A DNA stretch of 54,766 nucleotides, from contig JBNAVT010000004.1 of NCBI GenBank assembly GCA_049700215.1, forward strand, positions 39,587-94,352. The letters are read 5' to 3'. Numbering within the stretch: position 1 is the first letter of the stretch; each line of letters starts with the position of its first letter. This document shows, one piece after another, positions 1 to 54,766 of this stretch. The DNA is from Thermoproteota archaeon. GTDB taxonomy: Archaea; Thermoproteota; EX4484-205; JAAOZP01. The translations under genes and the position numbers were made by a program. A model generated the notes under the pieces. It was not told where the DNA came from. It worked only from the letters and a program-made list of their open reading frames with translations, and did no database searches.

Positions 1-1
1 G

Positions 2-619
2 TATACGATTGGAGCGATAGGCATGATGTTCCTCTACTTCGGGTTTAGCAGCGGCGCGATACTCATAGTCTCTGAGAAGGAGCGGGGAACTCTTAGAAAG
101 CTTTTTTCAACCCCGCTTACCGAGGGAGAGTTTCTGGCCGGAGGCTTCCTCTCTCAACTAACGACCCTACTGATATCCACGCTGATACTGATACTTGTAG
201 GAGCCTCTCCAGCTGTGGGAGCACGCATCATTATAGACCCGTTGAATCCGATACACCTTCTAGCCATTGCCTTCATGGTCTGCGGAGCCCTGATGAGCAT
301 GAGCATCGGAGCCTTGATCTCATTGTTGTCAAAAACAGTAAGGGGGGCTTCAGGCACGGGGACAGTGCTCGGCCTGCTTCTTAGTTTTACTACAGGAATC
401 TGGTTTCCCTTAGAATGGATGCCTCAACCCGTAAGATTGCTGGCTGCAATCTTTCCTCCAGCTTGGAGTATTGAGGCCAGTCGCAGAATACTCGTGTTCG
501 AAACTATTTTCGAGACCCTGATTCTCGACTCGGTGAAGATTTTTTCCTCAACAGCTGTACTCTTGGCTTTGGCCTTACTAACTTACCGAAGCAGAATCAA
601 GAAATACACCGAAACATAA
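2..619 (+). CDS. ABC-2 type transporter permease (5'-partial; frame open to window edge)
   Basis: Hydrophobic TM segments, IVSEKERGTLRKLFSTP motif and C-terminal GIWFPLEWMPQPVR..A..FP pattern typical of ABC-2 permeases; no stop upstream of the ATG at 23. Confidence 0.85.
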   Translation, partial: YTIGAIGMMFLYFGFSSGAILIVSEKERGTLRKLFSTPLTEGEFLAGGFLSQLTTLLISTLILILVGASPAVGARIIIDPLNPIHLLAIAFMVCGALMSMSIGALISLLSKTVRGASGTGTVLGLLLSFTTGIWFPLEWMPQPVRLLAAIFPPAWSIEASRRILVFETIFETLILDSVKIFSSTAVLLALALLTYRSRIKKYTET

Positions 620-800
620 TTTATCCGCCTTAAAACTAAATTTTTAGCGTCTTAGGCTAAACGCTTGGCTGAAATGGAACTGTTTCTAGGCAATAAGCAG
701 CGAAACCGATAATGCGTAAGGATTCTTTAACTTTCTTAAACGGAGAGTTTATCGAAGCGTGGAATTTACTGTCATACTTGGCGAGAAACTACTTTGCGTT

Positions 801-816
801 TTAAAAATTTATATTT
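801..816 (+). promoter_or_regulatory. Archaeal BRE/TATA promoter of the ChbG-family gene
   Basis: TTAAAAATTTATATTT about 25 bp upstream of ATG 837. Confidence 0.55.
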
Positions 817-836
817 TAGCATTCCTAATTCAAAGC

Positions 837-1712
837 ATGCCATTGACGAGCAGCTTCGACAAGAATGACAAGCTGCTGATCATCCACGCGGATGATGTCG
901 GCATGTGTCACACGGAGAACAAGGCAACCTTCCTAGGGTTTCAAAATGGCGTGGTTTCAAGCTGCAGCCTTATGATGCCATGCCCATGGATACTTGAGGC
1001 GGTAGAGTTCTTCAAGGAGAATCCGGGTTACGATCACGGTGTACATTCAACGCTGACGAGCGAGTGGAGGCTCTACAGATGGGGCCCAGTGAGCTCAAAG
1101 AAGGAAGTATCAACCCTCTTGGATGAGCAGGGATACCTGCATAAGGAGGCTAAGGATGCGGCGAAAGCCTCTAGGGAAGAGGTTGAGACTGAACTGAGGG
1201 CCCAGGTCAAAAAGGCCTTCAACCTTGGCTTGCGGCCTTCTCATCTGGATACTCACATGGGTCCAGTCTTCTTCAGGTCGGATCTCTTGGAAACGTATGT
1301 TAAAGTTGCTCTGGATAACGGGCTTATACCGATGTTGATTAAGCCTACTGACAGCGCGTTTGAAGTGGCTAGGCAGATGGGCATAACGATATCTGAGGAT
1401 CTTGTAAGCAGGATTTTGAAATCCGGGACGCCTATGTTGGATAATTTCATCGGAATGACTTCCGGGTCAGACCTGCAGGAGAGAATAAGGTGGTTTAGAA
1501 ATGTTTTGAAGGACGTGAAGCCGGGAACCTTAACTCAGATAATAGTACACCTAGGCCTGCCAGACGAGGAGATGAAAGCAATAATACCCGGTCACGGCGT
1601 GACGAGCCATGTGGACAGGTATCTGGATTACCAGCTGGCAACCTCTAGCGAGGCCCGTCAAATAATAGAGGAACAGGGCTTCACCCTAGTCGGCTGGAAG
1701 GATCTTAAGTAG
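837..1712 (+). CDS. ChbG/YdjC/HpnK-family carbohydrate deacetylase
   Basis: LIIHADDVG, GVH, HLDTHM motifs; start moved from 759 to ATG 837 because of TATA position. Confidence 0.88.
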   Translation: MPLTSSFDKNDKLLIIHADDVGMCHTENKATFLGFQNGVVSSCSLMMPCPWILEAVEFFKENPGYDHGVHSTLTSEWRLYRWGPVSSKKEVSTLLDEQGYLHKEAKDAAKASREEVETELRAQVKKAFNLGLRPSHLDTHMGPVFFRSDLLETYVKVALDNGLIPMLIKPTDSAFEVARQMGITISEDLVSRILKSGTPMLDNFIGMTSGSDLQERIRWFRNVLKDVKPGTLTQIIVHLGLPDEEMKAIIPGHGVTSHVDRYLDYQLATSSEARQIIEEQGFTLVGWKDLK

Positions 1713-1724
1713 GGGGGATCGAGA

Positions 1725-3020
1725 ATAGCCGGAGCTCAAGCCTACAGGATTCCGCGTGAAGCCTGGTATGCCGTCTTCGTATTCTTCCTCTTCATGGTGC
1801 TCCATAATGCCGATAAATTCCTAATCTCGCCGCTCCTGAGCTCAATACAAGAGGAGTTCAGGCTCACATTTACTCAACTTGGTGCCATACAAACGGGCGC
1901 CGCAATAGTAGCAGTGTTTTTTATGCCTGTCTGGGGCTACCTTTTCGACAGGTATGCTAGGCCTCCTCTAGCAGCCCTCGCGAGCGCAATCTGGGGGGGA
2001 ACAACAGTCCTCTCCACTTTTTCAACAAACTATCTGGAGCTGGCTTTTACCAGAGCCCTGACGGGGATAGATAATGAGTCCTACAGCGGAATATACTCGT
2101 TCCTCGGAGACTATTTTCCCCCGGAGAAGAGGTCTACCGCATTCGGCGTGTTAAACACTTCAAGCGCCTTCGGAGCCTTCATAGGCACTCTTATCGGAAC
2201 CATTATTGGTAGTGCACTTGGATGGCGCAGTGCCTTCATGATAACAGGAGTACCGGGTTTACTGCTGGCAGTTCTAATCCTGGTCACTTTAAAGGATAAG
2301 CCCAGGGGATCCACTGAGCCGGAGCTGCTGGCTGTGAAAGACAAGTTGAAAGACAAGTTTAAAAAAGAATCTTTGGTTAGAGTGCTCAAAAGAAAATCAA
2401 TATCCCTCCTTTTCATACAGGGTTTCTTCGGAGTCTTCCCGTGGCAAATAATATCCTACTGGCTTTTCCTGTACATGGAGAAGGTGAGGGGTTTCGACGA
2501 GGGGTCCCAGCTGCTTATCATGTTAGTTGCGCTTTTAACAATGGTTATTGGTAACGTGGTTGCAGGCGTGATGAGCGACTGGGCATTTAAGAAGACTTTG
2601 AAGGGGAGAGCAATTTTTGCCGGAGTCTCTGTCGCTATCGGGCTGGTCTTCTTCGACTTGACGCTTCTATCAAGAGGAGGAGTGGAGCTCTTCCTCATAT
2701 TTGGAGCCCTAACTGGGTTCTTCATTCCTATGGCGGGCCCCGCCGTGTCAGCATCTCTCCAGGACATATCTCTGCCAGAGGTTAGGAGCACTACTCATTC
2801 GATACAGGTGTTTGTTGAAAACGCTGGCTCTGCTTTTGCACCGTTAATCACTGGATACTTGGCGGACACCATTGGACTAGAATGGGGGATGATGATGATA
2901 ATAACTATAACCTGGTCCGTATGCGCTGTTGCTCTAACCGCTGCCTCGTTAACCCTACCGAAAGACATAATGTGGAAGCGCATGGAACTGGCTGAAAGAG
3001 CTAAGAAACTTGTTTCGTAA
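1725..3020 (+). CDS. MFS transporter (probable non-canonical ATA start at 1725; first ATG at 1794)
   Basis: About 12 TM helices, motif A GYLFDRYAR and GVMSDWAF; TM1 (WYAVFVFFLFMVL) begins upstream of the first ATG. Confidence 0.88.
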   Translation: MAGAQAYRIPREAWYAVFVFFLFMVLHNADKFLISPLLSSIQEEFRLTFTQLGAIQTGAAIVAVFFMPVWGYLFDRYARPPLAALASAIWGGTTVLSTFSTNYLELAFTRALTGIDNESYSGIYSFLGDYFPPEKRSTAFGVLNTSSAFGAFIGTLIGTIIGSALGWRSAFMITGVPGLLLAVLILVTLKDKPRGSTEPELLAVKDKLKDKFKKESLVRVLKRKSISLLFIQGFFGVFPWQIISYWLFLYMEKVRGFDEGSQLLIMLVALLTMVIGNVVAGVMSDWAFKKTLKGRAIFAGVSVAIGLVFFDLTLLSRGGVELFLIFGALTGFFIPMAGPAVSASLQDISLPEVRSTTHSIQVFVENAGSAFAPLITGYLADTIGLEWGMMMIITITWSVCAVALTAASLTLPKDIMWKRMELAERAKKLVS

Positions 3021-3083
3021 GAGGTTCAGGTGGAGGACGATTTGGCTGTAAAAGTTTAAATATTTTTAGACTCATTCATTACT

Positions 3084-4163
3084 TTGATGCAAAAATTCGA
3101 ATTCACTAAGCAGGAAATCGTTAGAGACTTGGTAAAAATCGGAGTGGAGGAAGGAGACATACTCCTTGTCCACAGTTCCTTAAGCAGCATAGGATACGTT
3201 CCGGGTGGTGCAGAGACACTGATAGATGCTCTACTTGAAAGCGTGGGAGAGGACGGCACGATAGTTGTCCCTACGATAACCGGCCAGATATTCGACTCTC
3301 CGGAGAACCCGCCGAGTTATTCTAGAAATAAGCCTTGCTGGACGGGCATGGTTCCTGAAACCCTAAGGAAAAGGGAAGAAGCTTGTAGGAGCAAGCATCC
3401 AACCCATTCTGTCGCCGCCATAGGCGGAAAGGCTAGAAGCATAATTGAGGGACACGAGGGAGCTGAGACTCCGTGTGGAAAGGGCACTCCATACTTGAAG
3501 ATACCTGAGCTCGGCGGGAAGATACTGTTTATAGGCGCCTCGTTGGAAAGCAACACGAGCTTCCACGCTGTCGAGGAGCTGGCTAAGCTTTACTACCATT
3601 TGCAGCCTGAGCCCACGCTCTGCAGGATCGAGATGGATGGGAATGTTGTTGAAAAAAGGTGTTTCCTACACGCTTACGGCACTCCGAGAGCCTTTGAAGA
3701 GAAAAAGGAGGAGCTTGTAAAGCACGGGGTAGCTAGAATCGGTTACATCGGCAGGGCTAGAAGCATACTTGTCGACGCTAGAAAGATTATTGAGTTCACG
3801 CTTAGGAAAATAGAGGAAGACCGGCTGTATTTAGTGAATAAGGAGCATGTTGATCTTTGGAGCGTCTCTTCAAGCATCAGCCTAATACGGGAGAACAGGT
3901 TTAACTCGGTAAAAATAAGCCTGTATGTCCCCAGAAAGGCTAGCGTAAAGTTTTCCGAAAATTGCATGGTTGTCAGAGGCGTGAGGATGAAAATGTCCGG
4001 CTTAAACCTTACGGAATGCGTATTGGAAACACGGTTGAAAACAGTTGGGAAACTGGAGCTACAGGGTGGTTACAATTACTGGATGAGGTTTAAAAAAGCT
4101 GGTCAAGGGATTGGAATAGAGGTGCTTGACTTTAAAGGGTCTGACTCCTTCCTCAACTTTTAG
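3084..4163 (+). CDS. AAC(3)/Antibiotic_NAT-family N-acetyltransferase with ~100-aa C-terminal extension
   Basis: LLVHSSLSSIG, GTIVVPT, RSKHPTHSVAAIG, NTSFHAVEE motifs. Confidence 0.85.
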   Translation: MMQKFEFTKQEIVRDLVKIGVEEGDILLVHSSLSSIGYVPGGAETLIDALLESVGEDGTIVVPTITGQIFDSPENPPSYSRNKPCWTGMVPETLRKREEACRSKHPTHSVAAIGGKARSIIEGHEGAETPCGKGTPYLKIPELGGKILFIGASLESNTSFHAVEELAKLYYHLQPEPTLCRIEMDGNVVEKRCFLHAYGTPRAFEEKKEELVKHGVARIGYIGRARSILVDARKIIEFTLRKIEEDRLYLVNKEHVDLWSVSSSISLIRENRFNSVKISLYVPRKASVKFSENCMVVRGVRMKMSGLNLTECVLETRLKTVGKLELQGGYNYWMRFKKAGQGIGIEVLDFKGSDSFLNF

Positions 4164-4222
4164 GATCCTGCTTCCCATGGGGGGAAGATTTAATTAGCTT
4201 AATAGGCTCAAAGCATTTTTAA

Positions 4223-5362
4223 ATGCTGCTTAAAAACGCTAGGATAGTCAACCCTTGGGGGGAAACCTCTGGAGACGTTCTAATTGAACGCGGGAAGATA
4301 AAGAAGGTTGGTAAGTCGATCTACGGTCACACTGAGGACGGGAGTATTGATCTTGAAGGAGATTTCTTGCTCCCAGGCTTTATAGACGTCCACATACAAG
4401 GGGCTGGGGGAGCCGACGTCCTCGACGAGGATGAGGAGGCCGTCAAAACCGTATCTGAAGCGTGCGTCAAGTGCGGGGTCACCGGCTTCCTTGCAACCAC
4501 CGTCTACAAGCCGGGTTTCGAAAACAAGCATTTAGAGGCTGTGCTGAACGGGGTTTCGAAGGGCTTGAAGGGTGCCAGGTTTCTAGGATTCCATTTGGAG
4601 GGCCCGTTTATCTCAAGGGAGAGAAGGGGGATGATTCAAGAATCCTCTGTCTGCAATCCTTCCGTTAAAGTCTTATCCGAAATAATGGGTAAGTGTAAGG
4701 GTTGGCTCAGGATGATGACTGTGGCTCCAGAGCTCGAGGGCTCGGAGCAGGTTGTAAGGCTTCTGCTTGAAAACGGGGTGATAGCGTCCTTCGGGCATTC
4801 TTCAGCAGACTATGAGCAGACTCTGAACGCGATAAGAATGGGTGTTAAGCATGTTACTCACTTCTTTAACACTATGCCACCTATCCACCATAGGGCTCCG
4901 GGACCCGTGCTAGCCATCTTCGAGTCGCAGGATGTGACCGTGCAGATAATATCCGACGGGGTTCATATTCACCCATCTATGGTGAGGTTCGCAGCTAGGA
5001 TACTGGGTGAAGACCGAATCATATTGATAACAGACGGAGTTAGGTCGACGGGCATGCCTGACGGCAAGTATGTTTACAACGGTGTTGAATTCATATCTTC
5101 AAACGGGACGGCGAGATACTTAGATGGAACATTGATCGGAACATCCGCGGGCATGAATGAGCTGGCTAAGCGTTTCACAAGGTTCACAGGCACGACTTTA
5201 AGCACCGTGGCTAAGGTAGCAGCCTACAACCCAGCTAGACTTCTCGGTGTTGAAGACCGTAAAGGAAGCATAGAAGAGGGAAAAGATGCTGACATGGTTG
5301 TAATGAGGGAAGACTTCAGAGTTAGAATGACCATCGTAGGAGGAACCCTGTTCAAGGTGTAG
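4223..5362 (+). CDS. nagA: N-acetylglucosamine-6-phosphate deacetylase
   Basis: PGFIDVHIQG, HLEGPFIS, APE, GHS, THFFNTM, DGVHIHP, LITD, NPA motifs. Confidence 0.92.
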   Translation: MLLKNARIVNPWGETSGDVLIERGKIKKVGKSIYGHTEDGSIDLEGDFLLPGFIDVHIQGAGGADVLDEDEEAVKTVSEACVKCGVTGFLATTVYKPGFENKHLEAVLNGVSKGLKGARFLGFHLEGPFISRERRGMIQESSVCNPSVKVLSEIMGKCKGWLRMMTVAPELEGSEQVVRLLLENGVIASFGHSSADYEQTLNAIRMGVKHVTHFFNTMPPIHHRAPGPVLAIFESQDVTVQIISDGVHIHPSMVRFAARILGEDRIILITDGVRSTGMPDGKYVYNGVEFISSNGTARYLDGTLIGTSAGMNELAKRFTRFTGTTLSTVAKVAAYNPARLLGVEDRKGSIEEGKDADMVVMREDFRVRMTIVGGTLFKV

Positions 5363-5435
5363 CGCATTGTTTAAGAGTGAATAAGGTTACGATTCATTAT
5401 GGGATACTTGACTGTTTTTCACGCCTTTACCGGTT

Positions 5436-5849
5436 TTAATACTCACGTCTTTTTTCTCGCTCCCTGAGCAGATACTTTAAAGTGTTTCCCCAACCTATCT
5501 GCACTATCTCTAAAATGTTTCCATCAGGATCCGTAAAAGTCGCTTGCTTCCCACCCCACGGCTCCTCATGCAACTCCCTGGCAAACTTTACACCCTTACC
5601 TTTTAACTCTTCATAAAACCTTTCCACGTCTTCAACCAGAAACTTTACGGATGGCGATTTTGAAGCAAAATGTTTACACTCTTCAGGCTTCGGAACTAAT
5701 CCTATCTCAACCCCGCCGCATTCAAAACCCGCGTAGCTAGAATACTCGTATTTCTTTTCCAGACCTAGCGTCTCCTCGTAGAATTTCACTGCCCTCTTTA
5801 AATCAGAAATGTGGAACGTGATGCACCAAACAGTTTTATCATCCCGCAT
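5436..5849 (-). CDS. VOC/glyoxalase-family protein
   Basis: DLKRAVKFYEETLGL, EPWGGKQATFTDPDGNILEI. Confidence 0.88.
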   Translation of the reverse strand: MRDDKTVWCITFHISDLKRAVKFYEETLGLEKKYEYSSYAGFECGGVEIGLVPKPEECKHFASKSPSVKFLVEDVERFYEELKGKGVKFARELHEEPWGGKQATFTDPDGNILEIVQIGWGNTLKYLLREREKRREY

Positions 5850-5936
5850 ATTCTGTAAACCGGCAGCATATAAAGATACCCGTATTCTTCACGAAGGGTT
5901 AACCCTGCACGTTCACTATGTTTTCAACCGTTAATT

Positions 5937-7304
5937 CTAAACCTCTAGCACCGTTGAAGGATTCAAAATATTATTCGGGTCGAAAAGCCTTTTAATACCC
6001 TTCATGAGCTCGATGCTCTTGGAGGGCGTGAACTTGTAAAGCTCTTTCACCCGTATTTTTCCAACACCGTGTTCACCGGTAATTGTTCCCCCAAGCCTCA
6101 TCGTGGCCCCATATATCTCTCTTTTAATCGCTTCATATTTCTCAGCGTCCCTCCTCATTATGTGGGAGTGAACATTCCCGTCTGCAGCATGCCCGTAGAC
6201 AGGAATGTACGCATTATGCTTTGCAGCGATGGCGTCAACAGCGTCGGCTAACCTTCCGATGGCGGAGGGCGGTACAGTAGTGTCGAGAATATCCATGGAG
6301 TCGCGTTTAAGAGCAGTGTAAATATTGCTTCTTATTCTTAGAATGGATTCCTGCTCATCCCTCCTCTCGGCAACTAGGGGCTCGAGCCCCTTATTCTCAG
6401 CGCAAATCTGGGAAAGCTTTTCAGCCTCAGAGTAGACGGTATTCTCTTCTCCAGCAAGTATCGCCACCAGAAAGACTTTCCCCTCGAAAACCCATTTCTC
6501 ACCCAGATGTTCAGCAGACAGCTCCATCAACTCCTCCTCAACATATTCGAGGGCGAGAGGAGTAATCCCGGACCCTAGTATTCTTGGAACAGTGTTGAAC
6601 GCGTCATGCCTCGTGTTGAAGGGAAGTAGAAGGGTTAATGAGTATGGAGCCTTAGGATTAAGCCTCAAAACAACTCTAGTTATTATCCCGAGCGTGCCCT
6701 CGCTGCCTATTATTAAGTGCATCAAGTTGTAACCCATGTTGTCTTTCAGAAGCTTGCCGCCGAACGTTACTATTTCTCCAGTAGGCAGAACAACCTCCAA
6801 GCCCCTTACGAAATTCCTCATAACACCGTGCTTCACCGCTCTAGCCCCGCCAGCGTTGCAGGCTACGAGGCCACCTATCTGCGCACCCTCGTCTCCAGGA
6901 TGCGGCGGGAAAGAGAGGCCTGCTTCATCAGCAGCCTTCAGTAAGCCCCCTAGAGTTGCCCCGGCTTCAGTGACAGCCATCAGGTTTTCCCGGTCTATGT
7001 CAATCCGATTCATCTTCTCCAGAGAGACGATTATTCCGCTTCTAGTTGGCACAGCACCTCCAACGAGGCCTGTCCCACCCCCTCTCGGATAGACTGGAAT
7101 CTTTCTCTCGTTAGCCAGCCTCAGGATTCTCGAGACCTCCATACTGTTCGCAGGCTTCACTAACACGCAGTCTAATACGGCAGGCGGTCTCACAGGGATA
7201 CAGGTTTCGTCGAACAAGTAGCTCTCAACCTTGTCTCTACCGCTTACAACCGCCTCCTTGCCGACGATGCTCTCAAGCTCCCCCACTAAACCCTCCATCA
7301 GCAT
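5937..7304 (-). CDS. FAD-linked 2-hydroxyacid dehydrogenase (GlcD/LctD-like)
   Basis: PRGGGTGLVGG, IGGLVACNAGG, GSEGTLGIIT, GHAADGNVH, GEHGVG, FDPNNILNP; overlaps the etfA stop. Confidence 0.9.
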   Translation of the reverse strand: MLMEGLVGELESIVGKEAVVSGRDKVESYLFDETCIPVRPPAVLDCVLVKPANSMEVSRILRLANERKIPVYPRGGGTGLVGGAVPTRSGIIVSLEKMNRIDIDRENLMAVTEAGATLGGLLKAADEAGLSFPPHPGDEGAQIGGLVACNAGGARAVKHGVMRNFVRGLEVVLPTGEIVTFGGKLLKDNMGYNLMHLIIGSEGTLGIITRVVLRLNPKAPYSLTLLLPFNTRHDAFNTVPRILGSGITPLALEYVEEELMELSAEHLGEKWVFEGKVFLVAILAGEENTVYSEAEKLSQICAENKGLEPLVAERRDEQESILRIRSNIYTALKRDSMDILDTTVPPSAIGRLADAVDAIAAKHNAYIPVYGHAADGNVHSHIMRRDAEKYEAIKREIYGATMRLGGTITGEHGVGKIRVKELYKFTPSKSIELMKGIKRLFDPNNILNPSTVLEV

Positions 7305-8302
7305 GTTCCACTCCTCCTGGCTTTTATCTCTTTTATCATAAGAGGTATGACTTGATAAAGGTCTCCGACAATACCGTAGTCAGCAACCCTGAATATAGGT
7401 GCCGAAGGATCGCTGTTAACGGCAACAATGGTTTCAGCGTCCTTCATGCCGAACAAGTGTTGCGGCGAGCCGGAGATGCCGCATGCGACGTACAGCCTGG
7501 GCTTAACGATGCTCCCGCTATAGCCGACTTGATGCTCCTTCCTTATCCAGCCGTCGTCCACAGGCGGCCTGCTTGAGCCAACAACCCCTCCAAGCAGGCT
7601 GGCAAGCTCCTCCAGCAGCCTGAATCCTTCCGCCGACCCTAGCCCCCTGCCGCCTGCAACTATGATTTCAGCATCCGCTATGTTAAGCTTCTTAGGGATT
7701 GCTTCGCCAACGAGCCTAATGCCCGCGCGGGATGGTGCCTCAGCCGTTTTCTCAACAATAAGCCCGCTTCTACTCTCATCCTTCCCCCTAGCTTTAACAA
7801 CCCTGTACCGCACAGTAGACATCACGGGTCTAGTCCTGGTCTTAATGTAGGCAAGAATGTTGCCCACGAACGCTGGCCGAATCTGGATCAGCTCACCGTT
7901 CTCGTCGATCCTTAAATCTATGCAGTCCGCGGTTAAACCCGTTTTAAGCGCCGCCGCAACCCTTGGGCCCAGAGACCTTCCGAAGCAGGTTGCCCCCATC
8001 AGGATGACGTCAGGCTTCTCCTCTCTACAAAGCCTTACAAGGTTGTGCGAGTAAGCCATCGTGTTCAAACCGGAGAACACGGGGTCGTTGAATAGGAAAA
8101 CCTTGTCCGCACCGTAATGAATTAGCTCCGAAGCCCTAGTCTTATCAACGCTGCAGCCGAAAACCACGCTGTAAAGCTCCCCACCAGTTTGCTCAACTAT
8201 CTCCCTACCTTTTCCGAGAAGCTCGAAAGTAACCGGGTGCACCGCCTCCCCCTTAAGCTCCGCCACCACAAGCACTTTTCTATCAAGGCCTTTCCCACCC
8301 AT
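7298..8302 (-). CDS. etfA: Electron transfer flavoprotein alpha subunit
   Basis: GLTADC, VAGGRG, QVGYSG, YVACGISGSPQH, APIFRVADYGIVGD. Confidence 0.93.
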   Translation of the reverse strand: MGGKGLDRKVLVVAELKGEAVHPVTFELLGKGREIVEQTGGELYSVVFGCSVDKTRASELIHYGADKVFLFNDPVFSGLNTMAYSHNLVRLCREEKPDVILMGATCFGRSLGPRVAAALKTGLTADCIDLRIDENGELIQIRPAFVGNILAYIKTRTRPVMSTVRYRVVKARGKDESRSGLIVEKTAEAPSRAGIRLVGEAIPKKLNIADAEIIVAGGRGLGSAEGFRLLEELASLLGGVVGSSRPPVDDGWIRKEHQVGYSGSIVKPRLYVACGISGSPQHLFGMKDAETIVAVNSDPSAPIFRVADYGIVGDLYQVIPLMIKEIKARRSGTC

Positions 8303-8304
8303 TT

Positions 8305-9099
8305 TTAAACCAACCCTTTTGACTCTAAGAGGCGAATAAACTCGCCCAGCCCGTCTTCAACATTCCTGTAAACCCTCCCCTGTCTAGTCTTCTCCCTCTG
8401 AACAACAACCTTCTGAACCCAGGTTGGAGAGCCAGCGTAACCAGCCTTATCCAGTTCGAGAAAACCAGCCAAGTCCTCTGCACGCCATATTTTAACCTCA
8501 CTCCTCATGGCTTTCATCTTGCTTTTCAAAGTAGGCAGCCTCGGCTTGTTTATATCCCTGGTTACGCTGATTAAAACAGGGTAGCTGGACTCGAGCGTGT
8601 AGGAAGCATCCTCCGTCTCAGATACGACAGTAATGGATTTTTCAGAAACGTTAACAATCCTTGAAGCATAGTAGACATGGGGGATTTCAAGAAGCTCAGC
8701 AACCTCAGCGCCAACCTGCCCCGTGTCGCCGTCGACAGTCTTCTCCCCGCAGAGAATAATATCGTAGGAGCCGATCTTCCTGATGGCGGCCGCGAGCGTG
8801 TGAGAAGTCGCCAACGTATCGGCTCCCGCGAACCTCCTGTCCTCGAGAAGGATCGCGTCGTCAATACCCCTGGCTATAGCGTCCCTCAGGGAGCTTACAG
8901 CCTGCATGGGACCCATGCTTAAAGCAGTGATGAAGCCCCCCATCTTCTCCTTAATCTGCACAGCCGCCTCTATAGCGTTCAGGTCAAACGGGTTTATCTC
9001 CGCCGGCGCTGAACTCCTGTCTATTCTCCCTGTTTCCACGTCGAACCTCACTTTCTCGATATCCGGAACCTGCTTCACGAGAACAATTATGTTCAGCAA
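8305..9099 (-). CDS. etfB: Electron transfer flavoprotein beta subunit
   Basis: VLVKQVPD, NPFDLNAIEAA, FAGADTLAT, GEKTVDGDTGQVG, GSPTWV; TTG start. Confidence 0.93.
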   Translation of the reverse strand: MLNIIVLVKQVPDIEKVRFDVETGRIDRSSAPAEINPFDLNAIEAAVQIKEKMGGFITALSMGPMQAVSSLRDAIARGIDDAILLEDRRFAGADTLATSHTLAAAIRKIGSYDIILCGEKTVDGDTGQVGAEVAELLEIPHVYYASRIVNVSEKSITVVSETEDASYTLESSYPVLISVTRDINKPRLPTLKSKMKAMRSEVKIWRAEDLAGFLELDKAGYAGSPTWVQKVVVQREKTRQGRVYRNVEDGLGEFIRLLESKGLV

Positions 9100-9116
9100 C
9101 TGTTTTTTACCGGACG

Positions 9117-9140
9117 GAGGCTTTTAAAGAGGCTTTTAAA
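9117..9140. repeat. 12-bp tandem duplication GAGGCTTTTAAA x2 in the etfB promoter
   Basis: Exact direct repeat at 9117-9128 and 9129-9140; each copy contains a minus-strand TTTAAA box. Confidence 0.8.
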
Positions 9141-9212
9141 CCTTCGTTCGAATCCACCAATAACCCTTAGTACGGCAGGGGAATTGGTTTAAAAAAGGAA
9201 CTTGTCTTTCCA

Positions 9213-12194
9213 TTAAGCGCACGCTTTCTCGTAAATAAATACCTCAGCCTTATCCATCCCGAACGGTTTTAAAACATACTCATCCGTCCAATGCCTCTCA
9301 TCCTCAAAAGTCTCCGGCCCTATGTACAGGGGGTCTCCCCCCGCGTAGTGCAGCGGTCCGAAAGCATTTCTCAGATTTCCAACTATCCTCACCTTAAGCT
9401 GGTTACTCCCCCTCCTTACGAGCCTAGTCACATCCAGCGTGAAAGGATGCGTGAAGACCTTGCCAGCCTCCTGCCCGTTTAGATAGACTACGGCGAGCGA
9501 AGCCCTTAAGCCATCCAGCCTGAGGATAAACGTCCTACCGCCAGGGTCTTCATCGTATTGAAACTCTTTGCTCAACTCGAACGAGCCGACGTAAAACGGG
9601 TAGCCCTTTCTAGTCAGGTCACCGGTTTCAACCGGGACATGCTCTTCAACAACCACCGGGTTTCCCCCCGGGGGAAGCTCAACCCCGAATTCCCCGATTA
9701 GAAAAATGTTCTCCATCTCAGGCTCAATCCCGACTAGCCCTTCAAGCTCAACCTCGTTCTTACCCTCGCTTAAATACTCCGTCACGCTCATCACCCGGAG
9801 ACAATCGTCAATCCAGTGTCCCTCATCCCTCCAGAGAACATTTTTCCCGTTTATCCTCATCTTGAACAGGTGCGGCGTCTCAACGGCCAGCATAATCCCT
9901 TTTCCGAGAGGAGTGGTTTTTAACTCGAAATCAAACTTTAAAGTAAACCTCGTTCCAACACCTTCCGCAACAATCTGTTTTCTAGCCTTGCAAAGAGGCA
10001 TTTTTTCACTCCACTCGCCACCCGTCCTGTATCTACAGTAGTCTAAAACCAGAACATTAGGGTTAATCCGCCTAATATTCCAGCCTGCAGACAGGCGTAT
10101 TTCCGAGATTTTTCTAGGCGGGCTAGATAGACTCTTCGGCTTCCCCGGAGAAAAGGCAAGCAGGAGCGAGGAAACCGGTTCAAAAACATGCTCCAGATAC
10201 GTCCAGCCGTTCTCCAAATATCCTTCAAGCTCCGATATTGAGCCGCCAAGCGTATCCAAAAGTTTAATGCTGAAAGAACCTGGGAGCCCTATTCTAGCGT
10301 TCACAGCCCTATCCCTGCTCACGTTGAAAACGAACAGAACCATATCGCCAGCATCATCCCTCCTCAAATGGTATAGAAGGTTACCTTCCTCATCACCATC
10401 TATTTTCAAAGTTTTATGGTTGATCAAAACGTTGCTCAGAGACCCCTCGCTATAATCCTCTTTAACAGTGCTCCTATTTATGAGCTCAGCCAGCTCCATG
10501 CTCGGCTTCCCGTCAACCAGGCTTGGAAGCGGTTTAACGAACACTAATTCTCCTCCGGAGTCTTTAAACTTCCTTAAAAGCTTAACCGTGCTTCCAGCAA
10601 GCGTCAAGCAAGGCGGTACAACCACGACATCGTAGGAAGCATATCCAACCTTTAACCTCGAGCCCTCAACGCTAGCATGTTTCTCCATAAGCATCTCGTC
10701 GCCGAGGTCGAAGTCAACGTGTAGTTTCAGAAGGGACGTTAGCAGCCCTTTAAGCTGGCCATCCAGCAGCTTCACAGTAGAATCGTTTAGCGGAGAATAG
10801 CTTGCCCAAGCGCTTCCAATAGAGTGGATTACGAGCACGTTCACGACCCTCCTCCCCCTGGAAAGCACGTAGCAAAGTCTTGAAAAATGATCCTCCATAT
10901 GCTCGTTGTAATCCCACCATGGTTGACCCCAGTGGAAGTTCAACCCGTAGTCCCTTTTCCTCCTACCCCTCATCGAGTAGGGAACCAGGTGGTGGCACAT
11001 CAGGTTCACACCCATTGTTATAAGCCAGTCGCCAATCCACTTCCTGTCTTCGAAACTAGGGTAGTTACCTGTGCAACCATAGACCTCGCAAAGAACCCTT
11101 TCTTTTCCAAGCTGGTTCGCCGCCGATGAAACCTGTTTAGCAGTCAGCAGGCTCCCCCAGACATGCATACCCAAGTGATCTATTCCAGGAACATGCTGAT
11201 ACTCGTAGTGAGGCATGGCCGCACCTATGCGGATTGTTTGTCCAAGAAGGTCGTCCTCGCTCAAGTAGTGCCCAGTAAACTCCAGATTGTTCCTGCCGCA
11301 CCACTCGTACACCTGTTTTGAGAAAGACTTTAGGAAAAGCAGGGTGACGGTCCTCCAGAAGTCATACCGCACCTTCATGTAGTCGCCAACATCGAAGAAA
11401 AGCTTTGGAAGATGATCTATTAAATCATACCCGTTGACCTCCCTGAACTTCTCCGGAAGCCCGTCGGTCCAGGGCACTGAGAACGGGGGTATCCTGGGCC
11501 CTCTTGGAGGCATTGCTTGCCTCGGAGGCGGCCTGCTGGATGAGAAGTTCGGCTCATCCGTGAAAACCCCTGGAACAGTCTTTCCAACATGCTTCTTAAA
11601 ACGGTCGACGTAAGGCTTGTAAGCCAGGTTTAAGAATTGCTCGACCGTCTCGTAATCAAGAAGGTCGACGTAGCACGAGCTGTTGTACCAGGCCTCTCCG
11701 AGTGGCGCCACGTATTTCAGAAAGGTCAGATAGAGCCTCCCCGAATCCGCCTTCTCCTCGAAAACCCTCTTAAATTCCCTGGGAACCCCGTTCCCATTTA
11801 AAAAGCATTCGAAGCCCGCTATGACGTCCTCCCCCTCATAGGTTCTCGTGTCAACCATCATAACCAGTGCCTTAGCCCTATGCTTAGAGCTTGAGAAAGG
11901 GACAAGGCCTCCCGCGAAGCCGGAGGGCCACCAGAGCTCGTCGTAAATCCAGATGAACATGCCGTTTTCCTCCGCCTCCTCAACGGCAGCTCCGAAAGCA
12001 TCGAACCATTCCTTGCTCAGGAACGGTGTGACGAGGCCCTCTCTAGCGTGAAAGAACGCGCCCCCGTATCCAGCCCTGCCCAGGGACCGAACCTCCTCCC
12101 TAACTTTATCCTCAGTTAACAGATCGTTTATCGACCAGAATGGGGCGCCTTTAAAGGTTGAAACGGGTTTTCTAAATTCATTTTCTTCTATCAT
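9213..12194 (-). CDS. GH106-like glycoside hydrolase (alpha-L-rhamnosidase family)
   Basis: PFWSIN..GYGGAFFHAREGL..WIYDELWWPSGFAGG, FTDEP, VPGIDHL, LCEVYG; C-terminal beta-sandwich; start 12194 chosen from BRE/TATA at 12221-12234. Confidence 0.8.
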   Translation of the reverse strand: MIEENEFRKPVSTFKGAPFWSINDLLTEDKVREEVRSLGRAGYGGAFFHAREGLVTPFLSKEWFDAFGAAVEEAEENGMFIWIYDELWWPSGFAGGLVPFSSSKHRAKALVMMVDTRTYEGEDVIAGFECFLNGNGVPREFKRVFEEKADSGRLYLTFLKYVAPLGEAWYNSSCYVDLLDYETVEQFLNLAYKPYVDRFKKHVGKTVPGVFTDEPNFSSSRPPPRQAMPPRGPRIPPFSVPWTDGLPEKFREVNGYDLIDHLPKLFFDVGDYMKVRYDFWRTVTLLFLKSFSKQVYEWCGRNNLEFTGHYLSEDDLLGQTIRIGAAMPHYEYQHVPGIDHLGMHVWGSLLTAKQVSSAANQLGKERVLCEVYGCTGNYPSFEDRKWIGDWLITMGVNLMCHHLVPYSMRGRRKRDYGLNFHWGQPWWDYNEHMEDHFSRLCYVLSRGRRVVNVLVIHSIGSAWASYSPLNDSTVKLLDGQLKGLLTSLLKLHVDFDLGDEMLMEKHASVEGSRLKVGYASYDVVVVPPCLTLAGSTVKLLRKFKDSGGELVFVKPLPSLVDGKPSMELAELINRSTVKEDYSEGSLSNVLINHKTLKIDGDEEGNLLYHLRRDDAGDMVLFVFNVSRDRAVNARIGLPGSFSIKLLDTLGGSISELEGYLENGWTYLEHVFEPVSSLLLAFSPGKPKSLSSPPRKISEIRLSAGWNIRRINPNVLVLDYCRYRTGGEWSEKMPLCKARKQIVAEGVGTRFTLKFDFELKTTPLGKGIMLAVETPHLFKMRINGKNVLWRDEGHWIDDCLRVMSVTEYLSEGKNEVELEGLVGIEPEMENIFLIGEFGVELPPGGNPVVVEEHVPVETGDLTRKGYPFYVGSFELSKEFQYDEDPGGRTFILRLDGLRASLAVVYLNGQEAGKVFTHPFTLDVTRLVRRGSNQLKVRIVGNLRNAFGPLHYAGGDPLYIGPETFEDERHWTDEYVLKPFGMDKAEVFIYEKACA
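9216..9225. repeat. Decayed A(GC)nT motif AGCGCACGCT forming the last codons of the GH gene
   Basis: One transition away from AGCGCGCGCT; directly adjacent to the TAA stop. Confidence 0.55.
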
Positions 12195-12350
12195 TTCAGC
12201 CTGACGGTTGTTAAAGGAGTTATTTAACTTTTTCAAGAGAAGGAAGGAGAATCCATAGGCAAGCAGGAGTCGAGTGATGATGAATTAGGGTTGCCGTTTG
12301 AAGATGGAAACGTTTATATGTTGACGAATAGTCTGTTAAGGCGAAAAGCG

Positions 12351-14948
12351 TTGAATAAGGCAAGCATAATATTGGGCTTTTTAACAATCTTAATAATATG
12401 CTCAGCGACACCATGTGTGTTTACGAGTGTAGCCGGTGACGACGTACCCTTGTACACTAGACAGTTTTCCCCGACAGGCGACGCTCTAGTTGCAGGAGGA
12501 ACTTTTAGCGGCAATAATTACGGCTCGCTCACCCGCATAGGAATCAGCGCTGGTTTAAGCGAGAGTCAAGTCTGGCGGTCCTTCATAAAGTTCGATCTGA
12601 ACACGATTCCCCCGGGCTCAGTAATCGTTTCAGCCAACTTGATGCTATTCATGTACCAGGCTCCTGTTTCAAGCAGAACACTAGTATGCGATCTTGTTAA
12701 CGCAGACGGCTGGGACGAGGGGACAATCACCTGGAACAATCAACCTCCAGCCATGGTTTCAGTATCATCCATAACAGTCGGCACTGCTTCAAACGTTTGG
12801 CTTAGTGTAAACGTAAAGAGCTCTGTTGAAAAGTTTGCATCTAAGGATACTGCTGGCGCGATGCCGAACTTCGGTTGGAGGCTTAAGGACAGCACGGAAT
12901 CAGCCGCTTCCCAGATTTATTGGTACATGTATTCTAAGGAACATACTGACTCGAGTAAGCGTCCCTACCTTGAAGTCAAGTATTATCCTCCACATCTTGA
13001 GCTTAGTCTTGCAAGCAGCTCTATTCAGGCTGGAAACTGGGTTAAGATGACTGTTTACCGGAAAACCTATAGTGGTGAGCCCGTAACTCGCGGGGATTTA
13101 AAGGTTAAGCTTAGCTCAACCTCAACCTCAGCCAACAAGAAGTTCTCCCTAACCCAGGGTGGGCCGGCGATAACCGAGCTAACAATATCTGAATCCGATG
13201 GAAATTTCAAAGAATTCTGGTATTATGATGAGAAGGCTGGAACATGGGACATTCACGTTTGGACAGACGATTACATGTATATTACTTGGAGCGGCAGCTA
13301 CATAATTCTCGTACCTAATTATGGTGATGACACTGAACAGTTGACCGTCAAGCCTGGACCGCTTGACCATTTCACATTCGACACAGTGTCTTCTCCAAAA
13401 CAGGTTGCAGTACCGTTTTCAATAACCATTACTGCTTATGATGCTTACGGCAACGTTAAGACCGACTACACTGGGACGAACTCACTTTCAGACACTACTG
13501 GAACCATTGAGCCGAAGGTGACCGGTGCTTTCGTAAACGGGAAGTGGACAGGCATGGTCTCCATAAGCAAGATATGGGACAGCGTCAAGATAACTACGAG
13601 CGGAGCGGGAAAGACCGGTGAAAGCAACCTTTTCAACGTGAGAGCAGGTCCTCCGGAGAAGCTTGCCTTAACGCCTTCGAGCTTCACTATGGCTGCTGGA
13701 GTAGCATACCCCAGCCTTAACGTCTCTCTCAGGGACGCTAACGGCTTTGAAACAACCAGCACCACGGCGATACTCGTGAGCCTTTCAACAACATCGCCAG
13801 AGGGAGAGTTCAGGCAGCCGGGGACAACAACCAGGATAACTAGCGTAGTAATTCCAGCAGGTTCAAGCACGGCGAATGTAGACTATTACGATGTAAAGGG
13901 AGGAGTATGGATCTTAACAGCCTCAGCCACAGGCTTAACACCCGGGACAGCGACCGTCACAGTGATACCTGACACAACACCGCCAGTCACAACGATAAAC
14001 TACAGTCCTAAGTATTCGAGAGACGGAACAACTTATGTTTCAGGCTCTACTTTGTTCGAGCTTTCGGCGACAGACGATGCGAGCGGAGTTAAACAGACCA
14101 AGTATAGGGTTGACGGCGGCTCTTGGAACACTTATACAGCAAGCTTCACCCTCTCAACACTTTCAGACGGGCCCCACGCAATAGGATACTGCAGTATCGA
14201 TAGGGCTGACAACAATGAGGCTGAGAAAACACTGTCTGTAATCCTGGACAATACTCCTCCGGCAACAAGCGGTGCTTCACCTACTGGAAGCCTCGTCCTG
14301 GGCTCAACATCCGTAAAGTTCACCGTCAGGGCTGAGGACGCTGGCTCAGGAGTAAAGGAGGTTAGGCTTACTGTCGACGGAATTCCCCAGGGAACCATGA
14401 CGGGCAGAAGCGAATATTCTAAGACGATAACCCTCTCGGAGGGCAGCCACAATTGGAGCGTCGAGGCAGTTGACAACCTGGATAATGCAGCGTCTTGGAG
14501 CGGGACCTTCACGCTTACAGTAGATAATGCCCCGCCCATAGTCACAGGCTTATCGGCCCCCTCAAACCCTGTCTTCGGAGAACCAGCAGCAATAACATGC
14601 CAGGTTTCAGACGCGGCTTCAGGAGTAAAGGAGGCCACCATTTATTACTCGACGGACGGAGGCGCCTCCTGGACAAGGGTCACCATGGTTCCTCAAGGAG
14701 GGGTTTACACGGGTTCCATACCTTCCCAAATGTTCTTCAAAGAAGTCCAGTACTATGTTGAAGCAGTCGACAATGTTGGCAACGAGACTAGAACACCCGT
14801 GTCAAAATACACGGTAGGCATACCTATTTGGCTCTACTTGGCTGTCTTAGCTCTAGTCATCGTCATAATTGCCGTACTGCTACTGAGAAGAAGAAAGCCT
14901 TCCTACGCTCCACAACTCCCTCCGCCTCCTCCACCCCCACCAGCATAG
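12351..14948 (+). CDS. Membrane-anchored surface protein: signal peptide, DNRLRE/CBM96-like domain, several Ig-like domains, C-terminal TM and poly-Pro tail
   Basis: RSFIKFDL..IP.GS.I.SA.L and WDEGTITWNNQP; repeated DxxPP...DxxSGVK...AVDNxGN units; LYLAVLALVIVIIAVLLLRRRK then PPPPPPP; TTG 12351 fits TATA at 12313. Confidence 0.78.
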   Translation: MNKASIILGFLTILIICSATPCVFTSVAGDDVPLYTRQFSPTGDALVAGGTFSGNNYGSLTRIGISAGLSESQVWRSFIKFDLNTIPPGSVIVSANLMLFMYQAPVSSRTLVCDLVNADGWDEGTITWNNQPPAMVSVSSITVGTASNVWLSVNVKSSVEKFASKDTAGAMPNFGWRLKDSTESAASQIYWYMYSKEHTDSSKRPYLEVKYYPPHLELSLASSSIQAGNWVKMTVYRKTYSGEPVTRGDLKVKLSSTSTSANKKFSLTQGGPAITELTISESDGNFKEFWYYDEKAGTWDIHVWTDDYMYITWSGSYIILVPNYGDDTEQLTVKPGPLDHFTFDTVSSPKQVAVPFSITITAYDAYGNVKTDYTGTNSLSDTTGTIEPKVTGAFVNGKWTGMVSISKIWDSVKITTSGAGKTGESNLFNVRAGPPEKLALTPSSFTMAAGVAYPSLNVSLRDANGFETTSTTAILVSLSTTSPEGEFRQPGTTTRITSVVIPAGSSTANVDYYDVKGGVWILTASATGLTPGTATVTVIPDTTPPVTTINYSPKYSRDGTTYVSGSTLFELSATDDASGVKQTKYRVDGGSWNTYTASFTLSTLSDGPHAIGYCSIDRADNNEAEKTLSVILDNTPPATSGASPTGSLVLGSTSVKFTVRAEDAGSGVKEVRLTVDGIPQGTMTGRSEYSKTITLSEGSHNWSVEAVDNLDNAASWSGTFTLTVDNAPPIVTGLSAPSNPVFGEPAAITCQVSDAASGVKEATIYYSTDGGASWTRVTMVPQGGVYTGSIPSQMFFKEVQYYVEAVDNVGNETRTPVSKYTVGIPIWLYLAVLALVIVIIAVLLLRRRKPSYAPQLPPPPPPPPA

Positions 14949-15051
14949 CAGGGATATAAGCCCGTAGAAAGTGGGGAATTTTAGTCTTAACCTTAAAGAA
15001 GCTTGGAAGGAAGCTTAATATATGTTTTTAACAAGACAAAACAATATAGAG

Positions 15052-15846
15052 ATGGATACGGATAGGATCGCGGGCATAGCACTGGGCCTGGTTATAATTC
15101 TAGCGATGTTCCTACTGCCGTTCGGCTCCTTCATGCTCCCCTCCGGCCAGACTGGAGAAACAACCTTGTTCAGCATGGTAGCCCAATTCGTTCAAAACAT
15201 TGCAAACGGCGTGCAGCAGCCCATGAACCTATTAATCTACGAAATAATTATTCTAGCATCATTCATAATCCTGATTGCTGCCGGAGCCCTCGGGCTATAC
15301 CCGTTGCGCTCCGGCGTCATAGGCATCCTTGGAATAATACTCGTAACCACAGTAACAGTCTTCAACCCTGTACTCGGCTTCAACACGCCGAGCTACGGAG
15401 CCGGCTACTTCATAGTCTGGGTAGCCTCTGTAGCAGCAATAGTAATAGGCAAGTTTAGGCCTACTGCGAGGAGGAAGGTCGCGGCGGCGGTGTCCCAACC
15501 TCCTCCGGAGGAGATTGTTGAAACATCCAGCCCACCCATGGATCTTTTTAAGCCATTATCGAGCGAGGAGGAGACGCAAACCCCTTCGGAGGAACCCTCT
15601 CCAGCATCCGAGCCGACGGCCAGCACACCCTCCCTACCAGTCGGCCTGAACGTTATTGAGGAGGAGATTACGAGAATCAGGGCTTTTCTAGTTGTGTTGG
15701 AGGATGAGAAGAAGGATAACATAATATCGGGAGAAGCATACGACAGGTTGAGCACGAGGCTTCGAAAAATGCTTGACGAATTGGAAGCAGAAAGGAAAAT
15801 CATGCTGAACAGGTTGAGCGAGAAAAGCTCTTCCCAGCCGAGCTGA
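15052..15846 (+). CDS. Hypothetical membrane protein (4 TM, acidic Pro/Ser linker, C-terminal coiled coil)
   Basis: Hydropathy pattern; EEEITRIRAFL..LEDEKKDNIISGEAYDRL coiled segment; TATA at 15014-15022. Confidence 0.7.
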   Translation: MDTDRIAGIALGLVIILAMFLLPFGSFMLPSGQTGETTLFSMVAQFVQNIANGVQQPMNLLIYEIIILASFIILIAAGALGLYPLRSGVIGILGIILVTTVTVFNPVLGFNTPSYGAGYFIVWVASVAAIVIGKFRPTARRKVAAAVSQPPPEEIVETSSPPMDLFKPLSSEEETQTPSEEPSPASEPTASTPSLPVGLNVIEEEITRIRAFLVVLEDEKKDNIISGEAYDRLSTRLRKMLDELEAERKIMLNRLSEKSSSQPS

Positions 15847-16007
15847 CTCGATTCTAACGGGAAAATACCGGCATGCCGGTTAGCGGGCACGAGAAACCCG
15901 CTTGCCGGAGAGGTGACCGCGATTCTTGAGCCCACTGTCCAACAGTAGTCTCAGCTGGCGCAAACCAGCAACCATTAATAATCCTTTTCCCTCCGGATAA
16001 TAGAAGC

Positions 16008-17015
16008 ATGAAGCAGGAGGGAGGTGTGGGGAAGAGGGTTTTAATAGTTTGCCAGTTAGCACTAGGCCTACTCATCCTGATAATCCTGCTTCAGCAGGCA
16101 AATGTCGAAGAGACTTTTAAAACCCTGCTCTATGCTGATGCTAAATACGTCTTAGCTGGCTCCCTCCTTATACTGGCTGCCTCAACAATGATAGCGCTAT
16201 CCTTCTACTTTATCCTATCATCCTTAAAATACAAAGCTGGGCTTTCAAGCTGTATCCAAGCAAACTTCGCAGGCCAGTTGGCGAGTGATCTTACACCCGG
16301 GCGTGCAGGATACTTCATAACCCCGTTCGTAATGGAGGCACTTAGCGAAACCCCTTTCGAAGCATGCTTAGTGGCAACTGTCCTATCGGGCATGGTTGAC
16401 TTCATCATAAGGGCTTTCCTGACAATAGTCTCAATAGTATACCTAATCGGCCCAGTCGAATCTATTTCCGGAGTTCAATTGATTGTTGTTTTAAGCGCCA
16501 TAATTCTAGCAGCCAGCGCCCTAGGCTTCGCAGTGCTCCTCTGGTCCGATAAGCCTAGGAAACTCATACTGAGGCTAAGCTCGTTCAGGACCCTAGGCAG
16601 ATTCCTAAACCCTTACTTGAAGATGGTTGAAAACCTTCAGAAGGAGGGTGTTAAGGCTAAGAGGGCTCTGGGGCCGGTTGTTCTGGCCATGTTTTCAACA
16701 TCAATCCTAGACTCGATGGCCCTCTACTTTTTCTCCCTCTCCGTCGGGGTTGAGTTAAACCCAGCGTTATTCATCTTCATATACTCGCTTGTTTCAAGCT
16801 TCACCTATCTGCCTTTAACCCTAGCCGGCATAGGTGTGCAGGAAGGCGTTTTAGCAGCCTTGTTACATTTGTTCAGCGTGCCTCTTTCGCACGGCGTATC
16901 CGTATCGCTGCTTTTCCGATTCATATATACGGTGACTGATTTCATAGGGTTGCCGGCTCTTTTGAAGACAGGATTGGCGAAGGTTTTTAATAAAAAAGAC
17001 ATAAATAAACCCTAG
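16008..17015 (+). CDS. Lysylphosphatidylglycerol synthase TM / UPF0104 flippase-like protein
   Basis: SDLTPGRAG, LPLTLAGIGVQEG, SLLFRF motifs; polytopic membrane protein. Confidence 0.85.
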   Translation: MKQEGGVGKRVLIVCQLALGLLILIILLQQANVEETFKTLLYADAKYVLAGSLLILAASTMIALSFYFILSSLKYKAGLSSCIQANFAGQLASDLTPGRAGYFITPFVMEALSETPFEACLVATVLSGMVDFIIRAFLTIVSIVYLIGPVESISGVQLIVVLSAIILAASALGFAVLLWSDKPRKLILRLSSFRTLGRFLNPYLKMVENLQKEGVKAKRALGPVVLAMFSTSILDSMALYFFSLSVGVELNPALFIFIYSLVSSFTYLPLTLAGIGVQEGVLAALLHLFSVPLSHGVSVSLLFRFIYTVTDFIGLPALLKTGLAKVFNKKDINKP

Positions 17016-17043
17016 TGGGATTAGAGGTGTAACTCTGGGAGCA

Positions 17044-17053
17044 AGCGCGCGCT
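17044..17053. repeat. A(GC)4T palindrome (putative junction scar)
   Basis: Exact AGCGCGCGCT, intergenic. Confidence 0.8.
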
Positions 17054-17125
17054 ATCTTGGCAGCGGAGTTACAGGTATTGTTGCTTTAGCACTCTTAACA
17101 GGCATGCATATTCCGGTTTATAGAT

Positions 17126-17148
17126 CACGTGGAAAAACATTCCACGTG
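17126..17148. repeat. Perfect 9-bp inverted repeat CACGTGGAA-N5-TTCCACGTG
   Basis: Read directly from sequence; hairpin or operator, function unknown. Confidence 0.6.
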
Positions 17149-17383
17149 TCTGAACTTTCGGCTATTTCATGCCGGCAGCTTCACCGCTTTGGCAGCAAAC
17201 TTCCGGAGGAAAAACCAGGAAAACCGGCGGCAAAAAGTAAACATGACTGTGATAAACCAGCCTTAAGCACCACCTCCTCCACCCTGCCAACATGAGCAAG
17301 ACTAGAATTTTAAAAATTTCATCTGAATCGTTGAAGATAGAAATCACAATAAAGCTTAAATAATTCTCGACAGGAAACGAGGC

Positions 17384-18328
17384 ATGGCACAGTTCAGCCC
17401 TAGAGAGTTCATCAATAAGAAAACAAGCTATTTGAGAAGCGAGATAGGCGGCGAGACGAGTATAGTCGCCCTGTCCGGTGGCGTCGATAGTTCCGTGACA
17501 GCAGTGCTGGGTTTTAAGGCAGCGGGTAGAAGCCTGAAAGCAGTTTTTCTCGAAGACGGTTTTATGAGAATGGGAGAGGCTGAACGGATTAGCAGGGTCT
17601 TCAGAAACATGGGGATCAGCGTGGATGTGCATGATGTTCAGAAAGAGTTTCTAGCGGCTTTAAAAGGTATTAGGGATGCTGAGGAGAAGAGGAAAGCTTT
17701 CAGGGAAACATTCTATAAAACGTTTTCAAGGATCGCAAAAGAAGAAGGTGCCAAGATAGTTCTGCAGGGGACGATAGCGGCGGACATAGTTGAGACCGCT
17801 GGAGGGGTAAAAACCCAACATAATGTCCTTGAGCAGATAGGTATAAACCCGCTGGAGAAATATGGGTTTAAAATAGTTGAACCGTTGAAGGAGCTTTATA
17901 AGAATCAGGTCAGGATGGTTGCGAGGGAACTCGGGCTTCCCGACGAGATTGTCAACAGAAGACCTTTCCCAGGGCCGGGATTGGCGATAAGAATACTCGG
18001 CGAGGTTACGGAGGAGAAGCTTTCAGTAATAAGGAAGGCAACATCCATAGTTGACGATGAGCTTGCAGACGTAGAGTGTTTTCAAGCATTCCCAGTCCTT
18101 CTGGAGGGGAGGGCTACAGGAGTAGGCGGCGAGTCGTCTAGGAAGTACGGATATATGATCGCCCTTAGGATCGTTGAGTCTGAAGATGCTATTACTGCGA
18201 AATACGTTAGGCTAGACTGGAGCAGACTCGAGAGAATAAGGGACATCATAATTAGAGACATCCCTGAAGTATCCAGGGTGCTTTACGATGTGACTGACAA
18301 GCCTCCTGCAACCATAGAGTTTGAATGA
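17384..18328 (+). CDS. guaAB: GMP synthase subunit B (ATP pyrophosphatase subunit)
   Basis: ALSGGVDSSV PP-loop, VKTQHNV, RPFPGPGLAIR, KPPATIEFE C-terminus; no GATase domain. Confidence 0.93.
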   Translation: MAQFSPREFINKKTSYLRSEIGGETSIVALSGGVDSSVTAVLGFKAAGRSLKAVFLEDGFMRMGEAERISRVFRNMGISVDVHDVQKEFLAALKGIRDAEEKRKAFRETFYKTFSRIAKEEGAKIVLQGTIAADIVETAGGVKTQHNVLEQIGINPLEKYGFKIVEPLKELYKNQVRMVARELGLPDEIVNRRPFPGPGLAIRILGEVTEEKLSVIRKATSIVDDELADVECFQAFPVLLEGRATGVGGESSRKYGYMIALRIVESEDAITAKYVRLDWSRLERIRDIIIRDIPEVSRVLYDVTDKPPATIEFE

Positions 18329-18396
18329 CCTATTAGGGGTAAAGCTTTCCGACACTCACATTTATAAAACGGTCTTTGAATAGGTTTTCACGGAAA

Positions 18397-19167
18397 ATGG
18401 AGGAGACACCCATATTTATAAACGTCACGGGGGAGAGAATACACGGGGTCCTGCATGTTCCCGACATGACTCCCGCGCCGACAGTCGTCTTCTGCCACGG
18501 CTTCACTGGAAACAGGATTGAAGCCCACAGGCTGTTCGTGCATGCCGCTAGGAAAATGAGTAGGGAAGGGATCGTTGCAGTCAGGTTCGACTTCAGAGGG
18601 TCTGGTGAGAGCGAGGGCGAGTTTGAAAAAATGACCGTGTCCTCGGAGATCCTTGATCTGAACGCTGTCTTAAGCTTCCTTCTTGGAAGGAGCGAGGTTT
18701 CCCGCGATAAAATCGGTGTCCTGGGGTTAAGCCTAGGCGGGGCAGTCTCGATATTAACTGCTGCACGGAACCAGAGTGTGAAGGCCGTGTGCACATGGTC
18801 CTCCCCTGCTGAATTTAGACTAATTTCAGACGGGGAGAAAGCCTTTGGAATGGAATTGAAAAGCATTCTGGAAAAGGGTTACGTCGACCTGCCGAGTGGA
18901 TACAGGGTTGGCAAAGACTTCTTCACAGACGTTTTGAAGCATGACATACTGGATAGTTGTTTAAAGATTTCTCCAAGACCCCTGCTTATCATACATGGAT
19001 CAGAAGACCCTGTTGTCCCAGTTAAACACGCGCAAATGCTCTACGATAGGGCTGGAGAGCCTAAGAATCTCATAATAATAGAGGGTGCGGACCATACTTT
19101 CAGCAGGAGAGACTGGGAGGATAGAGTTATAGAGATTACGACAGAATGGTTCAAGAAAAACCTTTAA
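18397..19167 (+). CDS. Alpha/beta hydrolase (esterase/peptidase)
   Basis: CHGFTG, FDFRGSGESEG, GLSLGG nucleophile elbow, HGSEDPVVP, GADH. Confidence 0.9.
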   Translation: MEETPIFINVTGERIHGVLHVPDMTPAPTVVFCHGFTGNRIEAHRLFVHAARKMSREGIVAVRFDFRGSGESEGEFEKMTVSSEILDLNAVLSFLLGRSEVSRDKIGVLGLSLGGAVSILTAARNQSVKAVCTWSSPAEFRLISDGEKAFGMELKSILEKGYVDLPSGYRVGKDFFTDVLKHDILDSCLKISPRPLLIIHGSEDPVVPVKHAQMLYDRAGEPKNLIIIEGADHTFSRRDWEDRVIEITTEWFKKNL

Positions 19168-19879
19168 ACAATAGTGTTGAAAGGAGGGACACTGCTATCG
19201 GCAGGAGCAGATTATCCTCCACAGTGTAAGCCTCAACCATCGCAGCCATGGTTGAGAGTAGGAGCGAGGCTAGTGGGGGAACACCCGTTAAAATTAAAAC
19301 AGTGAAGAACACTACGAAGCCTGAGAGGCTTCCCTCGAAAGTCTTACTCGTAAACGGAAGCCTGTGAGTACCGGTTAGCCCGCCCACCAGTGTCGCTACA
19401 GCATCAGTCGTCGCTAGGGAAACAACCCCGTAGAACGCGTAATCCTTAAACAGGAAGTATGAGAAGGTTACGCCGAGAATCCCGTAGGTTAAACCTATGT
19501 ATCCACCTCTCTTCTCGTAGTCTCTCTCAACAGTCGACAACTGGTAGTCTATAAGGTCCTCTATCCCGCGGATCTTCTCCTCAATCCTGTCTACAACCTT
19601 GCTGGTAACCCTGCTTTTCAAAGGTATGTAGTTTCTGATATCGTTAAAGAACTTCTCCCTTCTCTCCCTCATGAAGCTCTTAACCTCGCTTCTCAAGAGA
19701 GGCCGCTTAATCTGTATCGCGTTCAGGGTTAAGGCCACTATGCTTAAGACCGCGTAGAAAACCGCGGCGTCAAAAGCTATTTCGAAACAGCTTAGCGCAA
19801 AAGGTAAAAGAAGTATCAGTGAGAGAAAGAAGTGTAAACCCTTTCTGATGAACTCCCTGTAATCCAAGGCCTCACGCAT
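19151..19879 (-). CDS. Dolichol/phytol (polyprenol) kinase family membrane protein
   Basis: RKGLH, DAVATLVG, KTFEGS, EDNLLLP motifs. Confidence 0.82.
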   Translation of the reverse strand: MREALDYREFIRKGLHFFLSLILLLPFALSCFEIAFDAAVFYAVLSIVALTLNAIQIKRPLLRSEVKSFMRERREKFFNDIRNYIPLKSRVTSKVVDRIEEKIRGIEDLIDYQLSTVERDYEKRGGYIGLTYGILGVTFSYFLFKDYAFYGVVSLATTDAVATLVGGLTGTHRLPFTSKTFEGSLSGFVVFFTVLILTGVPPLASLLLSTMAAMVEAYTVEDNLLLPIAVSLLSTLLFKGFS

Positions 19880-19905
19880 ATCTTCAGGTTTCCAGGTTAA
19901 AAGCT

Positions 19906-20886
19906 TTAAGACGCCGTCTCAGAGTCTCCAAGGGTCTTAAAGGCCTTCTCACCCTTCTTGTAAGAATATATGAATGGAATCGCGAAGTCCACTCTGTCAT
20001 TCCTCTGGAACTCTTCGAATATCCTCCTGTTTATTTCATGAGCTATCCTCGGACGGTCAACAGCCAGAGTCATGTATCTAAGCCTAAGATAGACGCCGTA
20101 ATCGTAGAAATCAGATCTCACGTAGGGCTCTACGCCTGTCTCCTTTATTATGTCCTCAGTCACCTCGGCTGCAACCCTCTTCACTATCCTCTCCGCCTCC
20201 TCCCAGTCCGAATCATAGGTTATCCTTACGACAACCTCGTCCAGTATATACGGTTGAGTCGTCTTAACCTCGCTCGTATAGTTTATTATTACGTTTGAGA
20301 AGAGTATAGCATTAGGTATTAAGATTCTCCTTCCAGACGGCTCCTCGCTTCCAATAGTGCCGCCAACCTGGTTTAGAGTTGTGTACATCATTCCAACATC
20401 TAAAACATCTCCTATCAGCCCCCATGCGGGGAGGAAAATACGGTCCCCCACTTTAAACGGGCGCCTTATGTTTATCAGGAACCATGCTGCAAGTCCAGTG
20501 ACCGGCTGCTGCAGGGACCATCCTAGAAACATTCCTCCGAAGGCTCCGAGCGCGGTGGCGAAGGTCAACCCACCTCCGGTGAAAATGCTTACGATCAACA
20601 GGATTCCGATGAAAAATATGATTGAACGCAGAAAGTTCGTCAGCATTTTCACGTCTCCGCGTTTCCCACCGGCGCGAATTATAGTGGAGGAAATCATGTA
20701 GGATAGCACCACGTACATTATGTAGACGCCGGCTGCAACGAGCAGGGCCTGAATAATAGTTGCCGGCTCAACCTCTATTGTAAAAATAGGAGGCAGGAGA
20801 GGTATTACTGTCCTGCCGTAAATGATGAACAATACTAGAATTATCAGTACGGCTACGATTAGCCCCATTGTCTTAAGGCTTCTCAT
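19906..20886 (-). CDS. mscS: Small-conductance mechanosensitive channel
   Basis: N-terminal TMs, RPFKVGDRI, IPNAILFSNVIINY. Confidence 0.88.
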   Translation of the reverse strand: MRSLKTMGLIVAVLIILVLFIIYGRTVIPLLPPIFTIEVEPATIIQALLVAAGVYIMYVVLSYMISSTIIRAGGKRGDVKMLTNFLRSIIFFIGILLIVSIFTGGGLTFATALGAFGGMFLGWSLQQPVTGLAAWFLINIRRPFKVGDRIFLPAWGLIGDVLDVGMMYTTLNQVGGTIGSEEPSGRRILIPNAILFSNVIINYTSEVKTTQPYILDEVVVRITYDSDWEEAERIVKRVAAEVTEDIIKETGVEPYVRSDFYDYGVYLRLRYMTLAVDRPRIAHEINRRIFEEFQRNDRVDFAIPFIYSYKKGEKAFKTLGDSETAS

Positions 20887-21007
20887 GTAGACGGTGATTA
20901 TCCATCAGCGTTATTTAAGGCTTCTATACGCGGCGTCTAAACAAGTTTTTACATCAGTAAATTAAAAAGCCTTAAATAGAGAATCGTTTCAGAGGACGCT
21001 CCTGAAC

Positions 21008-23185
21008 TTGGGGAATGATGAAGCTCGCAGAATCCTGCTAGAAAAGATGAGCGAGGAAGAAAGGAAGCTGGTTGAAAAAATGCTTAAGCCGGGGGAGATA
21101 GTTTTATCAGTTGCGAAAGGAGACCTGGGTGAAGACGGCAGTTTCTCAAACTACCTCTTTATAGTTACGAACGGACGGGTATTGAAGATTGATGCTGAAG
21201 ATAGAGCTAAAATTATGGAATTAGAGATTCAGAAGGCTACGCAGGTAGTCTTCAACGACTACCTTGGAAACAGTGAGCTAATCCTGATAGTCGACGGTAA
21301 AGAGGTTTCTGTAGCAAGGTTTTCAAGGGATAAAATAGGCGAGTTCAGGCATGCGGCGGGAGTGATAGACGCGCTTCTCCAGTATAAAGACCCTAGGGAA
21401 ATAGAGTTCAAGCTCTACCTTGAAAACAACGGGAAGAGCAGGAGGAGCGCCATAATCTGGCTCATGTCCTATCTCAAGCCCCACTGGTATTTAGTGTTGA
21501 CGGGCTTAACACTATCCGTAGTGATAACAGGCCTGAACCTAGTGCCCCCCTCCTTGCTTAGAACACTCATAGACCAGATAGCCACTCAAAAACAGGAGGC
21601 CACTCTGCTAAACCTGACTATTCTCCTAATAACCATTTACGCGTTGAACACCTTGCTTGGAATACTTCAAAACTATTCGCTTTCACTGCTAAGCCAGAAA
21701 CTGGTTTACGGCATGAGGAGAGACCTGTATAGTCATGTGCAGGACCTCTCAATGTCGTTCTACGACAAGATGAGCACTGGGAGAGTTATTTCAAGGATTA
21801 CTGATGACATTGGGAGAGTCCAATGGTTCTTGGTTTGGGGAATACCCAGCTTAATCATAAACATTCTTTCGATAATTGGAATAGGCATCATAATATTCAC
21901 AATGGACTATAGATTGTCTCTCTTCGCACTACTGCCTTTCCCGCTGATAATCCTTGGGCTCCCAAGATTCAGATCTAAAGCTAGGCTTGTCTACCACAAA
22001 GCCTGGAGGAAATGGGCTGATGTTAGCTCCCTACTCGTTGACACGATACCTGGAATATCTGTCGTAAAGTCTTTCGCGAAGGAAAAGGGAGAGGTTAACA
22101 GGTTTACTGAGAAAATGAATGAGGTGGTAGGGGCAAACCTCGACATAACAAGGTTGCATCTAGGGTTTTTCCCAATCCTAGGGTTCGTAAGCTCCGCTGG
22201 GGCAGCGATAGTGTGGTATGTCGGCGGATTACACGTGATTAGTGGAGACATATCACCCGGCACGCTTGTCGCTTTCGTCAGCTACATGTGGATGTTCTAC
22301 GGTCCGATTCAAACAGTAACCAACCTTGCTGAACCACTCCAGCAGGCAATAACCTCTGGAGAACGGATCCTTGAAATCCTGAGGATCGACCCTACGGTGA
22401 AAGACGCTCCCGATGCTAAGGATTTCGAGATAATGGGGAACATAAAGTTTGAAAACGTTACATTCGGATATGAGCCCTTCATACCGGTTTTGAAAAACAT
22501 AAACCTTGAAATAAGAAAAGGCGAGATGGTTGGGATAGTTGGGCAAAGCGGCTCTGGGAAGACGACTCTGACAAAACTGTTGCTAAGGTTCTACGACGCG
22601 AATGAGGGCAGGATTCTGATAGACGGTGTCGACATAAGGAAAATCAAGTTGGAAAGATTGAGGAAAAGCATAGGAATAGTTGCTCAAGACCCCTTCCTTT
22701 TCGACAATTCCGTTTTATTCAACATAACATACGGTCTTGAAAAAGTGGATTTGAAGAAAGTGATAGCGGCTGCGAAGGCGGCGAATATTCACGATACAAT
22801 AATGGGCCTCCCGTTGGCTTACGATTCCCCCGTTGGGGAGAGAGGCTCCAGGCTTTCAGGAGGAGAGAGGCAGAGGGTTGCGATAGCGAGAGCAATAATT
22901 CTTGAGCCCAAGATCCTAATAATGGATGAGGCAACATCTTCAGTTGACACACTAGCAGAGAGACAGATACAGCAGGCCCTGGACAATATTTCTAAAGAGA
23001 GAACCACGATAGTGATTGCACATAGACTCTCAACCCTTCAAAGATCGAACAAGATAGTGGTGATGGATAAGGGCAGGATTGTTGAAACCGGGACTCACGA
23101 GGAGCTCTTGAGACTGAACGGGCTGTATGCTAAAATATACAGGGCACAGTTTGCGGAGGCTGAGAAACAAGTTGCCGTTGCTTGA
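21008..23185 (+). CDS. Fused ABC exporter (TMD+NBD) with ~140-aa soluble N-terminal extension
   Basis: GQSGSGKT, LSGGERQR, IMDEATSS, AHR; all NBD motifs canonical. Confidence 0.92.
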   Translation: MGNDEARRILLEKMSEEERKLVEKMLKPGEIVLSVAKGDLGEDGSFSNYLFIVTNGRVLKIDAEDRAKIMELEIQKATQVVFNDYLGNSELILIVDGKEVSVARFSRDKIGEFRHAAGVIDALLQYKDPREIEFKLYLENNGKSRRSAIIWLMSYLKPHWYLVLTGLTLSVVITGLNLVPPSLLRTLIDQIATQKQEATLLNLTILLITIYALNTLLGILQNYSLSLLSQKLVYGMRRDLYSHVQDLSMSFYDKMSTGRVISRITDDIGRVQWFLVWGIPSLIINILSIIGIGIIIFTMDYRLSLFALLPFPLIILGLPRFRSKARLVYHKAWRKWADVSSLLVDTIPGISVVKSFAKEKGEVNRFTEKMNEVVGANLDITRLHLGFFPILGFVSSAGAAIVWYVGGLHVISGDISPGTLVAFVSYMWMFYGPIQTVTNLAEPLQQAITSGERILEILRIDPTVKDAPDAKDFEIMGNIKFENVTFGYEPFIPVLKNINLEIRKGEMVGIVGQSGSGKTTLTKLLLRFYDANEGRILIDGVDIRKIKLERLRKSIGIVAQDPFLFDNSVLFNITYGLEKVDLKKVIAAAKAANIHDTIMGLPLAYDSPVGERGSRLSGGERQRVAIARAIILEPKILIMDEATSSVDTLAERQIQQALDNISKERTTIVIAHRLSTLQRSNKIVVMDKGRIVETGTHEELLRLNGLYAKIYRAQFAEAEKQVAVA

Positions 23186-23675
23186 AGACTTCCTCAGCAA
23201 GACATGGGTTATTGATGCGGATAAGGTGAGGATTCTTAAGGGAGACAAGCCCAATACTGTGAAGATACTGGGAAGCAACGGTGCGTTTCTCGAGGTGGTT
23301 CCAAGGAAGCCTTTCCCGATAAGCCATCCTTACTTCCTGATATTTACCGACACCCAGGGAAACGAGGTGTGCATAGTGGAAGACTATAGAAAGATGAGTG
23401 GCGAGTCTAGGAGAATTCTTGAAGAGACGCTTGAAAAACTCTATTTCATGCCCATTATCAGGAGGGTGAGGAAGATGGAGACGAGCGGGGACGAGTTCAT
23501 ATGGCATGTGGAGACGGACAGAGGGTTTAAAGAGTTTAGAACCAGGGGAAGGAGGAGTGTGAGTAGGACGGGGGAGAAGATCGTGATTATCGATACTAAC
23601 GATAATGTTTACATAGTTGAAGACATTAATAAGATCGACGAGCGGAGCAGGGTGCTTCTTGAAACAGTGACGTAA
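23172..23675 (+). CDS. DUF1854-family protein
   Basis: R.FPISHP...D.QGNEVCIV..Y..M...SR.ILEE.L...YF.P.I, W.VETDRG, D.N.N.Y; overlaps the ABC gene end. Confidence 0.8.
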   Translation: MPLLEDFLSKTWVIDADKVRILKGDKPNTVKILGSNGAFLEVVPRKPFPISHPYFLIFTDTQGNEVCIVEDYRKMSGESRRILEETLEKLYFMPIIRRVRKMETSGDEFIWHVETDRGFKEFRTRGRRSVSRTGEKIVIIDTNDNVYIVEDINKIDERSRVLLETVT

Positions 23676-23760
23676 AAAAATATCATGGCTGTTTTTCTGG
23701 ATAACGCCAGAATGTGTTTTCAGCAACTTTTAAATAGTTTTGTACAAGGTGATTATAAAA

Positions 23761-25509
23761 ATGCCAAGTAACACTAGACATCCCTTCCTAAGGATTTTAG
23801 CCTATGCTAGGCAGGAAAAAACCCTGCTTCTAGTAACGTTAATCATGATTATATCGGGAGCCTTGGTGAACATAGTGAGCCCCATTGTTGCAGGAAGAGT
23901 TATTGACGTAACAATCGTAAAAGCGTTGTCAGAATTATGGCTTTACGCAGCAGCAATAATGGTCCTAACCCTTTCCTCAGGAGGAATATCCTTCCTGCGC
24001 GAGTATTTAAGCGAAAACTTAGCGCAGAGGATAGTATACAGGATTAGAATCAGTATTTACCGGCATCTACAGGATTTATCATACAGCTTTTACGACAGGG
24101 TTGATTCGGGGCAGATCATAACCAGGGTCACCAGAGATACTGAAAACATAGGTAGACTACTTGGTTTCGCACTCCCAGACATAATAGGCTCCGTAGCTAC
24201 TCTAATAATTGTCGTCATAATCCTCTTAACCACCAACTTTAGCCTTGCCCTAATAGCGTTAGCAATAGCACCATTCATAGCGGTAGTTTCCATATCTTTC
24301 AACCGTTTTGTAAGGCCTTTGTTCGAAAGGATTTGGATTGAGACGAGCGGGATGAGCGCAATGATTCAGGAAACGGTTTCAGGCTTTAAGGCTTTGAAGA
24401 CCCTCGGCGGAGAGGAGGAGATGTTTAAAAGGTTTGAGAAGAAAAACAGGGAGATATACGACATTGGTATGAGGAGTGTTTTCCTAAGCTCGCTAACATG
24501 GCCTTCACTCGGGTTAATAATCGGAATGGGGTCGGCAGCCGTATACTGGTACGGTGGCTTCCAAGTTATTGGAGGAGAGATCAGCCTTGGCCAGCTCGTC
24601 ACTTTCACGATGTATCTTGGCATGCTCGTCTGGCCGATAATGTCGATAGGGTTCGTGCTTTCCAGATATGCGGAGGCAATGGTCTCAGCGCATAGGATAT
24701 TCGAGGTGCTTGACACTGAGCCCGAGGTTAAGGAGAAGCCAGGCGCGATAGAGTTGAAAAACATCAGGGGGGAAGTGTGCTTTAAAGACGTGGTTTTCGG
24801 TTATGATAAGGATAAGCCGATACTCCGAGGGATGAGCTTCAAAGTTAAGCCGGGGGAGAAAGTGGCTTTAGTGGGAGCAACTGGTTCTGGGAAAAGCACG
24901 GTGATAAAGCTAATACCCAGGTTCTACGATCCCCAAGAGGGCTGCATCCTGATAGACGGCGTGGACATTCGCGACGTCAAGATAAGCTCGCTTAGGAAAC
25001 ACGTAGGCATAGTGCATCAAGACGTTTTCCTCTTCCCCACCACTATAAGGGAGAACATTGCTTACGGCAAGCCTAACGCTACACGGGATGAGATAGAGAG
25101 GGCGGCGAAGGCGGCGAGAATACACGACTTCATAATGAGCCTTCCAAAAGGGTATGATACTGTGGTCGGCGAGAGGGGGGTGACTCTCTCAGGAGGGCAA
25201 AGGCAGAGGCTGGCGATAGCCCGAGCCCTACTTGTAAACCCCTCCATACTCATCCTGGATGACTCAACTTCGAGCGTAGATGCTGAAACAGAGAAGGAAA
25301 TATATGAATCTTTAAAGGAGCTAGTTAAGAACAAGACTGTCTTCATAGTCACGCAGAGGCTTTCAACACTCAAACTAAGCGAAAGAATAATCGTTATAGA
25401 AGACGGCAAGGTGGTTGAAGACGGGACTCACGAGGAACTAATGAGGAAGGGAGGAGTCTACGCTAAGCTATACGTCTCTCAATATGCTTTTCAGGAGGTG
25501 GAACCATAG
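23761..25509 (+). CDS. Heterodimeric ABC exporter, subunit with degenerate Walker B and switch
   Basis: GATGSGKS, LSGGQRQR, ILILDDSTS (E to D), VTQR (H to Q). Confidence 0.92.
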   Translation: MPSNTRHPFLRILAYARQEKTLLLVTLIMIISGALVNIVSPIVAGRVIDVTIVKALSELWLYAAAIMVLTLSSGGISFLREYLSENLAQRIVYRIRISIYRHLQDLSYSFYDRVDSGQIITRVTRDTENIGRLLGFALPDIIGSVATLIIVVIILLTTNFSLALIALAIAPFIAVVSISFNRFVRPLFERIWIETSGMSAMIQETVSGFKALKTLGGEEEMFKRFEKKNREIYDIGMRSVFLSSLTWPSLGLIIGMGSAAVYWYGGFQVIGGEISLGQLVTFTMYLGMLVWPIMSIGFVLSRYAEAMVSAHRIFEVLDTEPEVKEKPGAIELKNIRGEVCFKDVVFGYDKDKPILRGMSFKVKPGEKVALVGATGSGKSTVIKLIPRFYDPQEGCILIDGVDIRDVKISSLRKHVGIVHQDVFLFPTTIRENIAYGKPNATRDEIERAAKAARIHDFIMSLPKGYDTVVGERGVTLSGGQRQRLAIARALLVNPSILILDDSTSSVDAETEKEIYESLKELVKNKTVFIVTQRLSTLKLSERIIVIEDGKVVEDGTHEELMRKGGVYAKLYVSQYAFQEVEP

Positions 25510-25510
25510 G

Positions 25511-27313
25511 ATGGGGTGGCATTTTCGCCAGGCTGCCGAGGCCGAGGGGAAGCCTAGGGAGATAGCCTCCAGAACACTGGTCGCGTGGCTTCTCCGATGG
25601 CTAAGCCCCATGAAGCTACAGGTAATCATGCTCTTGACCGTCGCGTTGGCCTCTATAGCAGTCAACGTGGTAAGCCCATACGTCAGCAAGCTTCTAATAG
25701 ACGAGGGCATCATGCAGCACAACCCTGACGCCCTAGTGAAATACGTCATCATGCTGGCAGGGATTGCCGCGGGAGGGTGGGTGTTAGGTTTCGCCAGGGG
25801 CAGCCTGTCAGGCAGGATAAACCAGAGGCTTCTTTACAGTATGAGGGGAACCGTTTTCAAACACATGGAGGAAATGGATATTGCACACGTTAACGTTGAG
25901 AGAACCGGTAAAATAATTTCGCTGATAATAAACGACATAAGCTCCATCGGGGAAGTAACTACCTCGGGAACGATAGAAGCCATAATAGGGTCAGCAACAC
26001 TGGTCGGCTCGCTATACGTCATGTTCACCCTGCACACAGGGTTAAGCCTAGCCACTCTCGCAATAGTTCCCCTAATGCTGTTCCTATCAAGGTATTTCGC
26101 CATTAAAACGAGACAAGCCTACAGGCAAACCAGAGAGAAGCTTAGCGAGTTGACGAGCAGCGTTGAGCAGAGCGTCTCAGGTTCAAGGGTTTCCCAGTCG
26201 TTTGCAGAGAGGAGAAACGTTGACATCGCTTCATTCGACAGGCTCAGTGCTGAAACCATGAGGACAAATCTCCGTGCGAGGATTGTTTTCGCAATGATCA
26301 GGCCTTCGCTCGACGCCATTAGGACTCTCTCATACGTTATACTGATACTTTACGGTGGCAGCCTTGTTGCATCCGGAGAAATCAGCATTGGGATTCTTAT
26401 CGCATTCTACGGGTATGCCGACATGTTCTATAGGCCTATAATCACTCTAACAACCTTCTACAGCACGTTACAAGCAGCCTTGGCAGCGGCTGAAAGAGTC
26501 TATCTTTTCCTACAGGTGAAGCCTAAGGTTGTGGAGTCTGAGGGAGCAAGATGGATAGAGATAAAGAGAGGTAAAATCGAGTTGAAGAATGTTCATTTCA
26601 ACTACGATGGAAACACTGTTTTCCAAGGGTTGGACTTTCAAGTCAACCCGGGCGAGATAGTTGCCGTAGTCGGCCCCACTGGAGCAGGTAAAACAACCTT
26701 AACAAACCTCATACTGAGGCTTTACGACCCCAAGTCCGGGGAGGTTTTGATAGACGGCCATAATGTTAAGGATTTCTCGTTTAACTCCCTCAGGAAACAG
26801 GTAGCTCTTGTACCGCAGGAACCCATACTGTTTAATGGCACGATCTTGGAAAACATAAGGCTGGGCAATATGGAGGCTTCTGACGAGGATGTTAAGAAGG
26901 TTGCTTCAGAACTTGGCTTAGAAGACCTGATAAACAGGATGCCGCAGAAGTATGAGACAGTAGTGTCCCCCGGAGGGGGGAACCTCTCGCTCGGGGAAAG
27001 ACAGTTAATAAGCTTCGCAAGAGCCATGCTTAAAGATCCGAAGATTCTCATACTGGATGAGGCTACAAGCAGCTTGGACTCCTACACCGAGTCGCTTCTC
27101 CAGAAAGCAATGGTAAAGCTCATGAAAGGCAGAACATGCATAATTATTGCCCACAGGCTTTCAACAGTTAAGCTTGCGCACAGAATAGTTTTCCTAGATA
27201 ACGGAAGGATAATTGAGGAAGGAACTCATGAGGAACTGATGAAGAAGGGCGGTGCGTACGCCAAGCTTTACGAGCTTCAATTCGGTGCGGCTCCTGAAAT
27301 AAAGGTAAAGTAA
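25511..27313 (+). CDS. Heterodimeric ABC exporter, partner subunit
   Basis: GPTGAGKT, non-canonical signature LSLGERQ, ILDEATSS, AHR; SD GGAGGTG before ATG 25511. Confidence 0.92.
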   Translation: MGWHFRQAAEAEGKPREIASRTLVAWLLRWLSPMKLQVIMLLTVALASIAVNVVSPYVSKLLIDEGIMQHNPDALVKYVIMLAGIAAGGWVLGFARGSLSGRINQRLLYSMRGTVFKHMEEMDIAHVNVERTGKIISLIINDISSIGEVTTSGTIEAIIGSATLVGSLYVMFTLHTGLSLATLAIVPLMLFLSRYFAIKTRQAYRQTREKLSELTSSVEQSVSGSRVSQSFAERRNVDIASFDRLSAETMRTNLRARIVFAMIRPSLDAIRTLSYVILILYGGSLVASGEISIGILIAFYGYADMFYRPIITLTTFYSTLQAALAAAERVYLFLQVKPKVVESEGARWIEIKRGKIELKNVHFNYDGNTVFQGLDFQVNPGEIVAVVGPTGAGKTTLTNLILRLYDPKSGEVLIDGHNVKDFSFNSLRKQVALVPQEPILFNGTILENIRLGNMEASDEDVKKVASELGLEDLINRMPQKYETVVSPGGGNLSLGERQLISFARAMLKDPKILILDEATSSLDSYTESLLQKAMVKLMKGRTCIIIAHRLSTVKLAHRIVFLDNGRIIEEGTHEELMKKGGAYAKLYELQFGAAPEIKVK

Positions 27314-27397
27314 TCAACCACCCCTTGCCCAGTTTAAGATTCTTTTTAACCCTAAGATGAAAAATGCGCGTTATAAAACACGTTTCCGAATTTATTT

Positions 27398-28513
27398 CTA
27401 TGCCAGGTTTTCAGCCTCGGTCAAAAGCTTTCTAGCATCCGTTTCAGAGACGCAGAAAGTCTGAACTAGTACTTTCCTAGAGTAAAGCGCCTTAAGCATC
27501 GGAATCACCTTTTCCCTAGGCATATACAGCACTAAAAGCTTCCCGGCTTCCAGGATCTTCCTGTAAAGAGGAATCCATTTTGGTGATCCACAATCATTCC
27601 CCCGCAGTTCTTCCCCTGCACCCGGTACCCACTGAATGCCATCCAGCCTCTCAACTTTAAGCAGCGAATCCAGATGCGGTATTTCCCCGGGGCCATCGAG
27701 ATGATATATTATTCTATCCAGCCTTTCACACTGCTCTTTGACATGAGGGAGTACAAACTCGTTGAAAAGCTTTGGAGAGAGCATGAACGCGAAATCACAC
27801 TGAATCGGATACCATCTTTCAGGACACCATATGCCCATCCAAGCAGACGTACCCTCTATGCGCCTTCTTATTATCCTGTCCAACTCCTCGTAGCACATGT
27901 GCCAGTATTCTATAATCTTAGAGGAGAGTGATTTAACGTCCTCAGGATTCTTAACAAGGTCGACGATCAGGTTTTCAGGGCCTCGCAGCGAGGCGGCGAC
28001 ATCCAGTATTCCACCAAGGTCGGTCATGCCAACTATGCCGAACCCAGCCAGGCTTTCAGAAGCTGTTTCAGTTATTCTCTTCGTAAGCATCCACCACTCG
28101 TTAGCGGGGTCGAATTCTAAGCGGCGTAACTCCTCCCAGCTTTTCCCAAGCGCGTTATTTCTCTGAGCCCCAAACCATACTGTCTCACTCTCCAAGACTG
28201 GTTCCGCACCCAAGTATGCACCAAGAACACCGGCGCCAAGGTTTACCCACAGATTCGGATAGGCTTCCCCCCCATAGTATGTTTCTGCACACTGCCTCCG
28301 AAAACCCTTTATGTTTTTAGCTATAGCAGCCGGATCCTTAATGCCTCTCGGAAAACCCCAGTGATCATAGTCGAATCTCACATCCTCTTCCGAAGCATAC
28401 TTCGGGCTGCTTCGGGGAGCGAACACTTGTATAAGAGGCCTGTCTAAAGAATCCTTCTCCCACCAGGCTGAGAACCGCTCCTTAGCCTCGGCCCAATCCT
28501 CTTTAAAGAACAT
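27398..28513 (-). CDS. UroD/MtaA-fold TIM-barrel protein, putative corrinoid-dependent methyltransferase
   Basis: KEDW...ERF.AWW....DRP N-terminus, LRGPENL..DL, QCDFAFMLSP..F.EFVLP, YHLDGPG, IQWVPGAG; divergent from the corrinoid activator gene. Confidence 0.72.
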   Translation of the reverse strand: MFFKEDWAEAKERFSAWWEKDSLDRPLIQVFAPRSSPKYASEEDVRFDYDHWGFPRGIKDPAAIAKNIKGFRRQCAETYYGGEAYPNLWVNLGAGVLGAYLGAEPVLESETVWFGAQRNNALGKSWEELRRLEFDPANEWWMLTKRITETASESLAGFGIVGMTDLGGILDVAASLRGPENLIVDLVKNPEDVKSLSSKIIEYWHMCYEELDRIIRRRIEGTSAWMGIWCPERWYPIQCDFAFMLSPKLFNEFVLPHVKEQCERLDRIIYHLDGPGEIPHLDSLLKVERLDGIQWVPGAGEELRGNDCGSPKWIPLYRKILEAGKLLVLYMPREKVIPMLKALYSRKVLVQTFCVSETDARKLLTEAENLA

Positions 28514-28670
28514 GACGGCTGACTCAAAGAAATCCGGATAAAAGTTTTTCGCAGAATAGCGTTTCATAGCTGCTAAGCGTCTTAATGAAGTAACTTAGCG
28601 TAGAACCGTGACCTGTTTAAGGCTAAACATTATTTAAAGCTTATTTACTCTTTATCAGAACTGCAAACCC

Positions 28671-30518
28671 ATGCCCCAAGTAAGGATTCAGCCCGAAGGC
28701 ATTAGGGTTCAAGCTTCTCACGGATCGAACCTATTAGCTGTGCTCAAGGAAGCAGGTGTTAACATAGAGAGTGTCTGCGGAGGACGCGGGGTTTGTAAAA
28801 AATGCGTAGTGGAGGTTGTAAGCGACGGGTTGACTGAGCCCACGTCTGCAGAGGCAGAGCTGGGAAGACTGTCTAAATCTTTCAGACTGGCCTGCCAGGC
28901 GAGAATCATAGGCGACGTTACAGTTAAAATTCCCCAGGCCTCCAGACAGGCTAGGGGCAAGATACTGGAATGGGGGCTCGTTAAGGATTTTGAGTTCTCC
29001 CCTCTAACGAGAAGCGTGAAAGTAAAGATAGACGCGCCCTCGCTCAGCGACCAGAGGTCTGATGCTGAACGCCTCATGCAGGCGGTAAATGCGAAATCGA
29101 TCGACGGCTTGCTTCTTAAAAAGCTGCCGGGCAGGCTGCGTGAATCAAAATGGGATTTTGAGACAATCGTCAATGAGGATGAAGTCCTAGACGTTAGACC
29201 ACGACACGACTGGGATTTTTACGGGGTTGCTGTCGACGTCGGCACCACTACTGTTGTCGCCTACCTCGTCAACCTGAAAACCGGGCGAGTTGCCTCCGTT
29301 AAGTCGGATTACAACGGTCAGATCGCGCATGGTGACGACGTGATATCGAGAATAACCTACGCTGTGAAAGGAAGCGAGAACCTAGAGGAGCTTCAAAGTA
29401 AAGTCGTGGCGACTATAAACAAGCTGATTCAAGACGCGGTTGACGAGGCCCGGTGCTCCCCCTCCGATGTTTACGAAGTAGCCTTCGCCGGAAACACTGT
29501 GATGACCAGCCTCCTATACGGGGCGGAGGTTTCAGCAATAGCTACGGCACCCTACGTGCCGCCCTTTAGATCCAGCCTCCGCTTCAAGGCTAGGGAGATA
29601 GGCCTTAAGGTAAACGATTCCGCAACATGCTACACTTTCCCCTTGATCAGCGGCTATGTCGGCGGAGATGTGGTTGCAGACATACTTGTTTCAGGAATGC
29701 ATAAGCAAGATGAGAAATCACTGCTTATAGACCTTGGAACCAATGGTGAAGTAGTCCTGAAAGCGGGAGACCTGATGCTCGCCAGCTCAACTGCAGCTGG
29801 ACCAGCTATCGAGGGAGCTGGCCTCTCAAACGGCATGAGAGGGATGACCGGTGCGATAGAATCGGTTTCCATCAACATGGAGACCTTCGACGTTTACTAT
29901 AAGACGATAGGCGACACGGATCCGAGAGGAATATGCGGATCCGGGGTTGTTGATGCAGTAGCGTGGATGCTTATAGCCGGAGCTTTAGACCAGAATGGGA
30001 GGATCGCCGACTTAAACACTCCAAGGATAATGAACGCCAACGGGAATAAGGCTTTCATCTTAGCAGTCAACAGTGAAGGCAGAAGAATCTGCATAACGCA
30101 GTCAGACATCAGGAGTTTTCAACTCGCAAAGGCGGCAATATTTACCGCGTGCTTGCTCCTCCTAAGGATTGCTCAAGTAAGCTTGAGCGAAATATCGAAA
30201 GTATACATTGCAGGAGCATTTGGAAACTATATTGACCCCAGATCCGCTATGATAGTCGGCATGATCCCTGAGCTTCCTTTGAGCAAGATTGTGCAGATAG
30301 GAAATGGTTCGGGCCAAGGTGCAGTAATGAGCCTTCTTTCGAGAAATGTGAGGGAGGAAGCTGAGGTTGTGGCAAGGAAGGTGAAGGCAATCGACCTAAA
30401 CACGATTCACGAGTTTCAAAAAGAATTTATTGATGCCACGCAATTCCCCCATAAAAGAATAGACATGTTTCCAAGGGTGATGAACGCTATAAGGAGGAAA
30501 ACACCTTTATTGGATTAA
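28671..30518 (+). CDS. ATP-dependent reductive activator of corrinoid proteins (RACo/RamA-type, ASKHA, N-terminal 2Fe-2S)
   Basis: CGGRGVCKKC...RLACQA, VDVGTTT, IDLGTNGE, GICGSG, AGAFG. Confidence 0.92.
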   Translation: MPQVRIQPEGIRVQASHGSNLLAVLKEAGVNIESVCGGRGVCKKCVVEVVSDGLTEPTSAEAELGRLSKSFRLACQARIIGDVTVKIPQASRQARGKILEWGLVKDFEFSPLTRSVKVKIDAPSLSDQRSDAERLMQAVNAKSIDGLLLKKLPGRLRESKWDFETIVNEDEVLDVRPRHDWDFYGVAVDVGTTTVVAYLVNLKTGRVASVKSDYNGQIAHGDDVISRITYAVKGSENLEELQSKVVATINKLIQDAVDEARCSPSDVYEVAFAGNTVMTSLLYGAEVSAIATAPYVPPFRSSLRFKAREIGLKVNDSATCYTFPLISGYVGGDVVADILVSGMHKQDEKSLLIDLGTNGEVVLKAGDLMLASSTAAGPAIEGAGLSNGMRGMTGAIESVSINMETFDVYYKTIGDTDPRGICGSGVVDAVAWMLIAGALDQNGRIADLNTPRIMNANGNKAFILAVNSEGRRICITQSDIRSFQLAKAAIFTACLLLLRIAQVSLSEISKVYIAGAFGNYIDPRSAMIVGMIPELPLSKIVQIGNGSGQGAVMSLLSRNVREEAEVVARKVKAIDLNTIHEFQKEFIDATQFPHKRIDMFPRVMNAIRRKTPLLD

Positions 30519-31885
30519 GGCCAGTAATCCCTTTCCCTAAAAGTTGGCACCTTCCCGCTGAAAAACCTACACATTTGTTCCCTGAAGGGTTCCTCATCCT
30601 CCGGGAGAGAGTTAATCACGTTTTCAACATGAGATAGAAATCGACGCTCAGGAGGGCTTAGATGCAGGCGTTGAGAATCCTTCATGAGTTCAACTATTTT
30701 TCGACACGCAGCCTTAGCTCTCCTATAGTAACAGGTATTTTCGGAAACTATCGAATTGGCTATTTCGACAGCCACATCGGGAGAAAGTACGAAAGCCTGA
30801 GGATCGTCGAATTTGTCGGATAAAACAAGAATGTCCCGGAGCTCTCGTGCTTTTCCAAGCTCTATAGCTTTATTCATAAGCTTACAGTCGTAGTGAAGTA
30901 TCTCTAGGAAAACCTGAGGCGCCGACCCTCCGAAAAGCCGAATGTTTTCAACCTGTTCATTAGACCAAAGGTCACAGGAGGCGGAAGCAATATTCCCAAT
31001 TAAGCTTGAGTGTGCACATGCACTGGTCTTACCTTCCATCGCCATCGGAAAACCAGTTATAGCCTTAATAATCACATTCTCGTAGCCGCAATCCTTCCCG
31101 GGGCCCGTTGCTCCCTCCTCGTAGGCGACCAGCGACCTGCATGCTGAAACTGCCCTCACGATTGCGGCAAGCGTATGAGGCAACGAAGTTGATTGGACTC
31201 CACCCGCAAGCTTCATTGCAGTGTTTGCAGTTGCACAAGCAGTGTCACCGCCTGCTATACAACCGTTTCTCTTAGCGATGTTAACGATATCCTTCCAAAG
31301 AGGTTTCATATCAAGGGAACCCAGTAGACCCACTGAAAAAAGTATTCCCTTGACATCCTGCCTAATGACACTGTGATTAAAAACATCCTTACCCCCTTCT
31401 GACTCTATCGAGAGAACATCGGCACCGTTAGAGGAGACGGCCTCAAATGTCTCCATTATAAGATCATGGTTTGAAGTCGACCTTAGGCCCTCTCGGAAAT
31501 CCCTTATGTCTGCGACAGTAATCCTTAGACCGGTTTTTAAACCATGCTCGCCAAAGTATTTCTCCATAAGTGATTTCTGAAGGTTTGTTATTTCCGCTGC
31601 AAGCTTAGGTTTGCTCGTCTCCATGAAGGTCAGCTCGGTCTCTATCTGGAGTGACGTAACGCCGAGTTCAACAGCCCTATCGAGAATCTCTCTTGTTATC
31701 GTTTGCATTTCCACTTTAAACCCGGTAGGATCCTTATCAGACAGAGTCCTGGGGAAAAATTTCACTTCAGGAATTACTTCACCCTGCCCAACTTTGAGCC
31801 CGAAGCCATAGTTCAAAGGATGCTTAGCCAAACCGAAGACTAGTTCCGAAGGGTCATTCACCTCTAGGCTACTGAACGAGGGCAT
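30515..31885 (-). CDS. mtaB: Methanol:corrinoid methyltransferase MtaB family
   Basis: SIESEGGK, GDTAC.ANTA, GPGKDCGYEN, MEGKTSACAHS, WSNE, DPQA; the Glu/Cys/Cys zinc ligands appear retained; 4-nt convergent overlap with the activator gene. Confidence 0.92.
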   Translation of the reverse strand: MPSFSSLEVNDPSELVFGLAKHPLNYGFGLKVGQGEVIPEVKFFPRTLSDKDPTGFKVEMQTITREILDRAVELGVTSLQIETELTFMETSKPKLAAEITNLQKSLMEKYFGEHGLKTGLRITVADIRDFREGLRSTSNHDLIMETFEAVSSNGADVLSIESEGGKDVFNHSVIRQDVKGILFSVGLLGSLDMKPLWKDIVNIAKRNGCIAGGDTACATANTAMKLAGGVQSTSLPHTLAAIVRAVSACRSLVAYEEGATGPGKDCGYENVIIKAITGFPMAMEGKTSACAHSSLIGNIASASCDLWSNEQVENIRLFGGSAPQVFLEILHYDCKLMNKAIELGKARELRDILVLSDKFDDPQAFVLSPDVAVEIANSIVSENTCYYRRAKAACRKIVELMKDSQRLHLSPPERRFLSHVENVINSLPEDEEPFREQMCRFFSGKVPTFRERDYWP

Positions 31886-32093
31886 TTTCCAACCGAACGA
31901 TTTATGGCCTTTTTAAATCTTGCGGAGAAGGCTTACTAACTTTCCCCACGCACTATAAGAGACTCTGAAGAAGGAAAGAATTTTAAACCATTTTGCTTCC
32001 CGGTCCACGATATTTGAAGCCGAGCACACGCTTAGCGTATAACAATAGAAACCTCTATGATAACCATAAGCTCCATTTAGAATATTGTTTTAC

Positions 32094-32543
32094 TCAAACA
32101 TTGTCTTCTAGAGAGAAGACGATCCTTCCTCGCTTTCTCGATCTAAAGATTCTCTCTCTTTCATCATAGAAAATTCCATGTTTTTCCGCCTCATCGAGAA
32201 TTTTCTTAAAGATGTCCCTCACATTCGCAACATCATAGGCGAAGATGGCATCCCTAACCATGTTCAGCGTCTGCCAGCTTGGAACTTTTCTCAAACTCCT
32301 TATATCGTACACGAGAACTGTTGTATCTCTTCCAAATTTTCCCCTCAGCTTGCTAAATGCATAATAAAACTTATCCTGCTCCTTAATTTCCAGCTCTTTC
32401 TCAGTAATGATAAAGATGTCGATGTCGCTTCTCTCATTAAAATCCCCCCTTGCTAAGGAGCCAAATAGCCCAGCAGCTAAAACATCTTTCTTCCCTAAAT
32501 CCTCTAAAATCCTTTTTATTTCGCTTAATATCTTTTCAATCAT
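32094..32543 (-). CDS. Minimal nucleotidyltransferase (MNT antitoxin)
   Basis: LFGSLARGD...SDIDI; ATGA overlap with the HEPN stop. Confidence 0.9.
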   Translation of the reverse strand: MIEKILSEIKRILEDLGKKDVLAAGLFGSLARGDFNERSDIDIFIITEKELEIKEQDKFYYAFSKLRGKFGRDTTVLVYDIRSLRKVPSWQTLNMVRDAIFAYDVANVRDIFKKILDEAEKHGIFYDERERIFRSRKRGRIVFSLEDNV

Positions 32544-32962
32544 CTCCAAAACCTCTCGATGAATTCCCTTGCTTCCTTTACGGATTCCTCTGCCTTTCTA
32601 AGCAATTGCACAGCATCCTCCTCCCTGCACAACTCTGAAGGGCTCATCCACAGCCCATTCTTCAACCCTCCGTATGTTGAACGGCCATGCCATGGCGCTG
32701 CCTCCTTAGCATAAGTTGCAATCTTTAACATTTCCTCCTCCAGAAGCCCCCTCCTGACCAGCTTCGTCAGCTGCTCAGATGGATCATGAGTCCATTCATA
32801 GGCTTCAAAACATGAAACTATAGCTTTTGCAGATTTTTCGATTGCCAGCTGTGAATAATGAATGACTGTAACCCAGTCATCAAACTCCTTATATCTCTCA
32901 GCCCTTTCAAAGTCCTCCTCTGCCTCTCTCAGCAGCCTCAATGATTCCTCCTTGTTGTCCAT
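32540..32962 (-). CDS. HEPN-domain protein (HEPN-MNT toxin-antitoxin)
   Basis: A.EDF..A, SQLAIEKSAKA, THD, RSTY, EDA...L..AEE; SD GGTGAG before ATG 32962. Confidence 0.9.
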   Translation of the reverse strand: MDNKEESLRLLREAEEDFERAERYKEFDDWVTVIHYSQLAIEKSAKAIVSCFEAYEWTHDPSEQLTKLVRRGLLEEEMLKIATYAKEAAPWHGRSTYGGLKNGLWMSPSELCREEDAVQLLRKAEESVKEAREFIERFWR

Positions 32963-33254
32963 GGATCTCACCTTTTTAGTAAACCTTTAAGAGTTAAATC
33001 CTTTATAAGCTTTTTATCAAATCGGATTGCCATTTCTTTCTTCTACTTATAACAGTAAGTTTTTCCTTAGCTTTTAAGAAACAGGAAATATTTCTTTATT
33101 CCAATTTTTTAAACCCCAGCTCTCTTCCTTCGTCCATGGAGCTGAACGATAGCAATTTTTGCCTCTACCACTAAACTTCCTTCCAGCGTGCTAGGCCAGA
33201 TTTTTAAGCCTTTAGTCGAAACCGACATTCACCTGCCTAAAGACAAGACGCACT

Positions 33255-33383
33255 CTAAAAACCGGATGTTTTCAGCTCAGCCCAATGGCCAGACCCCCTA
33301 GGATCCATAATGCGTACATCCAATGGCTCCTCTAAATTGTCGCCGATTTCGTCGATGAACAGGTTCTTGCCCTCCGATACTTC
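33255..33383 (-). pseudogene. Start-less gene fragment with a Walker-B-like motif (possible AAA+ ATPase remnant)
   Basis: EVSEGKNLFIDEIGD begins right after the A(GC)5T junction. Confidence 0.35.
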
Positions 33384-33395
33384 AGCGCGCGCGCT
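33384..33395. repeat. A(GC)5T palindrome (putative junction scar)
   Basis: Exact AGCGCGCGCGCT between two unrelated coding fragments. Confidence 0.85.
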
Positions 33396-33616
33396 AAAGG
33401 CCTCCTTGTTCTCCTTCATGAACTGGGCGGCGATCATGTGGCCGGCGACAGCCTCGTCATACCTCAGGCTAATCCCGCTGAGGCTGCGTATTACTCCGAC
33501 AGCATCCCCGTATTCCCTCAGGCTCTGGGTTGGCACCCATCTCACGGTTTCACCAGCCTCATCCGTCGTTTTAGCGAAGGAATATTTGTCGCCAGTGATG
33601 CTTTCTAAGGCTTCTT
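33396..33616 (-). pseudogene. Internal fragment of an unknown gene bounded by two A(GC)nT motifs
   Basis: Open frame EALESITGDK...QFMKENKEAF spans the whole insert, with no native-looking start or stop. Confidence 0.5.
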
Positions 33617-33626
33617 AGCGCGCGCT
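33617..33626. repeat. A(GC)4T palindrome (putative junction scar)
   Basis: Exact AGCGCGCGCT; reading frame changes across it. Confidence 0.85.
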
Positions 33627-33827
33627 GGCGTAAACAGCCTCGTAGAATCTCAAAGGAGAATTGAAAGACTACCTCAATATCGCTTACCGTTTTGGTCTTT
33701 TTAGCGCACGCATCCACGTAGAGAATGTTGCCGTTTACTGAAACAGGTGCCTCAGTCACAAAACCATAGCCACGCTCATGCAGTATTCTCCCTATTAAAG
33801 CCTTGACTATGAAGTGCTTAACAGACT
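33627..33827 (-). pseudogene. Fragment of a PD-(D/E)XK-like nuclease gene bounded by GC-repeat motifs
   Basis: Open frame ESVKHFIVKALIGRILHERGYGFVTEAPV...YVDACAKK...DIEV (H..K/G..TE/D/E pattern) spans the insert. Confidence 0.5.
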
Positions 33828-33835
33828 CGCGCGCT
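33828..33835. repeat. CGCGCGCT partial A(GC)nT motif
   Basis: Outer boundary of the fragment series. Confidence 0.65.
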
Positions 33836-33957
33836 CGGCGATTACATTATTCTGTCTTAAACAGGCATTTAAGTATATAAACTTTCCATAAAACGAAAAG
33901 ACAATAGGTCAAGGGGAAGAGAGTAAGCCCGAAGGCATTACATTCAGGACCGCATGC

Positions 33958-34605
33958 TTATTTCTTGCCTACCCAAGCCTTGCAAATGTCGACTCCAACC
34001 ACAGCATCCTTCCCATAGCCATCGGCACCTATCCTCTTAGCATAGTCCTCCGTTATCGGAGCCCCGCCTATTATTACTTTAACCTTGTCCCGCAAGCCAG
34101 CTTTCCTAAGCTCGTTTATCACATTCTCCATCTCAACCATTGTGACAGTTAGAAGCGCCGACATGCCAACTATATCAGGCTTATGATTCCTGACAGCCTC
34201 CACAAATGCTTCAGCCGGAACATCGTTACCCAGGTCTATGACTTCGAAGCCAGCAGCCTCCATCATCATCCCGAAAATATTCTTCCCAATATCATGCAGG
34301 TCGCCTTTGACCGTACCTATTACAACCTTGCCTATCTTTTTGATCTCTGAGCCCTTCATATATGGCTGTAGCATTTGGGATATTTCTTTGCCTATTTCGC
34401 CTGCCACTATTAACTCTGACAGGAAGTATTCCGAAGCCTCGAACTTTTTCCCAACCTCCTCCATGGCAGAGCTTATCGCTTTAGTTATTATCTCATTAGG
34501 CGGTATTCCTTTCGAAACGGCTTCTTCCGCCAAGCGTTTAGAGCCGTCGAAATCCAGGTTAACTATAGCATCCTTAAGCCTCGTAAGCAGACTTACCTCA
34601 GACAT
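33958..34605 (-). CDS. mtaC: Corrinoid (cobalamin-binding) protein, MtaC/MttC family
   Basis: Cap domain MEEVGKKFE..EYFLSEL, GTVKGDLHDIGKN, SALLT, IGGAP, IGADGY. Confidence 0.9.
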   Translation of the reverse strand: MSEVSLLTRLKDAIVNLDFDGSKRLAEEAVSKGIPPNEIITKAISSAMEEVGKKFEASEYFLSELIVAGEIGKEISQMLQPYMKGSEIKKIGKVVIGTVKGDLHDIGKNIFGMMMEAAGFEVIDLGNDVPAEAFVEAVRNHKPDIVGMSALLTVTMVEMENVINELRKAGLRDKVKVIIGGAPITEDYAKRIGADGYGKDAVVGVDICKAWVGKK

Positions 34606-34743
34606 GTTTCTTCAAGGCTGGCATAAGCTTCTTATTGATAAATCTTTCGCTTCACGGAGCGCGTGCTCTCCTAATCTTCGAAAAATGTAAGATTTTTATA
34701 CTTGTTTGAAACTCCCCCGAAGCGGTGTAAGAGGTTGGAAAAA

Positions 34744-35877
34744 ATGAATATTTCTTTAATCGGTTGCGGAGGCATGATGGGGGCTCATGTAAACGGGCTT
34801 AGACAGTTGTACTCAAGGGGGCTGAGGATTTTTGAAGTGAAAGCTGTTTGCGACGTTAAGGAGCCTCTTGCAAAGGAGAAGGCGAAGCTGGTCGCCCAGT
34901 TTCAAGACTCGGAGCCAAGGGTTTACACGGATTTTGAAAAAATGCTGGAGAGTGAAAGCCTTGATGCTGTAGACATAGCTCTCCCCCACAACTTGCATCA
35001 CACGGTGGCAGCCGTCTGCCTCGAAGAAGGATTGGACGTAATCATAGAGAAGCCTTTAGGAATAACCATGAGGGCAGCGAAGATAATCCTTGAGAAGGCT
35101 AGGAAGAACAATAGAATACTGGCTGTTGCCGAGAACTATAGGCGGAGCCCTGAGAACAGGGCGATTCGCTGGGCTGTGGAACAAGGCTTTATAGGCGAGC
35201 CTAGAATGATCGTCTGGTCCTCGGCAGGCTGGAGCCCTGGAGCCTGGGGTTGGAGAGAGGACAAGTATTCTGCGGGGGGAAGCTGGGTTTTCGACGGCGG
35301 AGTCCACCTAGCGGATTTAGACAGGTATCAGCTTAGGAGAGAAGCGGTGGAAGTATATGCTGTCCAAAAAACCTTCGACCCGTTTAGGGGAGGGGTTAAA
35401 GTAACTGTTGACGATATGACGATGGCTATAATTGTTTACGAGGGGGAGGTCTATGCGCAGTGGCTCTGGACGAGGTCGGCTCCCGGGGAGGCTATAAACC
35501 TTAGAGTCATATATGGTTCCAAGGGTTCAGTGGGCAACAATGGCCTTTTTATCCAGAAGGAGAGACTATTGGAAACACGGAACATGGGCACGCTAGTGGC
35601 AATAATGCTTGAAAGCCTCACCCCGGAGGAAAAAGGGAAGTGGTTCCCTATGGATATTACTGACACGGTTGCTACGGAGCTCTACGATTTTCACGACTCC
35701 GTTACGAATCGCCGCGTCCCGGAGGTTGACGGCGTTGAGGCCTATAGAGATATGGCGATACCCTTAGGCTTCTACGAGTCGGCGCTTCTTAAAAAACCAG
35801 TTAGCGTCAGGGACGTTGAGGAACTCAGGGTTGAAGAATACCAGAAAGAGATAAACGAGAAGCTTGGAATATCCTAG
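34744..35877 (+). CDS. Gfo/Idh/MocA-family NAD(P) oxidoreductase
   Basis: IGCGG, DAVDIALPHNLH, IEKP, DGGVH.D. Confidence 0.9.
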   Translation: MNISLIGCGGMMGAHVNGLRQLYSRGLRIFEVKAVCDVKEPLAKEKAKLVAQFQDSEPRVYTDFEKMLESESLDAVDIALPHNLHHTVAAVCLEEGLDVIIEKPLGITMRAAKIILEKARKNNRILAVAENYRRSPENRAIRWAVEQGFIGEPRMIVWSSAGWSPGAWGWREDKYSAGGSWVFDGGVHLADLDRYQLRREAVEVYAVQKTFDPFRGGVKVTVDDMTMAIIVYEGEVYAQWLWTRSAPGEAINLRVIYGSKGSVGNNGLFIQKERLLETRNMGTLVAIMLESLTPEEKGKWFPMDITDTVATELYDFHDSVTNRRVPEVDGVEAYRDMAIPLGFYESALLKKPVSVRDVEELRVEEYQKEINEKLGIS

Positions 35878-35990
35878 ACATTGTTTCGACGGCGACTAGC
35901 GCCTAGAGTTAGGCTGGTTGCTGTGAAACGCGTAATTACGGCTAGAAAATGTTTAATACAGCCTGCTGTCCGTCCCTTGTGATGGGCACG

Positions 35991-36917
35991 ATGCAGGCTC
36001 AGAACCCTTTGAGAAAATACTGCCTGATCCCGGCGACCCTGACTCCTATGAAAGCGGATTTCGAGGTTGACTATGAACAGCTTGAGGATTACGTGAGATG
36101 GCTGGTTAAACATGGTATTGGAGGGGTTGCAGTCAACGTTGACACGGGTGAGGGACCCCACCTCTACCCTGAGGAACGCGCCAGCATTCTGAGAGTCTTC
36201 TCCAGAATCGTAGCTGGGAGAATACCTATAATCGCAGGGCTACATGCTCGAAACACTATGGAGGCTGTTAGGCTCGGCTTGCAGGCCAAGGAGGCGGGTG
36301 CAGACGGGTTGCTTGTTTTCCCGCATCCAGCCTTAGTAGGCGAGCCGAACAATCATGTGGTATACAACTACCACTCCGAGATATCCGAGAAAGTTGGTTT
36401 ACCAATGATCCTGTTTCAACTGCAGCCAGCGCTAGGCGGCGTAGACTTCAAGCCTGAGACATTGTTAAGACTAGCCAGTATTAGGAGCGTTATAGCGATT
36501 AAGGAGGCTTCTTTCGACGCTAGGAAATTCGTCAACGTTGTTCACACTTTGAAGAAAGCCGATAGGAAGATAATGGTCCTCACCGGGAATGATAACTTCA
36601 TATACGAGTCGCTGGTGCTTGGCGCTGAAGGCGGGCTACTGGGTTTCGGGACGATAGCTGTAGAACAGCAGGTTGAAATGTTCAAGCTGGTTGCTGAGGG
36701 CAGGCTGAGCGAGGCCAGGGAAATATGGGAGGAGCTGCTACCCTTGGAGGAGGCTGTTTTCGCTCAGCCGGTTAGAGACTACAGGGCGCGTCTCAAAGAG
36801 GCTCTTGTAATGATGGGGGTATTGAAAACCTCGCACGTTAGACCACCGTTGCAGCCGGTGTCGAGTGAGGAGAAGGAAGCCATAAGGAAGGCTTTGAAAA
36901 GCCTGAGGCTATTGTAG
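35991..36917 (+). CDS. DapA/NanA-family (class I aldolase/dehydratase fold) protein
   Basis: TPM...EVDY, DTGE, AGADG, Schiff-base Lys in AIKEAS, TGND, VRPPL; start could be 35982. Confidence 0.85.
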   Translation: MQAQNPLRKYCLIPATLTPMKADFEVDYEQLEDYVRWLVKHGIGGVAVNVDTGEGPHLYPEERASILRVFSRIVAGRIPIIAGLHARNTMEAVRLGLQAKEAGADGLLVFPHPALVGEPNNHVVYNYHSEISEKVGLPMILFQLQPALGGVDFKPETLLRLASIRSVIAIKEASFDARKFVNVVHTLKKADRKIMVLTGNDNFIYESLVLGAEGGLLGFGTIAVEQQVEMFKLVAEGRLSEAREIWEELLPLEEAVFAQPVRDYRARLKEALVMMGVLKTSHVRPPLQPVSSEEKEAIRKALKSLRLL

Positions 36918-36921
36918 GGAA

Positions 36922-38124
36922 ATGGCTGGAATAGACCTGTCAGTCAATATAGCCGGCGTAGAGTTTAGGAACCCTCTGATCGTTGCCTCAGGACCCCCCA
37001 CGCTTTCCTCAGAACACATTTTAAAGTGCATAAGAGCCGGCGCCGCGGGAGCCGTTACAAAAACCATAACGTACGACGTAACCCAGCAGGTTCAGCCGAA
37101 GCCGAGGATGCTCGTGGTAAACCCGGAGGATGCTCTCAGAAACAGGTTTTACTCTTTCTACTCTATAGACTTGATGTCAGAGTATAAGCCTGAACTCTGG
37201 CTTAAGCAAATCAGGGAAGCCAAGAATGAGAGCAAGGCTTACAGTGGTGTCGTAATAGCGAGCATCGCTGGCAGAACATTTGAAGAATGGGAGAAGCTGG
37301 CTAGGCTTGTTGAGGAAGCGGGTGCAGACATGGTTGAGCTCAACTTTTCATGCCCTCATTTAGAAAAGGGTGAGCTAATGGGGAGAGCCATATCCTCCAG
37401 ACCGGAGAAAGTTTCAGAAGTAGTCAAGACTGTTAGGCGAGCCACGTCGCTCCCGATAATAGGCAAGTTAACACCACAGGGTGCGAACCCTGTTGAGCTA
37501 GCTAAGACCATGGTTTCCTCAGGGGTGAACGCTCTTGTTTCAACAGCCAGGTTTCAAGGCTTAATCGTCGACACGGAGACGATGCAGCCAGTCTCCTGGG
37601 GCGGCTTCGGAGGCTACGGGGGGCCTTGGCAAACACCCATCAGCGTCAGCTGGACCGCGCACATAGCGATGGAGAAACTGGGCGTGCCCATAATAGGCTC
37701 CGGCGGAGTCTCAAAGTGGGAGGACGCTGTACAGTTTATTCTCGTAGGCGCTTCAGCAGTCCAAGTCTGCACCGCGATCATGATAAACGGGTTGAAGATT
37801 ATTCCGGAAATACTAGGCGGCGTCGAGAAGTGGATGGTTAACAAAGGGTTTCAGAGCATAGCTGATTTCTCAGGGATTTCTCTCGGTAAAATCGTGTCCT
37901 TAGAGAAGCTTGAGAGGAGAAAACGCTTCCACGTACTTATAGACGTTGAGAAATGCGTGAAGTGCGGCGTCTGCATCAGGGTCTGCCCCTACAATGCTTT
38001 AAACGCTGAAAACGCTGCGAGCACCCCAACACTGGACCAGGAGAAATGCGGCAACTGCGGCCTATGCGTATCCATATGCCCGAGAAGAGCAATACGCTTC
38101 GAGAAGGAGTTTGATCCCGGATGA
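36922..38124 (+). CDS. PreA/DHOD-like FMN oxidoreductase with C-terminal 2x[4Fe-4S] domain
   Basis: NPLIVASGP, AVTKT, ELNFSCPH, KLTP, IIGSGGV, VQVCTA; CVKCGVC..VCP and CGNCGLC..ICP. Confidence 0.85.
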   Translation: MAGIDLSVNIAGVEFRNPLIVASGPPTLSSEHILKCIRAGAAGAVTKTITYDVTQQVQPKPRMLVVNPEDALRNRFYSFYSIDLMSEYKPELWLKQIREAKNESKAYSGVVIASIAGRTFEEWEKLARLVEEAGADMVELNFSCPHLEKGELMGRAISSRPEKVSEVVKTVRRATSLPIIGKLTPQGANPVELAKTMVSSGVNALVSTARFQGLIVDTETMQPVSWGGFGGYGGPWQTPISVSWTAHIAMEKLGVPIIGSGGVSKWEDAVQFILVGASAVQVCTAIMINGLKIIPEILGGVEKWMVNKGFQSIADFSGISLGKIVSLEKLERRKRFHVLIDVEKCVKCGVCIRVCPYNALNAENAASTPTLDQEKCGNCGLCVSICPRRAIRFEKEFDPG

Positions 38125-39194
38125 ACAGTCCATCTGAAAACGGGCGATGGGTACATCCGCTCTGCCGCCCGCTTGAAGCAAGTAGAAACGGGCCCTTCCT
38201 CATCCTTGACGACGACGCTTTAATGACTATAGATAGCGAGGGAGTCAAGACAAGCAGGGACGATGGGAAAAACTGGTCTACCCCAATATCCGTCTTACCG
38301 GGGATAAAAAGCGGGGAACCCGGCTCATACTACATCTTGCGGACTAAGAGTAAGACGATTGTAACCGTCTACTTGGATTTCACAACCTACAGGTTCAGCT
38401 GGGATGATGAAAAGGGTGAACCGGGGGATGATTGCCGGCTGGAATTGTGGGCAGCCCGAAGCCTAGACGGTGGGAAAACTTGGGTTGACAGACAAAGGCT
38501 TTTAGAAGGCTACAACGCCAATTTCTTCGGCTTCATACAGACTAGGAGCGGAAGGATCGTCGCCACAGTTGAGCATTTAACTAGGAACCCAGGCCGCTTT
38601 GTAGTCTGCTCACTGGCTTCAGATGACGAGGGGAAAACATGGAGGAGGAGCAACTTCATCGACCTGGGTGGACGAGGACACCATGATGGAGCAATGGAGC
38701 CTACTGTAGCGGAATTGAGCGACGGACGCCTACTCATGCTTATAAGGACAACTCTCGACCGCTTCTGGCAGGCTATTTCAGAGGACGGGGGAGAATACTG
38801 GCGGATCATTAAGCCCAGCCGGATAGACGCCAGCAATTCTCCAGGCTACCTGCTAAGGTTGAAGAGTGGCCGTCTAGTGCTCGTGTGGAACCGTTTAAAC
38901 CCGGAGGGACGCATCTGGGAGAAGGCTAAACCAGGACCGGCTTCAGAGAAGCCTACTTCATGGCATAGGGAGGAGCTCTCCATAGCCTTTTCCAAGGATG
39001 ATGGTGAAAACTGGAGTAAGCCGGTGGTTATCGCCATGCAGAGGGGTGGGCAGTTGAGCTACCCTTATGTTTTTGAACGTCGCCCCGGGGAGCTTTGGAT
39101 TACTGCAGGCTTTGCCTTCAAAAAAACGTGGGAGGAGCCGTTGCCACTGAGGCTTAAACTGTTCGAAGAGGAATTCTTCAAGGAAGCGTTGTAA
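38121..39194 (+). CDS. Sialidase-like BNR/Asp-box beta-propeller protein (no signal peptide)
   Basis: Five Asp boxes SRDDGKNW, SLDGGKTW, SDDEGKTW, SEDGGEYW, SKDDGENW; MEP, SYP. Confidence 0.85.
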   Translation: MNSPSENGRWVHPLCRPLEASRNGPFLILDDDALMTIDSEGVKTSRDDGKNWSTPISVLPGIKSGEPGSYYILRTKSKTIVTVYLDFTTYRFSWDDEKGEPGDDCRLELWAARSLDGGKTWVDRQRLLEGYNANFFGFIQTRSGRIVATVEHLTRNPGRFVVCSLASDDEGKTWRRSNFIDLGGRGHHDGAMEPTVAELSDGRLLMLIRTTLDRFWQAISEDGGEYWRIIKPSRIDASNSPGYLLRLKSGRLVLVWNRLNPEGRIWEKAKPGPASEKPTSWHREELSIAFSKDDGENWSKPVVIAMQRGGQLSYPYVFERRPGELWITAGFAFKKTWEEPLPLRLKLFEEEFFKEAL

Positions 39195-39311
39195 GGCATG
39201 TGGTAGCAGGCTAATCACCATCCCGTTTTCAACACCTTTCTACGCGTATGCACGTCGATGCTGGTTCAGAAAAAGTTAATAGAAGCGGGAACGTGAATCT
39301 ACCGATGGGAA

Positions 39312-40799
39312 ATGAAGAGCACGAAAATAGGTTTAACAATGCTTCTCGACGAGAGGAAACATGTTTACCCAAGCTACTACGAGAAATGCTACAGGGTTGT
39401 TGAAAACTGGGCGAGGTTCATCAGGGACTCGATAAAGTTTTCAGACGGCGGTTCGCCGGAGACTGTGGTTTCGTCAGAACTCATAAATTCGATAAACTCA
39501 GCCAGAAGGGTTGGAGAAGAATTCCTGAGCAAAAGGGTTAAGCAGGTCATCCTAGTCTACAACGTCTGGGACTTCCCATACTTGGTTTGGCCCTTCGTAA
39601 ACACGCTGGGTAAGGATAAGCCGATACTCAGCCTTTCAAACAACGAGGGGAAGTATCCTGGCAACGTTGGCCTGCTCGCTACAGACGGTGCGTTGAGGCA
39701 GGCTGGTTTCCGGACGCATAGGATCGTCGGGGATCCTGACGACCCTCTTGTGAAGGAGAAGGTGAGGAAATGGGTCATGGCAGCAATAGCTGCAACAAAC
39801 ATTAGGAACGAGGTCTACGGCATGTACGGCGGGCACTCGATGGGGATGGAGACAGGCTATTTCCACCTCATCCCAGTGCAAAGGTATTTCGGAACAACCG
39901 TCAGCCAGGTTGACCAGCTGCTTCTAGTTGAGAAAATGAAGGAGATTGACGACCAGGAGGTGGAGAAAGGATTAAGATGGATGGAGGACACGATTGGAGA
40001 AATAAAGTACGACGAGAAAATGCTTACGAGGGAAACACTCGGTAAGCAGATAAGAATGTACCTCGCAGTCAGGCGGATAAACGAGGAGATGGGTTTCGAC
40101 TTCTGCGGGATAAAGGGTCAGAGGGAGCTTTCCGAGCACGTGGTGATTCCCGACGTCGCCGAGATGCTTCTGAACGACCCGTATGATTGGAACGGGCTGA
40201 AGGAGCCGACTGTCTGCGCCACTGAGGCAGACTCTTTCGCAGCACTCACCATGCAGATACTGAAGTATGTCAGCGGCGGGCTGCCTGTGCTTTTCATGGA
40301 TGTTCGGCTCTACCATCCTGACTTAAACGTGTGGGACTTCTGCAACTCGGGTAACCATGCGAGCTGGTATGCCTCGAGAAGCTTCAACCCGAGGGATAAT
40401 CTGAGAAAGGTTACGCTACACCCCGCGTTGGAACTCTACTTTAAAGCGGGAGGAGCCTCAGTCTCTTTCGACGCTGGACCAGGGGAGCTGACCTTCGCCA
40501 GACTAGGCTTATTTAACGACAAGATTTACATGATCATAGTTAAGGGTGAAAGCATAGAGCTCGACGAGGAAACAAGACGGAGGATTAACGCGGAAACTGA
40601 TCCCACGTGGCCTCACGTACACGCCAGGTTGAAATGCTCGTATGAAGAGTTCGTCGAAATGTTCCCGGCCAACCATATTCACGCTGTCGCTGGAGACCGT
40701 GTTCAAGAACTAAAATACTTCTGCGAAATAACTGGTGTGACACCCATCATCCTGGACGAGGAAAAGCATTCGAAGCCTATTTGGGATCTCCTCAAGTAG
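39312..40799 (+). CDS. L-fucose/D-arabinose isomerase family protein
   Basis: GGHSMGM, KGQRE, LNDPYDWNG.K, ATEAD, MDVR, CNSG, WPH, NHIH. Confidence 0.85.
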   Translation: MKSTKIGLTMLLDERKHVYPSYYEKCYRVVENWARFIRDSIKFSDGGSPETVVSSELINSINSARRVGEEFLSKRVKQVILVYNVWDFPYLVWPFVNTLGKDKPILSLSNNEGKYPGNVGLLATDGALRQAGFRTHRIVGDPDDPLVKEKVRKWVMAAIAATNIRNEVYGMYGGHSMGMETGYFHLIPVQRYFGTTVSQVDQLLLVEKMKEIDDQEVEKGLRWMEDTIGEIKYDEKMLTRETLGKQIRMYLAVRRINEEMGFDFCGIKGQRELSEHVVIPDVAEMLLNDPYDWNGLKEPTVCATEADSFAALTMQILKYVSGGLPVLFMDVRLYHPDLNVWDFCNSGNHASWYASRSFNPRDNLRKVTLHPALELYFKAGGASVSFDAGPGELTFARLGLFNDKIYMIIVKGESIELDEETRRRINAETDPTWPHVHARLKCSYEEFVEMFPANHIHAVAGDRVQELKYFCEITGVTPIILDEEKHSKPIWDLLK

Positions 40800-40870
40800 A
40801 GAGAATACTTGACCCGAGTCTTTCCCCCTCCACCATTATTTTTATAAACAGGCTAAAGCCTTTGAAAAGC

Positions 40871-41926
40871 ATGGAGACCAATTACGATCCTTTAAACATA
40901 TTTTTAGAAAAGTATGAGAAGGATAAGAGGGGTTTCTCCTTCGAAGCCAAGGATCTTTCAGAGTGGAAGACTTGGCGTCAGGGTTTTAGAAGAAAGCTTA
41001 CTGAGCTCATCGGCCTTGACTTCTTCGAATACACCGATATTTCTCCTGAAATAGTTTACAGGAAGAAGTACCCCGGCTACTTTAGGGAAAAAGTAATTCT
41101 GAGAAGCGACCCTTACACCGCAATACCGGCATACGTCTTGGTTCCAGAAGGGTGTGAAGAGCCTCTTCCTGCCGTGGTGGCTATGCATGGCCACGGTTAC
41201 GGTAAGGATGACCTAGTGGGTATTTGGGAGGATGGATCTGACCGTGTCAACCCCACGTCCAGAGGCTATCAGAAGGATTTCGCACTGGAACTGGTGAAAC
41301 GCGGGCTGCTCGTAATAGTGCCAGAGCAGAGTGGTTTCGGAGAACGCAGGACCAGAGACGATATTGCCAGGGGGAGCGAACAGAGCTCGTGTAAAGCTCT
41401 GTCCCTATGGGCGTTAATGATGGGAACGACAACCATAGGTCGGAGAGTATGGGACGCTATCAGGGTGGTGGACTATATTTTTACCAGAAGTGACGTTGAC
41501 CATTCAAGAATAGGAATGATGGGAATATCTGGAGGCGGGACCACGACGCTTTTCACGACAGCACTGGACGATAGAATTAAAGTTGTAGTGATAAGCGGCT
41601 ACCTTAATACTTTCAGAAGCAGCATACTGGCAGTGGACCACTGCATAGACAATTATGTTCCGGGAATACTTAGATACGGTGAGATGTACGATGTGGCAGC
41701 TCTAATTGCACCAAGGCCGCTGCTGGTAGAAAGCGGTTCCAAGGATCCAATATTCCCAATAGAGGCTGCGAAATACGCTTATGAGCAAATACGCAGAGCC
41801 TACGCCTTGCTGAAGGCTGAGGATAGGCTTGACGCAGACTTTTTCGAGGGGAGGCATGAGATAAGCGGGAGAAAATCATATGAATTCATGGTTAAATGGC
41901 TGAACGAATCTCCTGATGCCCAGTAA
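40871..41926 (+). CDS. Alpha/beta hydrolase (dienelactone hydrolase / carbohydrate esterase-like)
   Basis: MHGHG, GISGGG, HCIDNYVPG, APRPL, DPIFP, GRH. Confidence 0.85.
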   Translation: METNYDPLNIFLEKYEKDKRGFSFEAKDLSEWKTWRQGFRRKLTELIGLDFFEYTDISPEIVYRKKYPGYFREKVILRSDPYTAIPAYVLVPEGCEEPLPAVVAMHGHGYGKDDLVGIWEDGSDRVNPTSRGYQKDFALELVKRGLLVIVPEQSGFGERRTRDDIARGSEQSSCKALSLWALMMGTTTIGRRVWDAIRVVDYIFTRSDVDHSRIGMMGISGGGTTTLFTTALDDRIKVVVISGYLNTFRSSILAVDHCIDNYVPGILRYGEMYDVAALIAPRPLLVESGSKDPIFPIEAAKYAYEQIRRAYALLKAEDRLDADFFEGRHEISGRKSYEFMVKWLNESPDAQ

Positions 41927-41997
41927 CTTTAGCGACGGAACCGTTTCGGCAAAAATTAATTACTTCTCTCAAATGCTCACTACAGGTGAACAACGGG

Positions 41998-42792
41998 ATG
42001 AAGATATGGATAATGACGGATCTTGAAGGAGTTGCAGGGGTTTTCAGCTTCGATGAGCACGCGAGCCCCAAGGGCAGGTGGTATGATCTCTCGCGGAAAC
42101 TCTTAACCCAGGAGGTTAATGCTGCTGTCGAAGGAGCGTTGGAGCAGGGGGCAGGAGAGGTTCTAGTAGTCGATGGGCACGGGTGGGGTGGAGTAAACAT
42201 AGAGGAGTTACACCCTGAGGCTAAGCTTCTCGCAGGCAGGCCCCTCCTACTGCCATGGGGCTTAGAGAAGGGGTTTGAAGCAGCCTTCATGATCGGGCAG
42301 CACGCTATGGCTGGCGTGGAGAAGGCGCACTTGAGCCATACTGAGAGCCATACTGCTATTCAAAACGTTTGGATAAATGGTGTTAAAGCAGGCGAGATAG
42401 CTATAGTTGCAGCTGTAGCAGGATATTTTGAAGTTCCACTTGTTTTAGTCACAGGAGATAAGGCGGCATGTCTGGAGGCGGAGGCACTAATACCCGGGTT
42501 GGAAACAGTAGCCGTAAAGGAGGGGTTGAGCCATGGGGCGGCGGTAAGCGTAACACCGGTTAAGGCGAGGATGATGATTAAAGAGGGTGTGAAAAAGGCT
42601 ATGTTGAAAACAAGCATTATACCGCCCTTCAAAGTAGAAAAGCCGGTTAAGCTGGTTGTTGAGTTCACTGAAGAAAACAAGAGTTCTGCCGAAACACTGT
42701 CTAAAAGACCCGGCGTGAAAAAGATCGACGATAGAACAATAAAGATAGAGGGGAACGACCTGCTTGAAGCCCTCGAAAAATGGTGGATGTAA
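41998..42792 (+). CDS. dppA: M55-family D-aminopeptidase
   Basis: MTDLEGVAGV, EVNAA, DGHG, GQHA, LSHT, GEI, TGD. Confidence 0.9.
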   Translation: MKIWIMTDLEGVAGVFSFDEHASPKGRWYDLSRKLLTQEVNAAVEGALEQGAGEVLVVDGHGWGGVNIEELHPEAKLLAGRPLLLPWGLEKGFEAAFMIGQHAMAGVEKAHLSHTESHTAIQNVWINGVKAGEIAIVAAVAGYFEVPLVLVTGDKAACLEAEALIPGLETVAVKEGLSHGAAVSVTPVKARMMIKEGVKKAMLKTSIIPPFKVEKPVKLVVEFTEENKSSAETLSKRPGVKKIDDRTIKIEGNDLLEALEKWWM

Positions 42793-42838
42793 CCCTTGTA
42801 AAATGCTTTTCACAAAATGCGTTTTGTTTTAAAATAGT

Positions 42839-43477
42839 CTATTGCATTGTTTTTAGAAAGGGATTTATGCTCCTCTCCCTCGCAATCGTTGAGGATGGGC
42901 CGTGACCCGGATAAATCTTAGTCTCACCGGGAAGAACCATAAGCCTCGTCCTTATAGAATCCATAAGCTCCTTGAATGAGCCCTCTGGTAGGTCTGTTCT
43001 TCCGACAGCGCCTGCGAAAAGCGTATCCCCAGTTAAAACGGTAAGGCGGTTGAGCAACGATATGCTTCCCCTTGTATGACCAGGAGTATGAACAACCCTG
43101 AGACTAATCTTTCCGAAAACTATCGTGCTTCCATCGGTTAAAGTAGCGTCAGGCGTAACTGGTTCATGCCGGATGCCGAACAGAACCCGAAACCCCTGAA
43201 CGTCAGTCAACATTGGAGCATCATACTCATGGATTAAGACTGGCGCGCCAGTCGCCCTCTTCAACCATCCATCCCCAGAAGTATGGTCAGGATGCCAATG
43301 CGTATTGACGATATACTTGATGTCTGCACCATATTTCTCTGCCTCACCCATAATAGTCTGAAGCTCAGCCTCACGGGTAAACCCGGGGTCTATTACGATA
43401 GCCTGCCGTGTTTCCGGGCAAACAAGCAGGTAACAGTTGGTTTGCAACCCGCCGACTATAAACTTCCTGATTATCAT
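42839..43477 (-). CDS. Metallo-beta-lactamase-fold hydrolase (glyoxalase II-like)
   Basis: TNCY, THWHPDH, HTPGHT, TGDTLF, GRTD, PGHG. Confidence 0.9.
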   Translation of the reverse strand: MIIRKFIVGGLQTNCYLLVCPETRQAIVIDPGFTREAELQTIMGEAEKYGADIKYIVNTHWHPDHTSGDGWLKRATGAPVLIHEYDAPMLTDVQGFRVLFGIRHEPVTPDATLTDGSTIVFGKISLRVVHTPGHTRGSISLLNRLTVLTGDTLFAGAVGRTDLPEGSFKELMDSIRTRLMVLPGETKIYPGHGPSSTIARERSINPFLKTMQ

Positions 43478-43620
43478 CCCGTGGGGAAAAAGCCTTGAGC
43501 TTTAAAAACCTACGTTCAAAAACTCCCTCAACATGCGGAGAATTGTCTGCAGACCCATGTGGTAGGCGGTAGCTGAAGAAGAGGGTTTTAAAATCACGGC
43601 TATATTCTGGGGCCGAACCC

Positions 43621-44589
43621 CTAATCCTGAAAAACGTTTTCAACCTCCCTTTTCCTACCTGTTTTTACGAGACGCTCGATCTCTGAAAGGGCTTCCGGAA
43701 CACTCATCGGCCCCATTCTAGTAACCTTCAACGCGCCAGCCGCATTAGCGAACTCGAGAAGCTCTCTAAGCCCCCGTTTCTTTAAATAGCCGTATACTGC
43801 TGCAGCATCGAAAGCATCCCCGGCCCCGGTGGGGTCGACCTCTGGAACCATGTAGGCGGGCTCGAAAACCGTCTGCTGCTCACTTATACCTATGGAGCCC
43901 TTCTCGCCAATTTTCACTATTAAAAGTTTTACGCCATACTTGAATATTTCTTTCGAAGCCTCTTCAAGATTCTTCTTTCCAGCTAGGTCGAACAGCTCAG
44001 CCTTAGAAGGCATCACGATTTCAGCGGCTTCCAAAACTTTTTTCGATATTTTACTTATCATGCTGGGCTCTATCAGCTCAGCCCTAAGGTTCGGATCGTA
44101 AGTAACTACTATACCCGCCCTATTCGCTATTTCAACAGCCCTGTAGCAGGATTTCCTGATTTCCTCCCCTATGGAGAGCGTGGAACCCATGATGTGCAGA
44201 ACCTTGAACATTTTCACAAAATCCTCGTCCACATCCTCCGGCCTGATCCTGGAGGCTGCGGAATGCTTTAAGTGAAACACGAATCTTCTACTACCGTCTG
44301 AGAAGTATGTTACGAAGGCCATTCCAGTAGTGTATTCTCCACGGGTAAAAACACGCGTAGTGTCAACATTATCAGCGGCCAGCCTTTTCCTTAAAAGATT
44401 CCCGAAATCATCGTTTCCAACAGCACCGATTATGGCTGATTTCAAGCCCAGCCTGGAGGCAGTGTCTATGAAGATTGCGGGAGCGCCGCTTGGAAAAGGA
44501 CCAGCATATTCGCCAGTCTCATAATGAGGCATATCCCTCCCCTTCCTCACGAATTCAACAAGCACCTCGCCCAGTGTTAGGACATCCAT
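43621..44589 (-). CDS. PfkB-family sugar kinase
   Basis: SGAPAI, GAVGNDDFG, YDPNLR, DPTGAGDAF, FANAAGAL. Confidence 0.92.
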   Translation of the reverse strand: MDVLTLGEVLVEFVRKGRDMPHYETGEYAGPFPSGAPAIFIDTASRLGLKSAIIGAVGNDDFGNLLRKRLAADNVDTTRVFTRGEYTTGMAFVTYFSDGSRRFVFHLKHSAASRIRPEDVDEDFVKMFKVLHIMGSTLSIGEEIRKSCYRAVEIANRAGIVVTYDPNLRAELIEPSMISKISKKVLEAAEIVMPSKAELFDLAGKKNLEEASKEIFKYGVKLLIVKIGEKGSIGISEQQTVFEPAYMVPEVDPTGAGDAFDAAAVYGYLKKRGLRELLEFANAAGALKVTRMGPMSVPEALSEIERLVKTGRKREVENVFQD

Positions 44590-44727
44590 CCCGAATGATT
44601 TCCATTTAAGGAGGAGCTATAATATTTTTTTTCCTCAACGCGCAAGACTATAAAAAGTTGTAGTTGGTTCATGAAAACAACGCTTTTGACAAATGCTTAA
44701 ATGATAGTATTAAACAGAAGAGTCGGA

Positions 44728-45945
44728 ATGTCGGGCTCAAGTAGGGAAGATAAGGGGACAATGGAGAAGCGAATGTCCTGGTGGCTTGAAGCAAGGTTTG
44801 GCATGTTCATCCACTGGGGGCTCTACGCTATCCCTGCCCGCGGTGAATGGGTCATGTACTGTGAAAGAATACCTAAGAACGAGTACGCGCGTCTCGCTCA
44901 AAAATTCAATCCTAAAAGGTTTGACGCTGAAAAATGGGTTGCGCTTGCTAAGGAGGCTGGCGCCAGATACATGGTTTTAACCACGAGGCATCATGACGGT
45001 TTCTGCCTGTGGGACAGTAGCGTCTCAGACTTTACTTCCGTTAAGACAGCGGCGAAAAGGGATTTCGTAGCAGAGTATGTCGAGGCCTGCCGTAAAGCCG
45101 GCATGCGTATCGGCTTCTACTATTCCCTGCTAGACTGGCGTTGGCCAGCATACTGGGATGGGCCTGAGAAGAATCCGGAGGGCTGGAGAGAGTTTCGAAA
45201 CTATGTTCATGCTCAGGTTAGAGAGCTCGTGAGCAATTATGGCAAGATAGACATACTTTGGTACGACGGCGCGTGGCCCCACGGTCCGGATGCTTGGCAA
45301 TCCGAGCAGCTTAACGCGATGGTTCGCAGTCTTCAACCAGAAATAATAATCAACAACAGGTCAGGGCTGCCGGAGGATTTTGACACTCCTGAACAACGCA
45401 TAGAAGGGTCTAAAAGGCCTTGGGAAGCATGCATGACTATAGACGACCTCTGGTGGGGGTATCATCCCGGCGACCCGAATCTAAAATCCCCGATGCAACT
45501 TGTGCGAAACCTGGTTAAGTGCGTCTCCGGAAACGGGAATTTCCTTTTAAACGTAGGCCCTAAGGCAGACGGCACTATTCCGCTGGAGCAGGCAGCCAGA
45601 ATGAGAGCCGTTGGACGATGGCTGCGGCGAAACGGGGAATCCGTATACGGTGCTGGAGCCGCGCCCTTCCCACAGCCTCATCTGGGTCAAGTCACCATGA
45701 AGGGTAACAGGGTGTACCTGCACGTCATGTTCTGGCCTGGAAGAGAAATGTGTGTAGCCGGTATCAAGAACAAGGTTTTAAAGACCTACATGCTGACGAG
45801 CGGAAGAAAACTACAGTTTGAGCAGAAGGAAGACCGTCTTTTCATACGTGGACTACCGTTGCGCGCGCCGGATCCAATAGACACCGTGGTTGTCTTGGAG
45901 GTGGAAGGCGAGCCCGAGGCAGCCCCACCATCCTTCTGGAAATAG
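44728..45945 (+). CDS. GH29 alpha-L-fucosidase
   Basis: ARFGMFIHWG, TTRHHDGF.LW, YYSLLDW, ILWYDG, INNR, WEACMT, LLNVGP. Confidence 0.93.
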   Translation: MSGSSREDKGTMEKRMSWWLEARFGMFIHWGLYAIPARGEWVMYCERIPKNEYARLAQKFNPKRFDAEKWVALAKEAGARYMVLTTRHHDGFCLWDSSVSDFTSVKTAAKRDFVAEYVEACRKAGMRIGFYYSLLDWRWPAYWDGPEKNPEGWREFRNYVHAQVRELVSNYGKIDILWYDGAWPHGPDAWQSEQLNAMVRSLQPEIIINNRSGLPEDFDTPEQRIEGSKRPWEACMTIDDLWWGYHPGDPNLKSPMQLVRNLVKCVSGNGNFLLNVGPKADGTIPLEQAARMRAVGRWLRRNGESVYGAGAAPFPQPHLGQVTMKGNRVYLHVMFWPGREMCVAGIKNKVLKTYMLTSGRKLQFEQKEDRLFIRGLPLRAPDPIDTVVVLEVEGEPEAAPPSFWK

Positions 45946-45959
45946 ATGTGTTAACGGCT

Positions 45960-46712
45960 CTAGAATTCTAGATTCAGCCTTTTTCTTTCACCAACTATAT
46001 GCTCAGCAACCTCTGCCACGGGAGCAACCCATATCTCGTCGCGATGCTTATGCAGGAATCTTAAAAACCCGGAGAGGTCTTCGTAGGAAACAGGCAGGTG
46101 CCCCTCGTCAATACCGTGGAACGTGAATATGGCCCATCTACCCTCGTGAACAGTCTTAACGGTTAAGCCTATCATCTCTTCACACCGCATTCTGTCGGCT
46201 GACCATGACCATAGCTCGTGCAGGTCGCAGGCGAGAGGTGAATTAGAATAGCCTTTTTCCCCAGAAGCCCTGGCAGCCAGGAAGATTTCAGCCACAACCG
46301 GCACGTAGCTCCTCTTATTCAAGCCCCTGCCGACACTGGTTTGGTAACATGGGTATGCGAACGTCCGGCTACCATCAGGTATAACCCGTCTTATCCTATC
46401 ATGAGCCTCAACTATGTCCATGCGAATATCCTCCAGAGTCATGTTCTCCAGCCCTCTGCAACCAGGGTCTCCTGGAAAGTTGCATGAGCAAGGGTGCGTA
46501 ACAGTGTGATTACCTATTTCATGACCACGCTCAGCAACCTCCCTCCATGCTTTCAAAAAATCCCCATACTCTTCCTTAGGATTTACGTAGAACGTTGCCT
46601 TAAAGCCGAGCTCCTCGAGCAGAGGCACGCCTAGATCCAGTTGCGAATGCAAACCATCGTCGAAAGTCAGTGAGACGGCTCCTTTAAAGCCGCTCGGCCA
46701 ATTAAACCTCAT
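45960..46712 (-). CDS. Polysaccharide deacetylase (NodB/CE4) family
   Basis: SLTFDDG, HEIGNHTVTH, FAYP, FHG. Confidence 0.88.
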   Translation of the reverse strand: MRFNWPSGFKGAVSLTFDDGLHSQLDLGVPLLEELGFKATFYVNPKEEYGDFLKAWREVAERGHEIGNHTVTHPCSCNFPGDPGCRGLENMTLEDIRMDIVEAHDRIRRVIPDGSRTFAYPCYQTSVGRGLNKRSYVPVVAEIFLAARASGEKGYSNSPLACDLHELWSWSADRMRCEEMIGLTVKTVHEGRWAIFTFHGIDEGHLPVSYEDLSGFLRFLHKHRDEIWVAPVAEVAEHIVGERKRLNLEF

Positions 46713-46845
46713 AACGCAACATTTTCAAGGCATGCTTTAAAAACTTAACCAAGACTTCTGAAAAACTAGCGTGCATTAACACATCCAGCAGGCAAGACCC
46801 ATATCAAGATCCTTAATCATTATTAAGACTTCCGAACGATTTTTA

Positions 46846-46856
46846 TCGCGCGCGCT
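46846..46856. repeat. TCGCGCGCGCT (A(GC)nT-type motif, one flank missing)
   Basis: Intergenic; a short coding-like remnant (MGLEDYGVFR, minus strand) runs into it. Confidence 0.7.
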
Positions 46857-47081
46857 CTGAAAACACCATAGTCCTCCAGCCCCATCCTCCTTTAAGCCAT
46901 CGTCAAGCACGGCTAACACTATTATGGGACGCATGGGAGGCTGACATTTGAAATAAGCCCGGTAGAAAACGTTTTTAGAGCGTTTTTACCTGGTCTCAGG
47001 GGCACCGGGTCTTGCAGGGCATTCGGGAACACGCTTTTCGACAAAATTTATAACAAGGTTTTTCCATCTACCTCCAGCAGC

Positions 47082-50000
47082 ATGAAATACTGGGGAAACA
47101 GTAAAACGATTTTGACAATTCCAGTATTAGCATTAACTCTCTTAACACTGCCTCTCGAAACCATTTTTACGGATTGGCATAATATAGATGGGAAACAAGC
47201 GTTCTTCCAAACAGGCATGGTAATCGATGCCGCAGCCTCACCCGCTGTCTCAATGCGCGTAAAAGTTCTGAACGCTTTAACTGGTGAAGCAATTCCCAAC
47301 GCTACTTTAATAATTCTGGACTTAAAGAACCCCAGAAGGCCGGAGGTGGGGCAAAGCATTTTCTTCACGAATGCGGATGGAGAGTATAATGTTCCAGAGG
47401 AAATTGTAAAACCTGGGAGGATCTATTGGGTTTACGCCTACAAGGGGAACCTTAAGGAGAAGAAGATAGACTTCGTGCCAGTTAAAAAGGAGATTCGTGT
47501 CGGAGAAACCGGCAGTATTGAAGTGAACCTTTCACTGGTTCCTGGCGCACTAGTGGAATTGGAAAGCGTTCCATATATCGTTCAAGCATCAAGCCTTCAA
47601 GAAGGCAACATGATAATAAAAGTCATAGTGAAACAGAAGGGTTTTAATTTCTCGTTGATCACTGACTACGGGGACGCGATAGACGTTTTCTACCTGGGGC
47701 TGGACAGGAAAATGATCCCGGTCCCGTCTGAAACGCCTTTCGACCTTGAGGTCAGCGTCTCGCTCGTACTCCGAGAACGCGAGCGAGTATCAGAGATTTT
47801 CTACATTATGAACGGGACGCAACCCTTCATTATGCCGCAGAGAAGTTACGCATCCGTTAAAATTTCAGAGTATAGTCTAAGGAGAGGCTTGGAGTACGTG
47901 AAATCAGCCCTAGTAGGGGTTTCTTCAAAGGTTGACGAGGCGCAGGAAATCGGGTTCACGGTTTTCGAGGAGAGGCGCACACTGGAGCACGCAAACCAGA
48001 AACTGGTAGAGGCTAATACCCTGCTGTCAAACGCGCAAACAGAGGAAGATTTTGAAAAAACATGGTTTACACTCCGGGAAATACTTGGGGAAATAAATTT
48101 CGTAGCCACGATGATAGAAAGCAAGTATCTGGTTGGAAAGACTAACGCGGTTTACCTCTCCGCAGTAATCGTGGTATTCAGCACTGTTCTCGCATTCTTC
48201 TTCTTTGAAAAAACCAGGTTAAAAATTGTTTCATTAGCCGTCATCTACGTAGCACTATTGGGAATCATGTATTTTATAAACCCGGGTACTCACGTTGTAA
48301 TCGATGAAAACCTTCCACTCTTCTCCTGGACGGCAGCCGTCTCCTTCATCATAACCTCTACTATTGTCTTCGGCATTCCGCGCATCTGGAAGGAAAGGAA
48401 TATTGAGGGGGAGGTTCAATGGAGGAGCGCCATCTCAGTAATATTCTCAATGAGTAAGCGCCAGATAAAACGCAAAAAGATACGCGGCTTCTTCACAATA
48501 TTTTCAATATGCATGCTTATTTTAGCGTTCACCGCGCTAACTACTTTCGGAACAGCCTTCGGAATAATCTCTAAGAGAGTGGAAGGAACCCCGTCTTCAG
48601 ACGGTTTCCTCATAAAGCGCATGGTTAACAGCTCATCCCTAATCTTCTCCCCCCTGGGGGCGGGGGATGCTGAAGTCCTCCTGAAGATAGCGCCCGCGAT
48701 TAATGTGGCGCCAAGGATGAAAAACGTTCCGCGGTACGACCCGGTTGCCAGACTCGTAAACCCGGCCACCGGCAACAGCTACCCTATTTATGGCGTGCTC
48801 GCTATATCGCCGGGAAACGAAACCCTTTACACGATGCTCGACGAGATGGTTGAAGGCAGTTATTTAAGCGACGAAGCGTATGGTGGAGCAATCTTAGGAT
48901 TCGGAACGTTGAACAGACTAGGCTTAAAAGTAGGCAGCAATGCCACGTTGGAGATACCGGGCACCACGATAACGGAAACCATCGTAGTCAAGGGCTTCAT
49001 CAGGGATGAGGAGTATGAGAGGCTGACGGATGTTGACGGCAGCCCTCTCGGCCCCGCGCGTCTCCTTCAAGACGGTTCGGTGAGAAGGTGCAACGGTTCA
49101 GAGGTAATAGTGATTAACCTTGAGACTGCGAAGAGAATTCAGGAGAAGATTAACAGTCTCTACGGTGCAAACGCCCCTCAGCTCGTCGTCCCTTCCGAGA
49201 TACTTTTCAGGCTGAGAGACCCGGAAGACGCGGGAGCAGTTGTCAGAAGCATAATTTTCTTCTTCAACTACGATGTCTTCGTCTCATCTAAAGGCGTAGT
49301 AAACTACTACTATATTGGCTCATACATAGAGTTCGGCGGGGCTGCGGAGCTGCTGATTCCACTAGTGATGGTTGTCTTAAGCATAGGCATGGTTATGGTC
49401 AACAGTGTCTACGAGCGTGAAAGAGAAATAAGGATTCTTTCAACACTCGGGTTAAACCCGACGCATATAGGATTAATGTTCGTGGCTGAAGCAATAATAA
49501 TGGGGATGGTTGGAGGAAGCATCGGATACTTAACCGGACTAGGCTTCTACAGAACCATGGTTTTCATAGGGCAGAACCTTTTAGAAAACCTCATGGTTAG
49601 AGAGAAACTGGAATGGTGGTGGAGTGCACTGGGATTTGTTTTCGCAGTAGCCGTCTCAGTATTCTCGGCTGCAAGACCCGCAGCCCTAGCTATCCGTACG
49701 TACACGCCTTCGATGGTGAAGAGGGTCAGGAGAACAGAGGAGCAGCGGAAGGAGCGGAAGGAGAAAATATTCAGGGTTTACCAGGCGAGAAGCGTCAGCA
49801 TGCCCGTGAAAATACTCGCTAACGAGAAGGACTTCTTCACAGGCTTCCTCATCGACCATTTAAACCAGTTGAGAACAGGCTATAAGGAGAGGATTGAAAA
49901 CGTTGAGGATATTCCGGAGGCGGTAGACTCTAAAGGCGTCGCGACGAAAACCATAAGGTTCAACTACTATTTTGGACCCATGGAGCATAAGAACGGGACG

Positions 50001-50177
50001 AGGAATAGCCTAGTCTTAACCAAGATCCCGAGTGAAGAATACTACAGGGTTAAACTAGTCACTGAGCCAACATCCCCCGGGATTCCGGAGAACATGATAG
50101 ACAGAACAGTAGACTATGTCCACTGGATCCTTATGCTCTGGGTTAAGGAGAAGAAGAGGATAATGGGCACGGCTTAA
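47082..50177 (+). CDS. Large FtsX/MacB-like permease family membrane protein
   Basis: N-terminal signal/TM, prealbumin-like domain, TM bundle, extracellular domain, SVYEREREIRILSTLGLNP..I..MF.AEA FtsX motif. Confidence 0.85.
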   Translation: MKYWGNSKTILTIPVLALTLLTLPLETIFTDWHNIDGKQAFFQTGMVIDAAASPAVSMRVKVLNALTGEAIPNATLIILDLKNPRRPEVGQSIFFTNADGEYNVPEEIVKPGRIYWVYAYKGNLKEKKIDFVPVKKEIRVGETGSIEVNLSLVPGALVELESVPYIVQASSLQEGNMIIKVIVKQKGFNFSLITDYGDAIDVFYLGLDRKMIPVPSETPFDLEVSVSLVLRERERVSEIFYIMNGTQPFIMPQRSYASVKISEYSLRRGLEYVKSALVGVSSKVDEAQEIGFTVFEERRTLEHANQKLVEANTLLSNAQTEEDFEKTWFTLREILGEINFVATMIESKYLVGKTNAVYLSAVIVVFSTVLAFFFFEKTRLKIVSLAVIYVALLGIMYFINPGTHVVIDENLPLFSWTAAVSFIITSTIVFGIPRIWKERNIEGEVQWRSAISVIFSMSKRQIKRKKIRGFFTIFSICMLILAFTALTTFGTAFGIISKRVEGTPSSDGFLIKRMVNSSSLIFSPLGAGDAEVLLKIAPAINVAPRMKNVPRYDPVARLVNPATGNSYPIYGVLAISPGNETLYTMLDEMVEGSYLSDEAYGGAILGFGTLNRLGLKVGSNATLEIPGTTITETIVVKGFIRDEEYERLTDVDGSPLGPARLLQDGSVRRCNGSEVIVINLETAKRIQEKINSLYGANAPQLVVPSEILFRLRDPEDAGAVVRSIIFFFNYDVFVSSKGVVNYYYIGSYIEFGGAAELLIPLVMVVLSIGMVMVNSVYEREREIRILSTLGLNPTHIGLMFVAEAIIMGMVGGSIGYLTGLGFYRTMVFIGQNLLENLMVREKLEWWWSALGFVFAVAVSVFSAARPAALAIRTYTPSMVKRVRRTEEQRKERKEKIFRVYQARSVSMPVKILANEKDFFTGFLIDHLNQLRTGYKERIENVEDIPEAVDSKGVATKTIRFNYYFGPMEHKNGTRNSLVLTKIPSEEYYRVKLVTEPTSPGIPENMIDRTVDYVHWILMLWVKEKKRIMGTA

Positions 50178-50186
50178 GCGCGCGCT
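50177..50186. repeat. A(GC)4T palindrome overlapping the stop codon of the permease gene
   Basis: TAAGCGCGCGCTT; perfect 12-bp palindrome at 50176-50187. Confidence 0.8.
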
Positions 50187-50187
50187 T

Positions 50188-50211
50188 GAAAAGGCTGATG
50201 CAAACCTTTTC
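50188..50211 (+). terminator. Possible hairpin terminator GAAAAGG-N10-CCTTTTC
   Basis: 7-bp inverted repeat just after the stop codon. Confidence 0.3.
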
Positions 50212-50288
50212 CGGCTTCTCACGCCAACCACACTGTTGCAGCAAGGGGGTTGAAAAAGGCATAAATTTGAGCAGAATATTAGACTCGT

Positions 50289-51766
50289 GTGGACGCTGGA
50301 GCACCATACATCCTTGGTATCGACCTCGGAACCTCAGCATGCAAGACGGTCGTCTTCACTTTAGACGGCAGGAGGGTTTCATCCGCCTCCAGGGAATATC
50401 CTGTTATTCAGCCTCAGCCAAGGTGGGCTGAGCAGAATCCTCTAGACTGGTGGAGAGCAGTGGTTGAAACCATAAGGGAAAGCCTCTGGAGAGCAGGGGT
50501 AGAGGGCAGCCAGATAGTTGGCCTAGCCGTTGACTCTCAGCGGGAGGCTGTAGCGCGCGCGCTACTGAGGCGCAGACTGAGAAGATGAGGAGCCTGCTGG
50601 ACGAGGAAACTGTTCTCCGCACGACGGGCGTTGGGATAAACCAGGTTTTCTCAGCATCGAAAATCCTCTGGCTTAAGGAAAACCTTCCAAACGTGTTTTC
50701 AAGGACCAGAGTATTCCTCTGCGCGAAGGACTTCATTATCTACAGGCTGACTGGGGAGAAAGTCACAGACTACTCTATAGCGTCGAGAACAATGCTGTTC
50801 GACATAAGGAGAAAAACATGGTCACCAGAAATATGCTCAGCCCTCAGCATACCTGTAGACAAGCTCCCACAACCCCGGGAATCCAGCATTATCGTTGGAG
50901 AAGTCTCCCACCAGGCCTCAGCTGAAACATCCCTACCTAGAGGCTTGCCAGTTGTAAACGGCGGGGGCGACAGGCCCTGCGAGTGTCTGGGAGCAGGAGT
51001 GGTTAAGGAGGGCTCAGTCAATATAGGGACTGGCACAGGTTCCACTTTCGAAGCCCCGTTGAGCAAGCCAAACCCTGATTTGAAGGGAAGGGTTAACTGT
51101 TGCTGCCACGTGATCCCAGGCACATGGGAGTATGAAGCATCCATCTCGACAACAGGCGGAGCCCTACGCTGGTTCAAGGATGTTTTCGGGGAAAGGGAGG
51201 TGGAGGAGGCGGAGAAAACGGGTAGAGACCCTTACGATTTAATAACTCAAACCGCTTCTGAAACAAGCCCGGGTGCAGACGGTCTTTTCTTCTACCCTTA
51301 TTTAGCAGGTGCTTTCCCACCCAGAGTGGACGGTAGGGCGCGCGCCGTTTTCTTCGGCATCAGCCTATTCCACTCTAAGGGCCACTTCGCCAGAGCCATA
51401 TTGGAAGGAGTGGCCTTCCACTATCTTGTGATGCTTAAACTCCTGAAGGAGCTTGGCGTAGAAATAGCTGAAGCAAGCATAGTTGGAGGCGAGGCAAAGA
51501 GCGATTTCTGGAACCAGGTTAAGGCAGACGTAACCGGTATAAGAATAAGGATCCCTGAGGTTGAGGACGCTGCCGCAATGGGGTCAGCCCTACTCGCAGG
51601 CATCGGCACAGGCCAGTATACGAGTGTACAGAAGGCTGTTGAATCAACGGTGAGAACAAGGAGGGTATACGTGCCTAACGCTGAGAACCACTCGGCTTAC
51701 TTGAAGCTGTACGAGAAATACGAAGCAATATACGCGTTGATCTCGAAGGGATATGATGTTTACTAG
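50289..51766 (+). pseudogene. FGGY-family carbohydrate kinase (xylulokinase-like) disrupted by an internal deletion and frameshift at about 50552
   Basis: ORF 50289-50588 has ILGIDLGTS.CK...AEQNP..WW...DSQRE; ORF 50585-51766 continues SKILWLKE, GGGD, GTG, RAILEG, GGEAKS; the conserved D..G.P....I.W.D.R segment is missing. Confidence 0.88.
50550..50565. repeat. Perfect 16-bp palindrome GTAGCGCGCGCGCTAC (core A(GC)5T) at the deletion junction
   Basis: Sits exactly where kinase similarity breaks and the frame shifts. Confidence 0.9.
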
Positions 51767-51787
51767 CAAACATGCTTATTCAACAGG

Positions 51788-52978
51788 TTACTGTGAGGGC
51801 TGAAAGTAGTCTGCAAGCTCAACCCATGCTCCTGAAGAATCCAGGCAGACGTCTGCGAAGACGAGGACTCCTGACGCTCCTCCCCTCATCGCCCCCTTGA
51901 CGGATTCAACCCACTCCCAGCCAGGCATGTTTCCAGTTGTAGACAACGAGCCGCCGACGCAAGGCGTAACCAGCACTCCACCATTGCTCTTCTTAACCTG
52001 CTCAACTATAAGCCTAGTAGTGTCCTCAACCCATTTAACCGGCATGTTGTTATCCCTATGGTAAAGCATTGGGCAAACCATGTCGACAAGACCCTGCCGT
52101 ACCCACTCGCTCCAGTCAACACCCATGGCCTGCCTGTTCCAATCATAATCGTAAGAAACATCCACGGATAAAACTATGCCCGGGTTAATCTGTTTCACAG
52201 CATCCCTGATTTCCCTCAGGAAATCCGTTACAACACGCGTCCTCCAACTTATCCACTCGCTCCTTAGGCTTCCCCCGGTCAGCACGTCTTGAGGCCAGTT
52301 CTGCACCCTCCTGCCGAGGAACGATTCGAAAGACCTTCTCGCGTTCTCGCTGAAGTCAGCCTCAATGCCCGGTGGAAAACCGAAATCATCCTCTATGTTT
52401 ATGCCGTCAACACAGTACTCCTGCACCAGCTCAACGATGTAGGACTTTATATAGTTCCTGGCGCCCTCGCTTGCCGGAGACAAGTAGTACCAGCCCCATT
52501 GATGGAAGGACCCGTGTGAAAGCTGGTCCTCACCCTTCTCGTTAACTATACCCCAGTCAGGGTGTTGAAGCAGCACCGACCTGCTTGTCCTGAAGCCCAC
52601 TACCCACGCCCAGACCTTCAGACCGTTCCTATGGCTTTCCTCAACAATTATTTTCAAAGGATCCTCGTCGCTTTTAAAATTACTAAGGTAATCCATGTCA
52701 GCCGGAACTATTTTACTCCTGTAGTCAGCCAAACCCCCAGCATGGATGACGAAGGGCAGCACAATGTTAAACCCGCTACTCTTGATTTTGCCAATGTAGA
52801 GCGTGAAATTCCTTGCAACAGACCTGTTGGGAAACTCGTACATGTATAGGAATACTCCTCTCATCTCCGGCTTCGGAGGCTCTTCACTCCTCATCATCCT
52901 GTTTAACAAGAGGTATGAAGCTGCCGTTAGAAGCACTATCAGAACAGGGAAAGCAAGCATCATGCTTCTCTTAGACAC
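51788..52978 (-). CDS. GHL10 (DUF187) glycosyl hydrolase-like protein, N-terminal membrane anchor
   Basis: EMRGV, GFN, DPL..IVEESHRNGLKVWAW, Y.VDGINIED, DW..WV..G.VDMVCPMLY. Confidence 0.85.
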   Translation of the reverse strand: MSKRSMMLAFPVLIVLLTAASYLLLNRMMRSEEPPKPEMRGVFLYMYEFPNRSVARNFTLYIGKIKSSGFNIVLPFVIHAGGLADYRSKIVPADMDYLSNFKSDEDPLKIIVEESHRNGLKVWAWVVGFRTSRSVLLQHPDWGIVNEKGEDQLSHGSFHQWGWYYLSPASEGARNYIKSYIVELVQEYCVDGINIEDDFGFPPGIEADFSENARRSFESFLGRRVQNWPQDVLTGGSLRSEWISWRTRVVTDFLREIRDAVKQINPGIVLSVDVSYDYDWNRQAMGVDWSEWVRQGLVDMVCPMLYHRDNNMPVKWVEDTTRLIVEQVKKSNGGVLVTPCVGGSLSTTGNMPGWEWVESVKGAMRGGASGVLVFADVCLDSSGAWVELADYFQPSQ

Positions 52979-53075
52979 ATGATGTTAACTTGGGAAGCGC
53001 TTAAAAAGCTTAATCGTTAACCACCGTATTTAAGACTTCTGTTTTCGAAACACAATTTTAAATAGGGCTGTCGCA

Positions 53076-54297
53076 ATGTGCCCTCCGAGGAAAGTGTCGA
53101 GGACCAGCATTTTTATACTCTTGCCGATGCTCTTGACCTCATCCATGCCGATTACGCGAAGTGCCTCAGGCTCTTCTGAAAAAAAAGGATTTCTTCGTAG
53201 GAGTCTGGTTGGGAATGTATAGTGATTACTGGCCTAGTGAGAAAAAAGAATGGTTGAGACAGGTTGACGAAGCCTTTAGGTCCCTTAGGGAGGCAGGGGT
53301 CGACGCGATCTATTTTCTAGCTAAAGACCCTTGGGGGTATGTTTACTATGAATCCAAGTATGCTCCATTATCTGAAAAATACGGCTGGGATCTTTTGAGG
53401 GAGGTTGTGGCAAAAGCTAGGGAACATGGGCTTCAAATATACCCGTATGTAAACGCGTTGGCAGAAGGGGAGGCTCAGCCGAACTTCTATCTGAAGGAGC
53501 ATCCGGAGTTAGCGGTTTCATCAGCAAGCGGCGAAAACGGTTGGGTCGACCCGTCTAGCGAGGAGTATGTTAATAGACTGCTGTCGATCGTTGAGGAAAC
53601 AGTTTCAAACTATGATGTAGATGGGTTGCAGCTGGACAGGATAAGAATGCCCGGGCCAGTAATCAAGGCGGAGGCTAGTGAAAGACTCTACAGGGAGGAG
53701 ACGGGGCTCTCCCCGGGCGGTGACGAAGAGAGATGGCGGGAGTTCCTGAGAAACCAGGTTTCTCAAGTGGTGCGGAGAGTATGTGAAAAAGCTAGATCAG
53801 TAAAAAGAAGCTTGAAGCTTTCTGCAGCAGTCTTCCCCTCTCCTTCGAATGCTGCTTTAAACCAGCTTCAAGACTGGAGGAAATGGGTTGAAGAGGGATG
53901 GGTTGACTACGTGTGCACAATGGCTTACGCGCAGGGATTCTACACGTTCAAGGCTTATGTGGATGAGCAGAAGAAGGCCTGCAAGCCTGGAAAACTATAC
54001 GTGGGGATAGGCGCGTGGCAATTGTCTCCGTCTGAGCTGAAGAAACAGATAAGGTATGTTGTAGTCGACTCGGAATTGCCCGGGGTATTGTTGTTCAACG
54101 GAGACGCCCTCCTTAACAACAGGGAGCTTCTAAACGCTGTGAAGGAGGCGAAAGAGGGAAAGTTTGAAGAGGATTCATCCATCTTCACAATTATGCTCAG
54201 CGTCGCCCCAATCATAATCTTGCTCTGCACAATATGGCCCCTGCTCTACTTGCGCAGGAAGAAAAAGGTGAAAACAAATTGGGGGAAAGCTTATTAG
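53076..54297 (+). CDS. GHL10 (DUF187) glycosyl hydrolase-like protein with C-terminal TM; signal peptide out of frame at an A8 tract (catalytic ORF 53161-54297)
   Basis: WDLL..VV..A...GL, WVDPS, YDVDGLQLDRIR, LSAAVF, QDW..WV..G.VDY..TMAY; a hydrophobic leader from 53076/53094 joins in frame only if the tract is A7. Confidence 0.8.
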
Positions 54298-54301
54298 GTC
54301 A

Positions 54302-54588
54302 ATGGGTTTTCAAAGAGTAATGCTCAGGATAAAGGTAAGCTCTAAGATTCTCGAAGCCTGTGGCTGGATTAAGCTGGCGATAAAGCCGGGGAAGAAGAGC
54401 CCTGGGAAGATCAGGCTTCTGAAACCGGGATGGAACCTTTAGAGATTGAAACAAGACTGAGGGGGAACGTGGCTACAGCCACATTTACAGACGCCGATAG
54501 GAATGGCCTGTACGTGTTCAACATTAGGGTGGGAAAAGACGTGGAAGAAATGGGTGCTGGTTGGAAGCATGATGCTGGACTGGTATAG
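54302..54588 (+). pseudogene. Degraded, frameshifted 5' remnant of an unknown gene
   Basis: Two consecutive protein-like frames (54302-54442 and 54430-54588) offset at CCGGGATG; ends 10 bp before AGCGCGCT. Confidence 0.45.
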
Positions 54589-54598
54589 TGTTTCCGAG

Positions 54599-54606
54599 AG
54601 CGCGCT
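54599..54606. repeat. A(GC)3T palindrome (putative junction scar)
   Basis: AGCGCGCT between the gene remnant and the AbrB promoter. Confidence 0.65.
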
Positions 54607-54660
54607 GGAGATTATGGTAAAGTTTAAATAGTTAGAACTAGAGTATGACTTTCGGTAACT

Positions 54661-54766
54661 ATGGTTGAACTTAGGGTGAGAGTGGGGGAGAAGGGCCAGA
54701 TACTCATCCCAAAGATACTTAGAGACAGGTACGGGATACAGGAGGGGGCACAGGTGATGATTGAAC
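54661..54766 (+). CDS. AbrB/MazE/SpoVT-family DNA-binding protein, probable antitoxin (3'-partial)
   Basis: MVELRVRVGEKGQILIPKILRDRYGIQEG; promoter AAAGTTTAAATA about 30 bp upstream; absent from the ORF track because it is truncated by the window edge. Confidence 0.88.
   Translation, partial: MVELRVRVGEKGQILIPKILRDRYGIQEGAQVMIE

What the first reader, a model, noticed from the sequence alone, without database searches (positions are those of the whole stretch)
9216..54606. Recurrent A(GC)nT palindromes at DNA junctions: candidate undescribed end-joining/DNA-tailing system
SEEN: AGCGCGCGCT at 17044, 33617 and 50177; AGCGCGCGCGCT at 33384 and 50552; AGCGCGCT at 54599; one-flank versions at 33828 and 46846. 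None lies inside an intact reading frame; they occur at a gene-internal deletion, between unrelated gene fragments, at a stop codon or beside remnants. A rough estimate assuming ~47% GC gives about 0.04 expected copies of the 10-mer per window, against five perfect 10/12-mers observed. INFERENCE: fixed A...T flanks around a variable number of GC units are what results if both ends of a break receive the same 3' tail (A-GCGC...) and the self-complementary tails anneal in variable register, making universal sticky ends. That implies a sequence-specific, DNA-template-independent polymerase (primase-polymerase/LigD-Pol-like, nucleotidyltransferase or RT-like) acting in break repair. Deletion repair described in archaea uses microhomology; I know of no fixed inserted linker. 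Alternatives: transposon excision footprint, a Z-DNA/cleavage hotspot, or a library artefact. The enzyme is not identifiable here.
Basis: partly seen in the sequence, partly recalled or inferred. Interest (0 to 1): 0.9.

Follow-up and report, generated by a model that had tools for sequence, protein, structure and literature searches.

The report
GC palindrome scars at archaeal DNA junctions
A fixed ten-letter GC palindrome sits where stretches of DNA have been lost, replaced or moved in this hot-spring archaeon and a few distant relatives, which points to an undescribed way of rejoining broken DNA.

Summary
All eight sites are at the stated coordinates. The whole 2.09 Mb genome holds 118 AGCGCGCGCT, against 1-2 copies of each of four other alternating G/C palindromic 10-mers counted. 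Comparison with a sister species (92-93% identity) and outgroups shows the motif replaces 1 to 1993 nt of orthologous sequence. It also lies at homology breakpoints and flanks both ends of a moved 15.9 kb block. For the FGGY kinase deletion at 50552, an independent contig from the probable source sample carries 59 letters in place of 10, with identical flanks. The same motif is enriched in some congeners, in four to five genomes of two other families of the phylum including a closed 1.75 Mb genome, and in a few viral contigs. An artefact is therefore very unlikely. My best reading, at about 0.5, is a scar of break joining through a self-complementary [T]A(GC)3-5T[A] linker. The enzyme is unknown: reverse transcriptase, Ku and IS630-type transposase were not detected in any genome searched. 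PolX gave only sub-threshold hits. Prim-Pol was found in two genomes only. Text searches found no description of this.

The parts
17044..17053 (.). AGCGCGCGCT in the intergenic spacer after ORF 16008..17015
   Evidence: One search gives the position. In one search the sister G002 has GTAGCCATC where G000 has GCAAGCGCGCGCTATC, so the run is absent from the orthologous site.
33255..33626 (-). Gene remnant of about 320 nt, with AGCGCGCGCGCT inside it (33384-33395) and AGCGCGCGCT at its end (33617-33626)
   Evidence: Searches give the positions. In some searches, the 16-17 nt around 33384 stand where G002 has 22-23 nt, and homology to G002:C2 stops at 33617. In some searches the G002 counterpart is an open frame of at least 1338 aa with no Pfam match.
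33828..33834 (.). One-flank run CGCGCGC in the non-conserved stretch before the corrinoid-protein gene
   Evidence: One search gives the position. In one search (table 7) an X1 contig matches up to 33828 and then continues with unrelated sequence, while another X1 contig (33793-35125) spans the site. This indicates a structural variant in the sample.
46846..46856 (.). ATCGCGCGCGCT between divergent genes
   Evidence: In some searches, about 30 nt of G002 sequence (CCAAGCC...GCATT) is replaced by the run. In one search an X1 contig covers 43818-47759 with 1 difference.
50177..50186 (.). AGCGCGCGCT overlapping the TAA stop of the FtsX-like permease gene
   Evidence: In some searches and 19 more than 40 nt of intergenic sequence present in G002 and other relatives is missing here. 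In one search an X1 contig covers 49043-50375 with 0 differences.
50552..50563 (.). AGCGCGCGCGCT at an internal deletion of the FGGY kinase gene (gene pieces 50289..50588 and 50585..51766)
   Evidence: One search shows the split Pfam match. In some searches, 59 nt of coding sequence present in G002, G007, G010, G011 and G013 (and, with 2-3 nt of indels, in G009) is replaced by CGCGCGCGCT. In one search contigs of X1 and X2 carry 59 letters between 50553 and 50564.
54599..54606 (.). AGCGCGCT at a homology breakpoint
   Evidence: In some searches, identity to G002 runs up to 54598 and ends at the motif.
35929..51776 (+). A 15.9 kb block that is in place here (and in G007 and G011) but lies elsewhere in G002, bounded there by TAGCGCGCGA and TGCGCGCGCTA
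   Evidence: In one search (table 7) the X2 relative also diverges at 51776, with AGCGCGCTA 6 nt further on.

Best explanation
The motif is a heritable scar of an error-prone way of joining DNA ends. After one or more breaks, a variable amount of sequence (0 to about 2 kb in the clean cases) is lost. The two ends are then bridged by a short self-complementary linker whose consensus is TA(GC)4TA, with n of 3 to 5 common. The linker could be made as 3' tails on both ends that anneal to each other, or as a small duplex. It is joined to the ends using 0-4 nt of microhomology (TA, TAG or GC). Because every end receives the same palindromic linker, any two ends can be joined. This explains simple deletions, short replacements, patchworks of fragments with a linker at each joint, and a moved 15.9 kb block with a linker at both ends. 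Selection then removes scars in needed genes, so survivors sit in spacers, decaying genes and variable or defence islands.

Shown here: the specificity of the motif, its absence from orthologous intact sites, loss of sequence at the same place, the association with breakpoints, youth of the scars, polymorphism in one sample, and occurrence in several lineages.

Inferred: that breaks are the starting point, that self-annealing of the GC run makes the joint, and whatever activity makes the run.
For: 1. Specificity. G000 has 118 AGCGCGCGCT against 1-2 copies of each of four other alternating palindromic 10-mers. The 1.35 Mb read from G105 has 17 against 0-1.

2. Flanks. T stands at -1 in 117 of 208 sites and A at +1 in 107 of 208. 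Nothing is conserved beyond that, and sites do not share longer flanks more than chance.

3. Replacement. In 12 clean G000/G002 events, 6-12 nt containing the run stand where the sister has -5, 1, 7, 11, 19, 24, 30, 204, 206, 320, 1752 or 1993 nt.

4. Polarity. The 59 nt missing in FGGY are present in six other genomes of the genus (in G009 with 2-3 nt of indels). The 320 nt segment missing at G000 C29:7193 is partly present in G007, G010, G011 and G008.

5. Breakpoints. Of 67 G002 sites, 11 are in a same-size colinear context, 9 are replacements, 24 have one flank only and 23 have no flank. Of 1500 random positions the counts are 993, 39, 197 and 268, plus 3 rearranged. Fisher P values are 3e-16, 1e-4 and 4e-6.

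6. Youth. Of 49 G002 runs of 8 or more bases, 6 lie in a same-size context, and only 2 of those carry the same run in G000. Neither of those 2 has the form A(GC)nT.

7. Polymorphism. An X1 contig with 0 differences over 199 + 842 nt has 59 letters where the genome has 10.

8. Assembly behaviour. 21 of 327 sites lie within 200 bp of a contig end against 5.3 expected. Neighbouring sites closer than 500 bp make up 24% of gaps against 9% for random placement.

9. Position relative to genes. 67% of the 118 10-mers have no open frame of 80 or more codons across them, against 10% of 3000 random positions. In the window, 1 of 8 sites is inside an otherwise intact gene.

10. Paralogue copies end at GC runs in 5 cases seen in a self-BLAST.

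11. Microhomology. 10 of 19 A-type flank bases are compatible with the ancestor. Four G002 deletions have ancestral GC or TAGC at the left joint.
Against: No enzyme has been found. RVT_1, Ku and DDE_3 were not detected in any genome searched. PolX gave only sub-threshold hits. Prim-Pol is in only two genomes. No gene shared by G105 and G000 stands out by similarity (maximum 71% identity, with no outlier above the rest).

The strict phase (A-G-C, never A-C-G) and the mode at n = 4 are not predicted by simple annealing of tails.

Only about 1 in 5 indels of 4 nt or more in a 20 kb alignment carries the motif, so this is not the only joining route.

The clean-event sample is small (12), and polarity was checked with outgroups for two events only.

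A single step is shown for one locus only. It rests on Logan contigs, not raw reads, and no contig carrying the (GC)5 allele was seen.
Confidence: 0.5

Rival explanations
1. There is no dedicated enzyme. The run is a by-product of ordinary primase or polymerase action at a break. An end folds back or pairs through a 2-nt GC or TA microhomology, and repeated slipping and re-extension builds a self-complementary run until the joint is stable enough to seal. This would be an in vivo counterpart of untemplated or hairpin-elongation synthesis by thermostable polymerases.
For: Ancestral GC or TAGC lies at the left joint of four G002 deletions. No special polymerase family was found. Passages of PMC13061963 report that Taq and Vent make self-complementary repeats such as CTATAG and GTATATAC without a template.
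Against: [quoted passage not shown] A universal enzyme does not explain why 1 of 6 closed genomes of one genus has the motif, or why counts run from 118 to 0 within the window's own genus. Slippage would not fix the A-G-C phase or the A...T flanks.
Confidence: 0.2
2. The motif comes first and the damage follows. Short (GC)n runs arise by some insertion process and then, as Z-DNA or cruciform-prone sequence, provoke nearby breaks, deletions and rearrangements. The motif would then be a cause of junctions and not their scar.
For: Sites cluster (24% of neighbour gaps are under 500 bp, against 9% for random placement). Alternating GC is generally avoided: (GC)6 is the most frequent significantly absent word in 36 bacterial species (PMC8034619, Table 2 passage). 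That Z-DNA-forming runs induce deletions is recalled knowledge, not from a call.
Against: Intact orthologous sequences carry no motif at either edge of the lost segment in the FGGY case or the other clean events. The intact allele in sample X1 has exactly the 59 letters expected and identical flanks. This rival still needs an unexplained process to create the specific A(GC)4T in the first place.
Confidence: 0.13
3. The motif is an ultra-short mobile palindrome, or the excision footprint of a cut-and-paste transposon that targets TA. The footprint would be TA plus element ends plus TA, as Tc1/mariner elements leave.
For: The TA...TA flanks and the palindromic core have the form of such footprints. 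In some events TA is ancestral on both sides.
Against: DDE_3 (IS630/Tc1-type) transposase was found in 0 of 17 genomes of the genus and 0 of 5 others, including the closed genome G105. A self-BLAST of G000 found no high-copy element. A pure footprint predicts a net insertion at a single TA. Of 12 clean events only 1 has no loss of flanking sequence, and none shows a TA duplication. A T that is not ancestral stands at the right joint of the FGGY event.
Confidence: 0.1
4. The motif is an artefact of library preparation, sequencing or assembly.
For: At 50552 the deposited genome and a Logan contig of the probable source run disagree. Sites are enriched near contig ends.
Against: Logan contigs, an independent assembly, contain the motifs at 50177 and 46846 with 0-1 differences. 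The motif is lineage-specific within one genus: counts run from 118 down to 0 across 17 species, from genomes whose record titles show different projects and assemblers. It is present in a closed single-contig genome. In the window, 1 of 8 sites is inside an otherwise intact gene, which fits selection on inherited changes.
Confidence: 0.03

Closest known systems
Interstitial telomeric repeats inserted at double-strand-break repair sites in vertebrate genomes (telomerase-mediated)
   Same: A short fixed repeat is found at a site where the orthologous locus of a related species is empty, and is interpreted as filler added during break repair. I saw the abstracts of PMC2246262 and PMC7215372.
   Different: There the repeat is TTAGGG copied from telomerase RNA by a reverse transcriptase. 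Here the filler is a GC palindrome, no RVT_1 gene was found, and sequence is usually lost at the joint.
Ku/LigD non-homologous end joining and archaeal microhomology-mediated end joining
   Same: All join unrelated ends with small losses and make use of a few bases of microhomology.
   Different: Ku was found in 0 of 17 genomes. Known pathways add no fixed sequence, whereas here every clean joint carries 6-10 nt of alternating GC that is absent from the sister genome.
Tc1/mariner-IS630 excision footprints
   Same: Both are palindromic and bounded by TA.
   Different: No DDE_3 transposase was found. Flanking sequence is lost rather than a few bases gained.
Protein-templated dinucleotide-repeat DNA synthesis by DRT3 defence reverse transcriptases
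   Same: It shows that an enzyme can write an alternating dinucleotide repeat without a nucleic-acid template. I saw the search listing and abstract starts of PMC13174585 and PMC13314766.
   Different: Its product is poly(GT/AC), made by bacterial reverse transcriptases for phage defence. No link to genome junctions is stated in the abstract starts I saw, and no RT was found here.
Untemplated or hairpin-elongation synthesis of palindromic repeats by thermostable DNA polymerases in vitro
   Same: The products are self-complementary short repeats made by enzymes of thermophiles (passages of PMC13061963). The Ogata and Miura papers were seen only as titles in that paper's reference list.
   Different: The phenomenon is in vitro. 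The repeats are AT-rich (CTATAG, GTATATAC) and CG repeats are rare except with Taq. There is no evidence that such products enter genomes.
REP elements and MITEs
   Same: Both are extragenic, palindromic, present in hundreds of copies and lineage-specific.
   Different: REPs and MITEs are longer and share sequence beyond the core. Here nothing is conserved beyond TA, and the motif replaces sequence.

Membership tests
Ku/LigD NHEJ | A Ku gene is present | tested here: not met
   PF02735 was found in 0 of 17 genomes of the genus. The control rang in Bacillus subtilis.
Ku/LigD NHEJ | A LigD-type primase-polymerase domain is present | tested here: inconclusive
   Prim-Pol (PF09250) was found in 1 of 17 genomes (G002) and 1 of 5 (G138), and not in G000 or G105. 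A LigD-specific model was not searched.
Microhomology-mediated end joining (plain) | The two flanks are joined directly at a shared microhomology, with no inserted sequence | tested here: not met
   12 of 12 clean events carry 6-10 nt of alternating GC that is absent from the sister genome.
Tc1/mariner-IS630 excision footprint | A DDE_3 transposase is present | tested here: not met
   Found in 0 of 17 and 0 of 5 genomes, including the closed genome G105.
Tc1/mariner-IS630 excision footprint | Net insertion at a single TA with TA duplication and no loss of flanks | tested here: not met
   11 of 12 clean events have lost 1-1993 nt, and none shows a TA duplication.
Telomerase/RT-mediated repeat insertion | A reverse transcriptase gene is present | tested here: not met
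   RVT_1 was found in 0 of 17 and 0 of 5 genomes.
Telomerase/RT-mediated repeat insertion | The repeat is present at a site that is empty in orthologous loci | tested here: met
REP / MITE | Copies share sequence beyond a short core and are 20 nt or longer | tested here: not met
   Only T at -1 and A at +1 are enriched. T-flanked ends share preceding 4-6-mers no more than random (105 against 119 pairs).
PolX / terminal-transferase tailing | A PolX palm domain above the family threshold is present | tested here: not met
   PF14792 was over its cut-off in 0 of 17 genomes. The weak hits are open frames of 113-191 aa resembling minimal nucleotidyltransferases.
   This needs biochemistry. Sequence shows only the product.

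The most novel reading that the evidence does not exclude
Some Thermoproteota, including this Brockarchaeota-like genus and a lineage with a closed genome, and some viruses, have a Ku-independent end-joining route. In it a so far unrecognised protein writes a defined self-complementary sequence, TA(GC)n, onto broken DNA ends without a nucleic-acid template. Every end thereby gets the same sticky tail, so any two ends can be sealed. The determinant is accessory and patchily inherited or transferred, and it drives deletion, gene decay and the reshuffling of defence islands.
Probability: 0.25. Interest if true: 0.92.

Novelty: categorically new. Interest (0 to 1): 0.8.

Why it matters
Break repair in archaea that lack Ku is poorly understood. 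Here the genomes themselves record hundreds of joints that all carry the same signature, which turns an open question into a testable one. The signature can be searched for after induced breaks, and the activity can be purified by following GC addition to DNA ends. One carrier has a closed genome, and five close relatives with closed or near-closed genomes lack the motif, so association mapping is feasible. If a protein writes this sequence, it would be a new kind of DNA-writing enzyme. Even if the cause is an ordinary polymerase, the scars are a ready marker for dating and counting deletions, gene decay and island turnover. They also warn annotators that genes next to A(GC)nT are often broken.

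Tried and rejected
Candidate enzymes. RVT_1, Ku, PolX palm, Prim-Pol and DDE_3 were searched in the 17 genomes of the genus. RVT_1, Prim-Pol and DDE_3 were also searched in G105, G138, G370, G406 and G098. None tracks the motif.

Shared accessory gene. 1999 ORFs from 1.35 Mb of G105 were compared with 2899 ORFs of G000 by blastp. 654 had a hit, the median identity was 39% and the maximum 71%, with no outlier above the rest of the distribution (these proteins were not annotated). No candidate emerged. 23% of G105 was not read.

Copying from existing motif copies together with their flanks. Ends with T at -1 share preceding 4-, 5- and 6-mers no more than random (105, 26 and 9 pairs against 119, 32 and 8.6). 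Rejected.

Captured filler between close motif pairs. Of three pairs examined, one 765 nt middle piece proved to be native but diverged (72% identity). One 675 nt piece holds a gene of its own with a 38% paralogue. One 65 nt piece has no match. Inconclusive.

Maximal-order Markov expectation was uninformative, because the sub-words are dominated by the motif itself. The comparison with other palindromic 10-mers was used instead.

The distance from the end of homology to the motif in one-flank cases was not a clean measure, because control flanks also reach the site. It was dropped, and the class counts were used.

ARAGORN and Rfam on five G105 loci found nothing. The intron-containing tRNA next to one motif was recognised by eye.

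Viral contigs. 36 IMG/VR contigs hold TAGCGCGCGCGCTA once each, and most are GC-rich and consistent with chance. Six were inspected for sites. Of these, only the low-GC L302, L322 and L319 show clusters. The six gave one weak blastx hit to G000 proteins (L327, 24% identity). Not followed further.

Literature. The exact strings were searched: 72 papers hold at least one, and I saw 20 in the listing, whose titles and abstract starts concern unrelated topics. One search gave nothing on archaeal junctions in the listing. Searches for Brockarchaeota and a term search of the full text of PMC8065059 gave 0 occurrences of palindrom, repeat, GCGC, pseudogene, transpos or DNA repair. A search for filler DNA, archaea and deletion junction gave nothing relevant in the listing.

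Expression. No RNA holder was listed. Runs X3 and X4 gave only short pieces at 90-99% identity and were not used.

Full report
**Observation.** AGCGCGCGCT is at 17044, 33617 and 50177. AGCGCGCGCGCT is at 33384 and 50552. AGCGCGCT is at 54599. One-flank runs are at 33828 and 46847. Dinucleotide-preserving shuffles of the window give 0.02 copies of the 10-mer and 0.00 of the 12-mer. The single 8-mer is not significant on its own (0.69 expected). Three other alternating runs (43243, 45861, 51338) sit inside long ORFs. In the sister species they are conserved or differ by point changes, so they are ordinary.

**Scale.** The window lies in a 2,089,643 bp, 85-contig genome with 49.2% G+C.
- The genome holds 118 AGCGCGCGCT, 53 A(GC)3T, 33 A(GC)5T, and 2 each of n = 6 and n = 7, so the distribution peaks at n = 4.
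- Four other alternating palindromic 10-mers occur 1-2 times each: ACGCGCGCGT 2, TGCGCGCGCA 2, GGCGCGCGCC 2 and TCGCGCGCGA 1. The enrichment is therefore specific to the phase A-G-C...G-C-T.
- Across 208 A(GC)n>=3T sites, the only flanking preferences are T at -1 (117 of 208) and A at +1 (107 of 208).
- Ends that have the T do not share longer flanks more than chance.
- The unit is thus [T]A(GC)nT[A] and nothing more. It is not the tip of a longer repeat.

**What the sites are.** G002 is the nearest genome, at 92-93% nucleotide identity over tens of kb. G007, G010, G011 and G013 are about 81-84% identical.
- At 50552, 59 nt of FGGY kinase coding sequence are replaced in G000 by CGCGCGCGCT, which shifts the frame. 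The 59 nt are present in G002, G007, G010, G011 and G013, and in G009 with 2-3 nt of indels.
- At 46846, about 30 nt of G002 sequence are replaced.
- At 50177, more than 40 nt of spacer are missing.
- At 17044, G002 has GTAGCCATC where G000 has GCAAGCGCGCGCTATC.
- At 33384, 16-17 nt stand for 22-23 nt. At 33617 homology stops. Both lie in a ~320 nt remnant of a gene that is an open frame of at least 1338 aa in G002.
- At 54599 homology to G002 ends on the base before the motif.
- The 15.9 kb from 35929 to 51776 are in place in G000, G007 and G011. In G002 they lie on another contig, bounded on the left by TAGCGCGCGA and on the right by TGCGCGCGCTA, while the original flanks are contiguous elsewhere in G002.

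**Genome-scale test.** I read 856 kb of G002 and compared both genomes.
- Of 67 strong GC-run sites in G002, 11 lie in an undisturbed colinear context of the same size. Nine are replacements, 24 have homology on one side only and 23 on neither side.
- Of 1500 random positions, 993 are undisturbed, 39 are replacements, 197 have one flank, 268 have none and 3 are rearranged.
- The Fisher P values are 3e-16, 1e-4 and 4e-6.
- Of 49 runs of 8 or more bases, six are in an undisturbed context, and only two of these carry the same run in G000. Neither of those two has the form A(GC)nT. The scars are therefore younger than the split of two species that differ at 7% of positions.
- In twelve clean events, where both flanks align to within 3 nt of the run, 6-12 nt holding the run stand where the sister has -5, 1, 7, 11, 19, 24, 30, 204, 206, 320, 1752 or 1993 nt.
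- For the 320 nt case, parts of the missing segment are present in G007, G010, G011 and G008, so it is a deletion in G000.
- In one 20 kb alignment, one of five internal indel events of 4 nt or more carries the motif. This is a frequent route but not the only one.

**Other genome-wide signs.**
- Sites are enriched near contig ends: 21 of 327 lie within 200 bp against 5.3 expected.
- Sites cluster: 24% of neighbour gaps are under 500 bp, against 9% for random placement.
- For 67% of the 118 10-mers, no open frame of 80 or more codons crosses the site, against 10% of 3000 random positions. A scar inside a gene would break the frame anyway, so this figure alone does not separate spacers from broken genes. 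In the window, one of eight sites is inside an otherwise intact gene.
- In a self-BLAST, homology between paralogous copies ends next to a GC run in five cases.

**Is it real DNA?**
- Logan contigs of run X1, the probable source sample, cover the motifs at 50177 and 46846 with 0 and 1 differences.
- At 50552, an X1 contig that matches perfectly for 199 and 842 nt on either side has 59 letters where the genome has 10. This is exactly the length of the intact gene segment. A relative in another study (X2) has the same 59 letters.
- So the intact and, presumably, the deleted form coexist in one community, and the change has no other differences around it. Contigs cannot give allele frequencies, and I did not see a contig with the deleted form.
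- The X2 relative diverges from the window at 34464 and 51776, with CGCGCTA... and ...AGCGCGCTA at its own breakpoints (table 7).
- AGCGCGCGCT counts in the 17 species of the genus are 118, 88, 70, 33, 32, 18, 16, 6, 3 and 3, and 0 in the other seven. The reversed control word occurs 0-3 times.
- Record titles of the nearest relatives label them Candidatus Brockarchaeota or Thermoproteota genomes from several projects and assemblers.
- An artefact of one library or pipeline is therefore excluded for practical purposes.

**Beyond the genus.**
- Among 401 genomes of the phylum, the 12-mer TAGCGCGCGCTA occurs four or more times outside the genus in G105 (5), G138 (4), G370 (4), G406 (12) and G280 (12, control 4).
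- The 10-mer counts there are 22, 30, 35, 40 and 90, against controls of 0, 0, 1, 3 and 29.
- G105 is a closed single-contig genome of 1,750,259 bp in another family. Five congeners, three of them single-contig, have 0-1 copies of the 12-mer.
- In the 1.35 Mb of G105 that I read (46.5% G+C), AGCGCGCGCT occurs 17 times and the other alternating palindromic 10-mers 0-1 times. Sites cluster at 0.69-0.73 Mb and 1.63-1.67 Mb.
- The second cluster surrounds a DUF1156, DUF499 and SNF2-type helicase island.
- At two G105 sites compared with the congeners, homology starts or stops at the motif. One copy abuts the 5' end of an intron-containing tRNA gene whose upstream region is about 500 nt shorter than in a congener.
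- A few low-GC viral contigs also carry clusters of TA(GC)nTA.

**Mechanism.** The data fit joining of DNA ends through a short self-complementary linker.
- The joints lose sequence, as broken ends do.
- Each joint has one linker, including both ends of a moved block and both sides of small pieces inserted in place of kilobases.
- The linker is a perfect palindrome, so two copies on two ends can pair.
- The flank bases are partly ancestral: 10 of 19 A-type bases in the clean events, against roughly 30% expected by chance. Four G002 deletions have ancestral GC or TAGC at the left joint, and TAG is ancestral at the FGGY joint. This is the pattern of joining by a few bases of microhomology to a unit ending in TA.
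- These steps are inferred, because sequence shows only the product.
- Nothing here explains the strict A-G-C phase, the peak at n = 4 or the patchy distribution.

**Enzyme.** None was found.
- RVT_1 was found in 0 of 17 genomes of the genus and 0 of 5 others.
- Ku was found in 0 of 17.
- DDE_3 was found in 0 of 17 and 0 of 5.
- PolX palm gave only sub-threshold hits to small nucleotidyltransferase-like frames.
- Prim-Pol was found only in G002 and G138, not in G000 or the closed genome G105.
- No gene shared by G105 and G000 stands out by similarity.
- The agent is therefore either an ordinary replication or repair enzyme used in an unusual way in some lineages, or a protein family not yet recognised.

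**Rivals.**
- A transposon footprint is unlikely. There is no matching transposase, no high-copy element was found, flanks are lost instead of a TA being duplicated, and a non-ancestral T stands at the FGGY joint.
- 'Motif first, instability later' cannot explain intact alleles without any motif at either edge, and it still needs a source for the motif. It may, however, add to the clustering.
- An artefact is excluded as described above.

**Comparison with what is known.**
- The nearest analogue in logic is the insertion of telomeric repeats at break-repair sites in vertebrate genomes (abstracts of PMC2246262 and PMC7215372). That process uses a reverse transcriptase and is not palindromic.
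- Enzymes that write a dinucleotide repeat without a nucleic-acid template exist: DRT3 makes poly(GT/AC) (listing and abstract starts).
- Thermostable polymerases make palindromic repeats in vitro, though rarely CG (passages of PMC13061963).
- Alternating GC runs are otherwise among the words most often significantly absent from bacterial genomes (PMC8034619, Table 2 passage).
- Searches for the exact strings and for the lineage found no description of this phenomenon. Supplements were not available.

**Verdict.** The reading 'inserted de novo at junctions' is supported. The proposed tailing polymerase is possible but unproven, and the named enzyme classes were not found. I rate the phenomenon as outside the known kinds of system, with moderate confidence in the mechanism and high confidence that the scars are real.

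Noticed in passing
window 33641-33671: A single orphan CRISPR repeat lies 15 nt from the motif at 33617. It matches long arrays in G008 (contigs C11 and C15). An X1 contig shows an extra 31 nt spacer plus repeat at this place (table 5c).
   Followed up: partly
window 30515-34605: A methanol:corrinoid methyltransferase MtaB (30515-31885) and a B12-binding corrinoid protein (33958-34605) are separated by a HEPN/minimal-nucleotidyltransferase pair (32094-32971) and the decayed region holding three GC scars.
   Followed up: partly
L008 (G009:C9), aligned to window 50290-50620: The FGGY kinase gene of G009 is also damaged, but differently. It has 1-2 nt gaps in the alignment and loses homology after window position ~50600, without a GC run in the stretch aligned.
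   Followed up: no
L292:3445-14309 (G105 1.643-1.654 Mb): An island holds a DUF1156 protein, a DUF499 protein, an SNF2/ResIII helicase with a NOV_C domain and a metallo-beta-lactamase-fold protein. It lies in the denser of the two motif clusters of G105.
   Followed up: partly
L215:1391-1512 (G105): An intron-containing tRNA gene on the minus strand was missed by ARAGORN and Rfam. TAGCGCGCGCTA directly abuts its 5' end. The first ~35 nt of the tRNA region match 17-19 places in each congener.
   Followed up: partly
L302, L322, L319 (IMG/VR contigs): Low-GC viral contigs (37-44% G+C) carry 3-5 alternating GC runs within 1.5-3 kb. L322 and L319 are the same element from two records and share the sites. 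The six viral loci tested gave one weak blastx hit to G000 proteins (L327).
   Followed up: partly
L088 (G002:C63:3908-4321): The only Prim-Pol match in the genus lies in an open frame of 966 aa in G002. G138 has two, in frames of 806 and 855 aa.
   Followed up: no
G000 C14:22811-23494 (outside the window): A 675 nt piece with its own ORF of about 184 aa (38% identical to a paralogue on C30) is bounded by the motif on both sides. It stands where G002 has about 1.4 kb.
   Followed up: partly
window 1 (G000:C4:39487-39586 just upstream): The window starts right after a 100-N scaffold gap. The genome has 15 gaps of 100 N and 4 of 10 N, and none of them adjoins a GC run.
   Followed up: yes

What the first reader, a model, noticed from the sequence alone, without database searches (positions are those of the whole stretch)
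33185..33835. Three unrelated ~200-bp gene fragments joined by GC palindromes
SEEN: motifs at 33185 (AGCGTGCT, decayed), 33384, 33617 and 33828, spaced 199, 233 and 211 bp apart. The inserts read as minus-strand protein fragments without native starts: a PD-(D/E)XK-like piece (ESVKHFIVK...GYGFVTE...VD...IEV), an unknown piece, and a piece with Walker-B-like LFIDEIGD. Two inserts are open frames edge to edge. INFERENCE: either (a) the remains of an integrated virus/plasmid reduced by serial scarred deletions, which the co-orientation favours, or (b) capture and concatenation of foreign DNA pieces of similar size, a primitive spacer-like archive, lying next to an HEPN-MNT module.
Basis: partly seen in the sequence, partly recalled or inferred. 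Interest (0 to 1): 0.8.

Follow-up and report, generated by a model that had tools for sequence, protein, structure and literature searches.

The report
Deletion scars marked by GC palindromes
This stretch is the wreck of an inserted gene island whose leftover pieces are stitched together by a short GC palindrome, which this hot-spring archaeal lineage leaves wherever it has lost DNA; I found no description of such a scar.

Summary
The three palindromes are real: A(GC)5T at 33384, A(GC)4T at 33617 and CGCGCGCT at 33828. A fourth, decayed copy lies at 33703. "Three unrelated fragments" is only partly right.

- Inserts 1 and 2 are one collinear 316-bp remnant (residues 287-391) of a 477-aa ORFan gene. 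That gene is intact at the same place in a sister species, and the remnant reads through the 33384 palindrome.
- Insert 3 is two scraps: 76 bp of a CRISPR array (one exact repeat) and 118 bp of a 129-aa nuclease-fold gene.
- All lie in a 2,072-bp insertion, which also holds the HEPN-MNT pair, between mtaB and mtaC. These two genes are adjacent in 4 of 7 relatives' loci.

The palindrome is genome-wide. AGCGCGCGCT occurs 118 times in 2.09 Mb, against 1 for the reversed control. It is mostly intergenic, has no conserved flanks, and is found in only some species of the genus and in two other families. In 11 of 11 junctions that I could polarise against relatives, native DNA (about 16 bp to 2.1 kb) is replaced by the palindrome, and the relatives carry no palindrome there. 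It breaks cas1 and an FGGY kinase gene.

So reading (a), serial scarred deletions, is supported. A spacer-like archive is not, although two scraps look captured. The enzyme is unknown.

The parts
30515..31885 (-). mtaB (methanol-cobalamin methyltransferase B), the native left flank of the insertion
   Evidence: Pfam MtaB, E 1.4e-175. In G006, G009, G011 and G007 it lies 35-45 nt from mtaC.
31886..33957 (.). 2,072-bp lineage-specific insertion between mtaB and mtaC that holds everything below
   Evidence: Missing in 4 of 7 relatives' loci. G008 and G002 carry other insertions with palindromes at the same spot.
32023..32032 (.). Possible decayed scar AGCACACGCT (two transitions from the unit); uncertain
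   Evidence: 2 mismatches. No relative aligns here, so it cannot be told from chance.
32094..32549 (-). MNT-type nucleotidyltransferase (antitoxin-like partner)
   Evidence: Pfam NTP_transf_2, E 6.4e-12. PADLOC PDC-S09, E 6.2e-12.
32540..32971 (-). HEPN-domain protein
   Evidence: Pfam HEPN, E 1.2e-10.
33185..33192 (.). AGCGTGCT, a possible decayed A(GC)3T scar; uncertain
   Evidence: Seen. It is one transition from AGCGCGCT, but there is no comparative support.
33301..33383 (-). Distal part of the remnant of a 477-aa ORFan gene (up to about residue 391)
   Evidence: Aligns to G008:C1 and G002:C2 at 79-81% DNA identity. BLASTP E 2e-48.
33384..33395 (.). Scar AGCGCGCGCGCT inside the gene remnant; it replaces about 20 native nt by 14 (net -6, in frame)
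   Evidence: Alignment A1 against two relatives that carry no palindrome there.
33396..33616 (-). Proximal part of the same gene remnant (from about residue 287)
33617..33626 (.). Scar AGCGCGCGCT at the end of homology to the 477-aa gene
   Evidence: Homology to G008 and G002 stops at the palindrome.
33627..33702 (+). Scrap of a CRISPR array: 15 nt, one 26-nt repeat (33642-33667), then 35 nt
   Evidence: The repeat is 100% identical to the arrays of G008 (C11, C15), which have a period of about 65 bp next to cas1. It is the only copy in G000. Rfam CRISPR-DR45 gives 27 bits, below its gathering score. A repeat-spacer-repeat contig is present in the sample.
33703..33710 (.). Decayed scar AGCGCACG at the junction between the CRISPR scrap and the gene scrap
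   Evidence: Homology to the 129-aa gene starts at 33711, and the assembly graph branches at 33711.
33711..33828 (-). 118-bp internal scrap (39 codons) of a 129-aa gene with a restriction-endonuclease-like fold
   Evidence: 87% DNA identity to G008:C17 and 78% to G005:C9. Identical in protein to P0003. Contigs of an intact copy branch off at both ends.
33829..33835 (.). Scar GCGCGCT (with the native C at 33828 it reads CGCGCGCT) at the other end of the gene scrap
33836..33957 (.). 122 nt of unknown origin up to the mtaC stop codon
   Evidence: No match in relatives.
33958..34605 (-). mtaC-like corrinoid protein, the native right flank
   Evidence: Pfam B12-binding (E 3.2e-31) and B12-binding_2. 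83-87% DNA identity in 7 relatives.
34658..34667 (.). Decayed scar AGCGCGTGCT in the mtaC upstream spacer; about 85 native nt are replaced by about 22
   Evidence: Alignment against G006, G009, G011 and G007.

Best explanation
The stretch is non-functional debris inside a 2,072-bp insertion between mtaB and mtaC. It holds three kinds of piece:
- a 316-bp remnant of a 477-aa ORFan gene;
- a 76-bp scrap of a CRISPR array;
- a 118-bp scrap of a 129-aa nuclease-fold gene.
The pieces are joined by copies of a 10-12 nt palindrome, [T]A(GC)3-5T[A].

Shown: this palindrome is not a repeat element with a body, not a terminator and not a CRISPR-like repeat. In this lineage it is laid down de novo at the joint where native DNA has been lost, and it then decays by transitions. 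It is a scar of breaking and rejoining. The locus records several such events in already useless DNA. At least the 118-bp gene scrap was probably caught from other DNA in the cell, and possibly the CRISPR scrap too.

Inferred, about 35% likely: each broken end independently receives a short self-complementary extension of the type (T)AGCGC. Two such ends pair through their GC tails and are sealed. Any two ends, including loose fragments, can therefore be joined without Ku.
For: Anatomy.
- The remnant is collinear through the 33384 palindrome with the intact gene of G008 and G002.
- Breakpoints of the 129-aa gene scrap fall exactly at the palindromes 33703 and 33828.
- A solitary exact CRISPR repeat lies at 33642-33667.
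- mtaB and mtaC are adjacent in 4 of 7 relatives' loci.
- A second assembly of the sample (Logan contigs of run X1) bridges 33384, 33617 and 33703 in one contig with 0 differences, and 33828 in another.

Genome-wide nature.
- AGCGCGCGCT occurs 118 times against 1 for the reversed control.
- A(GC)kT counts peak sharply at k=4: 53, 118, 33, 2, 2 for k=3 to 7, against 0-14 for control words.
- No conservation is seen beyond two flanking bases.
- 98 of 155 sites are intergenic by crude ORF calling, against 12% of the genome.
- They occur between genes in every orientation: 41, 40, 36, 33.

De novo at deletions. In 11 of 11 junctions that I could polarise, native DNA is lost and the relatives have no palindrome there:
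- L036 476 (45 nt to 8, four relatives);
- L036 680 (about 1.7 kb);
- L036 797 (about 1.5 kb);
- L036 1155 (376 bp);
- L035 934 (2,126 bp);
- window 33384;
- window 50552 (61 nt to 12, four relatives) and window 50177;
- window 34658;
- window 17044 (314 to 46);
- cas1, where HMM positions 74-173 are missing at the palindrome.

Further support.
- 71 of 76 palindromes in 400 kb of G008 lie outside DNA alignable to G000, although 52% of that DNA aligns.
- Native bases often supply part of the palindrome (AGC, ACGC, CG), which is microhomology.
- The two flanks vary independently: 67 complementary pairs against 76 expected.
- One-mismatch variants are mostly transitions, 71 against 37.
- The pattern recurs in independent assemblies of 7 species of the genus, in G142 (30 against 0) and in the one-contig genome G105 (22 against 0).
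Against: - No enzyme is identified. Ku was found in 0 of 31 genomes. Reverse transcriptase was found in 0 of 17. No C5 methylase was found in the palindrome-rich genomes. TnpB does not track the palindrome. The tag-and-join mechanism is therefore inference only.
- The 11 polarised junctions are those I could align, not a random sample. Window 46847 was unalignable, and at 54597, L036 1561, L035 769 and L035 1400 only one side could be mapped.
- A sharply fixed length (k=4) fits a templated or element-derived sequence better than free tailing.
- The CRISPR and 129-aa scraps are not explained by deletion from the island seen in G008. Capture is inferred from one sample's contigs.
- All genomes but one are metagenome bins, and only one sequencing run holds the locus.
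- The motifs at 33185 and 32023 cannot be told from chance.
Confidence: 0.72

Rival explanations
1. The palindrome is the excision footprint of an unassembled cut-and-paste transposon (TA target, ends beginning GCGC). TA + GCGC + GCGC + TA would remain after excision, and the deletions would be by-products of transposition.
For: The consensus TAGCGCGCGCTA reads as a TA duplication around two inverted 4-nt ends. The fixed modal length and the patchy spread over three families suit a mobile agent. Metagenome bins often lose repeated elements. Contig ends are enriched for the motif: 17 of 170 against about 6 expected.
Against: 0 of 11 polarised sites is a simple insertion, and every one has lost native DNA. 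In several the A or T next to the GC run is not native, and deletion end points are not at TA. T at -2 and A at +2 occur in only about half of the sites, and independently. No DDE_3 (IS630-type) transposase was found in 0 of 5 palindrome-rich genomes, including the one-contig G105; DDE_Tnp_1 was found in 2 of 5. A scan for elements with inverted ends starting GCGC gave only chance-level pairs. The repeated families of G000 hold no transposase domain.
Confidence: 0.13
2. The palindrome spreads by copying itself. A broken end with a little GC microhomology primes on an existing copy elsewhere, copies it, and switches back. Alternatively, pre-existing copies recombine with each other and delete what lies between them.
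For: Microhomology is seen at native/palindrome borders. The sequence is fixed. Palindromes cluster. Template switching could also copy neighbouring DNA and so explain caught scraps.
Against: Relatives with the intact DNA have no palindrome at either end of the lost segments. The scraps at 33100-33900 have no second copy in the genome. The source copy of the 118-bp scrap continues natively at both ends, without a palindrome. This model does not explain the first copies.
Confidence: 0.08
3. A primitive spacer-like archive: foreign pieces of similar size are captured on purpose between palindromic repeats.
For: Two pieces (the CRISPR scrap and the 118-bp gene scrap) do look captured, and one matches DNA that co-occurs in the sample. 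The pieces in this locus are 76-316 bp long.
Against: Two of the 'inserts' are one native-order gene remnant. Elsewhere the pieces between palindromes are collinear remnants of chromosomal genes. Spacing is irregular, 36-498 bp. The palindromes decay and break cas1 and a kinase gene. There is no leader and no associated gene set, and no palindrome-flanked unit recurs.
Confidence: 0.03
4. A selected functional motif, such as a terminator or a protein-binding or methylation site, that arose many times at gene borders.
For: It is mostly intergenic, and the 12-mer carries a stop codon on both strands.
Against: It shows no orientation bias, and 36 sites lie between divergent genes. It is not conserved between species, with 2 of 76 sites spanned by homology. 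It decays by transitions, sits inside broken genes and replaces native DNA.
Confidence: 0.02
5. An assembly chimera or other artefact.
For: The locus comes from one metagenome. The assembly graph branches at 33711 and 33828.
Against: Logan contigs bridge every junction, and the depths of the flanks agree with each other (9.75 and 9.97) but not with the side branches (6.1 and 6.7). The same motif at different sites occurs in independent assemblies of many species, including a one-contig genome. It is enriched in intergenic DNA.
Confidence: 0.02

Closest known systems
Excision footprints of cut-and-paste transposons (Tc1/mariner, P element; recalled, no paper read)
   Same: A short, constant, palindromic sequence left at a rejoined site. 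The consensus has TA on both sides.
   Different: Here every polarised case has lost native DNA, the flanks are not a strict TA duplication, and no donor element or matching transposase was found.
Filler DNA and N/P nucleotides at end-joining junctions (eukaryotic NHEJ, V(D)J; recalled)
   Same: Extra bases at a deletion joint, microhomology at the borders, and occasional capture of unrelated DNA fragments.
   Different: Known fillers vary in sequence or are copied from the flanks. Here the filler is one fixed self-complementary word with a sharp length mode, in genomes where Ku was not found.
GC clusters of yeast mitochondrial genomes (PMC4478555, seen as search listing and start of abstract only; further details recalled)
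   Same: GC-rich palindromic units scattered in AT-richer non-coding DNA, lineage-specific in number and linked to rearrangement.
   Different: GC clusters are about 30-50 bp mobile elements that insert. Here the unit is 10-12 nt, has no body, and appears where DNA was removed.
HIP1, the highly iterated palindrome of cyanobacteria (PMC6604393, listing and start of abstract only)
   Same: A short palindrome over-represented by orders of magnitude in certain lineages.
   Different: HIP1 (as I recall) is frequent inside conserved genes. This palindrome avoids conserved DNA, with 71 of 76 copies outside alignable sequence, and marks deletion joints.
CRISPR arrays
   Same: Unrelated short pieces separated by a repeated palindromic word. 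One piece here is itself a scrap of a CRISPR array.
   Different: No regular period, a 10-12 nt unit, no leader and no cas link. The pieces are mostly remnants of native genes.
REP/BIME elements and MITEs
   Same: Dispersed intergenic palindromes.
   Different: No conserved sequence beyond the 10-12 nt, no hairpin loop and no associated Y1 transposase tested. Relatives show loss of DNA, not insertion.

Membership tests
CRISPR array (for the palindrome-separated pieces) | Repeats of about 24-40 nt at a regular period with spacers of similar length | tested here: not met
   The unit is 10-12 nt. Spacings are 233 and 211 bp here and 36-498 bp in other clusters.
CRISPR array (for 33627-33702 only) | Repeat identical to that of a true array next to cas genes | tested here: met
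   26 of 26 nt identical to the G008 arrays, which lie beside cas1. Only one repeat is present here, so it is a scrap and not an array.
Transposon excision footprint | Target-site duplication on both sides of the footprint | tested here: not met
   T at -2 in 117 of 208 sites and A at +2 in 107 of 208. The two sides are independent.
Transposon excision footprint | The empty site in relatives differs only by the footprint, with no loss of native DNA | tested here: not met
   0 of 11 polarised sites.
Transposon excision footprint | A donor element with matching inverted ends and a transposase | tested here: inconclusive
   None was found, but most genomes are bins and only two transposase families plus TnpB were searched.
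REP / MITE | Conserved sequence extending beyond the core palindrome | tested here: not met
   The base profile is flat beyond +/-2 over 264 copies.
Intrinsic terminator | Placed after 3' ends of genes, not between divergent genes | tested here: not met
   36 of 150 intergenic copies lie between divergent genes.
Ku-dependent NHEJ | Ku gene present | tested here: not met
   PF02735 found in 0 of 31 genomes; the control rang in B. subtilis.
PD-(D/E)XK nuclease fold (the 129-aa family of the 33711-33828 scrap) | Restriction-endonuclease-like core fold | tested here: inconclusive
   The model has a mean pLDDT of 63.6. The best Foldseek hits are XisH proteins (E 5.2e-4 and 2.1e-3), followed by R2 endonuclease domains and Cas4-like and other nucleases at weak E-values. 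No Pfam family.
PD-(D/E)XK nuclease fold (129-aa family) | Acidic and Lys/Gln catalytic residues in order (motif recalled) | tested here: inconclusive
   E56 and D69 are invariant, and E79-x-Q81 is conserved in the full-length members. The window scrap ends at D69 and lacks the last motif.
   The 477-aa protein hits 0 Pfam families at E up to 0.1.
HEPN-MNT pair | Adjacent, overlapping HEPN and minimal nucleotidyltransferase genes | tested here: met
   Pfam HEPN and NTP_transf_2; the genes overlap by 10 nt. Toxin-antitoxin activity was not tested.

The most novel reading that the evidence does not exclude
A patchily distributed, probably transferable activity in Ku-less hot-spring archaea 'heals' every free DNA end with a fixed self-complementary GC tag, so that any two ends can pair and be sealed at high temperature. 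This would be a new end-joining route that writes a readable scar at each event. It would drive gene loss (cas1, a kinase, whole gene blocks) and now and then trap loose DNA fragments between scars.
Probability: 0.3. Interest if true: 0.9.

Novelty: new variant of a known kind. Interest (0 to 1): 0.76.

Why it matters
If the scars are what they seem, these genomes carry a dated, countable record of their own deletions: more than 200 in 2 Mb. That is rare material for studying how uncultured thermophilic archaea lose genes.

The scars also serve as a practical flag for pseudogenes that automatic annotation would call as two genes or as short ORFs. Examples are cas1 (G000:C9), the FGGY kinase at window 50289-51766, and the 'ORFs' of this finding.

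The fixed palindrome implies an unknown enzyme or element that joins unrelated DNA ends in cells where Ku was not found. Finding it would add a repair or mobility mechanism to archaeal biology, and possibly a heat-stable joining tool.

For this locus itself the message is sober: it is debris, not a device.

Tried and rejected
- Paralogs of the scraps in the same genome: none.
- Pfam and PHROGs on the window scraps: nothing at a useful level.
- Pfam, PHROGs and PADLOC on the intact 477-, 368-, 202- and 129-aa proteins: nothing beyond one marginal PADLOC hit, E 0.0069.
- Relatives of the 129-aa and 477-aa proteins in viral contigs: no locus returned.
- Genome collection scan with the 477-aa protein: only the two species already known.
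- Literature. The palindrome letters gave primer-type hits only. 'Brockarchaeota' with 'palindrom' gave 2 papers, titles and abstract starts seen, neither about such a motif. 'Deletion junction' with 'palindromic', 'filler' and 'archaea' gave 0 papers. 'Highly iterated palindrome' with 'archaea' gave 5 cyanobacterial or general papers. So I found no description in those libraries; subscription journals are not covered.
- Candidate agents: Ku, C5 methylase (61), reverse transcriptase (62), TnpB (63), IS630-type DDE_3 (91), DDE_Tnp_1 (92) and the 129-aa nuclease-fold gene itself (79). None tracks the palindrome counts.
- TnpB fragments are not especially close to palindromes.
- Scan for inverted-end elements beginning GCGC: chance-level only.
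- Repeated families of G000: no transposase domain.
- The 14-mer form of the palindrome in 2.9 million viral contigs: 36 single hits, and no contig with several.
- Symmetry of flanks beyond the palindrome: none.
- Alternative alleles at contig ends: suggestive enrichment, but no clean deletion allele could be shown.
- Sequencing runs: no RNA holder listed. One DNA run holds the stretch, and run X2 gave no cover.
- Earlier findings of the scan were not open.
Full report
THE OBSERVATION

The window carries AGCGCGCGCGCT at 33384-33395, AGCGCGCGCT at 33617-33626 and CGCGCGCT at 33828-33835, 233 and 211 bp apart. GCGCGC occurs 21 times in the window against 8.63 expected, and 0 of 100 shuffles reach 21. 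The motif at 33185 (AGCGTGCT) exists, but it cannot be told from chance. The minus-strand frames are open as described.

WHAT THE PIECES ARE

A DNA search of 30 relatives, followed by ORF listing, gave three results.

- Window 33301-33616 matches G008:C1 (79%) and G002:C2 (81%). In G008 this lies inside an intact 477-aa gene, about 1.7 kb from the corrinoid gene, so it is syntenic. The window frame matches residues 287-391 (70% identity, E 2e-48), straight through the 33384 palindrome. At that point about 20 native bases are replaced by 14. Inserts 1 and 2 are therefore one gene remnant.
- Window 33642-33667 is identical to the 26-nt repeat of two CRISPR arrays of G008, which have a period of about 65 bp and lie beside cas1. 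It is the only copy in G000. With 15 nt before it and 35 nt after it, it fills the space between the palindromes at 33617 and 33703. Rfam gives only a sub-threshold CRISPR-DR45 hit.
- Window 33711-33828 matches an intact 129-aa gene of G008:C17 (87%) and of G005:C9 (78%). Homology starts and stops exactly at the palindromes. The family has 11 hypothetical proteins from records labelled Thermoproteota, Nitrososphaeria or Candidatus Brockarchaeota. Its model (pLDDT 63.6) resembles XisH and other restriction-endonuclease-fold proteins, but weakly.

The 477-aa protein and its neighbours have no Pfam or PHROG family and only one marginal PADLOC hit. The 'Walker-B' reading therefore has no support.

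THE SETTING

The flanks are mtaB (30515-31885) and an mtaC-like corrinoid gene (33958-34605). In 4 of the 7 relatives' loci that I held (G006, G009, G011, G007) these two genes are 35-45 nt apart. G000 has 2,072 bp between them: the HEPN-MNT pair plus the scraps. G008 and G002 carry other insertions at the same spot, also with palindromes.

Logan contigs of the only run that holds the locus bridge 33384, 33617 and 33703 in one contig without a difference, and 33828 in another. The depths of these two contigs agree (9.75 and 9.97). Side branches at 33711 and 33828 (depth 6.1 and 6.7) run on into an intact 129-aa gene. A low-depth repeat-spacer-repeat contig is also present. The junctions are therefore real. 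The 118-bp scrap is nearly identical to an intact copy elsewhere in the community, which points to recent capture rather than an old remnant.

THE PALINDROME IS GENOME-WIDE

The window's genome (2.09 Mb, 49% GC) has 264 runs of (GC)4 or more. A precedes 197 of them and T follows 194. T at -2 and A at +2 occur in about half. Nothing is conserved further out.

A(GC)kT counts are 53, 118, 33, 2 and 2 for k=3 to 7, against 0-14 for control words. By crude ORF calling, 98 of 155 sites are intergenic and 12 lie at gene edges, while 12% of the genome is intergenic. All four gene orientations are equally served, so these are not terminators. Clusters of three or more number 22, against a mean of 4.3 under uniform placement and 9.0 when the intergenic share is kept. 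One-mismatch variants are mostly transitions, 71 against 37. The two flanks vary independently.

WHERE THE PALINDROME COMES FROM

In G000:C2 (locus L036) five palindromes separate pieces that are collinear with an intact region of about 7.6 kb in G007, G009 and G006. That region holds an archaeal ATPase, a PIN protein, a NosD-like protein and others. The relatives have no palindrome at the corresponding points. In G000, 45 nt are replaced by GCGCGCGC (four relatives are intact), 376 bp by about 10 nt, and about 1.7 and 1.5 kb are lost at two further joints.

The same holds at these sites:
- L035 934, where 2,126 bp are lost;
- window 50552, where 61 nt of an FGGY kinase gene are replaced by 12 nt, four relatives are intact, and the gene now reads as two ORFs;
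- window 50177;
- window 34658;
- window 17044;
- cas1 of G000, which lacks HMM positions 74-173 exactly at one palindrome and ends at another.

Together with 33384 that makes 11 of 11 polarised joints with loss of native DNA and none that is a pure insertion. These were the joints I could align. Window 46847 was unalignable, and at several others only one side could be mapped. Three GC runs without A...T flanks (43243, 45860, 51337) lie inside genes that align end to end, and I did not count them.

Native bases often supply part of the palindrome. In 400 kb of G008, 71 of 76 palindromes lie outside DNA that aligns to G000, although 52% of that DNA aligns. Alignment ends fall within 10 nt of a G000 palindrome 11 times in 245, against 1.2 expected.

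DISTRIBUTION

AGCGCGCGCT counts are 118 (G000), 88, 70, 33, 32, 18 and 16 in seven species of the genus, 0-6 in the other ten, and controls are 0-3. Among 301 genomes of the phylum, two further genomes of other families stand out with clean controls: G142 (30 against 0) and the one-contig G105 (22 against 0). Both show the same A...T flanks and the same clustering. The spread is patchy, which suggests a transferable cause.

MECHANISM

Shown: the palindrome appears at the joint when DNA is lost, its two halves behave independently, it has a fixed modal length, and it then decays.

Not shown: what makes it. Ku (0 of 31 genomes), reverse transcriptase (0 of 17), C5 methylase, TnpB, IS630-type and IS4-type transposases and the 129-aa nuclease-fold gene do not track it. 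No element with matching ends was found, and no virus carries several copies.

My preferred reading, at about 35%, is that each end receives a short self-complementary GC tag and that ends are joined through it. This would also explain caught fragments. A transposon footprint (about 13%) fits the TA-flanked consensus and the patchy spread, but not the universal loss of native DNA. Self-copying by template switching (about 8%) fits the microhomology, but not the palindrome-free ancestral sites.

VERDICT

The finding is real. Its reading (a) is essentially right, and its reading (b) is wrong as a device, although capture does seem to occur. The locus itself is debris. What makes it interesting is the scar. 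I found no description of it in four literature searches. I file it as a new variant of junction footprints and fillers. There is a 30% chance that it marks a new end-joining activity.

Noticed in passing
G000:C9:51-602 (outside the window): cas1 is a wreck. HMM positions 1-73 and 174-277 are fused in one frame at a palindrome (C9:274-283), and the gene ends at another palindrome (C9:592-601). The contig itself starts with a GC run.
   Followed up: yes
window 50289-51766: An FGGY carbohydrate kinase gene is split into a 99-aa and a 393-aa ORF. AGCGCGCGCGCT at 50552 replaces 61 nt that four relatives keep, and FGGY_N positions 83-113 are missing.
   Followed up: yes
window 17044-17053 and 50177-50186: Two more scars just after gene ends. 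At 17044, 314 nt of G009 correspond to 46 nt here. At 50177, about 16 nt after the stop codon are replaced.
   Followed up: yes
G142:C4:27311-28615 (L073, L075) and G105:C1 (22 sites): Genomes of two other families of the phylum carry the same A(GC)4T word, 30 and 22 times with 0 controls, again in clusters (for example four copies within 1.3 kb). G105 is a single contig.
   Followed up: partly
window 33751; run X1: A C/T variant lies inside the 118-bp scrap. An intact copy of the 129-aa gene is present in the same sample at lower depth (about 6-7 against about 10) but not in this genome bin. It may sit on an unbinned replicon.
   Followed up: partly
G008:C15:16424-16449: G008 also has a solitary exact CRISPR repeat about 13 kb from its array, next to DNA that matches a palindrome cluster of G000 (C19).
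   Followed up: no
L007 (G002:C54:38500-42194): In G002 the same mtaC-mtaB spacer holds a different small two-gene cassette that reads like a toxin-antitoxin pair (my reading of the translation, not scanned). It has three palindromes, one of which truncates the second gene.
   Followed up: partly
G000 contig ends: 17 of 170 contig ends have an alternating GC run within 150 nt (about 6 expected), often right after the 55-nt overlap. The assembly graph may branch at scars, which would mean that scars are polymorphic in the population.
   Followed up: partly
G000:C60, C46, C49, C19, C11: There are five TnpB-type zinc-ribbon matches, four of them in short open frames (104-219 aa). They are not notably close to palindromes.
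   Followed up: partly
L012 (G005:C9:11289-11594): The 129-aa gene of G005 has an internal deletion (residues 71-97) without any GC palindrome. G005 has no copy of the 10-mer, so deletions in palindrome-free relatives look ordinary.
   Followed up: partly
L009:189-623 (G008:C1): A T4-endonuclease-V-like pyrimidine dimer glycosylase gene (Pfam Pyr_excise, E 8.2e-18) lies at the far edge of the G008 island, beside MFS-transporter-like fragments flanked by two palindromes.
   Followed up: no
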